A stretch of DNA of 64,000 nt from NCBI RefSeq assembly GCF_963921235.1, contig NC_086097.1, positions 79,858,001-79,922,000 on the forward strand, given 5' to 3'. How positions within the stretch are numbered: the first letter of the stretch is position 1; every line of letters starts with the position of its first letter. The position numbers were made by a program, and so were the translations under genes. This document shows positions 1 to 64,000 of this stretch, one piece after another. The notes below the pieces were generated by a model. It did not search any database. It was not told where the DNA came from and saw nothing but the letters and a program-made list of their open reading frames with translations. Source of the stretch: Mobula hypostoma (Eukaryota).

Positions 1-3000
1 AATTGATTATTTTTTCATTGATTCTCGTCTCATTCCTTCAGTGATTAAATGTGATTATGATTCTATAACCATTTCGGATCATGCTCCACTTAAGCTTTCT
101 ATTAAAATTATGGCCAATATATCAAACAATAGACAATGGCGTTTTAATTCGCTGTTGCTTCAGGACTCGGACTTTGTTAATTTTATGAATGAACAGATTG
201 AGCTTTTTTTTACAATTAACCATACAGAAGATATTTCGGTTAACACTCTTTGGGACACTTTTAAAGCCTATATTCGGGGTCAGATTATTTCGTATTCCGT
301 TGCTTTGAGGAAGAAACAGAAGCAGGAGGAGATGGTAATTGTGGACAAGATTAAAGAAATTGATAAGAAATATGTTATGGCTCCTTCTGAGGAGCTATAC
401 AAACAAAGAACTGAACTTCAAATGGAACACAGTTTACTACTCTCGTCCTCGATTGTAAACCAATTAAAGAAAACAAGAAGTGATTTTTATGTTCACAGTG
501 ATAAAATTGGCAAGCTGCTGGCTAATCAATTGAAATCTAATTATGTTAAATCTCAAATCAATCAGATTTATAACCAAAATGATCGATTGATATTGGATCA
601 TGTGGGGATTAATCAAACCTTTTGTGATTTTTATTCTTCTTTATACCAATCAGAGTCTCCTCGAGATTCTAAATATATGAATGATTTTTTAGATAAGTTA
701 GACTTCCCTCTGATTTCACAGGATATGTCTTCTTTATTAGATACTTCCATTACAATGGATGAGATTAAGAATGTTATTTTTTCTATGAATCTGGGGAAAG
801 CTCCTGGCCCTGATGGGTTTACCGTTGAATTTTATAAATGTTTTGCTTCTTTATTGATTCCTTGGCTCTATAAGGTTTTTGAGGCTTCTTTGAAACTTGG
901 TAAACTTCCGGAATCTTTTAATAGAGCATCAATTTCTTTAATACTAAAGAAGGATAAAGACCCTGCTCAATGTGCATCTTATAGACCAATATCTTTATTA
1001 AATGTTGATTCTAAAGTTTTTTCTAAGTTATTAGCAAATAGACTAGAAAAAGTACTTCCTTCTATTATTTCGGAAGACCAAACGGGTTTTATTAAAGGTC
1101 GTTACTCTTTTTATAATATTCGTACATTGTTAAATATCGTTTATACTCCCTCACAAAATGTTCCTGAGTGTGTTATTTCTTTAGATGCCGAGAAAGCTTT
1201 TGATAGAGTAGAATGGCCTTATTTATTTAAGGTGCTTGAAATGTTTAATTTTAGCTTGAAATTTATATCCTGGATTAAACTGTTATATTACTCCCCTGTA
1301 GCCTCGGTTCGTACTAACTTCTTAAACTCACCTTTTTTTCCTCTCTTTCGTGGTACTCGACAAGGCTGTCCTCTTAGTCCCCTATTATTTGATATTGCAT
1401 TAGAACCTCTTGCAATTGCTATTCGAGAATCTTTAAATATTACTGGGATAACTCGGGGATTAAAGTCCCATAAATTATCACTCTATGCTGATGATTTACT
1501 TTTATATATTTCTAATCCTGAGAGATCCATTCCTGCTGTTTTAGAGTTATTAGCACAATTTGGTCTTTTCTCAGGTTATAAATTAAATCTTAGTAAGAGT
1601 GAACTTTTTCCGATTAATAAACATCTTCCCTTATATTATAAATTTCCATTTAAATTGATTAATAATTACTTTTCATATCTTGGGATTAAAATTACTTGTA
1701 AACATAAAGATTTATTTAAGACTAACTTTTTACCATTAATAGACCATATTACTCAACTTTCATCTAAATGGTTTCCCTTATATTTAACTTTGATTGGTCG
1801 TATTAATGCAGTTAAGATGTTTTTTTTGCCAAAATTTTTATATGTGTTTCAGGCATTACCAATTTCCGTTCCTAAATCTTTTTTTGATAAAGTTGACTCT
1901 AAAATTTCTTCATTTATTTGGCAGAACAAGAATCCGAGACTGGGTAAAATACATTTACAGAAAGCTAAGAGAGATGGAGGTTTAGCATTACCTAACTTTA
2001 GATTTTATTATTGGGCTATTAATATTCGACATATGAAATTTTGGTTACTTGACCGGGACATACTATTTATTCCTAAATGGGTAGCATTGGAATTACAATC
2101 TGTTCAGGGTTATACACTTGGTTCTATTTTAGGTTCCTCTCTTCCTTTTGATTCGAAACGTCTTAAGCAGGTCTCTAACCCGATAGTTAAATATGCTTTG
2201 CGCATTTGGTTTCAATTCAGAAAATTTTTTGATCTTAATCAATTCGGGTTAGCGATTCCTATTTTAGGTAACATATTTTTTCCTCCCTCTTTTACGGATC
2301 GCGCTTTTCAAACTTGGAAGACTAAGGGTATTTTACGGTTTTTGGATTTATTTTTAGATGGTTCCCTTATGTCTTTTGAACAATTATCTAATAAATATAA
2401 CTTATCAAGAATACATTTTTTTAGATATTTACAAGTTAGAAATTTCCTAAGTACTATACTTACTTCCTTTCCAATGCTTCCTCCTATATATATTTTAGAT
2501 TCGATAATTAACCTTAATCCATGTCAGAAAGGTGCATCGGCTATGATTTATAATATTATTATGAAACTTAGGAAAGCTCCATTTGATAAGATTAGGGTAG
2601 ATTGGGAACAGGAATTGGGGCTTACCATTTCTGTGGATGATTGGGGGCAGATTTTACAATTAGTTAATACTTCCTCTATTTGTGCTAAACATTCCCTAAT
2701 TCAATTTAAAGTGGTTCATAGAGCACATATGTCCAAAGATAAGTTAGCGCGTTTTTACTCGCATATTAATCCTTTCTGTGATAGATGTTCGGGGCAGATA
2801 GCCTCTTTAACTCATATGTTTTGGTCTTGCCCTACTTTGGAAACTTTTTGGAGAGATATTTTCAATATTATTTCTAAGGTATTAAATATAGATATCTCTC
2901 CTCACCCTATTACTGCTATCTTTGGACTACCTAAAATTTCTAGTAATCTTTCCCCTTCAGCCCGTAGAATGATTGCATTTCTTACTTTAATGGCGAAAAG

Positions 3001-3530
3001 ATGTATTTTACAACATTGGAAAGAGCTTAATGCTCCAACTACCTTTTTTTGGTTTTCTCAGACGATTTTATGTTTGAATCTGGAGAAAATTAGAAGTAAC
3101 CTTTATGATTCTTCATTTAAATTTGAACAGATTTGGGGACCTTTTATTCGATATTTTCATTTAATGTAATATTTACCCTTCTTGTTTTCTCTTCACTGTT
3201 TTAATGGAGGTCGGGATTGAGGACGTGATTTTAAGTTTAACTCTGTTTGGTTTCAAGTTAGCCCATTGCTTTGCTTTGCTTTTAGTTAGTTGCACGGTGG
3301 GTTTTTTTTTTGGGGTTTTTTTTTTTCTTTTTTTCCATTGATATATATAAAATCTAGTATACTATTATGTTATCTTGGTTTCTTATGCTTAAATTACATT
3401 GTTTGTAGTATTTTCTTTTTGGTATTGTTATCTTTTGGAATTTTATTATACTTTAACATTGTATTAATGTTTATATGGCTTACCTTTTTTGTATACTTAC
3501 TCAATAAAAAGATTTAAAAAGAAAAAGAAA
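1..3530 (+). mobile_element. L1-clade LINE, 3' portion (runs off the window start), with 3' UTR and A-rich tail
   Basis: ORF2 ends at 3169, followed by a T-rich 3' UTR, AATAAA at ~3503 and an A-rich tail to 3530 that abuts the RTE-type element. Confidence 0.95.
2..3169 (+). CDS. L1 ORF2p (C-terminal end of APE endonuclease, reverse transcriptase, cysteine-rich domain); 5'-partial, uninterrupted
   Basis: Frame is open from base 2 (IDYFFID...SDHAP endonuclease motifs); KAPGPDG, YRPISLLN, DAEKAFD, QGCPLSPLLF, YADD, YLGI, C-terminal CDRC..H...C. Confidence 0.95.
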   Translation: MDYFFIDSRLIPSVIKCDYDSITISDHAPLKLSIKIMANISNNRQWRFNSLLLQDSDFVNFMNEQIELFFTINHTEDISVNTLWDTFKAYIRGQIISYSVALRKKQKQEEMVIVDKIKEIDKKYVMAPSEELYKQRTELQMEHSLLLSSSIVNQLKKTRSDFYVHSDKIGKLLANQLKSNYVKSQINQIYNQNDRLILDHVGINQTFCDFYSSLYQSESPRDSKYMNDFLDKLDFPLISQDMSSLLDTSITMDEIKNVIFSMNLGKAPGPDGFTVEFYKCFASLLIPWLYKVFEASLKLGKLPESFNRASISLILKKDKDPAQCASYRPISLLNVDSKVFSKLLANRLEKVLPSIISEDQTGFIKGRYSFYNIRTLLNIVYTPSQNVPECVISLDAEKAFDRVEWPYLFKVLEMFNFSLKFISWIKLLYYSPVASVRTNFLNSPFFPLFRGTRQGCPLSPLLFDIALEPLAIAIRESLNITGITRGLKSHKLSLYADDLLLYISNPERSIPAVLELLAQFGLFSGYKLNLSKSELFPINKHLPLYYKFPFKLINNYFSYLGIKITCKHKDLFKTNFLPLIDHITQLSSKWFPLYLTLIGRINAVKMFFLPKFLYVFQALPISVPKSFFDKVDSKISSFIWQNKNPRLGKIHLQKAKRDGGLALPNFRFYYWAINIRHMKFWLLDRDILFIPKWVALELQSVQGYTLGSILGSSLPFDSKRLKQVSNPIVKYALRIWFQFRKFFDLNQFGLAIPILGNIFFPPSFTDRAFQTWKTKGILRFLDLFLDGSLMSFEQLSNKYNLSRIHFFRYLQVRNFLSTILTSFPMLPPIYILDSIINLNPCQKGASAMIYNIIMKLRKAPFDKIRVDWEQELGLTISVDDWGQILQLVNTSSICAKHSLIQFKVVHRAHMSKDKLARFYSHINPFCDRCSGQIASLTHMFWSCPTLETFWRDIFNIISKVLNIDISPHPITAIFGLPKISSNLSPSARRMIAFLTLMAKRCILQHWKELNAPTTFFWFSQTILCLNLEKIRSNLYDSSFKFEQIWGPFIRYFHLM

Positions 3531-5215
3531 GACAGTTCCCTGCTAGTTGCAGTCTTCTTGCCTCGATTTTAGTGGTGAGCATCCATAGGTCGTCACAGAG
3601 CTCGATGTTCGTCATGTGCTGTTACCAACTCACGTCAAGAACCATCCGGAGCATTCGTGTACAGCAACCATCTAGAGACTTTCACATAGCCTTGGCGAAT
3701 GTCCACGTCTCGCATCCGTACGTGAGAATAGACTCTATGACTGCTATGAAAATCCTCTTTTTAAGCCCTCTGGTCAGGTTCAACTTCAAGATTTCCTTCA
3801 TGTCGTTCACAGCCCTCCACGCCAGTGCCTTCCGTATGTTTATGTCCTCCTCCGAACTCATCATTCTTGACCCAAGGTACTTGTAGTCAAAGACTTTCTT
3901 AATGGTATCAGTCTTCACGGTCTTGAGAGTACCCTTGTCACAGTTAAATGCCATGTACTCTGTCTTTTTAGCGTTTAGATGAAGTTCAACTTTATTGCAC
4001 TCAATTTCGACTTTTGTCAGCAGCTGCTGTGCTTCCTCCATCTGGTCAGAGAGCAGGACTATGTCATCTGCAAAATCGAGATCTGTGAACATAACTGGTC
4101 TGACCCTTTTGGTTCGTTCTGGTTTTATGGTAAAACCAAGCTTGTCATGATCTTTGGTAGCTTGACGTAGTGCGTAATCAAGAACGATTATAAAGATGTA
4201 GAGTGCCAGAGTGTCTCCTTGCAGCACACCCACCAGCTAGGTGCTCGAACACTGCTGATTCTCCGTCTGGTGATACAACTTTCGCCATGGTTTTGGTATA
4301 ACTGGACTCTATTGCTCTCAGTAGATGGTCTGGCACTCCGTAAGCTTTCAGGATCTTCAGCATTTTACCTTGGTGAATGGAGTCAAAGCTTTGCAAAATT
4401 CAATGTAAGTAAGCATGGCTGGTAGGTTGTTCTTGACTTCCTCAATGATCTTATGTACAGCAAGTATTTGCATTACTGTTGTGTGCTTCTGCTGAAAACG
4501 ATTCTGATTGAATCTTAGCTTAGGGTCAATGGCGCTGTGAATCCTGTTCAAGATCATCCGATTGTATAGCTTTGCTAAGATGCAGGTCAAGCTGATACCG
4601 TAGTAGTTATCTGTCTTCGTGAGGGATCCAGACTTGGGGACTGGGATAATGTTTGAGAGTGACCACTGTTCTGGTTTGTCGCCTTTCATCAGTGCCGTAT
4701 TACATCTGTCCAGCAAGATGTTGTCCAGGTCGCAGTTCTTCAGGACATCTGGTGGTATCCCATCTGGTCCAGCGCTCTTGCCCTGTCTGAGTGCATATTT
4801 GGCCTTCTTCAGTTCCTCAATGGTGAATGGGCCGTCATCAATGTCAACTTGCGTTAGTATCGTGGGTAAGTCCTCTTTTTCTTCTGTCATCGTTGGAGGG
4901 CTTCCCAGCAGGTTCTTAAAGTGGGTAAACCATGTCTGGACACGGTCCTCTGCTGGTTTTACCACTTATTTGACCTTATGGGGATTTCTTCCATCTGCTG
5001 ATCTCGTTGACTAGGTGCCATGCTTCTCCATGCTGCTTGTCTTCATTAGCAGCCTCTACCTCTCTAATCCTCACAGCTAGTTCCTCTTCCTTCTTCGGTC
5101 GTAGGTGGCAAAGAGATTCTTCTTTGCTGTCTTGAACTTGTCTCTTAGCTCTTCTGTTTTGCTCCTAAATTCGACATGACAAGCACTGACCACGCTTCTT
5201 GCTGCGACGACATTA
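3531..5215 (-). mobile_element. RTE/RTE-X-like LINE fragment, frameshifted RT
   Basis: ORFs 4357-4965, 4178-4396 and 3682-4233 give GPDGIP, GVLQGDTLA, DFADD, YKYLGS, YGCETW. Confidence 0.8.
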
Positions 5216-6480
5216 CATCTCCATCTAAATGTGCAATCACAGTAATGTATAATAATTTATAATAAATAGAACAGTCAATGTAACATAGAAATACACTCAA
5301 ATCAGTGTGAGTTAATCAGTCTGATGGCCTGGTGGAGGGAGCTGTCCCGGAGCATGTTGGTCCTGGCTTTTATGCTGTGGTACCATTTCCTGGATGGTAG
5401 CAGCTGGAATAGATTGTGGTTAGGGTAACTTGGTTCCCCAATGATCCTTCGGGTTCTTTTTTCACACCTGTCTTTGTAGATGTCCTGAATCATCGGAAGT
5501 TCACAACTACAGATGTGCTGGGCTATCTGCACCACTCTCTGCAGAATCCTGCGATTAAGGGAGGTACAGTTCCCATACCAGGCAGTGATGCAGCCAGTCA
5601 GGATGCTCTCAATTGTGCCTCTGTAGAAAGTTCTTAGGATTTGAGGGCCCATGCCAAACTTCCTCAACTGTCTGAGATGAAAGAGGCACTGTTCTGCCTT
5701 TTTAACCACACAGATGTGTGTCCAGACCACGCGAGGTCTTTGGTGATGTGAATGCCCAGGAAGTTAAAGCTGTTTACCCTCTCAATCCCAGATCCGTTGA
5801 TGTCAATAGGGGTTAGACCGTCTCCATTCCTCCTGTAATCCACAACCAGCTCCTTTGTTTTTGCGACATTGCTTGTCTTCCTGACACGACTGTGTCAGAG
5901 AGATGACTTCTTCCCTGTAGGCCACCTGGTTATTGTTGAGATTAGACCAATCAATGTAATGTTGTCGGCAAATTTAATTAGCAGATTAGAGCTGTGGTAT
6001 ACACAGTCTGGGTATACAGGAAGTAAAGGAGGGGACATAGTACACAGCCCTGAGAGGCTCCTGTATTGAGAGTCAGAGGGGTGGAGGTGAGAGAGCCCAC
6101 TCTTACCACCTGCCAGCGATCTGACAGGAAGTCCAGTATCCAGCTGCACAAGGCAGGGTCAAGGCCGAGTTCTCTGAGCTTCCTGTCGAGCCTGGATGGA
6201 ATTATGGTGTTGAATGCTGAACTGTAGTCCAGGAACAGCATTCTCACATAAGCATCCTTCTTCTCCAGATGTGTAAAGACAGTATGTACAGCAGTGGCTA
6301 TTGTGTCGTCTGCCGATAGGTTGTGTTGGTAGGCGGATTGTAGGGGGTCCAGTTTGTGTGGTAGCCTGCTGCAGATGTAGTCCTTGACCAGCTTCCCAAA
6401 GTATTTGCTTATTATTGTGGTGAGTGCGACAGGATGCCAGTCATTCAGGCATGTTACCTTGGTTATTTTGGTATAGGTAC
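5216..6480 (-). mobile_element. Rex1/Babar-type LINE, 3' fragment
   Basis: CLNDWHPVALT, LDPLQSAY, YVRMLFLDYSSAFNTI, IKFADN, GTIESILTGCITAWYGNC. Confidence 0.85.
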
Positions 6481-9400
6481 AAGAGGAGTGTGATAAGAGA
6501 GAACAATGGACCATTGAAGAAAGGAGGAGGGGCACCAGAGGAAGGTTATGGGCAGGAGATAGAAGGGATAAAAGGGGAACCAGAATGGGGAATGGAAAAA
6601 GAGAGAAGGGGAAGGGGGAAAGGAGAAATTACCAGGTTAGAGAAATAGATGTTCATGTTAGCAAATTAGAGGCAACCGAGATGGAATATGAGGTGCTGCT
6701 CCTCCATCCTAAGTTTGGCCACTTCAAGGTAATAGAGGAGGCCGTGGACTGACATGTTAGAATGGGAAGTTCAATTGAAATTGGTGGCCACTGGGAATTA
6801 CCACCTTTTGTGGCAGATAGAGCGAAGGTCCTGCAATCTACATTGGATCTCAATGATATAAAGGAGTTTGCACAAAGAGCAGTGGATACAGCAGATGACC
6901 TCGACCGACTCACGGGTGAAATGTGGGAAAGTGAAGCATAATAAAGGGTGTAAAGGTAGGAAAGTAGAAGGGCTAAAGTGCGTGTACTTCAATGCAAGAA
7001 GCATCAGGAACAAAGGTGATGAACTGAGAGCTTGGATACATACATGGAATTATGATGTAGTGGCCATTACAGTGACTTAGCTGGCGCTAGGGCAGGAATA
7101 GATTTTCAATATTCCTGGATTTCAGTGCTTTAAAAGGGATGGGGGGGGGTAAAGGGGAGGAGGGGTGGCATTACTGGTTAGGGATACTATTAGAGCTACA
7201 GAAAAGGTGGGTATTGCAGCAAGATCCTCTTTTGAGTCAGTATGGGTGGAAGTCAGGAACAGGAAGGGAGCAGTTACTCTATTGGGGGTATACTATAGGC
7301 CCCTGGAAGCAGCAGAGATACCGAGGAGCAGATTGGGAGGCAGATTTTGGAAGGGTGCAAAAATAACAGGGTTGTTATCATGGGTGACTTTAACTTCCCC
7401 AATATTGATTGATTCCAAGGGACTGGATGGGGCAGAGTTTGTTGAGTGTATCCAGGTCAGTTTCTTGTCACAGTATGTTGACAGGCCGACGCAGGGGAAT
7501 GCCATACTAGATCTAGTATTAGGTAACGAACCAGGTCAGGTCACAGATCTATCAGTGGGTGAGCACCTGGGGGACAGTGACCACCACCCCCTGGCCTTCA
7601 GCATTATCATGAAAAAGGATAGAATCAGAGAGGACAGGAAAATTTTTAATTGGGGAAGGGCAAATTATGAGGTTATAAGGCTAGAACTTGCAGGTGTGAA
7701 TTGGGATGATGTTTTTGCAGGGAAATGTACTATGGACATGTGGTCGATGTTTAGAGATCTCTTGCAGGGTGTTAGGGATAAATTTGTCCCAGTGAGGAAG
7801 ATAAAGAATGGTAGGGTGAAGGAATCATGGGTGACAAGTGAGGTGGAGAATCTAGTCAGGTGGAAGAAGGCAGCATACATGAGATTTAGGAAGCAAGGAT
7901 GAGATGGGTCTATTGAGGAATATAGGGTAGCAAGAAAGAAGCTTAAGAAGGGGCTGAGGAGAGCAAGAAGGAGGCATGAGAAGGCCTTGGCGAGTAGGGT
8001 AAAGGAAAACCCCAAGGCATTCTTCAATTATATGAAGAACAAAAGGATGACAGGAGTGAAGGTAGGACCGATTAGAGATAAAGGTGGGTAGATGTGCCTG
8101 GAGGCTGTGGAAGTGAGTGAGGTCCTCAATGAATACTTCTCTCTGTATTCACTAATGAGAGGGAACTTGATGACAGTGAGGACAATATGAGTGAGGTTGA
8201 TGGTCTGGAGCATGTTGGAGTTGTTAAAATACATTAAGATAGATAAGTCCCTGGGGCCTGATGGAACATTCCCCAGGCTGCTCCACGAGGCGAGGGAAGA
8301 GATTGCTGAGCCTCTGGCTAGGATCTTTATGGCCTCGTTGTCCACGGGAATGGTACCGGAGGATTGGAGGGAGGCGAATGTTGTCCTCTTGTTCAAAAAA
8401 GGTAGTAAGGATAGTCTGGGTAATTATAGACCAGTGAGCCTTATGTCTCTGGTGGGAAAGCTGTTGAAAAAGATTCTTAGAGATAGGATCTATGGGCATT
8501 TAGAGAATCATGGTCTGATCAGGGACTGTCAGCATGGCTTTGTGAAGGGCAGATCATGTCTAACAAGCCTGACAGAGTTCTTTGAGGAGGTGACCAGGCA
8601 TAGAGATGAAGGTAATGCAGTGGACGTGATCTGTATGGATTTTAATAAGGCATTTGACAAGGTTCCACACGGTAGGCTTATTCAGAAAGTCAGAAGGCAT
8701 GGGATCCAGGGAAGTTTGGCCAGGTGGGTTCAGAATTGGCTTGCCTGCAGAAGGCAGGGGGTTGTGGTGGAGGGAGTACATTCGGATTGGAGGGTTGTGA
8801 CTAGTGGTGTCCCACAAGGATCAGTTCTGGGACCTCTACTTTTCACAATTTTTATTAACAACCTGGATTTAGGGGTAGAAGGGTGGGTTGGCAAGTTTGC
8901 AGACGACACAAAGGTTGGTGGTGTTGTAGATAGTGTAGAGGATTGTCAAAGATTGCAGAGAGACATTGATAGGTTGCAGAAGTGGGCTGAAAAGTGGCAG
9001 ATGGAGTTCAACCCGGAGAAGTGTGAGGTAGTACACTTTGGAAGGACAAACTCCAAGGCAGAGTACAAAGTAAATGGCAGGATACTTGGTAGTGTGGAGG
9101 AGCACAGGGACCTGGGGGTACATGTCCACAGATTCCTGAAAGTTGCCTCACAGGTAGATAGGGTAGTTAAGAAAGCTTATGGGGTTTTAGCTTTCATAAG
9201 TCGAGGGATAGAGTTTAAGAGTCATGAGGTAATGATGCAGCTCTATAAAACTTGGTTAGGCCACACTTTGAGTACTGTGTCCAGCTCTGGTCGCCTCACT
9301 ATAGGAAGGATGTGGAAGCATTGGAAAGGGTACAGAGGAGATTTACCAGGATGCTGCCTGGTTTAGAGAGTATGCATTATGATCAGAGATTAAGGGAGTT

Positions 9401-10280
9401 AGGGCTTTACTCTCTGGAGAGGAGGAGGATGAGAGGAGACATGATAGAGGTATACAAGATAATAAGAGGAAATAGATAGAGTGGATAGCCAGTGCCTCTT
9501 CCCCAGGGCACCACTGCTCAATACAAGGGGACATGGCTTTAGGGTAAGGGGTGGGAAGTTCAAGGGGGATATTAGAGGAAGGTTTCTTACTTAGAGAGTG
9601 GTTGGTGCGTGGGATGCACTGCCTGAGACAGTGGTGCAGGCAGGTACACTAGTGAAATTTAAGAGGCTACTAGACAGGTATATGGAGGAATTTAAGGTGG
9701 GGGAGGTTATATGGGAGGCAGGGTTTGAGGGTCGGCATAACAGTGTGGGCCGAAGGGCCTGTACTGTGCTTACTTTTCTATGTTCTAAGTTCTCACCTGG
9801 AAGGCCTGTTTGGTGCCTTCAAAGGTGGTGAGGGAGTAGATATAGCACTTGTCACATTTTGAGGGATATATGCCAGGAGAGAAGATCAGTTGGGAGAGAT
9901 GAGTGGGAAGGGATTCACGTAAAGCGTGGAAAATGGAGAGGGTTGAAGAGCAAGATGTTCTCAGTAGTAGGATCACTAAGGAGAATGATATGCTGGATAT
10001 AAAGATTCGTGGGGTGGTAGGTAAGGACAAGGGAAACCCTACCCCTCTTACTACGGTGGGCGGATGAGGTGAGGGCAAATGTATGGAAAATGGAGGAAAT
10101 GTGTGTGTGGGCAGCATTAGTGGTGGTGGAATGGAAACCCCATTCCTTGAAGGAGGAGGGCATCGCAGATGTTCCAGAATGGAAAGGCTCATCTTGAAAA
10201 CAGACGTGGTGGAGACAAAGGAATTATGAAAGGAAATAGCATTTTTACAAGTGATAGGGTAGGAAAAGGTATAGTATACC
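6481..10280 (-). mobile_element. Degenerate Penelope-like element (GIY-YIG region) split by a CR1 insertion; pieces ~6481-6925 and ~9792-10280
   Basis: Homologous to the PLEs at 22182-22917 and 38605-39665; ...CACGGGTGAAATGTG (6925) resumes as CTCACCTGGAAGG (9792), sequences that are contiguous in the other copies. Confidence 0.8.
6926..9793 (+). mobile_element. CR1 LINE, 5'-truncated, disabled ORF2 (EN+RT)
   Basis: YFNARSI, LDLVL, SDH, YRPVSL, GVPQGSVLGPLLF, FADD; tail TTCTATGTTCTAAGTTCT; internal stops and frameshifts. Confidence 0.95.
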
Positions 10281-10690
10281 TCCTCCATACCCTCTGTCTA
10301 CACTTCCTGCTGTCTCAGAAAAACAGCTAACATAATCAAAGATCCCAAGCACCTGGGCATTCTCTCTTTGCCTCCCTCCTCACCCAAATGGACAAAAATA
10401 AATAGGACTGAAAACACACACCATTATGCACAAAGAGAGCTTCTATCCTACCTACGTATTATTAACCAGTGCCCTGGTATGATAATTTGGACACTTGACC
10501 TCAAAATTTACCTCACTATGGCCTTGCACCTTATTGAATGCCTGTACTGCACTTTCTCTGTAACTGTAACATTTTATTCTTTATTTCCCTTGTACTATTT
10601 TGATGCATTGTTGTAATGAAATGATGTACATGGATGGCATACAAAATAATTTTTCACTATAACTTAGTACATGTGGCAATAACAAGGAAA
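10281..10690 (+). mobile_element. Old Rex1-like LINE 3' end
   Basis: Degenerate ANIIKDP.HPG-type coding similar to the reverse strand of 15120-15370, followed by a typical 3' UTR. Confidence 0.5.
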
Positions 10691-11008
10691 TTTACTTGTT
10701 CCACCTCAGCTGCACAGTCTGAAAAGTTATGTATTTATGCTCATTAGTAGAAAAACTGCATTGGCATGTTCAACTAGTCTCCAATTGAAATAATTTGCTC
10801 ATATGTATGAGGCTCAGGAATGTGCACAGGTACTCACTGAAGGAGGCCATTTGACATTCTGAATCTATGGCAGCTCCCAAAACAATCCTAAAAATCATTT
10901 TTCCCTCTTATTGCCCTGTACTCTCTCTCATTCACTAATCAACTCCTTACCATAACCACATTCCACCCCCCCCCACCCCATTCTCCAACCCATTCACCTA
11001 TACGAAGA

Positions 11009-11232
11009 CAACAGGAATTCTGCAGATGCTGGAAATTCAGGCAACACACATCAACGTTGCTGGTGAACGCAGCAGGCCAGGCAGCATCTCTAGGAAGAGG
11101 TACAGTCGACGTATCGGGCCGAGACCCTTCATCAGGACTAACCTGACGAAGGGTCTCGGCCCGAAACGTCGACTGTACCTCTTCCTAGAGATGCTGCCTG
11201 GCCTGCTGCGTTCACCAGCAACTTTGTGTGTT
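11009..11232. mobile_element. ORF-less fold-back Penelope-terminus element with hammerhead motifs
   Basis: ~90 bp inverted arms (11043-11136 and 11142-11232), 5-nt apex, one-sided 34-nt tail; 13-bp TSD ACCTATACGAAGA at 10996-11008 and 11233-11245. Confidence 0.9.
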
Positions 11233-11245
11233 ACCTATACGAAGA

Positions 11246-11420
11246 GCAATTTACATTAACCAATTAAGTTACAAACATGTTTTTACAATGTAAGATAAAA
11301 CTGAGCATCCAGCACAAACCTATACAATCACAGGGAGATTTTTGCAAAGTATGCACAGACAGCATTGGAGGTCTGGATTGACCCTGGATTGCTGGAGCTC
11401 AGTGACAAAAATAACTGGTG
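11246..11420 (-). mobile_element. Degenerate tRNA-derived SINE (V-SINE/HE1-like) hosting the fold-back element
   Basis: Reverse-strand similarity to the SINE core at 28767-29025 and 53693-53975. Confidence 0.5.
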
Positions 11421-12689
11421 TGCCACTGTGTCAGTCCTCTCCACCTCTATCCCCTCTGCAAATTAAAACACTTAATATCTCACTTTTCCAGATCTGATGA
11501 AGGGTAGATGAAATGAAACTGTTCTCCACTCCACAAATAATGGCCCAACATGTTGACATCACCATTATTTCCTATTTCTATCTTGATTCAGCAACTGCAA
11601 TTTCTTTTCTTTGTGAACTTTTATCCAGTCACCCAATGCAAATTTCAACTTATGCTGTGTGCTTACCCTTCCACTATGGAGGGAAAGGTGAGCTGAATCT
11701 GAAACACTTTTCATCAATAAAATAAGTTGCTTTATGTCTGCAAGATTTTAGAAATCTATCAAAATTAGTTACCAAAAATTAAACAAAATGTGAAAATTTT
11801 TATATTTCATAAAATTCCAAGTGGATGGGAAGCAACAACCATTGCTGCAAAAATAATTATTTCTGAGTAATTACAAAAATATTTATAGAGATAGATTACT
11901 TTCAATATATACACAAAAGCTATGAACTTATATTAAATCCAAGAGGAGTTAATAATATTGGAGAACTAAACAGTTTAATCTTAAACAAATAACCAAGCTG
12001 AATTTTGAAGTATTGTCTTCATGGAAAAAGATTCCTGTTATATACCTCACAACTGCAAAGCACTGAATAGCACTTGCACAACAAAAAGAAATGCTTATCT
12101 AAAGTGACAAGCATCATATATAGATTAACTCTCCAGCACTGAAAATTAAATATTTTACATTCAAAATTTCATTCCATTGAATTTAAACTCTTGCACTCAC
12201 ATTTATAAAATGTGCTTGTTTCAAAATAATTTTACCTTTTTTTTTCTTTTGCAATTTAATCTCACTTTGTCCTTCTGTATTGGATTTGACATTGAATTCA
12301 CTAGTCTAGTTTATTCATTCTACTTAGTCCTTCCACGATTAATAACTTAGAAACTGGATTACATAGAAAAAGTGGTCTTTCTGCATGATTTATGGAGCCC
12401 ATGAATTTTTGATCTGACAGTTCTTGGTACAGTTCATACCAGCATAGATCAGACATTTGACTTTCTGGAGACACACACTAAATGTTGTAATACTTATTTG
12501 AAGTGTCTGCAGCTAAAATTGGGTTTCTTTTTGTTAGAAACATTGTTGGCCACTCACACCTAACCATATTTTCATAATGTTCACTGTAGCTGCATGGTTT
12601 AAAAAGTTAATGCTTGTTTGTTTTGCTAGTTCAAGGATGCCTGAAGTCTTGGGAAGCTACTACGTGCTGCTAGAGCAACTTTGGATTAA

Positions 12690-14310
12690 GTATGAGAGTG
12701 TCAGGGGGCAGAACTGAGTATAATTGCTATTACTAAGGAAAGATGCTTTAGAAACTATAAGATCTGAAGGTAGATAAGTAACCTGGACCAGATAGACTAT
12801 ACCTGAAGGGATTTTGGAGGCATTAGTAATGAATTTTCAAAAATCACTAGTTTCAGGCATAGTTCCCGAGGACTGGAAAATTGCAGATGTCACTCCATTC
12901 TTCAGGAAGGAAGGGAGACAGAAGGAAGGAAATTATATGCCAGTTGGCCTGACTTCAGTGATTGGGAAGTTGTTGGATATAATTGTTAAGAAAGAGGTCT
13001 CTGGGTACTTGGAGGCACAAGATAAAATAGGCCAAAGCCAGTATGGTTTCCTTAAGGGAAAATCTTGACAGACAAACCTGTTGAAATCTTTTGAAGAAAT
13101 AATAAACAGGATAAAGGAAAATTGGTGGATGTTGTGTACTTGGATTTTTCAGAAGGCCTTTAACAATGTGCCGCACATGAGGCTGCTTAACAAGACAAGG
13201 GCCCATGGTATTACAGGAAAGATACTAACATGGACAGAGGATTGGTTGATCAGTAGGAGACAGTGTTGGAATGAAGAGGGCCTATTCAGGTTGGCTACCG
13301 GTGACTTGTGGTGTTCCGCAAGGGTCGGTGTTAGGATCGTTTCTTCTGTTATATATCAATGTTATGATGATGGATTTGATAGCTTTGTGGCCAAGTTTGT
13401 GGATGATACAAAGATAGGTGGAGGGGCAGGTAGTGTTGAGGTGGCTGGGAGGCTGCAGAAGAACTTAGACAAATTAGGAGAATAGGCAAGGAAGTGGCAG
13501 ATGGAACATATTGTCTGTAAATATACAGTCATGCACTTTGGTAGAAGTAAATGCAAAAATCCGAGGTGCAAAGGGTCTAGGGAGTTCTCATGCAGGATTC
13601 CCTAAAGGCTAATTTGCAGGTTGAGTCGGTGGTGAGGGAGACAAGTGCAATGCTAGCATTTATTTTGCGAGAACTAGAATAAAAAAGTAAAGATATAATG
13701 CTGAGGCTTTATAAGGCACTGGTCAGGCCTCACTTGGAGTGTTGTGAGCAATTTTGGGCCTCTTATCTAGGAAAGAATGTCCTGACATTGAAGAGGGTTT
13801 AGAGGAAATTCATAAGAATGATTCCAGGAATGAAAGGATTACCCTATGAGGAGCATTTAATGGCTCTGAGTCTGTACTTGCTGGAATTTAGAATAAGGGA
13901 GGATCTCATTGAAACCTATCGAATGTTGAATGGCCTAGATAGAGTGGATGTGGAGAGGATGTTTCCGATAGTGCGGAGTCTAACACTAGAGGGCACAGCC
14001 TCAATAGATGGACATCAATTTCTTTAGCCAGAAGGTGAGCCTCAGAATAGAAGGATGTCCATTTAGAACAGAGACTCTTCAGCCAGAGGCTGGTGAATCT
14101 GTGGAAGTTGTTGCTACCAGCAGCTGTGGAGGACAGGTTATTAGGTGTTCTTAAGGCGGAGGTTGATAGGTTCTTGATTAACCAGGGCGTGAAAGGATGA
14201 GAAGGCAGGAGAATGGGGTTGAGAAGAAAAATGGATCAGCCATGATGAAATATCGGAGCAGATTTGACGGGTTGAATGGTCTAAACGTGCTCCTATACCT
14301 TATGGCTTCC
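12690..14310 (+). mobile_element. Degenerate CR1 LINE, 3' half
   Basis: VPEDWKIADVTP, QKAFNNVPH, AKFVDDTKIGG; tail CCTTATGG. Confidence 0.9.
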
Positions 14311-14854
14311 ATGAAGTGATAACAGAATTGCCTAGGTATCTTATAGCAAAAGGTGGATTTTACTTTTACCTTTTCTTGAGCAGAGTTTGTCAAGTTGAGG
14401 GGCCATGTAGACTCATAAAGGGTTGCAGGCTTTTCCAAAGTTCAGGGAGTTAAATACTGCAATGTTGTGGATCCTTGACAGAATTTGGAGCTCAACATAA
14501 AATGCATTATTCAGAGGACAATTTCTCACAGTTATCATGTATTCAAGCAGTTCACTTTATCCTTAATCTCAATCACTTTGCACAGTCTTCCATATTTTAG
14601 TCAATGGCTCACATAGAAGACTGGGTCATTGAAGATAAAGGGGATCTCAATCGTCTCAGCCTTTATACTTCAGTATGTGTTGCAGCTGCTGAAGTAAACA
14701 CCTCCTTAACGATTTAAAATGCCACCAACTTCAATAAGATTTCCCCATGACATAAATTTTACTTTCTCCTCAGCTCTTAACATATGAAAGCAACTATTTC
14801 CCTTCATGAACAAGAGCCCCGATGACAGGTCTCAGACCAAAACTTAGACTGTTT

Positions 14855-17800
14855 TAAGTCAAGTCAAGTCAAGTCACTTTTTACTGTCATTTCGACCATA
14901 ACTGCTGGTACAGTACACAGTATAAACGAGACAACGTTTTACAGGACCATGGTGCTACATGAAACAATAGAAAAACTACACCGAACTACGTAAAAACAAA
15001 CAAAAACTACACTAGACTACAGACCTACCCAGGACTGCATGAAGTGCACAAAACAGTGCAGGTATTACAATAAATAATAAACAAGACAATAAGCACAGTG
15101 GAGGGCAGTAGGTTTGTGTCAGTCCGGGCTCTGGGTATTGAAGAGTCTGATGGCTTGGGGGAAGAAACTGTTACATAGTCTGGTCGTGAGAGCCCGAATA
15201 CTTCGGTGCCTTTTGCCAGATGGCAGGAGGGAGAAGAGTTTGTATGAGGGATGCGTGGGGTCCTTCATAATGCTGTTTGCTTTATGGATGCAGCTTGTGG
15301 TGTAAATCGCTGTAATGGCGGAAAGAGAGACCCCGACGATCTTCTCAGCTGACCTCACTACCCACTGCAGGGTCTTAGAACATAGAAATACAACAGTACA
15401 GCACAGTACAGGCCCTTCGGCCCACAATATTATGCCAACCCTTAAACCCTGCCTCCCATATAACACCCCACCTTAAATTCCTCCATATACCTGTCTAGCA
15501 GCTCCTTAAATTTCACTAGTGTATCTGCCTCCACCACTAACTCAGGCAGTGCATTCCATGCACCAACCACTCTCTGAGTAAAAAAACCTTCATCTAATAT
15601 CCCCCTTGAACTTCCCACCCCTTACCTTAAAGCCATGTCTTCTTGTATTGAGCAGTGGTGCCCTGGGGAAAAGGCACTGGCTGTCCACTCTATCTATTCC
15701 TCTTATTATCTTGTACACCTCTATCATGTCTCCTCTCATCCTCCTTCTCTCCAGAGAGTAAAGCCCTAGCTCCCTTAATCTCTGATCATAATGCATACTC
15801 TCTAAACCAGGCAGCATCCTGGTGAATCTCCTCTGCACCCTTTCCAATGCTTCTACATCCTTCCTATAGTGAGGCGATCAGAACTGGACACAGTACTCCA
15901 AGTGTGGCCGAACCAGAGCTTTATAGAGCTGCATCATTACCCCACGACTCTTAAACTCTATCCCTCGACTTATGAAAGCTAACACTCCATAGGCTTTCTT
16001 AACTACCCTATCTACCTGTGAGGCAACTTTCAAGAATTTGTGGACATGTACCCCCAGATCTCTCTACTCCTCCACACTACCAAGTATCCTGCCATTTACT
16101 TTGTACTCTGCCTTGGAGTTTGTCCTTCCAAAGTGTACTACCTCACACTTCTCTGGGTTGAACTCCATCTGCTACTTCTCAGCCCACTCCTGCATCTTAT
16201 CAATGTCTCTCTGCAATCTTTGACAATCCTCTACACTGTCCACAACACCACCAACCTTTGTGTCGTCTGCAAACTTGCCAACCCACCCTTCTACCCCTAA
16301 ATCCAGGTTGTTAATAAAAATTGTGAAAAGTAGAGGTCCCAGAACTGATCCTTGTGGGACACCACTAGTCACAACCCTCCAATCCGAATGTACTCCCTCC
16401 ACCACAACCCCCTGCCTTCTGCAGGCAAGCCAATTCTGAACCCACCTGGCCAAACTTCCCTGGATCCCATGCCTTCTGACTTTCTGAATAAGCCTACCGT
16501 GTGGAACCTTGTCAAATGCCTTATTAAAATCCATACAGATCACGTCCACTGCATTACCTTCATCTCTATGCCTGGTCACCTCCTCAAAGAACTCTGTCAG
16601 GCTTGCTGGACACGATCTGCCCTTCACAAAGCCATGCTGACAGTCCCTGATCAGACCATGATTCTCTAAATGCCCATAGATCCTATCTCTAAGAATCTTT
16701 TTCAACAGCTTTCCCACCAGAGACATAAGGCTCACTGGTCTATAATTACCCAGACTATCCTTACTACCTTTATTGAACAAGAGGACAACATTCGCCTCCC
16801 TCCAATCCTCCGGTACCATTCCCGTGGACAACAAGGACATAAAGATCCTAGCCAGAGGCTCAGCAATCTCTTCCCTCGCCTCGTGGAGCAGCCTGGGGAA
16901 TGTTCCATCAGGCCCCAGGGACTTATCTATCTTAATGTATTTTAACAACTCCAACATGCTCCAGACCATCAACCTCACTCATATTGTCCTCACTGTCATC
17001 AAGTTCCCTCTCATTAGTGAATACAGAGAGAAGTATTCATTGAGGACCTCGCTCACTTCCACAGCCTCCAGGCACATCTACCCACCTTTATCTCTAATCG
17101 GTCCTACCTTCACTCCTGTCATCCTTTTGTTCTTCATATAATTGAAGAATGCCTTGGGGTTTTCCTTTACCCTACTCGCCAAGGCCTTCTCATGCCTCCT
17201 TCTTGCTCTCCTCAGCCCCTTCTTAAGCTTCTTTCTTGCTACCCTATATTCCTCAATAGACCCATCTCATCCTTGCTTCCTAAATCTCATGTATGCTGCC
17301 TTCTTCCACCTGACTAGATTCTCCACCTCACTTGTCACCCATGGTTCCTTCACCCTACCATTCTTTATCTTCCTCACTGGGACAAATTTATCCCTAACAC
17401 CCTGCAAGAGATCTCTAAACATCGACCACATGTCCATAGTACATTTCCCTGCAAAAACATCATCCCAATTCACACCTGCAAGTTCTAGCCTTATAACCTC
17501 ATAATTTGCCCTTCCCCAATTAAAAATTTTCCTGTCCTCTCTGATTCTATCCTTTTCCATGATAATGCTAAAGGCCAGGGGGTGGTGGTCACTGTCCCCC
17601 AGTTGCTCACCCACTGAGAGATCTGTGACCTGACCCGATTTGTTACCTAATACTAGATCTAGTATGGCATTCCCCCTAGTCGGCCTGTCAACATACTGTG
17701 ACAGGAATCCATCCCGGACACACTTAACAAACTCTGCCCTGTCCAAACCCTTGGAACTAATCAGGTGCCAATCAATATTAGGGAAGTTAAAGTCACCCAT

Positions 17801-19195
17801 GATAACAACCCTGTTATTTTTGCACCTTTCCAAAATCTGCCTTCCAATCTGCTCCTTGGTATCTCTGCTGCTACCAGGGGGCCTATAGAATACTCCCAAT
17901 AGAGTAACTGCTCCCTTCCTGTTCCTGACTTCTACCCATACTGACTGAAAAGAGGATCCTGCTACATTACCTACCCTTTCTGTAGCTGTAATAGTATCCC
18001 TGACCAGTAATGCCATCGCTCCTCCCCTTTTTCCTCCCTCTCAGTCCCTTTTAAAGCACTGAAATCCAGGAATATTGAGAATCCATTAATGGCCAATACC
18101 TCATAATTCCATGCATGTATCCAAGCTCTCAGTTCATCACCTTTGTTCCTGATGCTTCTTGCATTGAAGTACATGCAGTTTAGCCCTTCTACCTTACTAC
18201 CTTTCCACCCTTTACACAAGTTTCTCTTTCCTCAAAGCCTCTTTACATGTTAGATCCAGCTTTACTCCATGTACTATACTTGCAGTTCTCTCATGACCTT
18301 TATCCTCCTCCACCTCACTATCTGCTCTAACACTCTGGTTCCAGTCCCCCTGCAAATCTAGTTTAACCCTCCCCCCCCCCCCCCCCCCCAGAGCAGCACT
18401 AGCAAATTCTCCCACAAGGATGTTAGTCCCCCTCCAGTTCAGGTGCAACCCGTCCCGTCAGAACAGGTCTCACCTTCCCTGGAACAAGGCCTAATTGTCC
18501 AGAAACATGAAGCCCTCCCTCCTGCACCAACTCCTTAGCCACGTATTTAGCTGCATTATCTTCCTATTTCTAGCCTCACGAGCACGTGGCACGGGTAGAA
18601 TCCACGTCTTCTGATCCAAGGTGGTGCAATTTCCGAACCAAGCAGTGATGGAGCTGCTCAGGATGCTCTCAATACGACCTCTGTAGAATGTGGTGAGGAT
18701 CGGGGGTGGGAGATGGACTTTTCTCAGCCTTCACAGAAAGTAGAGATGCTGCTGGGCTTTCTTTGCTATGGAGCTGGTGTTGAAGGACAGTGAGATTCTC
18801 CACCATGTGAACACCAAGAAATTTGGTGTTCTTAACGATCTCTACGGATGAGTCGTCGATGTTCAGCCGAGAGTGGTCGCTCCATGTCCTCCTGAAATCA
18901 ACAACCATCTCTTTTGTTTTGTTCACATTCAGAGACAGGTTGTTAGCTCTGCACCAGTCCATCGGTCGTTGCACCTCTTCTCTATATGCTGACTCATCGT
19001 TCTTGCTGATGAGACCCACCATGGTCATGTCATCGGTAAACCTGATGATGTGGTTCGAGCTGTGTGTTGCAGCACCGTTGTGGGTCAGCAGAGTGAACAG
19101 CAGTGGACTGAGCACACAGCCCTGGGGGGCCCCTGTGCTCAGTGTGATGGTGTAGGAGATGCTGCTTCCAATCCGGACTGACTGGGGTCTCTTTT
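14855..19195 (-). mobile_element. Rex1/Babar LINE fragment split by CR1; pieces 14855-15376 and ~18606-19195
   Basis: GAPQGCVLSPLLF, FTDD, KFLGV in ORF 18669-19199; DPTHPSYKLFSLLPSG in ORF 15119-15466; (AAGTC)4 tail at 14856; GTCTT lies on both sides of the CR1. Confidence 0.85.
15377..18605 (-). mobile_element. CR1 LINE, truncated within ORF1, disabled; inverted relative to the copy at 6926-9793
   Basis: ORFs 17267-18016, 16172-16978 and 15590-15847; end of the ORF1 esterase domain at 18400-18600; tail TATTTCTATGTTCT. Confidence 0.95.
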
Positions 19196-20520
19196 CCATA
19201 GATGTTCCCTGGCCTGTTAAGTTCCTCCAGCATTTTGTGTGTGTTGCTGATTCCCTTCAGTTTCCCTTAGTCTGTTGTTCCATCTACACTCTCCTTTCTC
19301 ATGCAACTGCAGCAGATACCACACTGTAATTTTACCTCTTCCCTCTCCCTCACCACATCTAGATTCCCAAATTGCCCTTCAAAGTGGAATAGTAATTCAT
19401 TTGCAACTCTGTCAATGTAAAGTTCTACATTTATGTAGTATTCACGATATTATCTCCTCTAATCTGGAAATACCAAATGTAAATTGGATGACTATTATTT
19501 GAGTCCCAATGTATCGTCTGTGGGGGCTGCACGGCATACAAATTTGCATAGCAAATTGCCTGCCATTTTAATTCCTCAATCTATTCCCACTCTGATCTGT
19601 GGCATCTTACACTGTTATAATGAATCCCAATGTAAGCTTGATAGATCCCGGGGGAAATCTTTATTGATCCCGGGGGAAATTGGTTTTCGTTACAGTTGCA
19701 CCATAAATAATAAATAGTAATAGAAATAGTAATAGTCATGGAAATAATAAATAGTAATAGAAAAATAGTAATAAATAGTTAAATAGTAATATGTAAATTA
19801 TGCCAGTAAATTATGAAATAAGTCCAGGACCAGCCTATTGGCTCAGGGTGTCTGACCCTCCAAGGGAGGAGTTGTAAAGTTTGATGGCCACAGGCAGGAA
19901 TGACTTCCTATGACGCTCTGTGCTGCATCTCGGAAGAATGAGTCTCTGGCTGAATGTACTCCTGTGCCCACCCAGTACAATATGTAGTGGATGGGAGACA
20001 TTGTCCAAGATGGCATGCAACTTAGACAGCATCCTCTTTTCAGACACCTCCGTGAGAGAGTCCAGTTCCATCCCCACAACATCACTGGCCTTACAAATGA
20101 GTTTGTTGATTCTGTTGGTGTCTGCTACCCTCAGCCTGAGAAACAGCACCTGATTTTTCTGTCTGAGCATGTGATAATCTCAGGAACCCACCACTGAATT
20201 CTTTACCAGAATGGGTCATTTCTGCTATAAATCCATTTGAGTCATTGATTCTAATTTTTCACCTTTTCATATTCTTGTACTCTTTAAGTGCCCTCAGATC
20301 ATAGATTTTTTTTCCTTTTCTCTCTCACTATAAACCCATCAAGCCGATGATCTCTACAAATTATCCCCATGACCACCGTGGTCTCACCCAATCCTAACTG
20401 AAACTAGCTTAATTTCTTTCTTTCTCAGTTCTGATGAAGGGTCTTTAGCATGAAACACTTAGAGTTTCTCATTATGCAGATGCTGCCTGACCTGGTGCTT
20501 CTAACATTTACTGCCTTAAT
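19196..20520 (+). mobile_element. Old Penelope-like remnants interrupted by a Rex1 3' end
   Basis: PLE terminus at 19196-19250; degenerate GIY-YIG coding at 19300-19640 resuming at 20135 (EKQHLIF); CTGATGAAGGGTC at 20431. Confidence 0.6.
19641..20134 (-). mobile_element. Rex1/Babar-type LINE 3' end
   Basis: ORF 19835-20170 ILDNVSHPLH...TERHRKSFLPVAIKLYN; same 3' terminus as 33068-33165. Confidence 0.8.
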
Positions 20521-20719
20521 TCCATAAAGATTGCTCCACTGCCACCAGGAACCTTGCAAAAAATGCTGTTAAAATTCACTAAATTATGTAATTTGCATTC
20601 CTCTGGGGAGAACCAGAGCAGCTTCCATAACAATGGCAAAAATAAGGCCCAGCCTTTGCCTGAGATCAGCTAACAGGACAAGGTGCAACAGGAAGAGAAA
20701 GCAAGTGACGACTGGCAAA

Positions 20720-21690
20720 AAAGGGAATATGAACAGCAAACAGTAAAAGGTCTCAAGGTGCATGAATCACTTGGATTGAATGAACTACATCCCAATCTCC
20801 TCAGCTATCTCTTTCAGAGTTTGAGCTGGAGAAGCAGGGAGTCTGCAGAAGGAATTGGATGGGTTTGGAGAATGGGCAAAGTGGCAGATAGAATACAGTG
20901 TAGGGAAATGTATAGTTATGCTCTCTGGTAGAAGGAATAAAAGCATAAACTATTTTTTGAATGGGGAGGGAATTCAGAAATCAGAGACATGCTGATATTT
21001 GGGAGACCTAGTGCAGGAGTCCCTGAAGTTTAACTTACAGATTGAGTCAGTAGTAAGAAAGGTAAATGCAATGTTAGCATTCATTTTGAAAGCATTAGAA
21101 TATAAAACCAAGGACGTAATGCTTATAAGGCATTGGTCAAACCAGGTTTGGAGTACTTTGAGCTCCATGTCTATGTATGGATGTGCTGGTATTGCAGAAG
21201 GTCCGGAGGAGGTTTGCAAGAATGATCCTAAGGATGAAAGGTTATGAGAAGCATTTGATGTCTTTCATTGAAGGTTTGAAAGATTGTGGCGGGGGGGGGG
21301 ATCTCTTTGAAATCTATCAATACTTAAAAAAGCCTACATTTAGTGGAGGACATGAAGGTGATGTTTCCAGCAGTGGCAGAGTCGAGGACCAGAAAGCATA
21401 GCATTGGAACAGAACAAAGTCCCTTTAGAACTGAGATGGGCAGCAATTTCTTGAGTTAGTGGGTGGTAAATTGGTGAAATTCATTGCCACAGTTGGCTAC
21501 AGAGGCCAAGTAACTAGGTGTATTTAAAGCAGAGATTGATGGGTTCTTAATTAGCATGAGTGTCAACAGTAATGGAGAGAATGCAGGAGAATGGGCTTGA
21601 GGTTGAATAATAAATCAGACATGATGAAATGGCCAACCAAACTCAATAGGCTGAATGGCCTACATCTGCTCCTGTACCTTATGGTGAAAG
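20720..21690 (+). mobile_element. Degenerate CR1 3' fragment with internal deletion
   Basis: LQIESVVRKVNAMLAFI, KVRRRFARMI; tail CCTTATGG. Confidence 0.85.
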
Positions 21691-22181
21691 AAGTGGCACA
21701 CCAGAACATTTGTACATACACTCAGAGCACTACCTAGACTAGTACCCAGAGTTTATTATCTGAGGACCCATCTCCATGAGCTTCTTCAAAGGGCAGTCAT
21801 AATTAGGAAAATGATAAGCTACCTTCAGACCATCTGTTTTTTTGCAGTCAAGGACCTTGGTAAGAAGTTACTATGCAGTTTGGACTCCACAACCCAATGT
21901 AGTAAAGATAATCTGAAGTTGCTTAAGCGAACCATGACCTTTGTCAATAGTGGAACAAGTTTACACAAAATGGATCATAACAATTTCCACGATAGGACAG
22001 AATATTCCTTAGGTTGCCACAGTACAGTGCCAAAGTTAATGAGGAGGCATCATGAGTTCATAACCATGGAAACGTTTCTCGCTCTTAAGCAGACAACTAT
22101 TGCTGATGGAAAAATTAGTTAATGGAAGACAACTGATTCAGTATCATCTGCATCTGTGGAGAAGATACCTCAAATGCCATC

Positions 22182-22917
22182 ACACATAAAAGTTGCTAGT
22201 GAATGCAGCAGGTCAGGCAGCATCTCTAGGAAGAGGTACAGTCGACGTTTCGGGCCAAGACCCTTCCTCAGGACTAACTGAAAGAAGAGCTAGTAAGAGA
22301 TTTGAGAGGGGGAGGGGGAGGGGGAGATCCAAAATGATAAGAGAAGACAGGAGGGGGAGGGGGAGGGATGGAGCCAAGAGCTGGACAGGTGATTGGCAAA
22401 AGGGATATGAGAGGATCGTGGGACAGGAGGCCTAGGTAGAAAGATAAGGGGGGGGGGAGCCCAGAGGATGGGCAAGGGGTACAGTGAGGGGGACAGAGGG
22501 AGAAAAAGAAGAGAGAGAAAAAGAATGTGTGTATATAAATAAATAACGGATGGGGTACGAGGGGGAGGTGGGGCATTAGCGGAAGTTTGAGAAGTCAATG
22601 TTCATGCCATCAGGTTGAAGGCTTCCTAGACGGAATATAAGGTGTTGTTCCTCCAACCTGAGTGTGGCTTCATCTTTACAATAGAGGAGGCCGTGGGATA
22701 GACATATCAGAATGGGAATGGGACGTGGAATTAAAATGTGTGGCCACTGGAACGTCCTGCTTTCTCTGGCGGACAGAGCGTAGGTGTTCAGCAAAACGAT
22801 CTCCCAGTCTGCGTCGGGTCTCGCCAATATACAGAAGACCACATCGGGAGCACCGGATGCAGTATATCAACCCAGCCAACTCACAGGTGAAGTGTCGCCT
22901 CACCTGGAAGGACTGTC
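22182..22917 (-). mobile_element. Young 5'-truncated Penelope-like element: GIY-YIG C-terminus, 3' UTR and hammerhead-bearing terminus
   Basis: LIYCIRCSRCGLLYIGETRRRLGDRFAEH, VATHFN, RLEEQHLIFRLGSLQPDGMNIDF. Confidence 0.92.
22239..22277 (-). ncRNA. Minimal type I hammerhead ribozyme motif (intact core)
   Basis: Minus strand reads TTAGTC-CTGAGGA-AGGGTCTTGGCCC-GAAAC-GTC-GACTG: CUGANGA and GAAA core, stem II GGG/CCC, stem I AGUC/GACU, GUC cleavage triplet, loopless stem III. Confidence 0.8.
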
Positions 22918-24960
22918 ACTAACTTTATTACAAAGCCTAACAGGAAAGTGGTCTAATTAAAATCTCCACAGCAAGGTTTAAAGCATTGTGATAATCTTTG
23001 ACCCTGGCAAAATTCATATTGGCACAAGGACACAAAAAGCAGCAGTAGACAGACCATCACCAATGTAAGGAATAGAAATAATAAATGTGAGCCATTAAAG
23101 ACCCCTAGTTTGTAGTCTGCTTTCTAGAGCATTAAGAATGTACAGGTCAACATAATACATATCAAAAGCCAAAGTTAGAATCAATGAATCATGCTAGCAA
23201 TTGTTTTACATTTCAGGTCGCAGTTGAGAACTCATTTACCTTGAGTTCACCCTACTATTAAATGTCAACAACGAAGAGTTGACATTTGAACAGAAAGATA
23301 GTCTAAGGACATATGTTCAGCATTATATGTGTGCATGTACAGCTCAATTCATTGAGATGCATTATGACTCTCATTGTCATGACTGATGACCTGTTCATTA
23401 GAGTATCTATTGCTTTAGAACTCTAATCCATTGTGGGCTACATTTGACTTTCCAAGGAAGTCTCTCTGATGGTCTACTGGAAGGCCCTGCAACATGTGCT
23501 TCCCGGCAGGTCGTCTTAAGAATTTCATATTTAGAAGGATAAAGGCAGGAAGCAAGTATATTGACTCAGATAATGAGATAATTTCAGGAACTGGCAATGG
23601 AAAATCCTCCTGTGCTCAATCATTTCACAATACACTATACCCAGCAATCTTTGGGTTGAAGAATGCCACGGTTATTATGGCACTTGGACACACTGAACAC
23701 AATAGTTATCTCTACCATGAATCTGTTCTTAGAAAGTAAATAACAAATGAGAACAGTACAAAGAACATTGCACCATGCAGTGTTTCATCTTTACAAATCC
23801 TCCCATGTCAACCAGTTTGCATGTTTTATTTGAAGATGAAATTTTAATTAACATAAGTCTTGGTCCATTAATGTCAAAGGAATACTCTATATAATGATAA
23901 CAATAATTATTAATACCATTCTTCTTAACAATTGCTTTTCAAAGAATTACACAGGCCCTTCTATTTCAAAGCAATTCTGCCTTCGGCTGCAGCCAGGCTG
24001 ATGGAAGGTTGTTATCCTTCAGTTAAGGTGACTGCTAGAGATTATGAAGAATGAATAATAGCAGGTCTAATTCGAGAACATCCTGCTGCCAAAGGCACAT
24101 GTTAGACAAGGACACAATTATCTGGAGGAGCGCTGATCTGGAACAAAGGAAGGTTGAGGAATGAAGAAGCTCAGCCTGTTTGCTTTGGAGTGTGGGGCAG
24201 GCGGAGTGTTTTGTGGGTCGAATATTTCAAGGAAAATTCAGCCCACAGCTCAAGCGGGCAACAAATATAGTAGCAACATGCACAGTAAATGTCTCTGAAT
24301 CTGGTTCTGTCTGAAAACTTCCTGTTCTTTGTCTATGTACTTTATATCTCTTCCGGGTCTCTTTACACCCTCAACTTAAACAGTGTGATCCCCAAGTAGA
24401 CTGAAAAGAGCTGGCAGAAGGTCCCTGGGCATCCTGCTCCCTAACCAGTATTCAGTTCTGGGAACTGGGAAGTTCAGTAAGAGCCACGTGTGAGGGGACT
24501 GCCACAGAACAGGTGGTGGGAAATATTATTTTACTGAGTAACTACAGACTTGGTTGCTTCAAAATTCCCACTGTACAGATATGACAGTTTTACACTTCCA
24601 AAACAAGCCAGCACATGCTCTCTCAATATCAGATCATCAGCTTGAGGGGAAACAAAACAAAACTGAATTTCTGTTAAGTGTTATTTCCAATAAAACTGTA
24701 TATGAATTCTGTGATGATGATTGTGCTTTAGCAAGGGCAAAATACTCTGTCTCAAGCTAATTAAGGAATATCAAGCTGTTAAATCAACACTTGATTGGGA
24801 GCTGGTTGGCCATTGCCAAATTAGCTTGATGTTTCACCTTTAGAGTCAAGAAAGTATAGAACTAACAACGCAGCTTCATAGAATTCCAGTTAGGCAGCAT
24901 CTGGGGTATGGCATTCAATTCTGGATGCCCATTATAGGAAAAATGTTGAAGTTTTGGAGA

Positions 24961-27470
24961 AACACACATAAAATGCTGGAAGAACTCAGCAAGTCAGACA
25001 ACATCAATGGAGGGTAATAAGCAATAGATGTTTTGGGCTGAAAACCTTCGTCAGGACTGGAAAGGAAGAGGACAGAAGCCACAATAGAAAGGTAGGGGAG
25101 AGAAAAGGAGTACAAGCTAGCAACTGGTAGATGAGAGGGAAGGTGTGGGGGAGATGTTGAAGTACGAAGCTGGAGGGCGATAAGTGAAAGAGGTAAAGGG
25201 CTGCAAAGGAGTATGGTAGGAGACAACTGACCATGGAAGAAAGGGAAGGATGAGGGGCACAAGAGGAAGACTATGCATAGGGGAGAAGAGAAGGGCTGAG
25301 TGGGTAACCAGAATGGTGAAAGGAAAAGAGAGAAGTGGTATGGGAGGGAAAAAAATTACTGGAAGTTAGAAAAAAATCAATAGTCATGCTATCAGGTTAG
25401 AGGCTATCCAGACAGAATATGAGTTATTACTCTTCCATTTGGAACTTGGCCTCATCATAGCAATAGAGGCGGCCATGGACAGACATGTCAGAATGGGAAT
25501 GGGAAGTCCACCTTTTGCGACAGACAGAGCGAAAGTGGTTGACAACGTGGTTCTCCAAGCTGTGTTGGGTGTCGCAAGAGTACAGGAGACCATACCAGCA
25601 GCACCGGATACAATGGATAACCCTGGCAGTCTCATAGATGAAATATTGCCTCAGCTGGAAGGACTATTTGGAGCAATGAATGGTGGTGAGCGAAGAAGTA
25701 TAGAGACAGTTTTAGCACCTGTCACGTATGCAGGGATAAGTGCCAGGAGGGAGCTCAGTGGGGAGGACCAAGTGGACAAGAAAGTCATATAGAGTATGAT
25801 CCCTACAGAAAGTGAAACGGGGTGTTGGTGGGAAGGAGGGAAGGAAAGATGTGCTTAGTGGTAGCATCCCACTGGAGATGATGGAAATTACATAGAAAGG
25901 TGTGTGGAATATGGAGGCTTATAGGTTGGTAGGTAAGGATAAGGCAAACTCTATTCCTGTTATGGCAGGGGGAGAGCTGTGAGATTGGGATGAGGGCAGG
26001 TGTGCGAGAAATGTAAGAGATGCTGGTGAGGGCAGCATTGATGGAGATGGAAGGGAAGCCCCATTCTTTGATAAAGGACGCCATCTCAGATATTCTTTGC
26101 ATTTCTGGTCAGATGCTAAATGTATTTCATTGGCTTTGTATCTGTACTCGGCACAATGACAATAAAGTTGAATCTAATCTAATGTTCGAGTATAGAAAGC
26201 CTCATCCTGAGAACAGATGCAATATGGTCAGCCGAACTGAAAAAAAGGAATAACATTTTTACAAGTGACAGGGTGGAAAGAGGTATAGTCAAAATGACTA
26301 CGATAGTCAGCAGGGTTTGTAAAGGATGTCAATAGATAGTCTAACTTCAGCGATGGAGCCAGAGATTGAGAGATTGGGAGAGATGTGTCAGAGATGGACC
26401 AAGTAAATTTGAGGGCAGGGTGCAAATTTGAGGCAAAGTTGATGAAATTCATGAGGATGGAATAGGTGCAGGGAGCAGCGCTTTTGCTTTAAAGAAAGCT
26501 GAAAGTGAAATTATTGAGGGTGAGAAGTATTTTCGCCAGATGGAGGAGGGTGGTGGTGCAGAGGAACAGGTAAAGTCTGTTACCCACAAAGAAGAAGAGA
26601 GATTTCAGGTCTTCCTGATGGGGAGAGATGTGCATAGGAACTGGATGTCCTTAATTAAAACAGGGTGATCAGGACCAAGAAACTGAAAGTGATTGAAGTA
26701 ATGGAGAACATGTAAAGTGTCATGGATGTAGGCAAGAAGGGACTGAAGCAAGGGGCACACAAGTTCACTGGGGCAGGAGCTGGCCTCTCCATTGACCCCA
26801 CGAATCTTTAACCCTCCTCTGACCACAGCTCCAACTGCTGCCATATCTTCACCATCCTCTCCAGTCTGCCCCTCTCTGAGGCAGCAAACTCTATCCTCAG
26901 CAAAGCCCTTATCTTTGTCCTACAGTACCCACACCTCAGCGAGTTTAGCAGCTGCTATGATGTTTCTCTCTCTTTGTTGTATCTATCTTCAAGCCTACTT
27001 CTTTGGCAAGAATTCCCCACACCCCACCAATGATACCAGTCTTCAACCCTCCTCCTCTTCACAGACAACCCACTCTGGAATACTTCATCTCCAACTGCTT
27101 ATGAGGCATCAACAATCTCAACTTCATCACTCCTCTCTCCTATTCAAACCTCACACCCTCAGAACTCACTGCCCTCCACACCATCGTAAACACTGACAAA
27201 CCCAGTGACAATGGGAGGGGATGCTGTTGTTGTCTGGCAGACTGATCTCTACCTTGCTGAGGTCAGACAGTAATTCTCATCTACCTTCTCTTACTACTCC
27301 CACACCATCACCAACCTCATTGATTCCGGTGATTTCCCCACCCACTACCATCAGACTCATAGTTCTCTTACCATGCACTGCTTGTTTCTACCTCTTATCC
27401 ACACATCTGACTATCTGGGTAGGCCCATTGTTTCTGCCTGCTCTTGCCGAACTGAACTTGTGTCTGTATC
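24961..27470 (-). mobile_element. Long degenerate Penelope-like element (RT + GIY-YIG) with inverted 5' segment
   Basis: 24961-26780 is minus-sense (FINFASNLHPALKFTWSISDT); 26781-27470 is plus-sense N-terminal coding ending RPIVSACSC.TELVS; a small Rex-type tail is inserted at ~26092-26182. Confidence 0.8.
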
Positions 27471-27489
27471 TGCAGGATCTCTCATGTTC

Positions 27490-27975
27490 ATAAGGCTTTG
27501 GAGAGGCTGCAGAAGTTTACCAGATTTCTGCCTCAATTAGAAGGCATGTGCTGTGAGGAGAAGTTGTACAAACTTGGGTTGCTTTCTCTCGAGCAGCAGA
27601 GGCCAAGGGGAGATTTGATAGAGGTTTATAAGAGTAGGAGAGACATAATCCCTAGGTCAAATGTCTAATACTAGAGGGTATGCATTTAAAGTGAGAGTGG
27701 GTAAGTTTAAAGGAGACGTGCAGGGCAAGATTTGTTTTTTACAGACAGAATGATGGGAGCTTGGAACGCACTGCCGGGATGGTGGTTGAGACAGATACTC
27801 TAGAGACGTTCAACAGGCTCATAGACTGGCATATGTATATGTAGGAACTGGAAGGACAAGCCATGGTGAAGGCAGAAAGGATTATTTAAGTTAAGCATTT
27901 GATTACTAATTTCATTAGTTCAGTGTAACATCATCAGTCATAAGGCCAATTCCTGGGCTATACTGTCCTATGTTT
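27490..27975 (+). mobile_element. CR1 3' fragment
   Basis: ALERLQ.FTR, RGDLIEVYK-like coding and CR1 3' UTR. Confidence 0.8.
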
Positions 27976-28249
27976 TATCCATTGCATAATTGCTGTTGAT
28001 GGATTAACCATATGTTGACTACAAACAGCCTGATTTTCATATCCATTGGCATCAGCAGACAGTAAGAATGGGCGGGGTTTACAACATATAACTGCTGCAC
28101 GCTTTGTGAACTATGCTGGTTTAGTTTTACCTCTGTTAGTTTTAGCCTGTGTCCAAATGGTTATTTTTGCAATTCTGTGTTCTACTGAATGTGAAACAAT
28201 TGATAGGTATTCTTCGAAGTATGAAATACTCACTTTTTAGCTCGACATT

Positions 28250-29190
28250 AATAGAACACAGAACAGTACAGGACAGGAGCAGGCAATTAACCCACAACGT
28301 AGGTGCCGATCAAGATGCCAATTTAAACTAATCCCTTCCTCCAGCACCTAATCTATTTCCCTCCATTCCCTACCTGCTCATGTGTCTGTCTAAATGCCTC
28401 TTAAACATTGCTGTCATTTCTGCTTCCACCACTTCCCCTGGCATTGCATCTGTATAAAATAAATCCCTTATAAATCTTTAAGCATTCCTCCTCTGATTCT
28501 AAATTGATGCCCTAGTTACTGACATTTCCACATTTGGAAAAAGACTATCTACACTTCTCATGATTTAGGTCAGGTTGCTTTTCATCTTCTGAAACTCCAA
28601 AGAAGACAATCCAAGTTTGTCCAAACTTTCCCTATAGATAATACTCTCCAATCTACGCAACATCTGCTGAATCTCTTAAATTTTCCCCATAGCTTCCCAT
28701 AATGCACCAGTCAGAACAGCACACAATACTCCAAATGTGGCCTAACAAAGGTGACATAATTTGCCAATGGTAGCATAGTAGTTAGCACAGTGCTTTACAG
28801 TACAGTTCAATTCCCACCACCGTCAGTAGGGAGTTTGTATGTTTTTCCCGTGACTGTGTGGGTTTCCTCCAGGTGCTCTGGTGTCCTCCCACAGTCTAAA
28901 GACCTACTGGTTGGTAGGTTAATTGATATTTGTAAATTGTCCAGTGACTAGGCTAAGACCAAATCAGGCGTTTATGGGTAGCATGTCTTGAAGGGCCTAT
29001 TGTGTGCTGTATCTCAATAAATAAACTTTTATACTCTGTGCCCCAACTAATGAAGACAAGTAGGCCATGTGCCTTTACTATCCTACTTGTAGGGATTTGC
29101 ACCCCAAGTTCCTTCTTATGTCAATGCACCCAAAGGCACTGCCATCAACTGTATACTTCCCTCTTATATTTGACCTTCCAAGGTGTAATA
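28250..29190 (-). mobile_element. Old CR1 3' fragment interrupted by a SINE
   Basis: Tail AGAACACAGAACAGTACAG at 28253; CACAATACTCCAAATGTGGCC (RPHLEYCV on the minus strand). Confidence 0.75.
28767..29025 (+). mobile_element. tRNA-derived SINE (V-SINE/HE1-like)
   Basis: A-box-like TAGCATAGTAG, B-box-like AGTTCAATTCC, core GTGGGTTTCCTCCAGGTGCTCTGG..CCTCCCACAGTC, AATAAATAAA tail. Confidence 0.75.
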
Positions 29191-29456
29191 TACATATTTT
29201 AATTTGCAAGTAAATGGCTAAGTACAGTTGTTAAAAAAAAAGTTTGTGAACCTTTGCAATTCCCTGGTTTTCTGCATTACTCAAAAAATATGGTCTGATC
29301 TTCTTCTAAGTCACAATAATAGACAAACACAATCTGCCTAAACTAATAACACACAAACAATTGTACTTCTTCTTGCCAATACAAAGTACACCATTTAAAC
29401 AATCACAATCTAGGTTCAACAAATGTGAACCTCTGGGGTAATGCATTCTACTAAAG

Positions 29457-30186
29457 CAGGGGTCCCCAACCTTTTTTGCACCACGGACCGGTTTAATATT
29501 GACAATATTCTTGCAGACCGGCTGACCGGGGTGGGGGGTGGGTGTTCAAGTAGGGTTAAACTCACCTCAACATGTCTTTTACAGTTAGGGTTGCCAACTT
29601 TCTCACTCCCAAATAAAGGGACAGAAGTAGCAGTCAAATCCAATCCCAGGACACTTTACCCCAGGAAAGACTACCATGACCATGAAGCCTTGCGCGGGCA
29701 TCTGTGTGCGCATGCGCATACATGCCTATTTTTTCCCCACAAATCGGTTTTGCCTTCATCTTCCCGACTATACTGTACATACATTATTTTGACTTTATAT
29801 AGGCTGTGTATTTATCATATCATTCCTGCTTTCACTATATGTTAGTGTTATTTTCGGTTTTGTGTGTTATTTAGTATGATTTGGTAGGTTATTTTTTGGG
29901 TCTGGGAATGCTCAAAAAATTTTCCCATATAAATTAATGGTAATTGCTTCTTTGCTTCACTCCATTTCGGCACGAAAGGTTTCATAGGAACGCTCTACCT
30001 TAGCGGGGGAAATACGGACAAACCAATTTAGCCCAATATACGGGATGTCCCGGCAAATACAGGACGGTTGGCAACCTTATTGTTCAACAGTGTGTGACAG
30101 GGAATAAGGAAAGGTGCAACTGACTCATATCATTTCCTCACGGCCCGGTAGCACATGCTTTGAGGCCCAGTGGTTGGGGACCGCTG
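29457..30186. mobile_element. Non-autonomous composite hAT element inside the Tc1
   Basis: TIRs CAGGGGTCCCCAACC / GGTTGGGGACCGCTG; 8-bp TSD TACTAAAG / TTCTAAAG; inner inverted pair TAGGGTTGCCAAC / GTTGGCAACCTTA. Confidence 0.85.
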
Positions 30187-30336
30187 TTCTAAAGCTATTT
30201 GGAGTCAGGTGTTCCAATCAATGAGATGAGATTGGAGGTGTGGGTTGTAGTGGTGCCCTGTCCTATAAAAAAGACACCCAAAGTCAGGTTACTGACAGAA
30301 CCTGCTCGACTCAAGAAAGATCTGTTTATGTGCACC

Positions 30337-32045
30337 ATGCCTCAATCAAAACAACTTTCAGAGAACCTTGGAAGAAGAATTGTAGAGATGCATGAAGCTG
30401 GAAAAGGCTACAAAAACATTTCTAAAGACCATAAGACGAAGGAGCAGAAGTCGGCCATTCGGCACATCGAGTCTTCTCCGCCACTTTATCATGAGCTGAT
30501 CCATTCTCCTATTTAGTCCCACTCCCCTGCCTTCTCACCATAACCTTTGATGCCCTGGCTACTCAGATACCTATCAATCTCTGCTTTAAATACACCCAAT
30601 GACTTGGCCTCCACTGCCGCCCGTGGCAACAAATTCCATAGATTCACCACCCTCCGGCTAAAAAAATTTCTTTGCATTTCTGTTCTGAATGGGTGCCCTG
30701 CAATCCTCAAGTCATGCCCTCTCGTACTAGACTCCCCCATCATGGGAAACAACTTTGCCACATCCACTCTGTCCATGCCTTTCAACATTCGAAACGTTTC
30801 TATGAGGTCTCCCCTCATTCTTCTAAACTCCAAGGAATACAGTCCAAGAGCAGACAAACGTTCCTCATATGTTAACCCTCTCATTCCCGGAATCACTCTA
30901 GTAAATCTTCTCTGTACCTTCTCCAACGTCAGCACATCCTTTCTTAAATAAGGAGACCAAAACTGCCCACAGTACTCCAAGTGAGGTCTCACCAGCACCT
31001 TATAGAGCCTCAACATCACATCCTTGCTCCTATACTCTATTCCTCTAGAAATGAATGCCAACACTGCATTCGCCTTCTTCACCACCGACTCAAGACCTGA
31101 GTGTTCATCAGTCCACAATAAGAGTAATTGTCTACAAATGGAGGAAATTCAGTTCTGTTGTTTCTTCACCTCAGAGTGGATGTCCTGAAAAGATCACACC
31201 AAGAGCACAACTTTCAATGCTGGAGAAGGTGAAAAAGAACCCAAAGGTAACACCAAAAGACCTACAGAAATCTCTAGAACTTGGTAAATAATGTTCATGT
31301 GTCATTGCAACAATCTGTTCATATGTCCACTATCAGAAAAACACTGAACAAGAATAATGTTCATGAAGGACACCACAGAGGAAACCACTGCTCTCCAGAA
31401 AAAAAAATGGTACATGTCTCAAGTTTGCAAAAGGCCACTTGAATGTTCCACGATGCTTCTGGGACAACATTCTGTGGACAGATGAAACAAAAGTGGAACT
31501 TTTTGGCAGAAATGCACACTGCTATGTTTGAAGGAAAAAGGGCACTGCACACCAACACCAAAACCTCTTCCCAACTGTGAAGCATGGTGGAAGGAGCATC
31601 ATGGTTTGGGATTGCTTTGCTGCCTTAGGGCCAGGACAGCTTGCAATCATTGAAGGGACAATGAATTCAAAATTGTATCGAGACATTTTACAGGAGAAGG
31701 TCAGGGTAATGGTCTATCACCTGAAGCTTAAAAGAAGTTGGATGATACAACAAGACAATGATCAGAAATACAAGAGTAAATCAACAACAGAATGGCTTAA
31801 AAAGAACAGTTCTGTTTTGGAATGGCCAAGTCATAGTCCAGACCTTAACCCCACTTGAGACGATGTGGCCTGACCCGAAGCGGACTGTTCATGCAAGGCA
31901 TCCCAGAAATATTGATGAACTGAAACAGTTTTGCTTTGAGGAAAGGTCTGAAATTCCTCCTTGCCATTGTGCAAGTCTGATCAGCAGCTACAGGAAATGT
32001 TTGGTGGAGACTATTGCTGCTGCAGGAGGTTCTACCAGTTATTAA
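30337..32045 (+). pseudogene. Tc1 DDE transposase pseudogene
   Basis: MPQSKQLS..HEAGKGYKNISK, WTDETKVELF, VKHGGRSIMVW, QQDND, SPDLNP, GGSTSY*; frameshifts and a CR1 insertion. Confidence 0.9.
30431..31091 (-). mobile_element. CR1 3' fragment inserted in the transposase
   Basis: ORF 30513-31118; 6-bp TSD AAGACC at 30425-30430 and 31092-31097. Confidence 0.92.
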
Positions 32046-32509
32046 CTACAAGGGTTCACATACTTTTTCCAGCCAGGACTGTGAATGTTTAAACAAGGTG
32101 TTCAATAAGGACATGAAAAGTAGTACAATTGCATGTGTGTTATCAGTTTAAGCAGATTGTGTTTGTCTATTATTGTGACTTAGATGAAGATCAGACCACA
32201 TTTTATGAGTAATTAATGCATCAAACCAGGTCATTGCAAAGGGTTCACAAACTTTTTCTTGCAACTGTAGGTACAGAAAATCAATCCTTATCATCCAATT
32301 TACAATTGCCATTAAAATTTGATATAACCCTGAATCTGTTTTAAAGGAAGTGGATTAAAATAATTTTATTACACTCTCTTTCCTCCCTTGTGTTTCTATA
32401 CACATTAAGCCAAATATATCTTTTCCTTTAAAAAAAAACATACCCATACTATATGCAATACTCTAGCCATGGCTTCATCAAAGTCCTGTGCAATTGCAAC
32501 AAGACTCAT

Positions 32510-32805
32510 CATCAATATGTGCCATATTGTATGATGTGGGCAATTGAATTGTCTATGACCATGATTGTTCTTGGCGAATTTTTCTACAGAAGAGGCTAGC
32601 CATTGCCTTCTTCTGGGCAGTGTCTTTACAATATGGGTGACCCCAGCCATTATCAATATCAGAGATTGTCTGCCCGGTGTCATTGGTTGCAAAAGTAGGA
32701 ATTGGTATATGCACTAGCTGCTCATACAACCATCCAACACCTGCTTCCATGGCTACATGACCCTGATCAGTTGAGGGTGGGGGTAAGCGCAGGTGCTACA
32801 CCTTG
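32510..32805 (-). mobile_element. SINE-like repeat with RTE-type 3' region
   Basis: GCCATTGCCTTCTTCTG motif and CATCATCA tail resemble RTE-mobilised SINE ends; recognised by pattern only. Confidence 0.4.
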
Positions 32806-33067
32806 AAATAACACTAACCTTTCTAATTACTGGCTGAACCTACACTCTACATTCAGCAGTCATACACCCAAATCTCTCAGATGTTTACAATCTAATACCA
32901 CCTTTCTATTTTGTAAAAGAAGGAAGGTAACTATTATGCATGTAAATGACTGTTGCAGCTTTTGTCAGACACGGAGCAAGATTCAAAAAGAAAATGTAGT
33001 TTCTTCAATCTCTTAACTCCAGCATGGAAGTATTGTACTATCTATTCTTAACAAGAACTTCTACTTC

Positions 33068-33165
33068 ATAGTCATAGTCATAGTCATACTTTATTGATCC
33101 CGGGGGAAATTGGTTTTCGTTACAGTTGCACTATAAATAATTAAATAGTAATATGTAAATTATGA
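33068..33165 (-). mobile_element. Very short Rex1-type 3' terminus
   Basis: (CATAGT)3 tail plus CTTTATTGATCCCGGGGGAAATTGGTTTTCGTTACAGTTGCAC, identical to 19659-19701. Confidence 0.75.
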
Positions 33166-33204
33166 CATGGCACTATGACATGGCACTTTGACACGGCACA
33201 AACC

Positions 33205-33515
33205 TTCAGTCGAAGCAAGCAGCTGAGAAGGGAGTGATGAACTCGGGTACAAACAGTCATTTTTTTGTTTAAAACACTGCTTGGGGAGAAGGGTCTGCAC
33301 TGCGCAGGCGCGTGATGTAGCGCGCCAACGTTTAAAAAGAGAATATTTTCAACGGTTCTTGTTTCAGTTGAAGCAAGCAGCTGAGAAGGGAGTGAAGAAC
33401 TCTGGTAGAAAAAGTCATTTTTTTTTAAAACACCGGGGGAGAAGGGTCTGCACTGCGCAGGCGCGTGACGTAGTGCGCCAAGGTTTAAAAGCAGACCACC
33501 ATATACAGCGGCCAT
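33205..33515 (+). promoter_or_regulatory. Tandem ~158-bp 5' UTR monomers with NRF1-like, CRE-like and TATA-like motifs (putative internal promoter)
   Basis: Units start at 33205 and 33363; each has TGCGCAGGCGCG-TGAYGT...TTTAAAA; GCGGCCATC follows unit 2. Confidence 0.55.
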
Positions 33516-33636
33516 CATCAGAGTGAACTGAGTCAGAGTGGGACGGCTTTGGCTCAACAGGCTTCGGCGAGAACAGGCAGAGGCCAGGGTAGGTTCCGGT
33601 AAGTTTTTTTTGTTCAGATTATTTTGAGTAGAGGGA

Positions 33637-34563
33637 ATGCCAGGCAGGATGCTGGAATGCTCCTCTTGCAGGATGTGGGAAGTCAGGGAGCCCTCCGGTG
33701 TCCCTGACAACGACACCTGCAAGAAGTGCATCCAGCTGCAGCTCCTAACAAACCGCGTTAGGGAACTGGAGCAGGAGCTGGATGACCTGCGGATCATTCG
33801 GGAGAATGAGGAGATTATAGATAGTAGCTACAGGGAGGTAGTTATGCCAAAGGAGCAGAGGACAGGAAATTGGGTCACTGTCAGGCGAGGGAAGAGGAAA
33901 GGACAGGTAGAGCAGGGTTCCCCTGTGGCCATTCCCCTCAACAAGTATACTGCATTGGATACTGTTGGGGGGGATGACTTACCTGGGACAAGCTGCAGTA
34001 GCTGGATCTCTGGCACTGAGTCCGGCTCTGCAGTGCAGAAGGGAGGGTGGAAAAAGAGGAGAGCGGTAGTGATAGGGGACTCGATAGTTAGAGGTGCAGA
34101 TAGGAGGTTCTGTGGTCGTGACAGAGAATCCAGGATGGTTTGTTGCCTCCCGGGTGCCAGGGTCAAGGATGTCTCTGATCGATTGCATGACATTCTGAAG
34201 TGGGAGGGTGATCAGCCAGATGTCGTGGTGCATATGGATACCGATGACATAGCAAGGAAGAGTGAGGAGGTACTGGAGAGTGAGTATAGAGAGCTTGGTA
34301 GGAAGTTGAAAAGCAGGACCTCGAGGGTGGTCATCTCAGGATTGCTACCTGTGCTATATGCCAGGAGGGTAGGAATAGGATGCTCTGGAGGATGAACAAG
34401 TGGCTGAGGAACTGGTGTAGGGGGCAGGGTTTCAGATTTCAGGATCATTGGGACCTCTTCTGAGGCAGGTGGGACCTGTACAAGAGAGATGGGTTACACT
34501 TGAACCACAGGGGGACCAATATCCTTTCAGGGAGGTTTGTTAGTGCTATTGGGGAGGCTTTAA
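33637..34563 (+). pseudogene. CR1 ORF1p (CxxC zinc finger, coiled coil, SGNH esterase-like domain)
   Basis: CSSC...CKKC, LEQELDDL, VIGDSIVR, CLPGARV, SGLLPV; frameshift near 34360 and a stop at 34461. Confidence 0.88.
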
Positions 34564-34570
34564 ACTAGAT

Positions 34571-37475
34571 TTGCAGGGGGATGGGAACCATAGTGCCAGA
34601 GCTGACAGTGTGGCTGGGGTGAAAATAAATGATGTTAAAAGTTCAAGCAAATCCGCTAATAGAAAGGTTGTGAGTGGTGGTAAAAATCTTCTGAGGTGTA
34701 TATATTTCAATGCTAGTATTGCGGGGAAGGCGGATGAGTTGAGGGCGCGGATTGACACGTGGAATTATGACGTTGTAGCAATTAGTGAAACTTGGCTACA
34801 GGAGGGGCAGGACTGGCAGCTTAATATTCCAGGGTTCCGATGTTTCAGATGTGATTGAGGCAGAGGAATGAAAGGTGGGGGAGCTGCATTGCTTAGTAGG
34901 GAAAATATTACAGCAGTGCTCAGGCAGGACAGATTAGAGGGCTTGTCTACTGAGTCCTTATGGGTGGAGCTGAGAAACAGGAAAGGTATGGCCACATTAG
35001 TGGGATTGTATTACAGACCACCCAATAGTCAACGAGAATTGGAAGAGCAAATCTGCAGAGAGATAGCAGGCAACTGCAGGAAACATAAAGTTGTGGTGGT
35101 AGGGGATTTTACTTTTCCATATATTGATTGGGACTCCCATACTGTTAGGGGTCTAGATGGTTTAGAGTTTGTAAAATGTGTTCAGGAAAGTTTTCTAATC
35201 AATATATAGAGGGACCAACTAGAGGGGATGCAATATTGGATCTCCTGTTAGGAAACGAGTTAGGACAAGTGACGGAAGTCTGTGTAGGGGAGCACTTTGG
35301 TTCCAGTGATCATATCACCATTAGTTTCAACTTGATCATGGACAAGGATAGATCTGGTCCTAGGGTTGAGGTTCTTAACTGGAAGAAGGCCAAATTTGAA
35401 GAAAAGAGGAAGGATCTAAAAAGCATGGATTGGGATAGGTTGTTCTCTGGCAAGGATGTGATCGGTAGGTGGGAAGCCTTCAAAGGAGAAATTTTGAGAG
35501 TGCAGAATTTGTATGTTCCTGTCAGGATTAAAGGCAAAGTGAATAGGAATAAGGAACCTTGGTTCTCAAGGGATATTGCAACTCTGATAAAGAAGAAGAG
35601 GGAGTTGTACGACATGTATAGGAAGCAGGGAGTAAATAAGGTGCTTGAGGAGTATAAGAAGTGCAAGAAAATACTTAAGAAAGAAATCAGGAGGGCTAAA
35701 AGAAGACATGAGGTTGCCTGTGCAGTCAAAGAGCTTTTACAGGTATATTAAGAGCAAAAGGATTGTTAGGGATAAAATTGGTCCTCTTGAAGATCAGAGT
35801 GGTCGGCTATGTGCGGAACCAAAGGAAATGGGGGAGAACTTAAATAGGTTTTTTGCGTCTGTGTTTACAAAGGAAACTGGCATGAAGTCTATGGAATTAA
35901 GGGAAACAAGTAGTGAGATCATGGAAAATGTACAGATTGAAAAGGAGGAGGTCCTTGCTGTCTTGAGGAAAATTAAAGTGGATAAATCCCCGGGACCTGA
36001 CAGGGCATTCCCTCGGACCTTGAAGGAGACTAGTGTTGAAATTGCGGGGGCCCTGGCAGAAATACTTTAAATGTCGCTGTCTACGGGTGGAGTGCCGGAG
36101 GATTGGAGAGTGGCTCATGTTGTTCCGTTGTTTAAAAAGGATTGAAAAGTAATCCGGGAAATTATAGGCCAGTAAGTTTAACGTCGGTAGTAGGTAAGTT
36201 ATTGGAGGGAGTACTAAGAGACAGAATCTACAAGCATTTGGATAGACAGGGACTTATTAGGGAGAGTCAACATGGCTTTGTGCGTAGTAGGTCATGTTTG
36301 ACCAAATTATTGGAGTTTTTTGAGGAGGTTACCAGGAAAGTGGATGAAGGGAAGGCAGTGGATATTGTCTACATGGACTTCAGTAAGGCCTTTGACAAGG
36401 TCCTGCATGGGAGGTTAGTTAGGAAAATTCAGTCGCTAGGTATACATGGAGGGGTGGTAAATTGGATTAGACATTGGCTCAATGGAAGAAGCCAAAGAGT
36501 GGTAGTAGAGAATTGCTTCTCCGAGTGGAGGCCTGTGACTAGTGGTGTGCCACAGGGATCAGTGCTGGGTCCATTGTTATTTGTCATCTATATCAATGAT
36601 CTGGATGATAATGTGGTAAATTGGATCAGCAAATTTGCTGATGATACAAAGATTGGAGGAGTAGTAGACAGTGAGGAAGGTTTTCAGAGCCTGCAGAGGG
36701 ACTTGGATCAGCTGGAAAAATGGGCTGAAAAATGGCAGATGGAGTTTAATACAGACAAGTGTGAGGTATTGCACGTAGGAAGGACAAACCAAGGTAGAAC
36801 ATACAGGGTTAATGGTAAGGCACTGAGGAGTGCAGTGGAACAGAGGGATTTGGGAATACAGAAACAAAATTCCCTAAAGTGGCGTCACAGGTAGATAGGG
36901 TTGTAAAGAGAGCTTTTGGTACATTGGCCTTTATTAATCAAAGCGTTGAGTATAACAGCTGGAATGTTATGATGAGGTTCTATAAAGCATTGGTGAGGCC
37001 GAATCTGGAGTATTGTGTTCAGTTTTGGTCACCAAATTACAGGAAGGAAATAAATAAGGTTGAAAGAGTGCAGAGAAGGTTTACAAGGATGTTGCCGGGA
37101 CTTGAGAAACTCAGTTACAGAGAAAGATTGAATAGGTTAGGACTTTATTCCCTGGAGCGTAGAAGAATGAGGGGAGATATGATAGAGGTATATAAAATTC
37201 TGATGGGTATAGATAGAGTGAATGCAAGCAGGCTTTTTCCACTGAGGCAAGGGGAGAAAAAAACCAGAGGACATGGGTTGAGGGTGAGGGGGGGAAAGTT
37301 TAAAGGGAACATTGGGGGGGGCTTCTTCACACAGAGAGTGGTGGGAGTATGGAATGAGCTGCCAGACAAGGTGGTAAATGCGGGTTCTTTTTTAACATTT
37401 AAGAATAAATTGGACAGATACATGGATGGGAGGTGTATGGAGGGATATGGTCCGTGTGCAGGTCAGTGGGACTAG
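34571..37475 (+). pseudogene. CR1 ORF2p (APE endonuclease + RT), several stops and frameshifts
   Basis: ISETWL, YYRPP, GDF, SDH, KSPGPD, YRPVSLTS, GVPQGSVLGPLLF, FADD. Confidence 0.92.
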
Positions 37476-37756
37476 GCAGAAAATGGTTCGGCACAGCCAA
37501 GAAGGGCCAAAAGGCCTGTTTCTGTGCTGTAGTTTCTATGGTTCTATGGTAAGATTTTCTAACCGCTTAAGCTTTCTATTTCTAAAGGTTGAAATTCAGT
37601 TAAAAGCAGCAAAATACTTTGTCACCAAGGTCACACGATGTAGACAGATAGTATTTATACACTTTTCTATCTCTTGTCTCATTTTGCTTCTAACCACCTG
37701 ATGTCTCTATTAACAATTATTCTATAAGTTTCTTTCAGCAGAGTTGCTTGACCAGG

Positions 37757-37973
37757 AGATTTCCAGACATTTTTCAAGAATGGTTTCAAAGCTAATTGTG
37801 AATTATTATATCAATGAAGGAACTATTCAGAAAATAATTAGGCATCAATTCAGATACAAATTAACAGATTTCCAGACGTTTTTCAAGAATGGTTTCAAAG
37901 CTAATTGTGAATTATTATATCAATGAAGGAACTATTCAGAAAATAATTAGGCATCAATTCAGATACAAATTAA
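37757..37973. repeat. 109-bp tandem duplication
   Basis: Units start at 37757 and 37866; one mismatch seen. Confidence 0.95.
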
Positions 37974-37992
37974 GAGTTTTCACTTAGATGTT

Positions 37993-38409
37993 AGGTTTAT
38001 CCAGTTATGTTACATGGCTCAGAGTGTTGGACAATATCTAGTAACATGAGGAAATGAATTGAAGCAGCAGAGATGTGGTTTTTGAGGAGGATGCAAAGAA
38101 CATCATGGATGAAACGAATATCTAATGAGGATGTCATGAACAGAGCAAGCAGAGAAATAATGTACGAGATCATGAAAAGGCAACGTGACTTCATTGGACA
38201 TGTGATTAGGAAAGAGGAGCTAGAATGCACGGTAATTATGGGAAAGATTGAAGGGAAGAAAGCAAGAGGAAGGCAAAGACAAATGATGATGGAAACAGCA
38301 GCCAGAGAACTGGAAATGAATACCAATGAATTGATCCACTTGACCCAAAAAAGGAGTGTGTGGGCCATGGCAGTCAAACTCAAACTGGGCATGGCACCTG
38401 ACGATGATG
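37993..38409 (+). mobile_element. RTE-clade LINE 3' fragment
   Basis: EAAEMWFLRRM..SW...SNEDV, GHVIR, GKIEGKKARGRQR; (GAT)n tail; 11-bp TSD ACTTAGATGTT at 37982-37992 and 38410-38420. Confidence 0.9.
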
Positions 38410-38604
38410 ACTTAGATGTTGTGTTGCAATGATGCTTTGTGGGAATTAGCAATAAAGTAACAAAAATTAATGATATTTGTCATATAGTAGTAACATCTAA
38501 ATTATGAAGGGAAAGTTAAGCGTGGTCATTGATGTAATATGATTGACTGCTTTTTGTGAAATACAAAGTGAAAATTTAACTATCAAATAATGGCAATATT
38601 TTCT

Positions 38605-39665
38605 GGAAACACACACAAAGTGCTGGAGGAACTCAGCAGGACAGGCAGCATCTATGGAAAAGAGTACAGTTGATGTTTCAGGCTGAGACCCTTCAGCAGG
38701 ACTGGAGGAAATAAGTTGAGGTGTAGATTTAAAAAGGGAGGGGGAGAGAGAAACTTAAGGTGATAGGTGAAACCTGAAAGGGAGGGGGAATGAAATAAAG
38801 AGCTGGGAAGTTGATTGTTGTAAGAGACATAAGACCATGGAAGAAAGAAAAGGGGGGAGGAGCACCAGAGGGAGGCAATGGGTGGGTAAGGAGATAACAT
38901 AAGAGAGGGAAAAGGGAATGGGGGGGAGCTGGGGGCATTACAGGAAGTTTGAGAACTAGATGTTCATGCCTTCAGATTGGAGGCTACCCAGATGGTATAT
39001 AAGGTGTTGTTCCTCCATCCTAAATGTGGCCTCATCACGACAGTAGAGGAAGCCAATGATAATAGACATATCAGAGTGGGAATGAGAAGTGGAATTAAAA
39101 TGGGTGGCCACTGGGACATCCCATTTTGTCTGGCAGACAAAACGCAGGTGCTCAGTGAAGTGGTCTCCCAATCTATACTGGGTCTCACCGCTGTACAGGA
39201 AGCCACACCAGGAGCACCAGACACAATTTATGAACCCAACAGACTCACAGGTGAGGTGTCGCCTCACTTGGAAGGACTGTTTAGGGCCCTGAAGGTAGTG
39301 AGGGAGGAGGTGTAGGGGCAGGTGTAGCACTTGTTCCGCTTGCAAGGATAAGTGCCAAGAGGGGTGGGAAGGGACGAATAGAGAAGGGGAGTCGCATAGG
39401 GAGCGATCCCTGCAGAAAGCAGAAAGTGGGGGGAGAGAAAGATGTGCTTGGTAGTGTGATCCCATTGGAGATGGCGGAGGATTCAGAGAATTATGTGATG
39501 GACATGGAGGTTGGTGGGGTTATAGGTGAGGACAAGAGGAACCCTATCCTTGGTAGGGTGGCGGAGGAATGGGGCAAGAGCAGATGTGCATGAAATGGAA
39601 GAGATGCGATTGAGGGCAGCATTGATGGTAGTGGAAGGGAAGCCCCGTTTTTTGAAAAAGGAGTG
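38605..39665 (-). mobile_element. Penelope-like element, 3' part, with degenerate hammerhead
   Basis: DRVPLVLTY, CSWCGFLYSGET, RMEEQHLIYHLGSLQ; terminus reads CTGCTGAAGGGTCTCAGCCTGAAAC on the minus strand. Confidence 0.9.
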
Positions 39666-40599
39666 GTGTACATATTTGCATGATGTACGTTTAGTAGTAA
39701 CAAGATAGAATAACATCCTTACACTTAACAAATGTCCAATCAATCATGACATTAGCACATTTGTATTTGAACCAAGTGTGGTCGAAACTGCTTGCGTAAA
39801 AGAAACTGGGCTAAAGACGGGAAAACAACATTATTTTGGTGTACAAACAGATTAACATAATACATCCACAACCATTTTGCTCTGGGACCAATTGTATTAA
39901 TATTGAGCAGTGACCTCAGAATTATGGGCTTACAATCAAGAGAATGGTGTGATCAAGAGATGTGGAATGCGGATAAGAACAAGAATCAGACTGGTGATCA
40001 GGTCGGATAGGCAGGGAAGGTAGTCAGTCCCTAAAGAGTTCTGGTCTGGTTATAGAAGTATGCTGGAGATATCTTCCAACACAGAATTAATAAATGTGTT
40101 TATCAAGGAGTGACCACAGATTAATAATTATATCCAGAATAAAGCGATTTAATTTTCTGTGTAGTATGCAGAGGAAAGGCAGTGCACATGTAATAAAATC
40201 AAAGTATTCCAATTACATGATCACTGCAATTATGAAGCTCAACTGGAAGTAATTGACTGAATTATCAGCACAGTGTAAAATACTACACAAAAAAGCTGCT
40301 AGTTTTCATGTATATAATATTCTATCTCATTGAAGGAAACAATACGAATGGATCCAATATCTAGGTTATTGCAAAATGGAGTAAAGCAGGGAACAAATAG
40401 AATAACCATATCACTTTAGTTAGAAGACACCATACAAACAGTGAGATAATGCTTCCATAATCATACTTAGAAGAAATTACAATGATTACAGCACAACATA
40501 TTGGCACAGTTGAACACTACCCATCGCAAAAAAATAGTTCATACTCTTTTAATGCACTAAGATACATTGTAGATTATGCTCACATTGTTTGAAAACTTT

Positions 40600-43500
40600 T
40601 AAGATCACAAGACAGTAAAACATACCAGCAGAATTTAGGCTATTCAGCCCATCAAGTCTGTTCTGTCATTTCATCATGGCTGATCCAATTTTCCTCAGCC
40701 CCAATCTCCTGCCTCTTCCCCGTATCCCTTCATGCCCTGGCCAATCAAGAATCTATCAACCTTTGCATTAAATATACATAAAGACTTGGCCTCCATGGCT
40801 GTCTATGGCAAAGAATTCTACAGTTTCACCACTCTCTGCCTGAAGAAATTCCTCATCTCCATTCTAAAAGGATGTCCCTCTATTCTGAGGCTGTGCGCTC
40901 TGGTCTTAGACTCTCCCACCATAGGAAACATCCTCTCCATATCCACTCTATCAATGCTTTTCACTATTCGATAGGTTTCAGTGAGGTCTCCCCTTGTTCT
41001 TCTGAATTCTAGTGAATACAGCCATGGAACGCTCTTTATATGGAATCATGGAACTTAAAGAGGGGTAACTTTGAAGGTATGAGACGTGAATTAGCTAAGA
41101 TAGACTGGCAAATGATACTTAAAGGATTGACGGTGGATATGCAATAGCAAGCATTTAAAGGTTGCATGGATGAACTACAACAATTGTTCATCCCAGTTTG
41201 GCAAAAGAATAAATCAAGGAAGGTAGTGCACCCGTGGCTGACAAGAGAAATTAGGGATAGTATCAATTCCAAAGAAGAAGCATACAAATTAGCCAGAGAA
41301 ATGGGCTCACCTGAGGACTGGGAGAAATTCAGAGTTCAGCAGAGGAGGACAAAGGGCTTAATTAGGAAGGGGAAAAAAGATTATGAGAGAAAACTGGCAG
41401 GGAACATAAAAACGGACTGTAAAAGCTTTTATAGATATGTAAAAAGGAAAAGACTGGTAAAGACAAATGTAGGTCCCCTGCAGACAGAAACAGGTGAATT
41501 GATTATGGGGAGCAAGGACATGGCAGACCAATTGAATAGTTACTTTGGTTCTGTCTTCACTAAGGAGGACATAAATAATCTTCCAGAAATAGTAAGGGAC
41601 AGAGGGTCCAGTGGGATGGAGGAACTGAGCGAAATACATGTTAGTAGGGAAGTGGTGTTAGGTAAATTGAAGGGATTGAAGGCAGATAAATCCCCAGGGC
41701 CAGATGGTCTGCATCCTAGAGTGCTTAAAGAAGTAGCCCAAGAAATAGTGGATGCATTAGTGATAATTTTTCAAAACTCGTTAGATTCTGGACTAGTTCC
41801 TGAGGATTGGAGGGTGGCTAATGTAACCCCACTTTTTAAAAAAGGAGGGAGAGAGAAACCGGGGAATTATAGACCGGTTAGCCTAACGTCGGTGGTGGGG
41901 AAACTGCTGGAGTCAGTTATCAAGGATGTGATAACAGCACATTTGGAAAGCAGTGAAATGATCGGACAAAGTCAGCATGGATTTGTGAAAGGAAAATCAT
42001 GTCTGACGAATCTCATAGAATTTTTTGAGGATGTAACTAGTAGAGTGGATAGGGGAGAACCAGTGGATGTGGTATATTTGGATTTTCAAAAGGCTTTTGA
42101 CAAGGTCCCACACAGGAGATTAGTGCGCAAACTTAAAGCACACGGTATTGGGGGTAAGGTATTGGTGTGGGTGGAGAATTGGTTAGCAGACAGGAAGCAA
42201 GAGTGGGAATAAACGGGACCTTTTCAGAATGGCAGGCGGTGACTAGTGGGGTACTGCAAGGCTCAGTGCTGGGACCCCAGTTGTTTACAATATATATTAA
42301 TGACTTGGATGAGGGAATTAAATGCAGCATCTCCAAGTTTGCGGATGACACGAAGCTGGGTGGCAGTGTTAGCACTGAGGAGGATGCTAAGAGGATGCAG
42401 GGTGACTTGGATAGGTTGGGTGAGTGGGCAAATTCATGGCAGATGCAATTTAATGTGGATAAATGTGAAGTTATCCACTTTGGTGGCAAAAATAGGAAAA
42501 CACATTATTATCTGAATGGTGGCCGATTAGGAAAAGGGGAGGTGCAACGAGACCTGGGTGTCATTATACACCAGTCATTGAAAGTGGGCATGCAGGTACA
42601 GCAGGCGGTGAAAAAGGCAAATGGTATGCTGGCATTTATAGCAAGAGGATTCGAGTACAGGAGCAGGGAGGTACTACTGCAGTTGTACAAGGCCTTGGTG
42701 AGACCACACCTGGAGTATTGTGTGCAGTTTTGGTCCCCTAATCTGAGGAAAGACATCTTTGCCATAGAGGGAGTACAAAGAAGGTTCACCAGATTGATTC
42801 CTGGGATGGCGGGACTTTCATATGAAGAAAGACTGGATGAATTGGGCTTGTACTCGTTGGAATTTAGAAGATTGAGGGGGGATCTGATTGAAACGTATAA
42901 GATCCTAAAGGGATTGGACAGGCTAGCTGCAGGAAGATTGTTCCCGATGTTGGGGAAGTCCAGAACGAGGGGTCACAGTTTGAGGATAGAGGGGAAGCCT
43001 TTTAGGACCGAGATTACGAAAAACTTCTTCACACAGAGAGTGGTGAATCTGTGGAATTCTCTGCCACAGGAAACTGCTGAGGCCAGTTCATTGGCTATAT
43101 TTAAGAGGGACCTTGTGGCTACGGGGGTCAGGGGGTATGGAGGGAAGGCTGGGGCGGGGTTCTGAGTTGGATGATCAGCCATGATCATAATAAATGGCGG
43201 TGCAGGCTCGAAGGGCCGAATGGCCTACTCCTGCACCTATTTTCTATGTTTCTATGTTTCTATATGACAAGCCATTCAATCTTGGAATCATTTTCCTGAA
43301 CCTCCTTTGAATCCTCTCCAGTTTCAGCACACCCTTTCTAAGATAAGGTGCTCAAACCTGCTCACAATACTCCAAGTGAGGCCTCACCAGTGCTTTATAA
43401 AGTTTTAACATTACATCCTTGTTTTTATATTCTAGTCCTCTTGAAATGAAGGCTATCATTACACTTACCTTCCTCACCACAGACTCAAACAGCAAATTAA

Positions 43501-44740
43501 CCTCTAGGGAATCCTGCCCAAGACCTCCCGAGCCCCTCAGTTTTTTTGTATTTTATCTCCACTTAGAAAATAGTCAACACTTTCATTTCCTCAATCAAAG
43601 TACATGACCATACACTTCCCAACATGCATTCCATCTGCCATTTCATTGCCCATTCTCCTAATTTCTCCAAGTCCTTCTGTAGTCTCTCTACTTCCTCAAA
43701 ATTAACTGCCCCTCCATCTGCAAATTTTGCAACTAAGCCATCAATTCCATCACGCAAATCATTGACATAAAACATAAAAAAGAATTGGTCCTAACACAGA
43801 CCCGAGTGGAACACCACTAGTCACTGGCAGCCAGTCAGAATAGGCTCCCTTTATTCCCACTCTTTGCTTCCTGCCAATCAGCAACTGCTTAATCCATGCT
43901 GGAATCTTTCCTGTAATACCATGGGCTCGTAGCCTCATGTGTGGCACTTTGTCAAAGGCCTTCTGAAAATCCAAGTACACAACATCAACCGATTCTCCTT
44001 TGTCTATACTGATTGTTATTTCTTCAATGAATTCCAACAGATCTGTCATCCAAGTATCCTGAGACCTTGATAATCAACTCCAACATCTTCCCAACCACTG
44101 AGGTCAGAGTAACTGGCCTATAGTTTTCTTTCTTCTGCTTCTCTCCCTTCTTGAAAAGTGGAGTGACATTTTCAATTTTCCAGTCTTATTGAACCACTCC
44201 AGAATCTAGTGATTCTAGAAAGTTAATTACTAATGCCTCCACGATCTCTTCAGCCACCTCTTTCAGACACCATTTGATCCAAGTGACTTATCTAACTCCA
44301 GACCTTTCAGTTTCCCAAGAACCTTCTCTCTAGTTATGGTAACTTCACACATTGCATGCCTGCTTACAGCTGGAAATTCTACCATACTGGTAGTGTATTC
44401 TACAGTGAAGATTGATGCAAAATACTTATTCAGTTTGTCTGCCATTTTGTTGTTCCCCTTTACTACTTCTTCAGTATTGTTTTCAGTCCAATATCCACTC
44501 TTGCCTCTCTTTTACACTTTATGTATCTGAAAAAAATTTTGGTATCCTCTTTAATATCATTGGATAGCTTATTTTCATATTCCAACTTTACCTTCTTAAT
44601 AACTTTTTAGTTGCCTTCCAGTGGTATTTAAAAGCTGCGCAATCCTCTAAGTTCTCACTAATTTTTGCTTTATTATATGCCCTCCCTTTGGCTTTTATGT
44701 TGGTTTTGACTTTTTAGTTGTGTCATCTTAGCCACAGTTG
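40600..44740 (-). mobile_element. Older CR1 split by a younger opposite-strand CR1; pieces 40600-41042 and 43261-44740
   Basis: ORFs 44263-44445, 43759-44049 and 43563-43775 carry CR1 RT motifs; tail near 40600. Confidence 0.88.
41043..43260 (+). mobile_element. CR1 LINE, 5'-truncated, fairly young
   Basis: ORFs 41166-42212 and 42167-43165 (one frameshift); (TTTCTATG)n tail; TSD TATATG at 41037-41042 and 43261-43266. Confidence 0.95.
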
Positions 44741-45807
44741 TTCATAATGATTAGATTCTTTCATTGAGATAGCAAATTGCATTTCATTGAGAGGAAACAA
44801 TTGCTGGCATATAAATTGCCATGGATGTAGTCTCTGTACTCAGCTCTTAAAGGACAATACAGATATGACTGCAGACTCCAAACATTTGTATTTTGGGAAC
44901 ACTATAATGATAGCAAACCCCCGTGCCTGCTCTACCTTTTCCTGTAGTCTGAAGGAAAAGGTTTCTGAAGGCACACTTCCCTAAGCATAGATTTTATGCA
45001 ATGTTGCAAATGCAGCAGGGAACAGAAAACTGTGAGACAGAGCAGAGATCAGATGGTAGCAGCCTGGAATAATTCTGAAGTTAGGAAGTTGAAAGTAACT
45101 GTAACTTTCCCCCCACAACCATTCAAAGCAGTCAAGATCAGGGGGCATGAGGGTTGGTGATCCCCTTGGTATGCAAATTGGTGAAACTAGAGTTCGGGAC
45201 CTAGTCATTCATGTCCTGTCACTGGGGAGTCTGGAGTTCAGGGTCCTCATCCAGGAACCTCACTTGTACTGAGGTCAATACTGAAAATCGAAGCCCAAAC
45301 ATCTGCTGGAAGTCTGGAAGCCTGAAAGAGCCTGTGTCTATGAGTCTCCGCAAATCCAGTGGGGAAGTCGAAGCCCAATGTCTTTGAATCTACAAATCCA
45401 TTGGAGGCTGAAGATGGCTGATCCTGGAGTTGGGAGTACTGTGTGTGCATGGGAGAGAGGAATGAGGCTTGTTTTGTTGTTGTTGTTGTTCAGTTACTTC
45501 TTATATTCTGTTATTATTGTGTTCTGTGTTGTTCTGCAGAGCACTGTGGGCACGTTATGTTGGCGCCAGAAAGTGTGGCAACACTTGCGGGCTACCCCCA
45601 GCACACCATTGGCATGTGATGGTTGTCAACACAAACGATGCATTTTATTGTATGTTTGATTGAACGTATAATAACTAATAAATCCTACTCTGAAATAAGC
45701 AATCCTTTATTTTAAAAGTGATTTCTGATTCTGTATTGGTCCACAAGAGGCAATTGTTGTCCACTTTCACTTTCCAGACTTTTCAGGATTTTATCCTAAT
45801 CAAAGAT

Positions 45808-46060
45808 TAAAGTTCAAAAGTTCAAAGTAAATTTATTATCAAAGTACATATACATCACTGTATACAACCCTGAGATTCATTTTCTTGAAGCATTCATAGT
45901 AAATACAAATAAATGCAATAGAATCAATGAAAGACCGCATCCAAAAAGACAGACAACCAATGAGCAAAAGACAAGAAATTGTGCAAATACAAAACGAAAA
46001 GAAATAATCATAATATTGAATAAATAAATAAGCAATAAATATTAAGAATATAACAATCAT
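45808..46060 (-). mobile_element. Rex1-type LINE or SINE 3' terminus
   Basis: AAGTTCAAAAGTTCAAAGTAAATTTATT tail layout like the other Rex-type ends in the window. Confidence 0.5.
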
Positions 46061-46242
46061 CCTTTCTCATTCTTCAAAACTCTCATCGTCCCTGGCTTAT
46101 ACAAGCTCTATCCCATCCTCTTAAAAAAAACAACCAACCATTGCCTCTTCTGCTCCTCCCCATGTATCAAGCCCAGCAAACAGTTTCCCAACTACTTCTA
46201 ATGTATCTACATCTTTCTTTAAATGAGACCATTACTGTACAC

Positions 46243-48964
46243 CAGGGTTTCTCAACTGGAGTTCCGTGAGAGATCACTAGGGGTTCTATGGGAGATCATG
46301 ATTTGAACTTCATGCAACACACAATGCTAGCACTCGCAGCGACTGAGCAGACCCATTAACAACTTCATTAGCCGTCTCTCAACCTTGTATGACAGCGCGC
46401 AGTAGGTTCGTGTTCATTCTCAGTTTTTGACGCAAGATTGGGGATAACTGGTGAGCGCTGTATTGCACAGAGAAGAGGGCGGTAAGCTGGTCATTGCTGA
46501 GTGCTGTATTGCATGGAGGGGAGGATGCTAGGCTGCTAAGGAGTGTGACGTGTGTTTTATGAGCATTGAATGAACTCGCCCAACTTGGGCTGTGATGTCG
46601 GCCTCTCCCTCCTGAATTACCTCCTCCAACTTCCCCTTAGGCGCTGATGACTGACCTACGGGAGCGAACAAACTACCTGCGTAATAGCAAATTGGGAGGG
46701 AAATTTTTATTCCAAAGACAGTACTGTCAGGCAATTTTTAGAGAGGAAGTGTGAGACGCAAGAGGAGGATTCTATGCCTAGGGCTACAGACAATTCTGAT
46801 TAGGTCCATGATGAAGAATTACATTTTCCTGAGTGATTTCACTGCACTAGTGAAACAACAGACACAAAAGAAGTTTTTTTTTTACAAAGCTATAGAAGTT
46901 TATTTACACAACAATTACACAAAGTACGAACATTAAGTATCTACATTTTGACAGTGAATAAATTCAAATTAAAATATAATTATTAGTGTCCATAAAACAG
47001 ATAATTCCCTGGGGGACCCACTGCTCCTGGAAATACCCCAATGCACCCATTGTGACTGCATGCTCCCTCTCCAAGGATAGCCAGGCATGAACATATCCTT
47101 GGAAGAAGGACAGGCAGTCAGCCTGGCAGAGCCCTCAACTTTCCACTGCCTGGATCCATGAATGGCCATATTTGCCAGGCCCAGGAGCAAGCCCACCAAT
47201 AGATCCACCTGACACACCCCTTTCCATATTGGGTGCACATGTATAAGGAGTGTATGGCTGAAGTACAACTAGAACCTGAGCAGAAGCTCCTTCAATATTC
47301 AAACAGCAGCTGCAACCTCTCACACTCCATATAAATGTGGTACACTAACTCCTCTTGACCACAGAATAGAAAGATGGAGGGCTGTCAGTGAACCTGCCTA
47401 AAGACCTATTGCACTGTACTGCCCTGTGCAACACCTTCCACCCAGGTCCCCAGTGTACAGGGGAAAGACCCCTGCACAAAGAGATTTCCACTGGGGGCCT
47501 CTTCTGCTGCCAGACAGTAAAACAGATCGCCAAGGTGAGTCTCGTTGGCAGATGAAGACAAGAAGAGCACTATACAAGAAACACTTTGGAGCGTCATAGA
47601 AGGGCATGGCTGGCATCCCTGCGAGATGGCCCACATCATGCGGGCCCCTCTCCTGCATGGTATCCTGAGGCCTGGGTCCGACAGGTAATTCCGACCAATC
47701 AGATAAGGGTGAGGCCAGAACCCCTCCAATTCCCCAAGCCCCTCAACACCCACCATGATAGGATGGGGACCAGTCCCCCTCGTAGCTAGAGCACTGTCCT
47801 CCACCGGTGCAGAAGCACCCTGTCTGGGTGAGACCAGACTCCATATCCTCATCAACTCTCGGTAAAAGCGCAGCAGTTACCTCAAAGTGACACGGCTGAT
47901 GCTATCTGCTGGAAGTCACATGCCCTACCGCAGGCAGTGTCCCTGGTGGATCAAGTGTGTTGCCAATGCATGCAATCTCGGAGGGCCCTGAGGTGAAGAG
48001 ACGACAGCTGGGTGCACACACCAATGACTGACCACCCTCCACGAGAGATCAGGACCCCAGTAGAGACGCAATGCCTCCTGTTGCCCCAGAATTTCACGAG
48101 CCTCTTTTGGGTCCTGAAGACAAATGCAGTGGGCGGGACTAAAGTAATCACCCGGCACCACGTCTTTACAGTGAAAGCTACTTATCAATGGGCTTTACAT
48201 GGACTAGTGATCCAAGTTGTCCTATTCCACTGTGCCTAGTCTGTGGCAAACAACTTACAAATGTAGCAATGGGTCCAGTAAAATTGAAAAGACACTTAAC
48301 TACAAGTCACAGCCATATGACACGTAAAAGTGCTGATTATTTTAAACCACTATTGGAATCTCAAAACAAACAGATTAAAGCTTTTGAAAATAAACTCACA
48401 ATCAGTAAAAAGACTCAGGAAGCAAGTTATTTAGTAGCTTTAAGACCAGATCACTAGAGAATGTTTTAAAAACTGTGATGAAAACCTGGACAAAGTGCAC
48501 ACCAATCTCCTGCTACCTACAGAAATCTGGCAGCTTAGCAGAGGAAGAGTTCTCAGTGAGGTGCTTGAGCTGAAAGGTAAATTGCAGGAGTATTCAAGAA
48601 AACAGTATGCCAGATTTTGCTAAATCCTTTGAAGATGAAGAAAGGCTTCAGAAAATGGCCTAATTAACCTACATTTTTCATCTTATGAACTAGAAAGTTT
48701 ATTATGTTTGCCTTACGAGTTTTTAAAATTTATGAAAGAAAAGGAAAGTAATTTCAAGAAAGGCTCAACTGTTTTTTTTTCCAAGAAACATTGACTAAAA
48801 ATCCATTCTCTATTCAAAACAGCACTGACAATTATTTTGGGATTATTATACCTGCAACTTACTGATCATGCTAATATAGCATGAGCTCTAGATATAATAA
48901 TTTTTACGGAGGGGTTCCCTGAGATCTGAAAATATCTCCAGGGCAAAATGGTTGAGAAAGGCTG
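46243..48964 (+). mobile_element. hAT (Charlie/Buster-like) DNA transposon, internally deleted
   Basis: TIRs CAGGGTTTCTCAAC / GTTGAGAAAGGCTG; perfect 8-bp TSD CTGTACAC at 46235-46242 and 48965-48972; BED-finger YLSMGFTW...PLCLVC...KLKRHL at 48180-48310. Confidence 0.92.
46873..48165 (-). mobile_element. Tx1-type (L1 group) LINE 3' fragment nested in the hAT
   Basis: DLLVGLLLGLANMAIH, GDL(G)WKVLHRAVQCN; AATAAA plus poly(A) on the minus strand at 46873-46900. Confidence 0.75.
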
Positions 48965-49144
48965 CTGTACACAATGCTCCAAATGTGGCCTCATGATTGT
49001 CCTGTACAACTAGAGCAAAAATTCCCCTACTCTGTACTCAATTTTTCTGTCATTAAACAAATACATTCTGGAAACACAAGGGACTGCAGGTGCTGGAATC
49101 TGGAGCAACAATTTACTGGTCCTAATGCAGGTTTTCAACCCAAA

Positions 49145-50787
49145 CATAAAGAAACTACAGCAGACCAAGGGGTTTTATTTTTGTATGGAACAGAAGAAAA
49201 AACCTTCAAAGGGACTGAATTCAAGTGAGCTACTTGAATACAGGAAATTAACAATTAGAATAATTATTCTGAGATCATCTTTCTTACGTTAGATAATACA
49301 TGCTAGAGGATGTGAAGGCTTCCATCTGGGGGTGGGGGAATGAGACAAAGGCAATAAAGTTGTAAATCTGTTTCACTGTTAGAACCCATTAACAGTTTTA
49401 AAAATATTAAATCAGATATCATAGATCTTTAGGCTGAAATTCCTTGTTGAAGGCTAAGGGTTGACTATATAAATCTCCAGTGATTTCAAGCTGTGTTTGT
49501 GAGCAATTCCTTTCTTCCAAAAGACACTGCTTGAGCTACTGAATTTCTCCAGCACATTATTTGTTGCACAATAACATAATATTACTTATTTTCAATTACT
49601 AGGATTTTGCAATTTGGGTAGATATTCACCCTCTGCAGTCAAAGCTCTCAACATAGAGTTAAATAATATGTTTTCATTTTTCTGCTAAAATGGTTAATTT
49701 CGTTTTTCACACATCATACTCCATTAGTCAGATTTTGCACATTCATTTTTCTGTCCTTTCCCAGACTCCGTCTGTTGCCTTCATCAAGTCACTTACATAA
49801 ATTAACAAAAGTTGAGTCCAACCCACACACTAAAGGCAATTTATCATGACCATTAATAAATTAACATGTATGTTTTTGGGATGTGGGTTGAAACTCAAGT
49901 GCTGATGGTAAGCCTGTCGTTACAAAGAGCATGTACAAAGAATTTTGGAGGTAAGAATTGAACCCAGGTTGCTGGACCTATGAGGTAGTAGCTATAACAG
50001 TAGTTTCACTCTTCATCCAAGTTACAGTTGATGAACTAGGCATTCACCACAGTCTTCAGTATGCTGCAATAATTAGTAGTTAATCCAAGCTATGCAATCT
50101 TGAGCAAACAGAAAAAACGTGGTTCAGTTTATTATAAAATTGATCCACATACCAAAATCACCTACTTCTTCATATGAAGTAAGGGAGAACAAGAAGAAGG
50201 CCCTTAACTCCGTGTGGAGTCATCGGGACGCCATCATGACAGCGTTTTTTTTAGCAGGCTTTCTTATTTTTACGAGGCCAAGTTGCTAGCTCGATGCTCA
50301 ACCCAGCATGGATGGAAAGCGTGCAAGAGGGCTGGCTGGATTTGAACTTGGGAGCCTTTGCTCCGAAGTCCAGCGCTGATGCCACTATGCCACCAGCTGG
50401 CTATATGAAGAAAGAGATGAAGCATAAAGAAATTACAGCAGACCAAAGGTTTTTATTTTTGTACGGAACAGAAAAAATAACATTCTAAGGTACTGAAGTA
50501 GAGGGAATTCCTTGAACACAGAATGAACAAATAGAATCACTGTTAGTTTTGAAATCATTTTTCTTACATTTGATAATGCATGCTAGGGGATGTGAAGACT
50601 TACAACTGGGGGAATATGAGGCCAAGGCAATGAAGTTGTAAATCTGTTTCATTGTTAGGAAAATTAACAGTCTTTAAAATCTTAAATCAGATATCATAAA
50701 TCTTTAACACGAGGCTGAAATTCCTTGTTGAAGGGGAAGGACTGACTATATAAACCTCAAAAACAATTACCAGTGGTTTTAAGCTGT
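49145..50787. repeat. Diverged direct duplication of a ~350-bp non-TE block (49145-49494 and 50423-50787)
   Basis: Collinear alignment by eye, e.g. CATAAAGAAAYTACAGCAGACCAA, AAGTTGTAAATCTGTTTCA, AGGCTGAAATTCCTTGTTGAAGG. Confidence 0.9.
50187..50402 (-). mobile_element. tRNA-derived SINE
   Basis: Minus strand has A box TGGCATAGTGG and B box AGTTCAAATCC; imperfect 15-bp TSD ATATGAAGTAAGGGA / ATATGAAGAAAGAGA. Confidence 0.75.
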
Positions 50788-51304
50788 CATTTTGAAATCT
50801 GAAAGTACTTTAAGGCAATTACCACCATTTGCAATAGATTGATTTTACTTCTCTTAATACTAACAAAATAAATGCATAAATCTAGAGTTCACAACTGATC
50901 CTGTTGTTTCTGGAGATGGGCATGAATCTATAACTCAAATATATTTTTCAATTAGCTCATCTGAAAAGAAAGCACTGTCATAGTTTTCTTTTCAATGCAC
51001 AAGAATAACCAACATCAAATAGGTATATATTGGTACTACATGACACAAGGGATTCAGTTCTTCATGCTTCATGCGATTATGTAATTATAGTGCATCTTCC
51101 TTGATTTTCCGGATATCCTGGCACAGTTTAACCCTGAACTAATATTCCTTTTAGAATTATCACTGAGTCTTCTTTCTCTGCTGATTTTCCGGTAGGTTCC
51201 AGAATGCAATAAACAGGAATTCTGCAGATGCTGGAAATTCAAGCAACATACATCAAAGTTGCTGGTGAACGCAGCAGGCCAAGCAGCATCTATAGGAAGA
51301 GGCG

Positions 51305-51342
51305 CAGTCGACGTTTCAGGCCGAGACCCTTCGTCAGGACTA
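51305..51342 (-). ncRNA. Minimal type I hammerhead ribozyme motif
   Basis: Exact reverse complement of 51670-51707. Confidence 0.78.
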
Positions 51343-51669
51343 ACTGAAGGAAGAGTGAGTAAGGGATTTGAAAGCTGGAGGGGGAGGGGGAGATGCAAAA
51401 TGATAGGAGAAGACAGGAGGGGGAGGGATAGAGCCGAGAGCTGGACAGGTGATAGGCAAAAGGGGATACGAGAGGACCATCCTCTGGGTCACCCCCCCCC
51501 GCCTTGTCTTTCTTCCCGGACCTCCTGTCCCATGATCCTCTCGTATCCCCTTTTGCCTATCACCTGTCCAGCTCTCGGCTCTATCCCTCCCCCTCCTGTC
51601 TTCTCCTATCATTTTGGATCTCCCCCTCCCCCTCCAACTTTCAAATCCCTTACTCACTCTTCCTTCAGT

Positions 51670-51707
51670 TAGTCCTGACGAAGGGTCTCGGCCTGAAACG
51701 TCGACTG
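51670..51707 (+). ncRNA. Minimal type I hammerhead ribozyme motif
   Basis: TAGTC-CTGACGA-AGGGTCTCGGCCT-GAAAC-GTC-GACTG; predicted cleavage after 51702. Confidence 0.78.
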
Positions 51708-52554
51708 CGCCTCTTCCTATAGATGCTGCTTGGCCTGCTGCGTTCACCAGCAACTTTGATGTATGTTTCCAGAATGCAATAGTTGGTTTCACAATTTGTT
51801 CCACAATCTTATTAAACTAGTGTTTTCTGCATATCAACCCTAACAGTTGCAGTAAGTATGCATGACTATGGATTCATTTAATTAATGTTCTCTTAGTTTT
51901 CTGTCTTTTAAGTATTAACAAACTCAGTATTTCCAATTTCTCAATCTATTTAAGTCCCATATCATTGGTTCCACTCTAGTAATTCTGCTTTTGCAACATC
52001 TTCAAGGCCTTGACATTCTTCCTAGCACATAGTCATAGTACTCACTATTAATGACCCCAGCTGGGGCCTTACCATTATTTTATAAAGGTTAACCTGGTTG
52101 CTGTTCTATGTTCCCACAGAGTATTTTTTTCAAAAACAGCTTTCATAAAGCCTTCAAATAATCATGCATGTACATTCCCACAGTTCCTATATGCCTCTTA
52201 AAATTATTCATTTTTTCTTCTCATTTGTACACTCTATGTTCCTTGACAGTCTCTCTCTGCTTTTATTTTCTACAAGTTATTAACTTAACATTTCGTGACA
52301 CCTAAACAGAAGTGAAGGCAAGACTATTGAAATGCACTCTCTTGTTAACAAAAGAATATAAAAAAGAACTAGGTGCAGAGGGAAAAAGAAATATTTTTAA
52401 AATAGCTGACCAAAGAACTGAAAAAATCCTAGTATATTGCATTTACTATTCAGGCTCAGAATGCACAATTTGAGTTTTAAAAGATTCATTTAGAACATTT
52501 ATTAAAAAGTGGTTAAAACTAATTCCACAACTTTTTAATTCATGGATTCTGCAA

Positions 52555-53480
52555 TGAAAACAACAGGGAATATTCAGCAGGGTCAGGCAGCATCCATAGA
52601 CAGAGAAACCGATTCAGCATCTCAGGCTGATACTTCATCATATTACATCTCAGAAATAGTAGAGGGGAGATAGGCACAATTTGTAGTGTTGTATGTTGCA
52701 AGTCGGTGGAGAAAACTTGTTAATTGCAGCTGATCTATCTGGAGGAGATGTAAATAGACGGAGATAATGAGAAGTTCGAAAACCCATAATGCTTTTAGTG
52801 AAAGAAACAAACTACAGTTCCAAAAATTTGAATATTCAGCACATTATGCACCATGCAAGGAGAGAGAAAAAGAAAGTTAATGTTAAATGTTAAGAGAATT
52901 GCATCAGAATTAAACAGTTGAGTGTTGCAACACACCCTTGCTTTTAGTCTTCAATGGAAAAGTGTAAGGGATCAAAGACTAAAAGGTTAGAGTTAGAGGA
53001 GGATGAAAAATAAAAGTGACAGAATCAGAGGCAGGATCAGGGTATGCAGGCAGAATGAACAGAAAGATTCTGCATCACTAAATATATTTGGTTTCCCCAA
53101 GTCAAAAACGACCTTATTGTGAGCACCAAATACACAGTATTTTAAATTGGAAGTAGTACAGCACATCACTGTTTCAACATGAAAGGGATGTGTGGGCCTA
53201 GGATGATGTAAACTGATAGGTAAAAGGGCATGTTCTGCATTTCCTGTGGTTAGATTGAGAAACATCATGAGAAGGGGAACAGGCATTGGTGGTGGTGGAA
53301 GAGTAAACCAGGGAGCTACATAGGACCAGTATCTGCAATGTTGAAGAGACAGGGGAAAAGATGACTGATGTTATAATAACATTGAAGAGAATGAAAATAA
53401 CCTAAGGAGATTGACTGAGATAGAAGCTGGCGAGCTAGAAGGTGATGATAAGAATAAACCTGTCATTGCTTTGGGAAAGT
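52555..53480 (-). mobile_element. Very old Penelope-like remnants
   Basis: CAGCAGGGTCAGGCAGCATCCATAG terminus; degenerate CTTSNLKYCV GIY-YIG-like coding. Confidence 0.45.
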
Positions 53481-53529
53481 AAAGGAGTGACAACAAAAAG
53501 GGAAAAAAAAGAACTCATGCCATTTTTGA

Positions 53530-54340
53530 ATGTATTATACTTGAACTATTATGCTATAACGAAGGATGCCATGAGATGGAAAGGGTGTAAAAAAGATTCA
53601 CAAGAATGTTATTGGGCCTAGAGGGGTTGAGTTAAAAGGAAGCTGAATAGGCTGGGATTTCTTTCTCTGGAACATTGAAGGCTGAGGTATTTTATTTTAT
53701 TTAGAGTTACAGCCCTTCGAGCCGCACCACTTAGCAAGTCTCGACAACCCCTGATTTAATCCTAACCTAATCATGGAACATTTACAATGACCAAGTAGCC
53801 TACTAACCGGTACAACTTTGGACTGTAGGAGGAAACTGGAACACCCAGAGAAAACCCACACATTCCACAGAGAGGACATAGAAACTCTTTACAAACGACG
53901 GCAGAATTGAACTCTAAACTCTGACACCCTAGGCTGTAATAGTGTCACTGTAACCACAACACTATTGTAGCACCCTCAGAGGTATATAAAATCATGATGA
54001 GTATAGATGAGGTGGATGGTTACAGTCTTTCTCTCAGGGTAGGGGAGCCTAAAACTAGAAAATAAAGATCTAAGGTGAGAGGGGAACGATTTCAAAGAGG
54101 CCTGCGGGGCAACATGTTACACAACAGGTAATGGGTATTTGGAGCAAACTGCAGAGGAAGCTGTAGAGATGATTATGATTACCATGTTTAAAAGGCATAC
54201 AGACAAATACATGAATAGAAAAGAGAAATATGGGCCAAATGCAGGCTAGTGAGACAAGCTTGGATAGACATCTTAGTTGGCTTGGATGAGTTGAGCTGAA
54301 TGGCCTGTTTGTGTGCTGTATAACTTAATGACTCTATGAC
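53530..54340 (+). mobile_element. CR1 3' fragment containing a minus-strand V-SINE-like insertion (~53693-53975)
   Basis: RFTRMLLGLEGLS...; resumes AGAGGTATATAAAATCATG; tail ACTCTATGAC. Confidence 0.75.
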
Positions 54341-56029
54341 AACCAAGGCTGTATCAATACTAGGAAACAAAAATAAGGTGGGGGGGAAAAAAGATGTCAG
54401 CACTAAAGTGTCATCATTAGAACATCTATGACGGACCCAGAAAACTGTGATAATGTAATGCAGTGCATATAGGAAGCAGGGTGAGAGGAAATGCAGTCAA
54501 GTTATGGAAGTATTGCAATGGATGTTGGTTGCTAATCCAAGATAGAGGCAAATGATTCTTAAAAGGGAAGGGAAGAGTCAGACATGAGAATGAGAGTATG
54601 GTGGAAAGTATTAGCAGAGGTGATGAAATTTTCACATTTTGTATGTGAGCAGGAAGAAGCAGCTAGACAGTTCAGAGGTAGTTATTCACCATAAGGAACA
54701 AACATTTCATTCCCACCATGAAGCTATAGCTACTGCATCATATACTGTGTCTGCTGTACTACATAAAATACCTGCAACAAAAGCACCAATAGATCTTGAA
54801 GCTAATGCATGTAATTGGGAATTAGAATGCTCACCTGTATATTCAAATCCACCTATGGTTTGCTCCTCCTTATTGCTTTGACCTCCTGCCCTGAAATTCT
54901 CCAATTCTACATATACTAGATACTACTTATGCTACTATAATTTCACATAGGTCTTAAGCCTTCAGTCCATAAATCTCTTCCTTCTTCTATTTTCAGTGTT
55001 GGCCATGGTTCATCTGTTTGGAACATCACCACTACTAGAAGCTACTACAGAGGTCTGAGCACAACATCTAGGCTGACATTTACAATGCACTGATAGGAAT
55101 ATAGGCTACATTAAACTAAGGCTTCATTTTCCTGGTCAAGTGGACAAAACATCTGACAACATAATTTAAAAACTAACAAGAGATTTATTCCTTGTGTTAT
55201 GGCCAACATTTCCCCCTCTTTAGGAGCAAATCAATTGCCCTTCTTCCTATTTAAGAGCAGTTAATATGCTTCAAAACATTATTGACTAAAAGAAACTTCG
55301 GTAATTCTATGGTACACAAATGATGTTATAATATGCATTCCCTTTCTTCAGAAAAACAAACAGCTGAGCTTTCTTAACAAAGATCCTTTGGTTTCAATGG
55401 TTTAGCATCAATGTCACTATAACTGATCACTGAAGCTTTCCATTACATTTCCCACTTGTGATGATATCACTCTGGGACAATTAATATGACTGAATAAAAA
55501 TATCAAATAAATAATTATTATATATGTTCTGGAAGTTTTTATTAAATGAATGCAAATTTATTATTGTGCAATATTGAACAAATTGGGTACCAATCAGAAT
55601 AAGCAAGAAGAGGGCCATCTTTCTGGGCTGAAAGAAAGTGTTCAACGAAGCAGTTACCCAATTTGTTGCTGATTTCTTTAATTTGGCATTAACCAAATGT
55701 AATGAGTGCACTTTCAGAAGTGAGGCACTATTTCACCTGGAAGAATTATTTAGGGGTTTCTGAATGATAGGAAGGGAAAAAGTTAAATCACAAGCATTGC
55801 AATTTTTGCAGTTGTGAGGGAAGTTACCATGTAAAAGAAAGTAGGGGTTGGCGGAGATGAAAGTGTAAATCAGGGAACTGTGGAATGTACAGTTTACTTA
55901 ATACTGAAAGGGAAGGAAAAATACAGGTTAAAAATAGTAGAGGGACTTACTGCTGGCTGTGGATGGAATAACAGCATTTTATAGCTGCTCCTAGTTTACT
56001 TTTTTTGCTTTCCAACCTGATTTGATACT

Positions 56030-56869
56030 ATGACTACAAGAACTGCTAAAGGTAAAAAAGATTCTTCTACATTTTTGGATACTATTATCAAATTGCTGCA
56101 AAAGCACAGAAAAGAAGCGTCCGAGGAATTTCTGCGATTCAGAAAAGAATCCTCCAAGGAATTTCAGGGATTTAGAAAGGAATCCTCCAAAGAGTTTCAA
56201 CAACTTGGCTCTGAAATTAAACAATTAAGTACAAAACTGAATTCTATTCAAGAAACCTTAACTGAGCACGATAAACGAATCAAAGAGAATGAAGAAGTCC
56301 TGTCGATTCTGGATGAGAAAATGGACGACTTGCAAGAGCGTTATGAAAAACAATCCAAGGATAATGATGAACTAAGACAGAAGATTACTGATGTAGAAAA
56401 CAGAAGTAGAAGGAATAAAGTACGAATTCTTGGTCTCGAAGAGTTAACTAAAGGTGATCATCCTACGGAATTTTTTGCAAACTTTTTGGTTCGGTTATTT
56501 CCTCATATTTTAAAATCGGCACCAATGATCAACCAAGCGCACAGAGTACCTGGGAACAGGACATTTGCAAGCAAACCTCGTTCAGTAATAATCTGTTTTC
56601 ATGAGTTTCAAACAAAGGACCGTATAATTCGTGAATCTTGTCGGAAAGGTATGATTGATTATAATGGTAAGAAGATTAGAATTGTTGAAGATTTCTCGGC
56701 AGAGATCATGACGGAGCATGCTAAGTTTAAAAGTGTCATGCTAGAGCTTGACAACAAGGATTTTAAACCTTGGTATCCAGTGAAGCTCAGAATTACACTG
56801 CAGGATGGATTGCCGAAATGGTTCCGTTCAAGTCTCCAGGCCCAGAAATTTTTAGAGTCAGTAAAGTGA
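56030..56869 (+). CDS. L1 ORF1p (coiled coil, RRM, CTD)
   Basis: 279-aa open frame; ENRSRRNKVRILGLEE, AHRV, PRSVII, IRIVEDFS, YPVKLRI. Confidence 0.88.
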   Translation: MTTRTAKGKKDSSTFLDTIIKLLQKHRKEASEEFLRFRKESSKEFQGFRKESSKEFQQLGSEIKQLSTKLNSIQETLTEHDKRIKENEEVLSILDEKMDDLQERYEKQSKDNDELRQKITDVENRSRRNKVRILGLEELTKGDHPTEFFANFLVRLFPHILKSAPMINQAHRVPGNRTFASKPRSVIICFHEFQTKDRIIRESCRKGMIDYNGKKIRIVEDFSAEIMTEHAKFKSVMLELDNKDFKPWYPVKLRITLQDGLPKWFRSSLQAQKFLESVK

Positions 56870-57506
56870 TTGCTTATTATCTGTTACATGAATAACTGTC
56901 TATTTTACCTTTGCTAAACTTGGTACTCAACTCTTTCTTTTTGAACTTCTTATGGATTTATTTTGAGAATAAGATTTTAATGTGCTAATACTTTGTCTGC
57001 TAAGTTTAGAAGTGTCATGTTGGAGCTGTTTAACAAAAACTTACATGAATAATTGTGTATTTTGCCTCTGATGAATCTTGTAGTCAATCTTCTATTTGAA
57101 CCTTTCAAGGTTTTACTTTGAGAATAAGATTTTAATGAGCTAATATTCTGTGTGTCCATATTATTTTATATTACACTTACTTTTCTAGAGATCTTGATAT
57201 CAGAATTAACTGTTTCTTTATTATCTGTTGTTCTGACTAGGTTGCAATATTTCCAACTTTGAAATTTATTTGGAGCTAAGCCAGCAGGATTTTTAGGGGG
57301 ATGTTGCTATTAGTTGTAGGCGTCGACTTTCTTTGGTCGACTTTCTCTCTTTGGGAGGGGGGAGGGTGGTTGGGTTTTATTTCTTGGAAGCCCTTTGGGA
57401 TTCTTAGTCAAACCTTTTTTTTGTGTCCTTATCTCATAGATCATTGTTTAGTTTTGTTAATCTTCTTAAGGATTATCCTTTAACTTTTCTTTTAAATATA
57501 AATAAA

Positions 57507-58913
57507 ATGGATTATAGTATTAATTTACTTAGTCTTAACATGAAAGGATTAAGTCACCCTTTGAAACGAAATAAGATTTTTGCCTATATTAAAAAACTTA
57601 AGGCAACATGCTGGAGGAACTCAGTAGGTTGGGCAGCATCCGTGGAAACTACCAGTCAATGTTTCGGGCCGGAACCCTTTGTCAGGACCCTTCCGGCCCA
57701 AAACGTTGAATGATCGTTTCCACGGATGCAGCCCGACCTGCTGAGTTCCTCCAGTGTGTTGTGAATGTTACTTTGACCCCAGCATCTGCAGAGTATTTTG
57801 TGTCTAAAAAAATTAAGGTCCCAATTATTTTTTTTACAAGAAACCCACGTATGCAATTCTAATAATTCACGCTTTTTTAGCCAATGGAGAGGATTACACT
57901 TGTGTTTTCGGGCCAAATCGAGAGGAGTTTCAATTTTTATAGAAAATACAGTTCCCTTTGTTCAACATAAGGTTGTTTCTGATACTAATGGGCGATTTGT
58001 TATAGTATCAGGGAAATTAGAGAATAAATTGTTGGTATTTGCTAATGTTTATGCTCCAGATATAGACGATTCAGGATTCTTTGAGCATTTTTTTTTTCCG
58101 TTTCTGCCTGATCTGAGTTTGTACTCATTGGTGATGGCAGGAGAATTTAATTGCTGATTAGATCCAGTTTTAGATCGGTCTTCTTTTAAACCAGTGACAC
58201 TTAATAAATCAGCCTTGTTTATTCACTCATTTCTAATGAAATGTGGTATTGTTGATATATGGCATTTCTTACACCCAGCCGATAGAGAATACTCGTTTTT
58301 CTCTCACGTTCATCACACGTATTCCAGAATTGACTATTTTTTTTATAGATAACCAAATGATTCCATTAGTTCGATCTTGTGAATATAAAGAGCTTGCTAT
58401 TCCTGTCCATGCTCCTGTGCTTTTATCCATCAATCTTCCTGGTTTTCCTCAAACAGATTCTGGTGTTTTAATTTAACTTTGTTATCTGACAATTATTTCT
58501 TAAGGTTCTTGGAGAGGCAACTTACTCTCTTTTTTGAAGAGAATACAGTGGAGGAGACTTCTATCCTTGTCATATGGGATGCCTTTAAAGCATATATTAG
58601 AGGACAAATCATTTCTTATACCGCAAGTGTTAAGGAAAAAGCTAATAAAGAGAGAATTAATTTAGCCAATCAGCTGAAACAATTAGATGAAGAACATGCT
58701 TTGTCTTCAGATCCTGTTTTATATAAAAGATGGGTTGAAATTAAAACTAAATATGATTTTTTCTTAATATATCCTATTGAAACTCAACTTCTAAAGGATA
58801 AAAGTCAATTTTATATTCATGGAGATAAAACAGGTAAATTATTGGCTAACCAATTAAAACTTCTAGTGCTAAAGGACAGATTAAAGAAATTTATAAAGTT
58901 AACGGTATTAGGA
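57507..58913 (+). pseudogene. L1 ORF2 N-terminal part (endonuclease and linker), disrupted
   Basis: Homologous to the ORF2 at 2-3169; stops, frameshifts and insertions. Confidence 0.88.
57604..57804. mobile_element. Older fold-back Penelope-terminus element inserted in L1 ORF2
   Basis: Imperfect ~70-bp arms, tail on the right; 14-bp TSD TAAAAAA(C/A)TTAAGG at 57590-57603 and 57805-57818; degenerate hammerhead CTGACAA..GAAAC on the minus strand. Confidence 0.85.
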
Positions 58914-59843
58914 TGTGACAAAAGAGGGTTACAAAGAGTACACATAGATTAAGATGTTAACTGTCCTGTGCTGGCACCAGTGGGATCAACAGTTGACCTG
59001 CCACCTGTCTTCAGGAGAAAGAGAGATAAGGAAGACAATGGAGCAGCATTTGAAAATGTTAATGAAGAGACGGTAGAGTTTAACGGAAGGAGACACGGTC
59101 TGAGAGCTGTCAAGATCGGCTCCTTTTTGAACCCTGAACTGTTTGAAATGTGATGGACAGGTGATACCCCAGCAGGGGGATAAAAAGGGACAGGTTCGCT
59201 AAGGCAGGGCACACACGACACCCCGAGGTAACGAGACCCTGGAAGCGATGCGTCTCCCACAAGTCGGTGGGAGTTTTTGGAGGGCTGGTCGCGGGACCAA
59301 GCCGTAGACGCACAGGGTGGAAAGGTACGATCGGCAGGAATCTGGTGTGTGTCTGCCCTTGCCTGGGTGCCAGGTTCACTGCAGAGGAACGATCATATCT
59401 GAAACGGAGGGGTCACAGTCGGTGACCTCAGAAGACATTACAAAGGGCTCGCCCGAAAGCTGACTGCGAAGAATATCGAAGGTCTGTGTGGAAGCCATTT
59501 TGAATATTCATTCGCTTTCACTCTCTCTCTCTCCTTCCCCCCTCTGTCCACCGCCACGGCAGTGATTACTGTGAACTGAACTGAACTCAATTGAACTGAA
59601 GTTTGCGTCACTTTGAAACTGGTCATTTACCCCTAGACGACGATAGAGCTTGATTGATCCTGTTATCCTAGTTCTGTGTACATGTGTGTTTATCATTGCT
59701 GAACTGTTGCATTTATTATCCTTTTGATTAGAGTACTGTATTGCTTATTTCTTTAATAAAACTTTCTTATTTCCAGTAATCCAGACTCCAACTGAGTAAT
59801 CCATTTCTGCTGGTTTGGCAACCCAGTTACAGGGTACGTAACG
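58914..59843 (+). repeat. 5' LTR (930 bp)
   Basis: TGT...AACG (terminal CA mutated to CG); AATAAA at 59755; direct repeat of 63076-63980. Confidence 0.95.
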
Positions 59844-59847
59844 TAAG

Positions 59848-59866
59848 TGGGGTTCTCGTCCGCGAT
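59848..59866 (+). promoter_or_regulatory. Primer-binding site, tRNA-Pro-like
   Basis: TGGGGTTCTCGTCCGCGAT versus the canonical tRNA-Pro PBS TGGGGGCTCGTCCGGGAT; 4 nt downstream of the LTR. Confidence 0.75.
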
Positions 59867-59942
59867 TTCGAACGCTAAATTTGGGACAGAGTAAATTGAT
59901 TGGGTTAAAATTCCCGAAAGAAAGAAAAGGCAAACAGCAGAA

Positions 59943-62820
59943 ATGGAGATTGAGGAATTTCTAAAGGTGCCAACCTTGGAGGCATTAGAGGATGCCAGGA
60001 AAGCAGAATTGGCAGCTGTGGCCAAACGGTTGAATCTTGTTAAGGGGAAGTCGACAATGAGGAGAGAGGAGATACACAGAGCTATCGTAGAGCACTATGT
60101 ATCTAAAGGTGTGTTTCTCCAAGGGGAGCTGGAGGTGGTGTCTATTGAAAAACCTGCTGGAGACGCGGTACAGGTGCAGCTTGAAAAACTGAGACTTGAG
60201 CACGAGTTCCGGGTACGGCAGTTAGAACACGAAGAGAAACAGTTAGAACGGCAAGAGAGAGAGAAACAGAGGGAAAGGGAATTTGAGCTGGAGAAGTTAA
60301 AGATGACGGCAGCGCAGGGGCCCATTCCGAACCAAGGTGGACGGTTCAGGGCGACCCAGGAGGTTAGGCTGGTTCCCCCATTTGACGATACCGATGTGGG
60401 TCGGTACTTTCTCCATTTCGAAAAAGTTGCTATAAGTCAGGACTGGCCGAGGGATAAGTGGGCTGCTTTGCTTCAGAGTGTACTTAAAGGAAAAACCCAA
60501 CAAGCTTACTCAGCTTTGTCCGCGGAAGATGCCCAGAGGTATGAGGTGGTGAAAGAGGCCATCCTCAGGATTTATGAGTTGGTCCCGGAGGCATACCGGC
60601 AGAGGTTCCGGAATGCGAGGAAGTAGTGGGACCGCATGTATTTAGAGTTTGCCCGTGAGATGCAGACATATTGTGAGCGTTGGTGCGCCTCGAAGGGGGT
60701 GGATGGGGATTATGACAGACTGCTACAGCTGATCCTGATTGAGCAGTTTAAAGGTTGTGTCCCTGAAGGTATGAGACCCTACCTAGATGAGAAAGAGGCA
60801 GCCACGTTAGCCGCAACTGCTAAGTTAGCAGATGAGTACGCGTTGACGCATAAAATGAAGTTTGCCCCGAGTAAAGGCTACCAGAAGGGTAGTCAGGACG
60901 GCGGGGAGAGTCCGCCAGAAAAGTCAGAAAATAAGCCGGGGACTAGTGAGAAGGATAAGGTAGACTGGGAGCAGTCTGGTAGGAAGTCTCCTGGGGTCGT
61001 CTGTTATAATTGTGGGAAAGTCGGACACTTTGCGTCCAGGTGCTTTGCCCCAAAGAAGGAGACGGGGAAAGGAAAAACGGCGATTTCGACTGGCTGTATC
61101 GAGCTGGTAAACGAACCGCTAGGAGAGGAAAGGTCTGCCAAAGTTCAGGAAGGGCGCGAGAGGTTTATCTCGGCCGGATTGGTGTCGGTGAAGGAGGGGT
61201 TAAACCCAGTTCCAGTGCGGATCTGGAGAGACATGGGAGCGTGTCAGTCATTGATATTGAAGAGTGTATTAGAGTTTAGTTCAGAGTCCCAGACTGGGGA
61301 GGTCAAGGTCAAAGGTATTGGGGAAGAGACAGAGGCAGTCCCTTTGCACCAGATACACCTACAAAGCAACTTGGTCTCTGGACTAGTCACGATCGGGGTG
61401 AGGTCCGAATTACCAATGAAAGGCGAGGAAGTCTTACTCGGTAATGACCTCGCGGGGGGAATTGTGTTCCCAGCCGTGAGATTGACAAGTCAGCCTGCCA
61501 GCATTGAGGCCCCGCCCATGGACTCACAGGTTTATCCCGTTTGCGCAGTAACTTGGTGGATGTCAAGGAAGGCTGCAGAGGCTGATATAAAGTTAGCTGA
61601 GACGTTTCTGCCAGCCTTGTATGAGGAGGGGGTAGAAAGTGAAAAGAAGGAATGCAATGAAACAGGAGGAAGTGGGGAAATTAAGGTAGATTTATCATTA
61701 GAAAAGAAGGACTTTATACAGGCACAGGAGCGAGACGAGGAAACAGCTGGCTGTGAAACAGAGTTAGGAAGAGAGCCAGTAGGCTATGGTGTGAAGGGGG
61801 AGGTGCTAAGGAAGGAAGGGAGACCAAGTACCGCAGATGAGGAATGGGGGATGGTGCCAAAAATCTCTGGGGATGAGATTTTTAACCTGGCCCACAAGGT
61901 ACCCCTCGGTGGACATTTTGAGGTGCTGAAAGAAACAGTCGGTGGAATCATGAAAGAGGTTTACTGGCTGCACAGGAGGAAGGATGTTATTGATTATGGC
62001 AGACGCAAACTGAGACGGTCACAGGCTTTTGATATGCTAACAAACCTAGTCGGTGTTAGCGCGGAAATCAATGAAGCTAGGGTCCCCCTGATAAGGAAAA
62101 AAAACCATTTTGAAAAGATGAGTATGGTATCGACCAGATGGGAGAAGGCTATTGTTTTGGCCAGCTCTGCTGATAAGGTCTCTCCCTTAATCCCCGAACA
62201 AAGCGACTCTTTAGGAGAAGTAATTAAATGGCTCGCACACGTGTGTTTGATTGTCCTGAGGCGATGCAAAGAACTGGGACGTTGGGTGTTGTTGGTCACG
62301 CTAGGTCAGCCTAGTGAGCAACACTCCTATAGATCAGCCTAGTGAGCAACACTCCTATAGATCAGCCTAGTGAGCAACACTCCTATAGATCAGCCTAGTG
62401 AGCAACACTCCTATAGATCAGCCTAGTGAGCAACACTCCTATAGAATGAGTAATTCAGTGACGAAAGGGCTAACAAACATAGAAGTGTATATTGGCGATG
62501 TAATACGGCTGTCTGAAGCCAGTTTGATAGTGAACCTTGAAAAAAATGAGTTTGGCCACACGAAGGTCACTTATCTGGGAACTGTGGTGACACAGGGGCA
62601 GCTGGCAGTGATGCAAGCTAAGGTGCAGGTTATCTCTGACATCCCAACCCTGACAGACAGAGGGCCCTCAGAAGGCTCCTGGAGATGGTGGGGTACTGTA
62701 GGAAGTTTTGCAATAACTCTGCGGTTACAACCCCTCCCCCTCCTACTAAGCCCTTGCGAGAGAAAACTAAGTCGGGATAGGACGACCCTTGTTATCGTGG
62801 TCCGGGACGAAACTCAATGA
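59943..62820 (+). pseudogene. gag-pol polyprotein remnant (SCAN-like capsid, CCHC, protease, integrase zinc-binding region, RT fragment)
   Basis: LVPEAYRQRFR, LILIEQF, CYNCGKVGHFASRC, RDMGA, LLGNDL, AHKVPLGGH, YIGDV, VNLEKNEF..VTYLG; TAG at 60624-60626; minisatellite frameshift. Confidence 0.88.
62306..62445 (+). repeat. Perfect 28-bp minisatellite x5
   Basis: TCAGCCTAGTGAGCAACACTCCTATAGA at 62306, 62334, 62362, 62390 and 62418, with no spacers. Confidence 0.97.
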
Positions 62821-63063
62821 GAGGTTACACTGATCGCAATTCATCAGTGTTTTCGGCCACTATGAAGGTTGCTAAGTTGTAGTCTGGTTTAGGAGATTAT
62901 TAATAACACATATAAAAGGAACAGAAAATGTGATTGCTGACTGTCTGTCAGGTGTTGACAACTTAAAATTCTCTGTATTAGCCAAATAGCTGATGAAGAT
63001 GTATATTTGTGTGTATCTAATAATGTATTCATGTTTGTAATTTTTACCCCGGTAAAAATCCTT

Positions 63064-63075
63064 AAAGGTGAGGGG
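63064..63075 (+). promoter_or_regulatory. Polypurine tract
   Basis: AAAGGTGAGGGG immediately before the 3' LTR. Confidence 0.8.
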
Positions 63076-63980
63076 TGTGACGAAAGAGGGTTACAAAGAG
63101 TACACATAGATTAAGATGTTAACTGTCCTGTGCTGGCACCAGTGGGATCAACAGTAAGAGAGATAAGGAAGACAATGGAGCAGCATTTGGAAATGTTAAT
63201 GAAGAGACCGGAGAGTTTAACGGAAGGAGACATGGTCTGAGAGCTGTCAAGATCGGCTCCTTTTTGAACCCTGAACTGTTTGAAGTGTGATGGACAAGCG
63301 ATACCCCAGCAGGGGGATAAAAAGGGACAGGTTCACTAAGGCAGGACACACAGGACACCCCGAGGTAACGAGACCCTGGAAGCGATGCGTCTCCCACAAG
63401 TCGGTGGGAGTTTTTGGAGGGCTGGTCGTGGGACCAAGCCGTAGACGCACAGGGTGGAAAGGTACGATTGGCGGGAACCTGGTGTGTGTCCGCCCTTGCC
63501 TGGGTGCCAAGTTCACTGCAGAGGAACGATCGTATCTGAAACGGAGGGGTCACAGTCGGTGACTTCAGAAGACATTACAAAGGGCTCGCCCGAAAGCTGA
63601 CTGTGAAGAATATCGAAGGTCTGTGTGGAAGCCGTTTTGAATATTCATTCGCTTTCGCTCTCTCTCTCTCCTTCCCCCCTCTGTCCACCGCCACGGCAGT
63701 GATTACTGTGAACTGAACTGAACTCAATTGAACTGAACTTTGCGTCACTTTGAAACTGGTCATTTACCCCTAGACGACGATAGAGCTTGATGGATCCTGT
63801 TATCCTAGTTCTGTGTACATGTGTGTTTATCATTGCTGAACTGTTGCATTTATTATCCTTTTGATTAGAGTACTGTGTTGCTTATTTCTTTAATAAAACT
63901 TTCTTAGTTCCAGTAATCCAGACTCCAACTGAGTGATGCATTTCTGCTGGTTTGGCAACCCAGTTACGGGGTACGTAACA
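63076..63980 (+). repeat. 3' LTR (905 bp)
   Basis: TGT...ACA; about 30 substitutions and one 25-bp indel relative to the 5' LTR (manual count). Confidence 0.95.
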
Positions 63981-64000
63981 AGGACAACTGATCATTTAGA

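Follow-up and report, generated by a model that had tools for sequence, protein, structure and literature searches.

This locus raises the question of how two decayed retroelement copies, lying in opposite orientation, came to share about 1.3 kb of nearly identical sequence that includes the same disabling mutations. Comparison of the analysed stretch of Mobula hypostoma DNA (the window, 64,000 nucleotides rich in repeats) with itself returned one long inverted pair, 6942–9793 versus 18214–15377, with an overall identity of 94.1%. One member, copy A (6925..9791, forward strand), is a 5′-truncated and decayed element with an ORF2 encoding an endonuclease and a reverse transcriptase (RT), and with a 3′ tail of short repeats. 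The other, copy B (15377..18605, reverse strand), belongs to the same subfamily and is about 390 nt longer at its 5′ end. The Pfam domains PF14529 and PF03372 were detected in the 5′ frame of copy B and PF00078 in the 3′ frame of copy A, so that the order AP-like endonuclease followed by RT is present in the ORF2 of the pair, and both copies are colinear with the full-length relative P0011 over about 930 amino acids. Both copies are truncated at the 5′ end and finish at the 3′ end in short imperfect repeats of 7–8 nt with no poly(A), a type of tail that we take to be the CR1 pattern. In protein searches, the nearest named RT relatives were shark proteins with 72–73% identity, followed by RT proteins from turtles and birds with about 50–55%, all of which presumably represent CR1 elements; the shark matches are in keeping with DNA from a cartilaginous fish. 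The best identity in searches for copies of the same subfamily was 74%, which is too distant to test the residues private to the pair. Copies A and B are filed as CR1-type LINEs because of the order of their domains, their tails and their closest relatives.

That the two copies inserted independently, as the original prediction assumed, is supported by their surroundings. Copy A splits an old repeat whose family is also represented at 38930–39700; this family has no Pfam match, and we take it to be Penelope-like. In the alignment with the reference copy, the left part of this host (6484..6924) stops at offset 330 and the right part (9792..10275), collinear with the left, picks up again at offset 333; there is no target-site duplication, and 2–3 host bases are missing. 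Copy B sits in an RT-bearing LINE to which it is unrelated, presumably an L2 or Rex/Babar-like element, with a 5′ part at 18606..19256 and a 3′ part at 14840..15376 (both on the reverse strand, the far end of the latter being approximate). Another copy of the host LINE matches these flanks in two consecutive segments, the reading frame continues from one to the other, and copy B is bracketed by a direct repeat of 5 bp (18610–18606 and 15376–15372). The truncation points differ as well, with 5′ starts at about 6925 in copy A and at 18605 in copy B, whose additional ~390 nt correspond to the sequence that follows ORF1 in the CR1 element at 34.3–34.6 kb. Different host repeats, each collinear across its insertion, together with different 5′ ends indicate separate insertions and not one duplication.

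Copies A (forward) and B (reverse) face each other across a spacer of about 5.6 kb (9792..15371) that consists of old repeats and AT-rich unique DNA; the distance between the homogenised tracts is 7314 bp. Had one crossover taken place between the inverted copies, each would now carry the other's 3′ flank. The host-flank pairings expected in that case have scores of 23 and 26, versus 62–240 for the collinear ones, so the spacer is not net-inverted and lies in its ancestral orientation. Each 3′ flank continues the 5′ host of its own copy, meaning that flanking markers were not exchanged, which is the non-crossover configuration. An even number of spacer flips may be compatible with this arrangement.

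The homogenised tract comprises 7613..8927 in copy A (forward strand) and 16242..17556 in copy B (reverse strand). Direct comparison of the former with the reverse complement of the latter yielded 8 mismatches among 1315 positions and no indel, exactly the count (about 0.6%) that had been obtained by eye before; in copy A coordinates, the mismatches are located at 7825, 8118, 8332, 8336, 8397, 8556, 8561 and 8563. The flanks had been described as more divergent and as carrying indels, and the A–B alignment bears this out: 56 of 643 sites differ in the left flank (6942–7612; 8.7%, 4 indel events) and 52 of 859 in the right flank (8928–9793; 6.1%, 6 indel events), including the six differences within 60 nt beyond 8968 that had been pointed out (8972, 8974, 8980, 8991, 8996 and 9015). 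The pooled flanks thus differ at 108 of 1502 sites with 10 indel events, against 8 of 1315 sites in the tract (Fisher p = 1.3e-21). From the flank rate, about 95 differences would be expected in the tract, and in 20,000 permutations the poorest window of 1315 columns always contained at least 30. A change-point fit placed the best edges at 7613 and 8927, with support ranges of 7567–7642 and 8898–8971, so the edges are sharp; a rare allele at 7588 that both copies have in common suggests that the left edge may be situated slightly further to the left, at 7567–7588. Within the flanks, which carry lesions private to each copy, no secondary homogenised patch was significant, the longest identical runs being 59 and 87 nt (p = 0.20 and 0.16, respectively).

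Inside the tract, the two premature stop codons that had been noticed in both copies are indeed present, a TGA at 7900..7902 with the changed base at 7901 (17268 in copy B) and a TAG at 8089..8091 with the changed base at 8089 (17080 in copy B); both are private to the pair. The frameshifting deletion near 8215 that had been described as shared required a partial correction. A deletion of 23 nt following 8217 (8217..8218), between direct microhomologies of 5 nt, is common to both copies, but the reading frame is regained through a second deletion of 1 nt near 8143 (8142..8144), likewise common to the pair and previously overlooked, since the two deletions together remove 24 nt and thereby restore the frame downstream. 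In the loose ends of public contigs, copies of the family have 23 more bases after 8217 and 1 more base near 8143 in four of four sequencing runs, and 17–63 contigs per run and site lack the pair's two deletions.

For the comparison with the family, public contigs from four runs, two of them from the organism that matched best and the other two from one further organism each, were placed on positions 7300–9300 of copy A at 90% likeness. The 35,259–65,271 contigs placed per run represent the whole subfamily, and their depth is not a copy number; the longest placed pieces, of about 110–160 nt, are too short to phase across a tract edge, and none of them spans one. Lesions common to many dispersed copies, the outcome that the original prediction had named as contrary to its own reading, were not what was found: between 99.4 and 99.97% of the family depth carries another letter at both stop bases (7901 and 8089) in all four runs. 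Taken alone, these depth figures may be compatible with a minor lineage of less than about 0.5% of the family. More informative is the distribution of rare alleles, which was drawn from the best-supported 40 of 84 difference rows, with 7755 dropped because it was majority-different in run X9 only. Among the 39 usable rows, rare alleles of copy A were also found in copy B in 24 of 26 tract rows, versus 2 of 13 flank rows (p = 3.2e-6), and the two exceptions in the flanks are position 7588, which adjoins the tract edge, and position 9134. At site 8625, no contig with the pair's letter was found in run X5, a gap in filtered contigs that carries no weight. The contrast between tract and flanks holds irrespective of the difference between depth and copy number or of the choice of best-supported rows, and a defective master common to both copies is therefore rejected. 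The alleles shared by the pair are distributed over the three codon positions as 10/8/4 (22 rows among the best-supported 40 of 84), and this lack of a third-position bias is as expected of decay after insertion. The A–B differences in the flanks lean towards third codon positions (39/26/18, p = 0.017), so that different source genes may have contributed to the divergence of the flanks.

The sequence makes it highly probable that a recent non-crossover ectopic gene conversion between the inverted copies A and B homogenised the tract, private stops and deletions included. Ectopic conversion had been proposed from the first comparison of the two copies, and the proposal gains support from the rare alleles that the pair shares in the tract and largely not in the flanks and from the near absence of the stops in the family. 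More than 24 private alleles and two deletions are shared in a non-reciprocal manner within a bounded tract. Two copies of a very abundant CR1 subfamily inserted separately and in opposite orientation into two older repeats, and through decay each came to differ by about 3.5% from the majority of the family (copy A differs at 73 of 2001 places, or 3.6%, in run X1). According to this explanation, one of the copies may long afterwards have suffered a break or nick that was repaired with its neighbour as template, either by intrachromatid fold-back or on the sister chromatid, for example by synthesis-dependent strand annealing or gap repair. About 1.3 kb would have been copied one way, carrying the private stops and deletions along, and resolution of the repair without crossover would have preserved the orientation of the spacer. 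A divergence of 0.3% per copy in the tract, compared to 3.6% decay of the element, dates the event to no more than about a tenth of the elements' age. Judged by the per-kind totals, A and B may have decayed to about the same extent, and the level of decay in the tract consequently does not name a donor.

The 8 residual differences could represent later mutations or small unconverted patches, and the dating is the same in both cases. Four of them look derived in copy A and four in copy B, with the polarity based on family contigs for two, on protein conservation for four and solely on CpG logic for the remaining two. They are clustered, with 3 of 7 gaps not exceeding 5 bp (p = 0.0007), and two of the clusters mix A- and B-derived changes (p = 0.004, a value that depends on the CpG call at 8556). 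Between these tight clusters, the tract contains identical runs of 364, 292, 213, 212 and 158 nt. Clustering and mixed polarity hint at unconverted patches or at several abutting events. In an extended form, which we consider unlikely, the tract would have been built stepwise, with an initial short tract, converted while the copies still differed by about 7%, seeding overlapping ones in the manner of a ratchet. The resulting 99.4% identical inverted repeat would now cause recurrent flipping of the 5.6-kb spacer, seen as an inversion polymorphism in a cartilaginous-fish genome that evolves slowly.

Other routes to the same pattern appear considerably less plausible than conversion. In an assembly or polishing artefact, the sequence of one copy would have been written over the other, and the lack of a spanning piece among the placed contigs leaves room for such an error. 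However, both elements retain unique, collinear flanks, and 8 differences persist, about half of them derived in each copy. Mis-mapping in so large a family should also pull the sequence towards the majority and not towards alleles below 0.5% of depth, which together with the unique flanks and the residuals on both copies leads us to rate an artefact as quite improbable. A fold-back chimera would additionally be expected to duplicate everything up to the fold point instead of an internal segment of 1.3 kb. A source outside the pair, either a master lineage that was itself defective or mosaic or a third donor, or a cDNA, that converted each copy separately, could account for the two rare alleles shared outside the tract and for the mild third-position excess among the flank differences, and conversion by cDNA is documented in yeast for Ty and Tf2 (PMC6598467). 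Such a source is nevertheless very hard to reconcile with stops that are absent from at least 99.4% of the family depth in four of four runs and with 11 of 13 flank rare alleles that the pair does not share. Moreover, independent decay after insertion would have struck the tract as hard as the flanks, and two separate conversions of neighbours with identical edges would be unparsimonious.

It is also conceivable that the tract moved without true conversion, by an inversion, a re-inversion at a second crossover point and subsequent allelic recombination in the spacer, which would yield a long tract with sharp edges. Inverted TE pairs do mediate inversions, LINE-1 pairs doing so at a median similarity of 97.1% (PMC9675761), and recurrence of inversions is documented (PMC3961182). 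This route requires three events, though, the spacer is at present in its ancestral orientation and the starting similarity was only about 93%, all of which makes it a very improbable origin of the tract.

In the best explanation, ectopic conversion, the tract itself is without function. No host exon was found when 138 of 185 stop-to-stop frames of at least 48 amino acids in the unassigned DNA of positions 1–56000, including all 14 frames of the spacer, were compared with Pfam, a scan that short exons would escape; it returned nothing apart from TE families and a single LIM half-domain below the threshold (44751–44981). A search against Rfam gave no match. Formation of dsRNA by the inverted pair in a pre-mRNA is speculation. 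The significance of the locus lies in its unusual legibility, as a long tract with sharp edges, more than 24 private markers and co-converted deletions occurs together with host repeats from which the crossover status can be read. It indicates that copies diverged by about 7% still recombine in the LINE-saturated genome of a cartilaginous fish, and that old TE copies can be mistaken for young or recently duplicated ones where they are locally identical. The 99.4% identical inverted repeat left behind is a better recombination substrate than the pair was before, and conversion can create inversion-prone inverted repeats. A genome-wide count of such pairs would give a rate of ectopic repair for this lineage.

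Non-allelic conversion between TE copies is an established process, of which this locus is a clean and long example and not a new kind of element. In a literature search of titles and the beginnings of abstracts, we found no case of conversion involving CR1 or an elasmobranch; subscription papers were largely outside its coverage, so that absence is unproven. For Alu elements, conversion between TE copies is raised at distances below 10 kb (PMC6598467; also PMC3670932), and mammalian conversion tracts are reported to exceed 1 kb only rarely (PMC3961182), which makes the tract of 1.3 kb long, but not without precedent. Conversion of neighbouring Alu elements (Aleshin and Zhi 2010 and Zhi 2007, as cited in PMC6598467 and PMC3670932) resembles the present case in that independent insertions of the same family, less than 10 kb apart, show likeness beyond their age and a mosaic of rare alleles. 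The Alu work was genome-wide and statistical and dealt with elements of 300 bp, whereas here a single LINE locus in a cartilaginous fish has a tract of 1.3 kb with two transferred deletions. Ectopic conversion between human LTRs (Trombetta 2016; PMC4921805) likewise moved clusters of derived alleles from donor to recipient copy; that study identified donors from population data, whereas the direction is not read from one assembly here.

With respect to geometry, the locus is similar to the polymorphic human inversions HsInv0341 (L1PA3, 20.8 kb) and HsInv0347 (THE1C, repeats of 1.6 kb, 7.1 kb; PMC3961182) and to inversions mediated by LINE-1 pairs (TEMR; PMC9675761), all of which involve near-identical inverted repeats derived from TEs, 1–6 kb long and a few kb apart. 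Inverted repeats such as the present 99.4% identical pair mediate inversions in humans (PMC9675761; PMC3961182), but the haplotype seen here shows none. In contrast to the human TE inversions, it retains the ancestral orientation, and its repeats would have become so alike only after they had inserted.

Outside the homogenised 1.3-kb tract common to the two inverted CR1 copies A and B, both elements carry two further rare alleles, i.e. letters of A that differ from the majority of the CR1 family in the contigs, at positions 7588 and 9134. The allele in common at 7588 probably indicates that the tract reaches further, and the one at 9134 may represent a small older conversion, a variant of the source gene or a recurrent change. 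A hairpin centred at ~11142 with arms of ~85 bp (11035-11226) is located in the spacer between A and B and could be a source of breaks. It is one of two inverted duplications with short spacers that are built from one terminal sequence, which we take to be Penelope-like; the other (51212-51765) is a larger palindromic arrangement with its centre at ~51476.

At the left edge, positions 2-3169 (+) encode an L1-type ORF2 with RT and zf-RVT domains, whose 1055-aa open frame has no interruption and extends past the window edge. This ORF2 is apparently intact and hence would be young. Near the right edge, direct repeats with 94% identity (58911-59842 and 63073-63979) enclose a gag-like frame (SCAN and zinc-knuckle) and a short pol remnant, features that identify 58911-63979 as an LTR retrotransposon with an internal deletion. 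Its host is a decayed L1-like element, and a 28-bp unit is repeated 5.1 times within the retrotransposon (62302-62445).

Tc1/mariner transposase pieces (HTH and DDE) were detected at 30193-30423 and 31532-31855 (+), separated by a CR1 fragment. A 109-bp tandem duplication with 97% identity (37757-37981) is located a short way 3' of the CR1 at 35-37.5 kb. A half LIM domain at 44751-44981 (+; Pfam, E = 1.9e-4, under the cut-off), around which no clear splice sites were found, is probably a fragment of a decayed retrocopy; it weakly resembles PINCH and muscle LIM protein.

Follow-up and report, generated by a model that had tools for sequence, protein, structure and literature searches.

Three very short head-to-head pairs of Penelope-like element 3′ ends, probably made by two reverse-transcription starts at each site

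Introduction

Three fold-back insertions built from the terminus of a Penelope-like element (PLE) lie in the 64-kb stretch of DNA analysed here (the window), and the question they raise is whether such hairpins are copied whole as a family of their own or are made anew at each site, and by what steps. A first-pass annotation had offered either a retrozyme- or MITE-like family or repeated stalling and fold-back of reverse transcriptase (RT) at a hammerhead ribozyme.

Geometry of the insertions

Self-BLAST of the window returned exactly three close inverted repeats, at 11009-11232, 51212-51766 and 57604-57804 (insertions 1, 2 and 3; 224, 555 and 201 nt, respectively; Table 1), the apices of which are different. 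All three are real two-armed PLE insertions, that is, very short head-to-head pairs of 3′ ends: in each of them the PLE 3′ ends face outward, one partner is inverted and 5′-truncated, and a tail (34, 34 and 43 nt, respectively) is found on one arm only. The target-site duplications (TSDs) are of 13 bp (exact), 15 bp (exact) and 14 bp (one mismatch), and element coding sequence is absent from the arms, the longest of which is 290 nt, whereas the ORF ends ~400 nt upstream of the 3′ end in the solo copy at 22178. The shared design described in the first-pass annotation (a palindrome of the PLE terminus with a one-sided tail of ~33–43 nt, a 13–15 bp TSD and no coding sequence) was therefore borne out, as was its placing of the apex at the hammerhead 5′ edge in two of the three, where two apices indeed lie at or near that edge.

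The three inserts represent two sequence families, about 69–75% alike. At the apex, the tail-bearing arm is 5–7 nt longer than the other arm in insertion 1, ~51 nt shorter in insertion 2 and 14–16 nt shorter in insertion 3, and each arm of insertions 2 and 3 holds sequence unique to it. The arms of insertion 1 share one nucleotide at the apex, with a 5-nt loop, and differ by three substitutions over an 85-nt core and, close to the end, by a 3-nt gap. Insertion 2 is the youngest of the three, with three differences in 234 nt between its arms, which overlap by 3 nt at 51478-51480; its right arm carries about 51–55 nt of extra element sequence at the apex, and the 51-nt ‘loop’ simply continues the element, at 86% to the 22178 copy. 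Contigs of two other organisms (B and C) match its flank to exactly 51211 and then continue elsewhere, from which the site is likely empty in both. Over 85 nt, five letters are common to both arms of insertion 2 and different in insertion 1; these may only identify whichever subfamily was then active, as the alternatives are common across the family. In insertion 3, the arms are alike at 61 of 71 positions (86%) and bases 57689-57690 are not assignable to an arm. This insertion interrupts an L1-like reading frame at its TSD; the piece at 57819, which we take to be L1-like from its QETH and ANVYAP motifs, had no Pfam match, and a sub-threshold match of L1 ORF1 type lies just upstream of it. Pattern scans of metagenome contigs, prokaryote genomes and viral contigs returned no further copies of the pattern.

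Table 1. Coordinates of the three insertions and of solo PLE copies in the window
Feature	Position	Strand	Remarks
Insertion 1, left TSD copy	10996..11008	+	13 bp; exact repeat at 11233-11245
Insertion 1, PLE tail	11009..11042	-	34 nt; left arm only
Insertion 1, left arm	11043..11142	-	PLE 3′ end to 6–7 nt upstream of hammerhead core
Insertion 1, right arm	11142..11232	+	tail-less; begins at hammerhead core 11143-11170
Insertion 1, right TSD copy	11233..11245	+	
Solo copy of parent family	22178..22916	-	5′-truncated; tail-less end; end of GIY-YIG ORF and ~400 nt of 3′ region
Older, more decayed solo PLE copy	24961..26290	-	tail-less end; upstream limit approximate
Older solo PLE copy	38608..39662	-	Zn-finger-like linker and GIY-YIG remnant; tail-less end
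Insertion 2, left TSD copy	51197..51211	+	15 bp; exact repeat at 51767-51781
Insertion 2, tail	51212..51245	-	34 nt; predicted 3′ strand of terminal stem-loop of element RNA
Insertion 2, left arm	51246..51480	-	shorter at apex; complete minimal hammerhead
Insertion 2, right arm	51477..51766	+	tail-less; hammerhead core 51675-51702
Insertion 2, right TSD copy	51767..51781	+	
Insertion 3, left TSD copy	57590..57603	+	14 bp, one mismatch; inside start of L1-like ORF2
Insertion 3, left arm	57604..57690	-	tail-less; second PLE family; 14–16 nt longer at apex
Insertion 3, right arm	57691..57761	+	begins inside helix II
Insertion 3, tail	57762..57804	+	43 nt; right arm only
Insertion 3, right TSD copy	57805..57818	+	

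The parent element

Solo copies in the window, none of them a full-length PLE, together with relatives among ray gene models (59–75% identical, with the RT motif YIDD, a cysteine linker and GIY-YIG), point to a very abundant GIY-YIG PLE of a ray-like genome as the source of the inserts. The 22178 copy retains a hammerhead core at 22244-22271 and a GIY-YIG match above the Pfam cut-off (E 3.8e-5); in three of the four relatives GIY-YIG fell below the cut-off, and the ORF at 38956 had no Pfam match. The cysteine motif (a Zn-finger-like linker) occurs in the 38608 copy as well as in the relatives, and by the published linker definition alone (PMC8557442) the parent would be of the Neptune/Nematis type. 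A narrow search found no TSDs for the solo copies at 22178, 38608 and 19189. The PLE origin claimed for the inserts is thus supported by the GIY-YIG ORF of the parent, by the inverted 5′-truncated partner and by the one-sided tail.

The hammerhead motif

The CUGANGA...GAAACGUC motif was found four times in the window and not once in 100 shuffles, and three of the four are inside the six arms (11143-11170, +; 51310-51337, −; 51675-51702, +). Its identity as the minimal type I hammerhead of PLEs is supported, yet the claim that the arms carry it holds for only three of the six, which keep the core (CUGANGA plus GAAA with a NUH cut site), while the other three are broken or incomplete. Helix I is kept beside the core only in the two arms of insertion 2; in the left one it pairs 51338-51341 with 51306-51309, with a predicted cut at 51310/51309 and a G-U in place of G10.1-C11.1. 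In insertion 1, the left-arm core is broken (GAAA to GAUA near 11113) and the right arm is without the 5′ strand of helix I. In insertion 3, the left-arm motif is decayed, with G8 and G16.2 lost, and the right arm is entirely without CUGANGA. Scoring against the Rfam hammerhead families, suggested as a check on the motif, gave no hammerhead at the gathering threshold in the window and none to E 10 on 51200-51800; sub-threshold matches of the insertion 2 region to Rfam miRNA families were rejected, as they reflect the long hairpin.

The isolated 43-nt motif is predicted to fold with helices I and II. The predicted pairing probability of these helices is ~0 in all five motif-carrying insert strands and at most 0.11 in single arms, each insert strand having one sense motif next to its own antisense copy. 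The small ribozyme motif in the inserts is thus broken or, by prediction, locked in the hairpin, and the earlier term ‘hairpin ribozyme cassettes’ overstates function. Between subfamilies, the motif forms a conserved island, with 28–32 of 37–39 columns alike against 10–15 of 36 just upstream and 4–8 of 14 just downstream; the terminal stem-loop region is nearly as conserved (23–30 of 36 columns).

Arm ends and joints

Four of the six arms end at the motif 5′ edge and none at the ribozyme cut site, and all six were copied from uncut RNA, because each extends at least 16 nt upstream of that site. The motif 5′ edge coincides with a hairpin predicted to compete against the hammerhead fold: the lowest-energy 34-nt RNA window of the last 268 nt pairs 51326-51356 at −10.5 kcal/mol, burying CUGANGA. 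The predicted fold of the entire 189-nt region is no more stable than expected by chance (z −1.5; equalled in 14 of 200 shuffles). This hairpin evidence comes from one family, the upstream sequence of the insertion-3 family being absent from the window. In the cDNA, a 4-bp inverted match with a 6-nt loop is found at 51347. Under a rough log-uniform null devised for the present analysis, the P value of clustering at the edge is 0.014 by arms (4/11), 0.17 by insertion events (2/8) and 0.02–0.06 by apices (2/3); counted per insertion, the clustering is borderline. Of the RT stalling at the ribozyme that the first-pass annotation had envisaged, the preference for the motif 5′ edge stands, but the cut site is not used and a competing hairpin occupies the edge.

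Among the joints listed (15 of 41 and 12 of 88, partly uncounted in X1), an opposite-strand joint at 51252/51340 that links the tail end to the hammerhead 5′ edge has an X1 depth of 73 versus 8.9 for the single-copy flank, and is present in one X6 contig too; it is the product expected when a tail-primed cDNA stops at the inner of two priming sites. The joint 51337/51251 (X1 depth 210; strand unstated) may represent a tail-only arm. ‘Skip’ joints that lead from 51238-51248 to 51304-51324 probably reflect subfamily divergence and were left out of account; the depth drop upstream of 51346 was rejected as a breakpoint signal, since other subfamilies diverge there and contig depth is not copy number. 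Loose ends of other subfamilies start at 51305 and 51341.

How the insertions arose

Each insert consists of two strongly shortened PLE 3′ ends and, in our judgement, was probably made at its own site by two RT starts, one per nicked strand. The GIY-YIG domain would nick the two target strands 13–15 nt apart, after which the two nicked ends would prime at different sites, one at the outer (tail) site and its partner at the inner one, both probably on RNA from one source; both cDNAs would stop early, and their upstream ends would be joined via a 0–3 nt overlap. For the body of the second arm, the template may be RNA; it may also be the first cDNA, folded back and the product then captured by the tail-primed end. 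Under either origin, two primings are required. RT stops would favour the hammerhead 5′ edge by way of the hairpin, which may pause RT or offer short inverted matches, rather than by ribozyme cutting. Once inserted, the copies would decay, and their transcripts would form long double-stranded RNA with no active ribozyme. In vitro, PLE protein cuts and extends both target strands, and PLE RT starts at two RNA sites with a spacing equal to the tail length (PMC11167929). The tail-less arms of insertions 1 and 2 stop 1–2 nt from the ends of all three aligned solo copies, and that of insertion 3 fails by ~8 nt to reach the point equivalent to the other family's inner site. The case for double priming is built on just three insertions, and one tail in all three has up to one chance in eight under free choice of site.

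De novo formation, one of the options raised earlier, is supported by the three different apices and two sequence families, yet the simple fold-back of one cDNA proposed with it cannot make two of the three insertions, because each arm there holds unique sequence, the tail-bearing arm being the shorter at the apex. An extended version, in which one tail-primed cDNA stalls, folds back and is copied, the second arm is trimmed at the inner site (by endonuclease or repair) and the apex later suffers lopsided loss, gives the same geometry as double priming and thus counts against it; palindromes undergo lopsided central deletion. This version accounts directly for insertion 1, with its longer tail arm, 5-nt loop and 1-nt overlap, can draw on the inverted match at 51347 and agrees with the diagnostic letters common to both arms, and the tail has been ascribed to endonuclease resolution by Craig et al. 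(PMC8557442). We regard it as unlikely: it needs a second event in two of the three insertions, the youngest included, and the second arm stops at the terminus of the solo copies, a position at which RT starts in published in vitro work. Much less credible is self-priming on an antisense PLE transcript or template, giving a head-to-head pair. It was proposed for rotifer PLEs with like geometry and junction palindromes (Arkhipova et al. 2013, PMC3846280) and could use the native short palindrome at the motif 5′ edge; in later in vitro experiments the templates were sense RNA and internal starts matched the tail, and self-priming alone leaves the sequence unique to each arm unexplained.

That the ribozyme cut determines copy ends could be read from the conserved island at the motif and from the loose ends of other subfamilies, but it is contradicted for these three by the arm ends and weakened by the near-equal conservation of the terminal stem-loop; moreover, in an anole element, insertion in vitro is normal for ribozyme mutants and none of the RNA reads terminates at the cut (PMC11167929), leaving this the faintest of prospects. 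The retrozyme- or MITE-like hairpin family, non-autonomous and copied whole by PLE proteins, would suit the similar design and small size, and according to published accounts PLE pLTRs can mobilise unrelated sequence in trans and retrozymes are argued to derive from PLEs. It is highly improbable and went unsupported, given different apices, two families, asymmetric ends and no tandem direct units: a whole-insert transcript is predicted to be double-stranded nearly end to end with the hammerhead unfolded, and carries one sense motif, whereas minimal hammerheads are reported to need two. Among the joints listed, which did not cover the insertion 2 apex, the deepest reached 214 (~24x the single-copy flank) and many were near single-copy depth. 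Identity as a non-LTR retrozyme was rejected on the finding of inverted pairs only. MITEs have symmetric terminal inverted repeats, a short fixed TSD and uniform copies; the one-sided tail, the 13–15 bp TSD and the sizes of 201, 224 and 555 nt with different apices led to rejection of that identity too.

As objects, the inserts are ordinary dead PLE fragments, and the interest left is in the mechanism; Craig et al. 2021 (PMC8557442) regard the origin of inverted PLE copies as an open question. Arm geometry (which arm reaches further at the apex, the tail arm or the other; zero, one or two tails; tail-only arms) provides a simple count that separates double priming from fold-back. Double priming might further be programmed, the inverted arm and one-sided tail being one phenomenon that arises when the two nicked target strands begin reverse transcription at two fixed sites of one RNA stem-loop, with the hammerhead-silencing hairpin as the main stop; this we put forward tentatively and on balance doubt. 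If true, the huge number of young short copies in this ray-like genome would be a ready record of the PLE integration mechanism, and such hairpins could be a main A-to-I editing substrate in these fishes, like inverted Alus in primates. Among openly accessible papers, judged by title and the opening of the abstract, none was found on twin priming as a PLE mechanism; the model may already be in print elsewhere.

Comparison with known systems

In the twin-priming model of Ostertag and Kazazian for L1, primers reportedly come from both nicked strands and yield an inversion, a TSD and microhomology at the join. The inserts resemble twin-primed L1 in all of these, whereas twin-primed L1 is flipped without duplication and the arms here overlap almost wholly, with both starts fixed near the 3′ end. 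Non-LTR retrozymes (bioRxiv 10.64898/2026.07.22.740005) are likewise non-coding and PLE-related with a type I hammerhead, but form tandem direct repeats with a hammerhead per unit, unlike the single inverted pairs here. The motif matches the minimal hammerheads of metazoan PLEs (Cervera and De la Pena 2014, PMC4209133) in having no helix III loop, a palindromic ACGU, an extra base after A9 and a short helix I, yet differs in its short helix II (4–5 bp) and in that most arm copies are broken or incomplete; motif pairs 100–700 bp apart on opposite strands were already noted in that study.

Like Poseidon of Anolis carolinensis (PAc; Frangieh et al. 2024, PMC11167929), the present family has two 3′ ends a tail apart, both downstream of the hammerhead in a predicted stem-loop, with the ribozyme cut unused as a copy end; unlike PAc, its parent has a cysteine linker before GIY-YIG, and the available text on PAc does not treat inverted copies. 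An inverted, 5′-truncated adjacent copy with a one-sided 30–40 bp tail is the published insertion unit of endonuclease-bearing PLEs (PMC8557442, PMC3846280), with which the inserts share head-to-head arms, one tail, a TSD, a short junction palindrome or overlap and a GIY-YIG parent. They differ in that both copies are only 70–290 nt with the ORF gone, TSDs are 13–15 bp against 8–10 bp in the rotifer PLE, and one tail is 43 nt. The inserts are the shortest form of this already published PLE insertion pattern.

Three two-armed PLE insertions

Self-comparison of the window returned three close inverted repeats only, namely the insertions located by the first-pass annotation, whose coordinates were confirmed. 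Aligned in element sense, each consists of two outward-facing 3′ ends of a Penelope-like element (PLE), joined head to head at an apex. Target-site duplications (TSDs) of 13–15 bp and an extra 3′ stretch (tail) limited to one arm, both likewise claimed earlier, were found at every insertion.

Coordinates of the three two-armed insertions (upstream arm ends, for six arms, are in insertion 2 coordinates)
Insertion	Position	TSD copies	TSD match	Tail beyond other arm (nt)	Upstream arm ends	Arm overlap at join (nt)
1	11009-11232	10996-11008 / 11233-11245	13 bp, exact	34	~51344 and 51338	1
2	51212-51766	51197-51211 / 51767-51781	15 bp, exact	34	51480 and ~51 nt beyond	3
3	57604-57804	57590-57603 / 57805-57818	14 bp, 1 mismatch	43	51338-51340 and 51326	0-2

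In the contig comparison, two other organisms have contigs that follow the left flank of insertion 2 up to precisely 51211, beyond which they run 847 and 354 letters further in sequence unlike the insert, likely representing an empty site in both. Moreover, insertion 3 interrupts an L1-like ORF2 within its initial part, the break falling at the TSD. The likely empty site and the split ORF2 are two independent signs in favour of true insertion.

Other repeats in the window

In the L1-like target of insertion 3 (56021-58952), a frame resembling ORF1 matches Transposase_22 weakly, and the endonuclease starts at 57507. Insertion 1 lies between two RT-encoding LINE copies, presumably CR1-like (6942-9793 and 15377-18214), which are oppositely oriented, separated by 5.6 kb and 94% alike over 2.87 kb. 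The left LINE copy splits an older PLE, whose sequence covers 6484-6832 and picks up again at 9792. At 59011-63447, two 300-nt direct repeats (95%) flank ORFs that match SCAN and zinc-knuckle domains; the stretch also holds a tandem array of 28-nt units (62274-62473) and is probably an internally deleted LTR retrotransposon. Among short older PLE-end relics, 19189-19248 begins just downstream of the hammerhead, and in 20382-20498 and 11480-11560 the hammerhead-like motifs are decayed and belong to other families.

The parent element and its family

The insertion arms match the ends of longer solo copies at 22178, 38608 and 24961, and upstream of the matched ends lies the decayed terminal part of an ORF, identified as GIY-YIG by its score. 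In a protein search, 7 of 18 candidates passed, all of them gene models of two rays (59–75% identical); the RT motif YIDD, the cysteine linker and the endonuclease region were present in each of the four inspected among these seven. The parent is an endonuclease-bearing PLE, probably of the Neptune/Nematis type to judge by its linker (linker-based definition in PMC8557442). Two host-named ray gene models, P0004 (kinase-domain isoform) and P0005 (mucin isoform), include coding sequence of this PLE, either through an annotation artefact or because the element has been exonised. The family is highly abundant, with 86,989 contigs in a single run aligning at 80% likeness to a stretch of 381 nt; this figure is not a copy number, and a single window does not yield a genomic load.

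In X5, a presumed RNA run from a second individual of the same organism, five listed sites (51360-51404) showed + strand T-to-C changes, equivalent to A-to-G in element sense, in 9–12% of depth, versus 0.06–1.2% in X1 and 0.01–1.1% in X6 (DNA runs; X1 counts partial). Family-wide contigs gave 13 T>C places in X5 versus 4–5 in X1 and X6, and a matching A>G excess on the other arm was absent (9 places in X5 versus 11–12). At the listed sites, and with the run type presumed, the signal resembles A-to-I editing in this PLE family; Penelope elements have already been reported among the most edited repeats in Xenopus tropicalis.

The hammerhead motif

The hammerhead core pattern occurred four times in the window and in none of 100 shuffles, and the motif is of the minimal type described for PLEs (PMC4209133). 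The Rfam hammerhead check suggested by the first-pass annotation returned no scoring match for it. Between subfamilies, the motif forms a conserved island (28–32 of 37–39 columns alike, versus 10–15 of 36 upstream and 4–8 of 14 downstream), with the terminal stem-loop region nearly as conserved (23–30 of 36). This conservation of the motif is a property of the active element. The hammerhead earlier ascribed to the arms was found there only in part: three of the six arms carry the core, but helix I as well is present only in both arms of insertion 2. In RNA folding predictions of whole inserts, the hammerhead helices had a pairing probability of ~0, since every sense motif is taken up in pairing with its antisense counterpart; in a single arm, too, another hairpin (51326-51356) was preferred, with CUGANGA buried inside. 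The ribozyme motifs of the inserts are predicted to be mostly dead.

Arm ends and the origin of the arm pair

None of the six arms ends at the cut site (51310/51309); therefore, all six were copied from uncut RNA. Four of the six upstream ends lie inside the competing hairpin, which has the lowest energy of any 34-nt window in the last 268 nt. Under a rough null, edge clustering gave P = 0.014 when counted over the 11 arms of the window (4 at the edge), P = 0.17 when counted per event (2 of 8) and P = 0.02–0.06 per apex (2 of 3); it is suggestive only, the upstream sequence that forms the hairpin coming from the family of insertions 1 and 2. Folding against shuffles found no unusual structure of the hairpin region as a whole.

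Folded-back cDNA copies only its own content. Its first arm must therefore reach further at the apex, and the second arm cannot extend beyond the first arm's start. The fold-back origin raised earlier is thus allowed by the geometry of insertion 1, but not by that of insertions 2 and 3 without later deletion: there the arm that bears the tail is the shorter of the two at the apex, so that each arm holds sequence that the other lacks, and two primings are needed barring later deletion. Two separate primings, one at each start site, would make the arm pair, and would agree by analogy with the anole PLE (Poseidon of Anolis carolinensis) in vitro, where both target strands are cut and extended from two start sites and the tail equals their spacing (PMC11167929). 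In the predicted fold, the tail is the 3′ strand of the terminal stem-loop with its inner end at the loop edge, and the tail-less arm ends of insertions 1 and 2 coincide in alignment with solo copy ends. Among the joints listed (counts partial), a family-wide joint, 51252/51340, connects the tail end on the opposite strand to the hammerhead 5′ edge in two organisms, a hint of the leftover expected from tail-primed cDNA stopped at the inner site. Diagnostic letters common to both arms of a copy (5 in 85 nt, insertion 1 versus 2) fit one source RNA, but equally one active subfamily. The main rival, fold-back followed by lopsided loss at the apex, would yield the same inserts and, with three cases, keeps a modest probability; two separate primings are the likelier origin of these three. 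Programmed double priming as the general mode of PLE insertion is held to be less likely than not. At 49072-49146, weak local alignments show a decayed antisense tail-like piece followed directly by a sense hammerhead-like piece that begins at the 5′ edge of the motif; this may be a fourth, old two-armed insertion in which one arm consists of tail only.

The propagating hairpin family also proposed earlier is not supported, as the insertions have three different apices, fall into two families ~69–75% alike and lack tandem units. It is further disfavoured because no very deep apex joint occurs among those listed (highest depth 214 versus 8.9 for single-copy flank; the insertion 2 apex lies outside coverage). 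By the defining features of MITEs (symmetric terminal inverted repeats, a short fixed TSD, uniform copies), the insertions do not qualify as such. Nor are they non-LTR retrozymes, since they are without the tandem units that define a retrozyme (10.64898/2026.07.22.740005).

Relation to known PLE insertions

A double-priming reading for PLEs was not found in searches of open-licence papers. Pairs of minimal hammerheads on opposite strands, 100–700 bp apart, were noted in 2014 (PMC4209133), and an inverted 5′-truncated partner with a one-sided tail of 30–40 bp is the textbook PLE arrangement (PMC8557442; PMC3846280). Insertions 1–3 resemble this pattern in both the inverted truncated pair and the tail on one side; they are real and are the shortest form of the known PLE insertion pattern.

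Follow-up and report, generated by a model that had tools for sequence, protein, structure and literature searches.

The palindrome at positions 51212-51766 of the window (the whole stretch analysed, 64,000 nucleotides of Mobula hypostoma contig NC_086097.1) carries a hammerhead motif on each strand, which raises the question of whether it is a functional unit in its own right or the trace of the way in which a mobile element entered the genome. The original prediction took it for an orientation-independent cassette. We consider it very probable that the locus is instead a single recent insertion of two 5'-truncated PLE ends placed head to head, that both nicked target strands likely primed reverse transcription, and that the hammerheads are passengers predicted to be inactive.

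An inverted-repeat search found an inverted repeat of 244 nt (98%) at this locus. In the exact register of the arms paired positions sum to 103012, with mismatches at 51375/51637, 51395/51617, and 51477/51535. The arms of 236 bp with three differences described earlier correspond to 51245-51480 and 51532-51767 and were reproduced, and they have been refined to 231 bp (51246-51476 and 51536-51766) with two differences (0.87%, 95% range 0.1-3.1%). The third mismatch falls at the junction, where alignment with the family copy at 22 kb indicates that the plus copy already begins at 51477. Loose contig ends before 51477, among the rows listed for family contigs, agree with this placement. The features of the 555-base insertion, which comprises two 5'-truncated PLE ends (pLTRs) head to head, are as follows.

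51197-51211, plus strand: target-site duplication (TSD), left, 15 bp, present once in the empty site of a relative (organism B)
51212-51245, minus strand: 34-nt PLE tail, left end only, with the same tail at 11009-11042 and a cluster of family loose ends here
51246-51476, minus strand: left arm, 231-nt 5'-truncated pLTR end, from alignment to family copies
51305-51342, minus strand: minimal type I hammerhead, 38 nt, predicted cut after 51310 on the minus strand, from sequence and folds
51476/51477, no strand: inversion junction, from alignment to the 22-kb copy
51477-51535, plus strand: 59-nt spacer, upstream pLTR of the plus copy, aligning to the 22471-22420 region of the 22-kb copy
51536-51766, plus strand: right arm, 231-nt pLTR end, tail absent, from alignment to family copies
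51670-51707, plus strand: minimal type I hammerhead, 38 nt, predicted cut after 51702, from sequence and folds
51767-51781, plus strand: TSD, right, 15 bp, from the direct repeat and the empty site of organism B

The minus copy, read from 51476 to 51212, consists of 231 nt and the 34-nt tail. The plus copy, from 51477 to 51766, consists of 290 nt without a tail, and its first 59 nt, which are family sequence from farther upstream, form the loop. The palindrome is therefore asymmetric, with a tail on the left only and a spacer that is a property of the right copy. The two 15-bp direct repeats match perfectly, as claimed at the outset, and the chance of such a repeat is about 2e-6 after allowing for 1600 boundary choices. 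Both arm differences (2 of 231) break pairs, and no compensatory change between the arms was found. The arms carry the same letter at all six mirrored diagnostic positions, at each of which a different letter is frequent among family contigs (51249/51763, 51282/51730, 51303/51709, 51304/51708, 51430/51582, and 51436/51576; 40 of 58 rows listed), and therefore both arms come from one source element. Neither copy is a local DNA copy of the other because each holds family sequence absent from the other, which rules out a local inverted duplication. Two independent insertions in opposite orientation are ruled out by the single TSD and the shared diagnostic letters. A MITE or TIR DNA transposon does not fit either, the tail being one-sided and the TSD varying in length (15 bp here, 13 bp at 11 kb).

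Related copies in the same window place the insertion in a family.

11009-11232, no strand: second head-to-head insertion, tail left only, junction near 11142, with its own 13-bp TSD
22178-22935, minus strand: family copy, 86% identical to the arms, continuing upstream into a GIY-YIG frame, from alignment and Pfam
38609-39662, minus strand: older family copy, about 74% identical, with remnants of the linker zinc finger and endonuclease, from alignment

The 13-bp TSD of the 11-kb palindrome lies at 10996-11008 and 11233-11245, and its tail, at 11009-11042, is the same as that at 51212-51245. This second palindrome has its junction at the hammerhead's 5' edge and a broken GAAA box in its minus-strand hammerhead. 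Its tailed copy exceeds the tailless one in length, the opposite of the situation at 51 kb. The 22-kb copy contains a frameshifted endonuclease frame (PF01541, 24.5 bits against a cut-off of 22.6) with a CXXC between GIY and YIG (CIRC before YIGE). The CX2-5CXXC motif of the RT-EN linker is found in the 38-kb copy, where Pfam gave no match for the 38956-39519 frame, and in four of four relatives examined, all of which also have a CXXC inside GIY-YIG. Longer relatives of the 22-kb frame amounted to 12 proteins among 19 candidates; the best 5 of the 12, at 78-90% identity, are labelled as proteins of two rays, Hypanus sabinus and Mobula hypostoma, and carry RT motifs, which makes a stingray-like batoid the most likely host. 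An RT upstream of the endonuclease is seen in the database relatives P0005 and P0008 and, in the window, as decayed fragments at 25352-26482. There are five decayed RT/endonuclease fragments of this PLE type, all on the minus strand (6627-6980, 9791-10297, 22579-22915, 25352-26482, and 38944-39662). The RT is tied to the 51212-51766 ends only through an endonuclease fragment and its database relatives, because no full-length element of this subfamily was recovered in the 64-kb window. For the copies at 22, 25, and 38 kb, the search revealed neither a TSD nor an inverted partner. According to excerpts of PMC8557442, the CX2-5CXXC linker and a CXXC within GIY-YIG mark the Neptune/Nematis PLEs. 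The family is thus likely a "Neptune-type" PLE, an assignment that draws on the linker motif and on reports of Neptune from fishes. Scans for further loci returned 0 and 9 stretches in metagenomes and 0 in viral sequence; the 9 stretches were dropped as they were all chance matches of 21-27 nt. In the literature, no report was found joining Neptune/Penelope GIY-YIG elements with shark.

The locus also agrees in most respects with insertions already described. Excerpts of PMC3846280 and PMC8557442 present an inverted truncated pLTR, a one-sided tail of 30-40 bp, and a TSD around the whole unit as standard for endonuclease-bearing PLEs. The palindrome shows the same head-to-head pLTRs within one insertion, the same 5' truncation, a single TSD, and a one-sided tail of 34 nt, which is repeated at 11 kb. 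It differs from those examples in that both copies are shorter than 300 nt with no coding sequence between them, and in that the TSD is 15 bp as opposed to 8-10 bp in the rotifer examples (same sources, in part). Poseidon of Anolis carolinensis (PAc), as described in part of PMC11167929, likewise carries its hammerhead a short way upstream of a pair of preferred ends, between which the tail lies, and has AT-rich flanks, which are seen here in the family loose ends. The start sites of PAc are described there as non-homologous to the cut DNA, whereas the ray junctions are partly alike in four of four cases. Poseidon is also without the CX2-5CXXC linker of Neptune/Nematis that the ray family has. 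The non-LTR retrozymes of bioRxiv 10.64898/2026.07.22.740005 resemble the palindrome, as far as the available part of that source goes, in being non-coding, PLE-derived, and present in a chondrichthyan with a type I hammerhead. However, their units are arranged head to tail in tandem and both ribozymes share a strand, whereas the 51-kb element is head to head and cannot form a dimer in cis. Identity with a non-LTR retrozyme was rejected, the hammerheads lying on opposite strands.

The original description of the insertion as young was borne out by sequencing runs. Contigs of four runs (X1, X5, X6, and X10) were aligned to 50300-52700. In organism B, a relative (X6, record 25), one contig of 1680 letters aligns to 50377-51196 and then to 51767-52627 at consecutive record positions. 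It joins 51196 to 51767 with more than 800 letters on each side and holds the 15-mer once, and is therefore an empty site. The flanks of organism B differ from the 51-kb locus at 28 of 1680 letters (1.7%). The empty site and the arms, with 2 of 231 positions different, support a young palindrome, and the flank divergence is compatible with insertion after the split from organism B and with the difference between the arms. In principle, an exact deletion of the palindrome from one 15-bp repeat to the other would leave the same empty site. In X1, the possible source sample, contigs cover each flank and enter the element by 25 and 21 letters in opposite orientations, and in X5, a second sample of organism A, a contig with five differences starts 29 letters inside the right end. 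All three extents are below the bridging rule of 31 letters. No contig across the inner junction 51476/51477 was found among those listed.

The contigs aligned numbered 92,703 in X1 and 80,638 in X6, nearly all of them on the element, and therefore the family is very large. The share of depth without the common other letter was higher in X1 than in X6 in all nine rows tabulated (0.41 as against 0.02 at 51436). This contrast fits a subfamily expanded in organism A, although summed depth is not a copy number. Loose ends of the family cluster at 51212-51215 and 51241-51243, which correspond to the two family ends, one where the tail stops and one close to where it starts (best 24 of 1503 rows). 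All 15 joints listed for family contigs (of 953) lead from the left arm into the right, the pattern expected of head-to-head junctions in other copies. Most of these 15 are near the 5' edge of the hammerhead (51326-51354 and 51647-51735), and none is at the predicted cut site.

The hammerhead motifs at 51305-51342 (minus) and 51670-51707 (plus) are, as first reported, identical to each other over 38 nt. In the plus motif, stem I is formed by 51670-74 and 51703-07, followed by CUGACGA (51675-81), an extra A (51682), stem II (51683-86 and 51691-94), GAAA (51695-98), and the palindromic ACGU (51698-701). CUGANGA, GAAA, NUH, helices I and II, and a palindromic 15.2-16.2 are all present. Helix I has 5 bp, an extra base follows A9, helix II is short, and ACGU stands in place of helix III. 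The claim of an intact hammerhead holds for the core letters, but the motif is minimal, helix III is absent, and the G10.1-C11.1 pair is lost: 51694 is T in both arms, giving G-U (or A-U without the bulge). Position 11.1 is U in the 51212-51766 arms and C in the 11-kb and 22-kb copies. An Rfam scan of the window gave 0 matches at the gathering score, and so no hammerhead family, nor was there a hammerhead among the 33 weak matches obtained for 51100-51900. The microRNAs among those weak matches were rejected, as they merely reflect the long hairpin.

Minimal hammerheads of metazoan PLEs, in the account given by excerpts of PMC4209133, share with the ray motif the type I form, all core letters, an extra base between 9 and 10.1, a 5-bp helix I, the absence of helix III, and a palindromic 15.2-16.2. 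The ray motif differs in having a helix II of 3-4 bp, as opposed to 7-8 bp in Schistosoma, and U rather than C at 11.1. The same excerpts report that a single minimal Schistosoma hammerhead showed no cleavage and dimers little, and already note such hammerheads on opposite strands 100-700 bp apart. In part of PMC11167929, cleavage by the hammerhead of the Anolis PLE required protein, and insertion in vitro did not depend on this hammerhead. On its own, the 38-mer is predicted by equilibrium folding to favour a structure in which core and cut site are base-paired with each other (-11.0 as against -7.0 kcal/mol), with a probability of 0.0006 for the active-like fold. A single arm is predicted to fold without the hammerhead (z 0.65), and cofolding two copies of the 38-mer yielded a predicted structure other than the dimeric hammerhead. 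What is masked would thus already have been a weak or conditional ribozyme.

Folding of the whole element gave -512 and -522 kcal/mol for the two strands, with all 38 hammerhead bases predicted to pair with the antisense arm. The predicted duplex of hammerhead and antisense has -80 kcal/mol as against -7 kcal/mol for the active-like monomer fold, and in a transcript ending at 51707 the hammerhead is still predicted to be masked, with a highest unpaired probability of 0.05. Read-through RNA from either side would, on these predictions, form a 231-bp hairpin that buries the sense hammerhead, in line with the proposal that the element sequesters its own ribozyme, provided that it is transcribed by read-through. 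The hammerheads at 51212-51766 are accordingly modelled as passengers, inactive in any read-through RNA. This is an equilibrium prediction, and the finding in PMC11167929 that a PLE hammerhead can be switched on by the element's own protein counts against it. Such a hairpin RNA could feed ADAR or Dicer as any inverted repeat pair could, as a side effect and not a selected function. Part of PMC3681739 reports siRNAs from inverted Penelope copies in transformed Drosophila, and by analogy the 51212-51766 hairpin is a plausible Dicer substrate. Thus the idea of Dicer and siRNA, like that of hammerheads on opposite strands, has precedent. In X5 and X10, which are only guessed to be RNA runs, the flanks are patchily covered at a depth of 2-9, from which neither strand nor level can be read. 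Counts of places with A>G and T>C were equal (6 and 6) in X5, X10, and the DNA run X1, but paralogous contigs swamp the arms and deprive this comparison of power to reveal editing. A Pfam scan of 130 of the 137 frames of at least 42 aa in 43600-56000 gave two weak matches, both below the cut-off, and identified no host exon around 51212-51766 among those 130 frames. A scan for bacterial promoters, which is not relevant to the host, found none.

The cruciform that had also been suggested is unlikely because the spacer is 59 bp and a longer spacer strongly lowers the activity of inverted repeats in double-stranded DNA. In yeast, according to the available part of PMC10164571, lengthening the spacer from 12 to 100 bp lowers recombination of Alu repeats 300-fold. 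A hairpin in single-stranded DNA is possible at 51212-51766.

With regard to the insertion itself, the endonuclease of the element would nick the two target strands 15 nt apart. One target 3' end would prime reverse transcription at the tail's outer limit and the other where the tail begins. Both cDNAs would end prematurely, having covered 231 and 290 nt of the sequence upstream of the tail, and would then be joined end to end. Each copy would carry a hammerhead only because the motif sits 60-100 nt from the end of the element. Excerpts of PMC11167929 report that both strands are cut and elongated by the protein of the Anolis element and that the tail lies between two internal RT starts. The origin of the inverted ends and tails of PLEs is stated as open in parts of PMC8557442 and PMC11167929, and nothing on priming was found in the available part of PMC9977147. 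The head-to-head build recurs at 11009-11232 with its own TSD and a different junction, and the proposed step of priming by both strands draws on these two loci.

In L1 twin priming, two primers from one staggered target give rise to an inversion inside one TSD. The palindrome resembles this in having an inversion within a single TSD, attributable to two primers on a staggered target. L1 inversions copy different parts of one RNA, whereas here both copies are of the same terminal segment, and therefore two templates or an RNA with tandem pLTRs are needed.

Four target ends resemble the element by identity count.

51197-51211, no strand: left target end of the 51-kb insertion
51767-51781, no strand: right target end of the 51-kb insertion
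10996-11008, no strand: left target end of the 11-kb insertion
11233-11245, no strand: right target end of the 11-kb insertion

Aligned to the family sequence that lies immediately past the end of the element, the targets showed 6 of 9, 6 of 9, 4 of 9, and 5 of 8 identities, or 21 of 35 in total, whereas the likeness expected at random window or flank positions is 8.3-9.2 of 35 (about 9). Of 40,000 draws, a fraction of no more than 0.005 reached the observed count when 5 letters were compared, and no more than 0.00005 when 8-9 were; these values concern two loci, a window length chosen post hoc, and tail ends taken from a loose-end consensus. The likeness at four junctions hints that both target strands prime. 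An endonuclease with a preference for tail-like DNA would yield the same signal. A wider proposal, that PLEs integrate by double-ended, pairing-assisted target priming in which each nicked strand forms a loose duplex (4-6 of 8-9 letters) with the RNA of the element just beyond one of its two internal starts, is one that we put forward tentatively and think somewhat more apt to fail than to hold. If double-ended priming is true, stump palindromes record both priming events, and a count of copies in the ray genome could prove it. No report of target-template likeness for PLEs was found in the literature, in titles and passages.

As a separate observation, an identical 8-mer, TTCCAGAA, comes directly after three family 3' ends, at 38601-38608 (minus), 49066-49073 (minus), and 51767-51774 (plus). 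It resembles a 9-nt repeat unit inside the tail and, in the two older copies, may be derived from the element. As a target motif of the family it was rejected, with a window count of 8 against 5.3 by chance and no occurrence in the loose-end consensus rows listed.

Other routes to the same structure have to be weighed against priming by both target strands. An unlikely though serious one keeps the PLE origin and produces the inversion by fold-back self-priming, of cDNA or on antisense RNA. Arkhipova and colleagues favoured self-priming on an antisense template for head-to-head PLE palindromes (PMC3846280, in part), and a possible fold-back point exists here, since three of the four letters of 51477-51480 can pair with 51532-51535. 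However, fold-back of a cDNA requires the tail and the loop on one continuous copy, and here the tail belongs to the minus copy and the loop to the plus copy. The 11-kb palindrome has the reverse arrangement, and the resemblance of target to template at both ends also argues against self-priming. An artefact of assembly, in the form of a fold-back chimera, is scarcely credible. It would account for the inner junction being spanned by none of the contigs listed, but the perfect TSD is backed by the empty site, both outer junctions occur in source contigs in opposite orientation (with the X5 contig starting inside the right end), and the two arm differences and the asymmetry are out of keeping with it.

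The remaining alternatives assign the palindrome a role. That it is a selected, orientation-independent RNA cassette, acting as a regulated ribozyme or a source of small RNA, or a mobile palindromic unit of its own, is very improbable. The hairpin is predicted on both strands, the Drosophila siRNAs (PMC3681739, in part) offer a parallel, and summed depth is high at some family joints, although depth is no copy number. Against it, the palindrome is missing from the relative 1.7% away, its junction is unlike that of the 11-kb palindrome and unlike the 15 joints listed (of 953), both arm differences break pairs without compensation, the ribozyme is predicted to be masked in both directions, and no host exon was found in the 130 frames scanned nearby. 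The cassette as a function is not supported, as its symmetry follows from PLE integration and recurs at 11009-11232. Equally improbable is transcription from inside, in which a pLTR promoter in or near the spacer would send out two single-stranded hammerhead RNAs that dimerise through ACGU and cleave. The pLTR houses the promoter of PLEs, which may act in both directions (PMC3846280; PMC8557442, both in part), and the ACGU that would form helix III between two RNAs is preserved. However, both copies are 5'-truncated, and the folds of the single arm and the 38-mer pair, together with the loss of G10.1-C11.1, speak against cleavage.

The palindrome at 51212-51766 is a real, young, and well-formed but ordinary representative of a known type of PLE insertion. 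The locus itself matters little, being one young copy in a very large family and a species marker at most. Short palindromes with exact TSDs and recoverable empty sites permit counting of target-template pairing at both ends and of which arm is longer, and such counts would separate priming by two strands from self-priming.

Elsewhere in the window, LINE copies at 6942-9702 and 15466-18214 form an inverted pair separated by about 6 kb, with 91-97% complementarity across some 2.7 kb and with RT-like frames, and possibly represent an inverted duplication. A weak LIM-domain-like stretch at 44751-44981 (plus), with a Pfam score of 22.1 against a cut-off of 22.9 and PINCH as the best PDB match (E 0.024), is either a decayed retrocopy or chance. 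The stretch at 48143-48454 (plus) is like a Spin-doc zinc finger, below the Pfam cut-off, and probably derives from a DNA transposon that has since decayed. At 59895-62342 (plus) there are long frames, with a CCHC zinc knuckle, which we take to resemble the gag region of an LTR retrotransposon. Another short repeat of high copy lies at 50300-50400, 800 bp upstream of the palindrome, with very high summed depth in all four runs.
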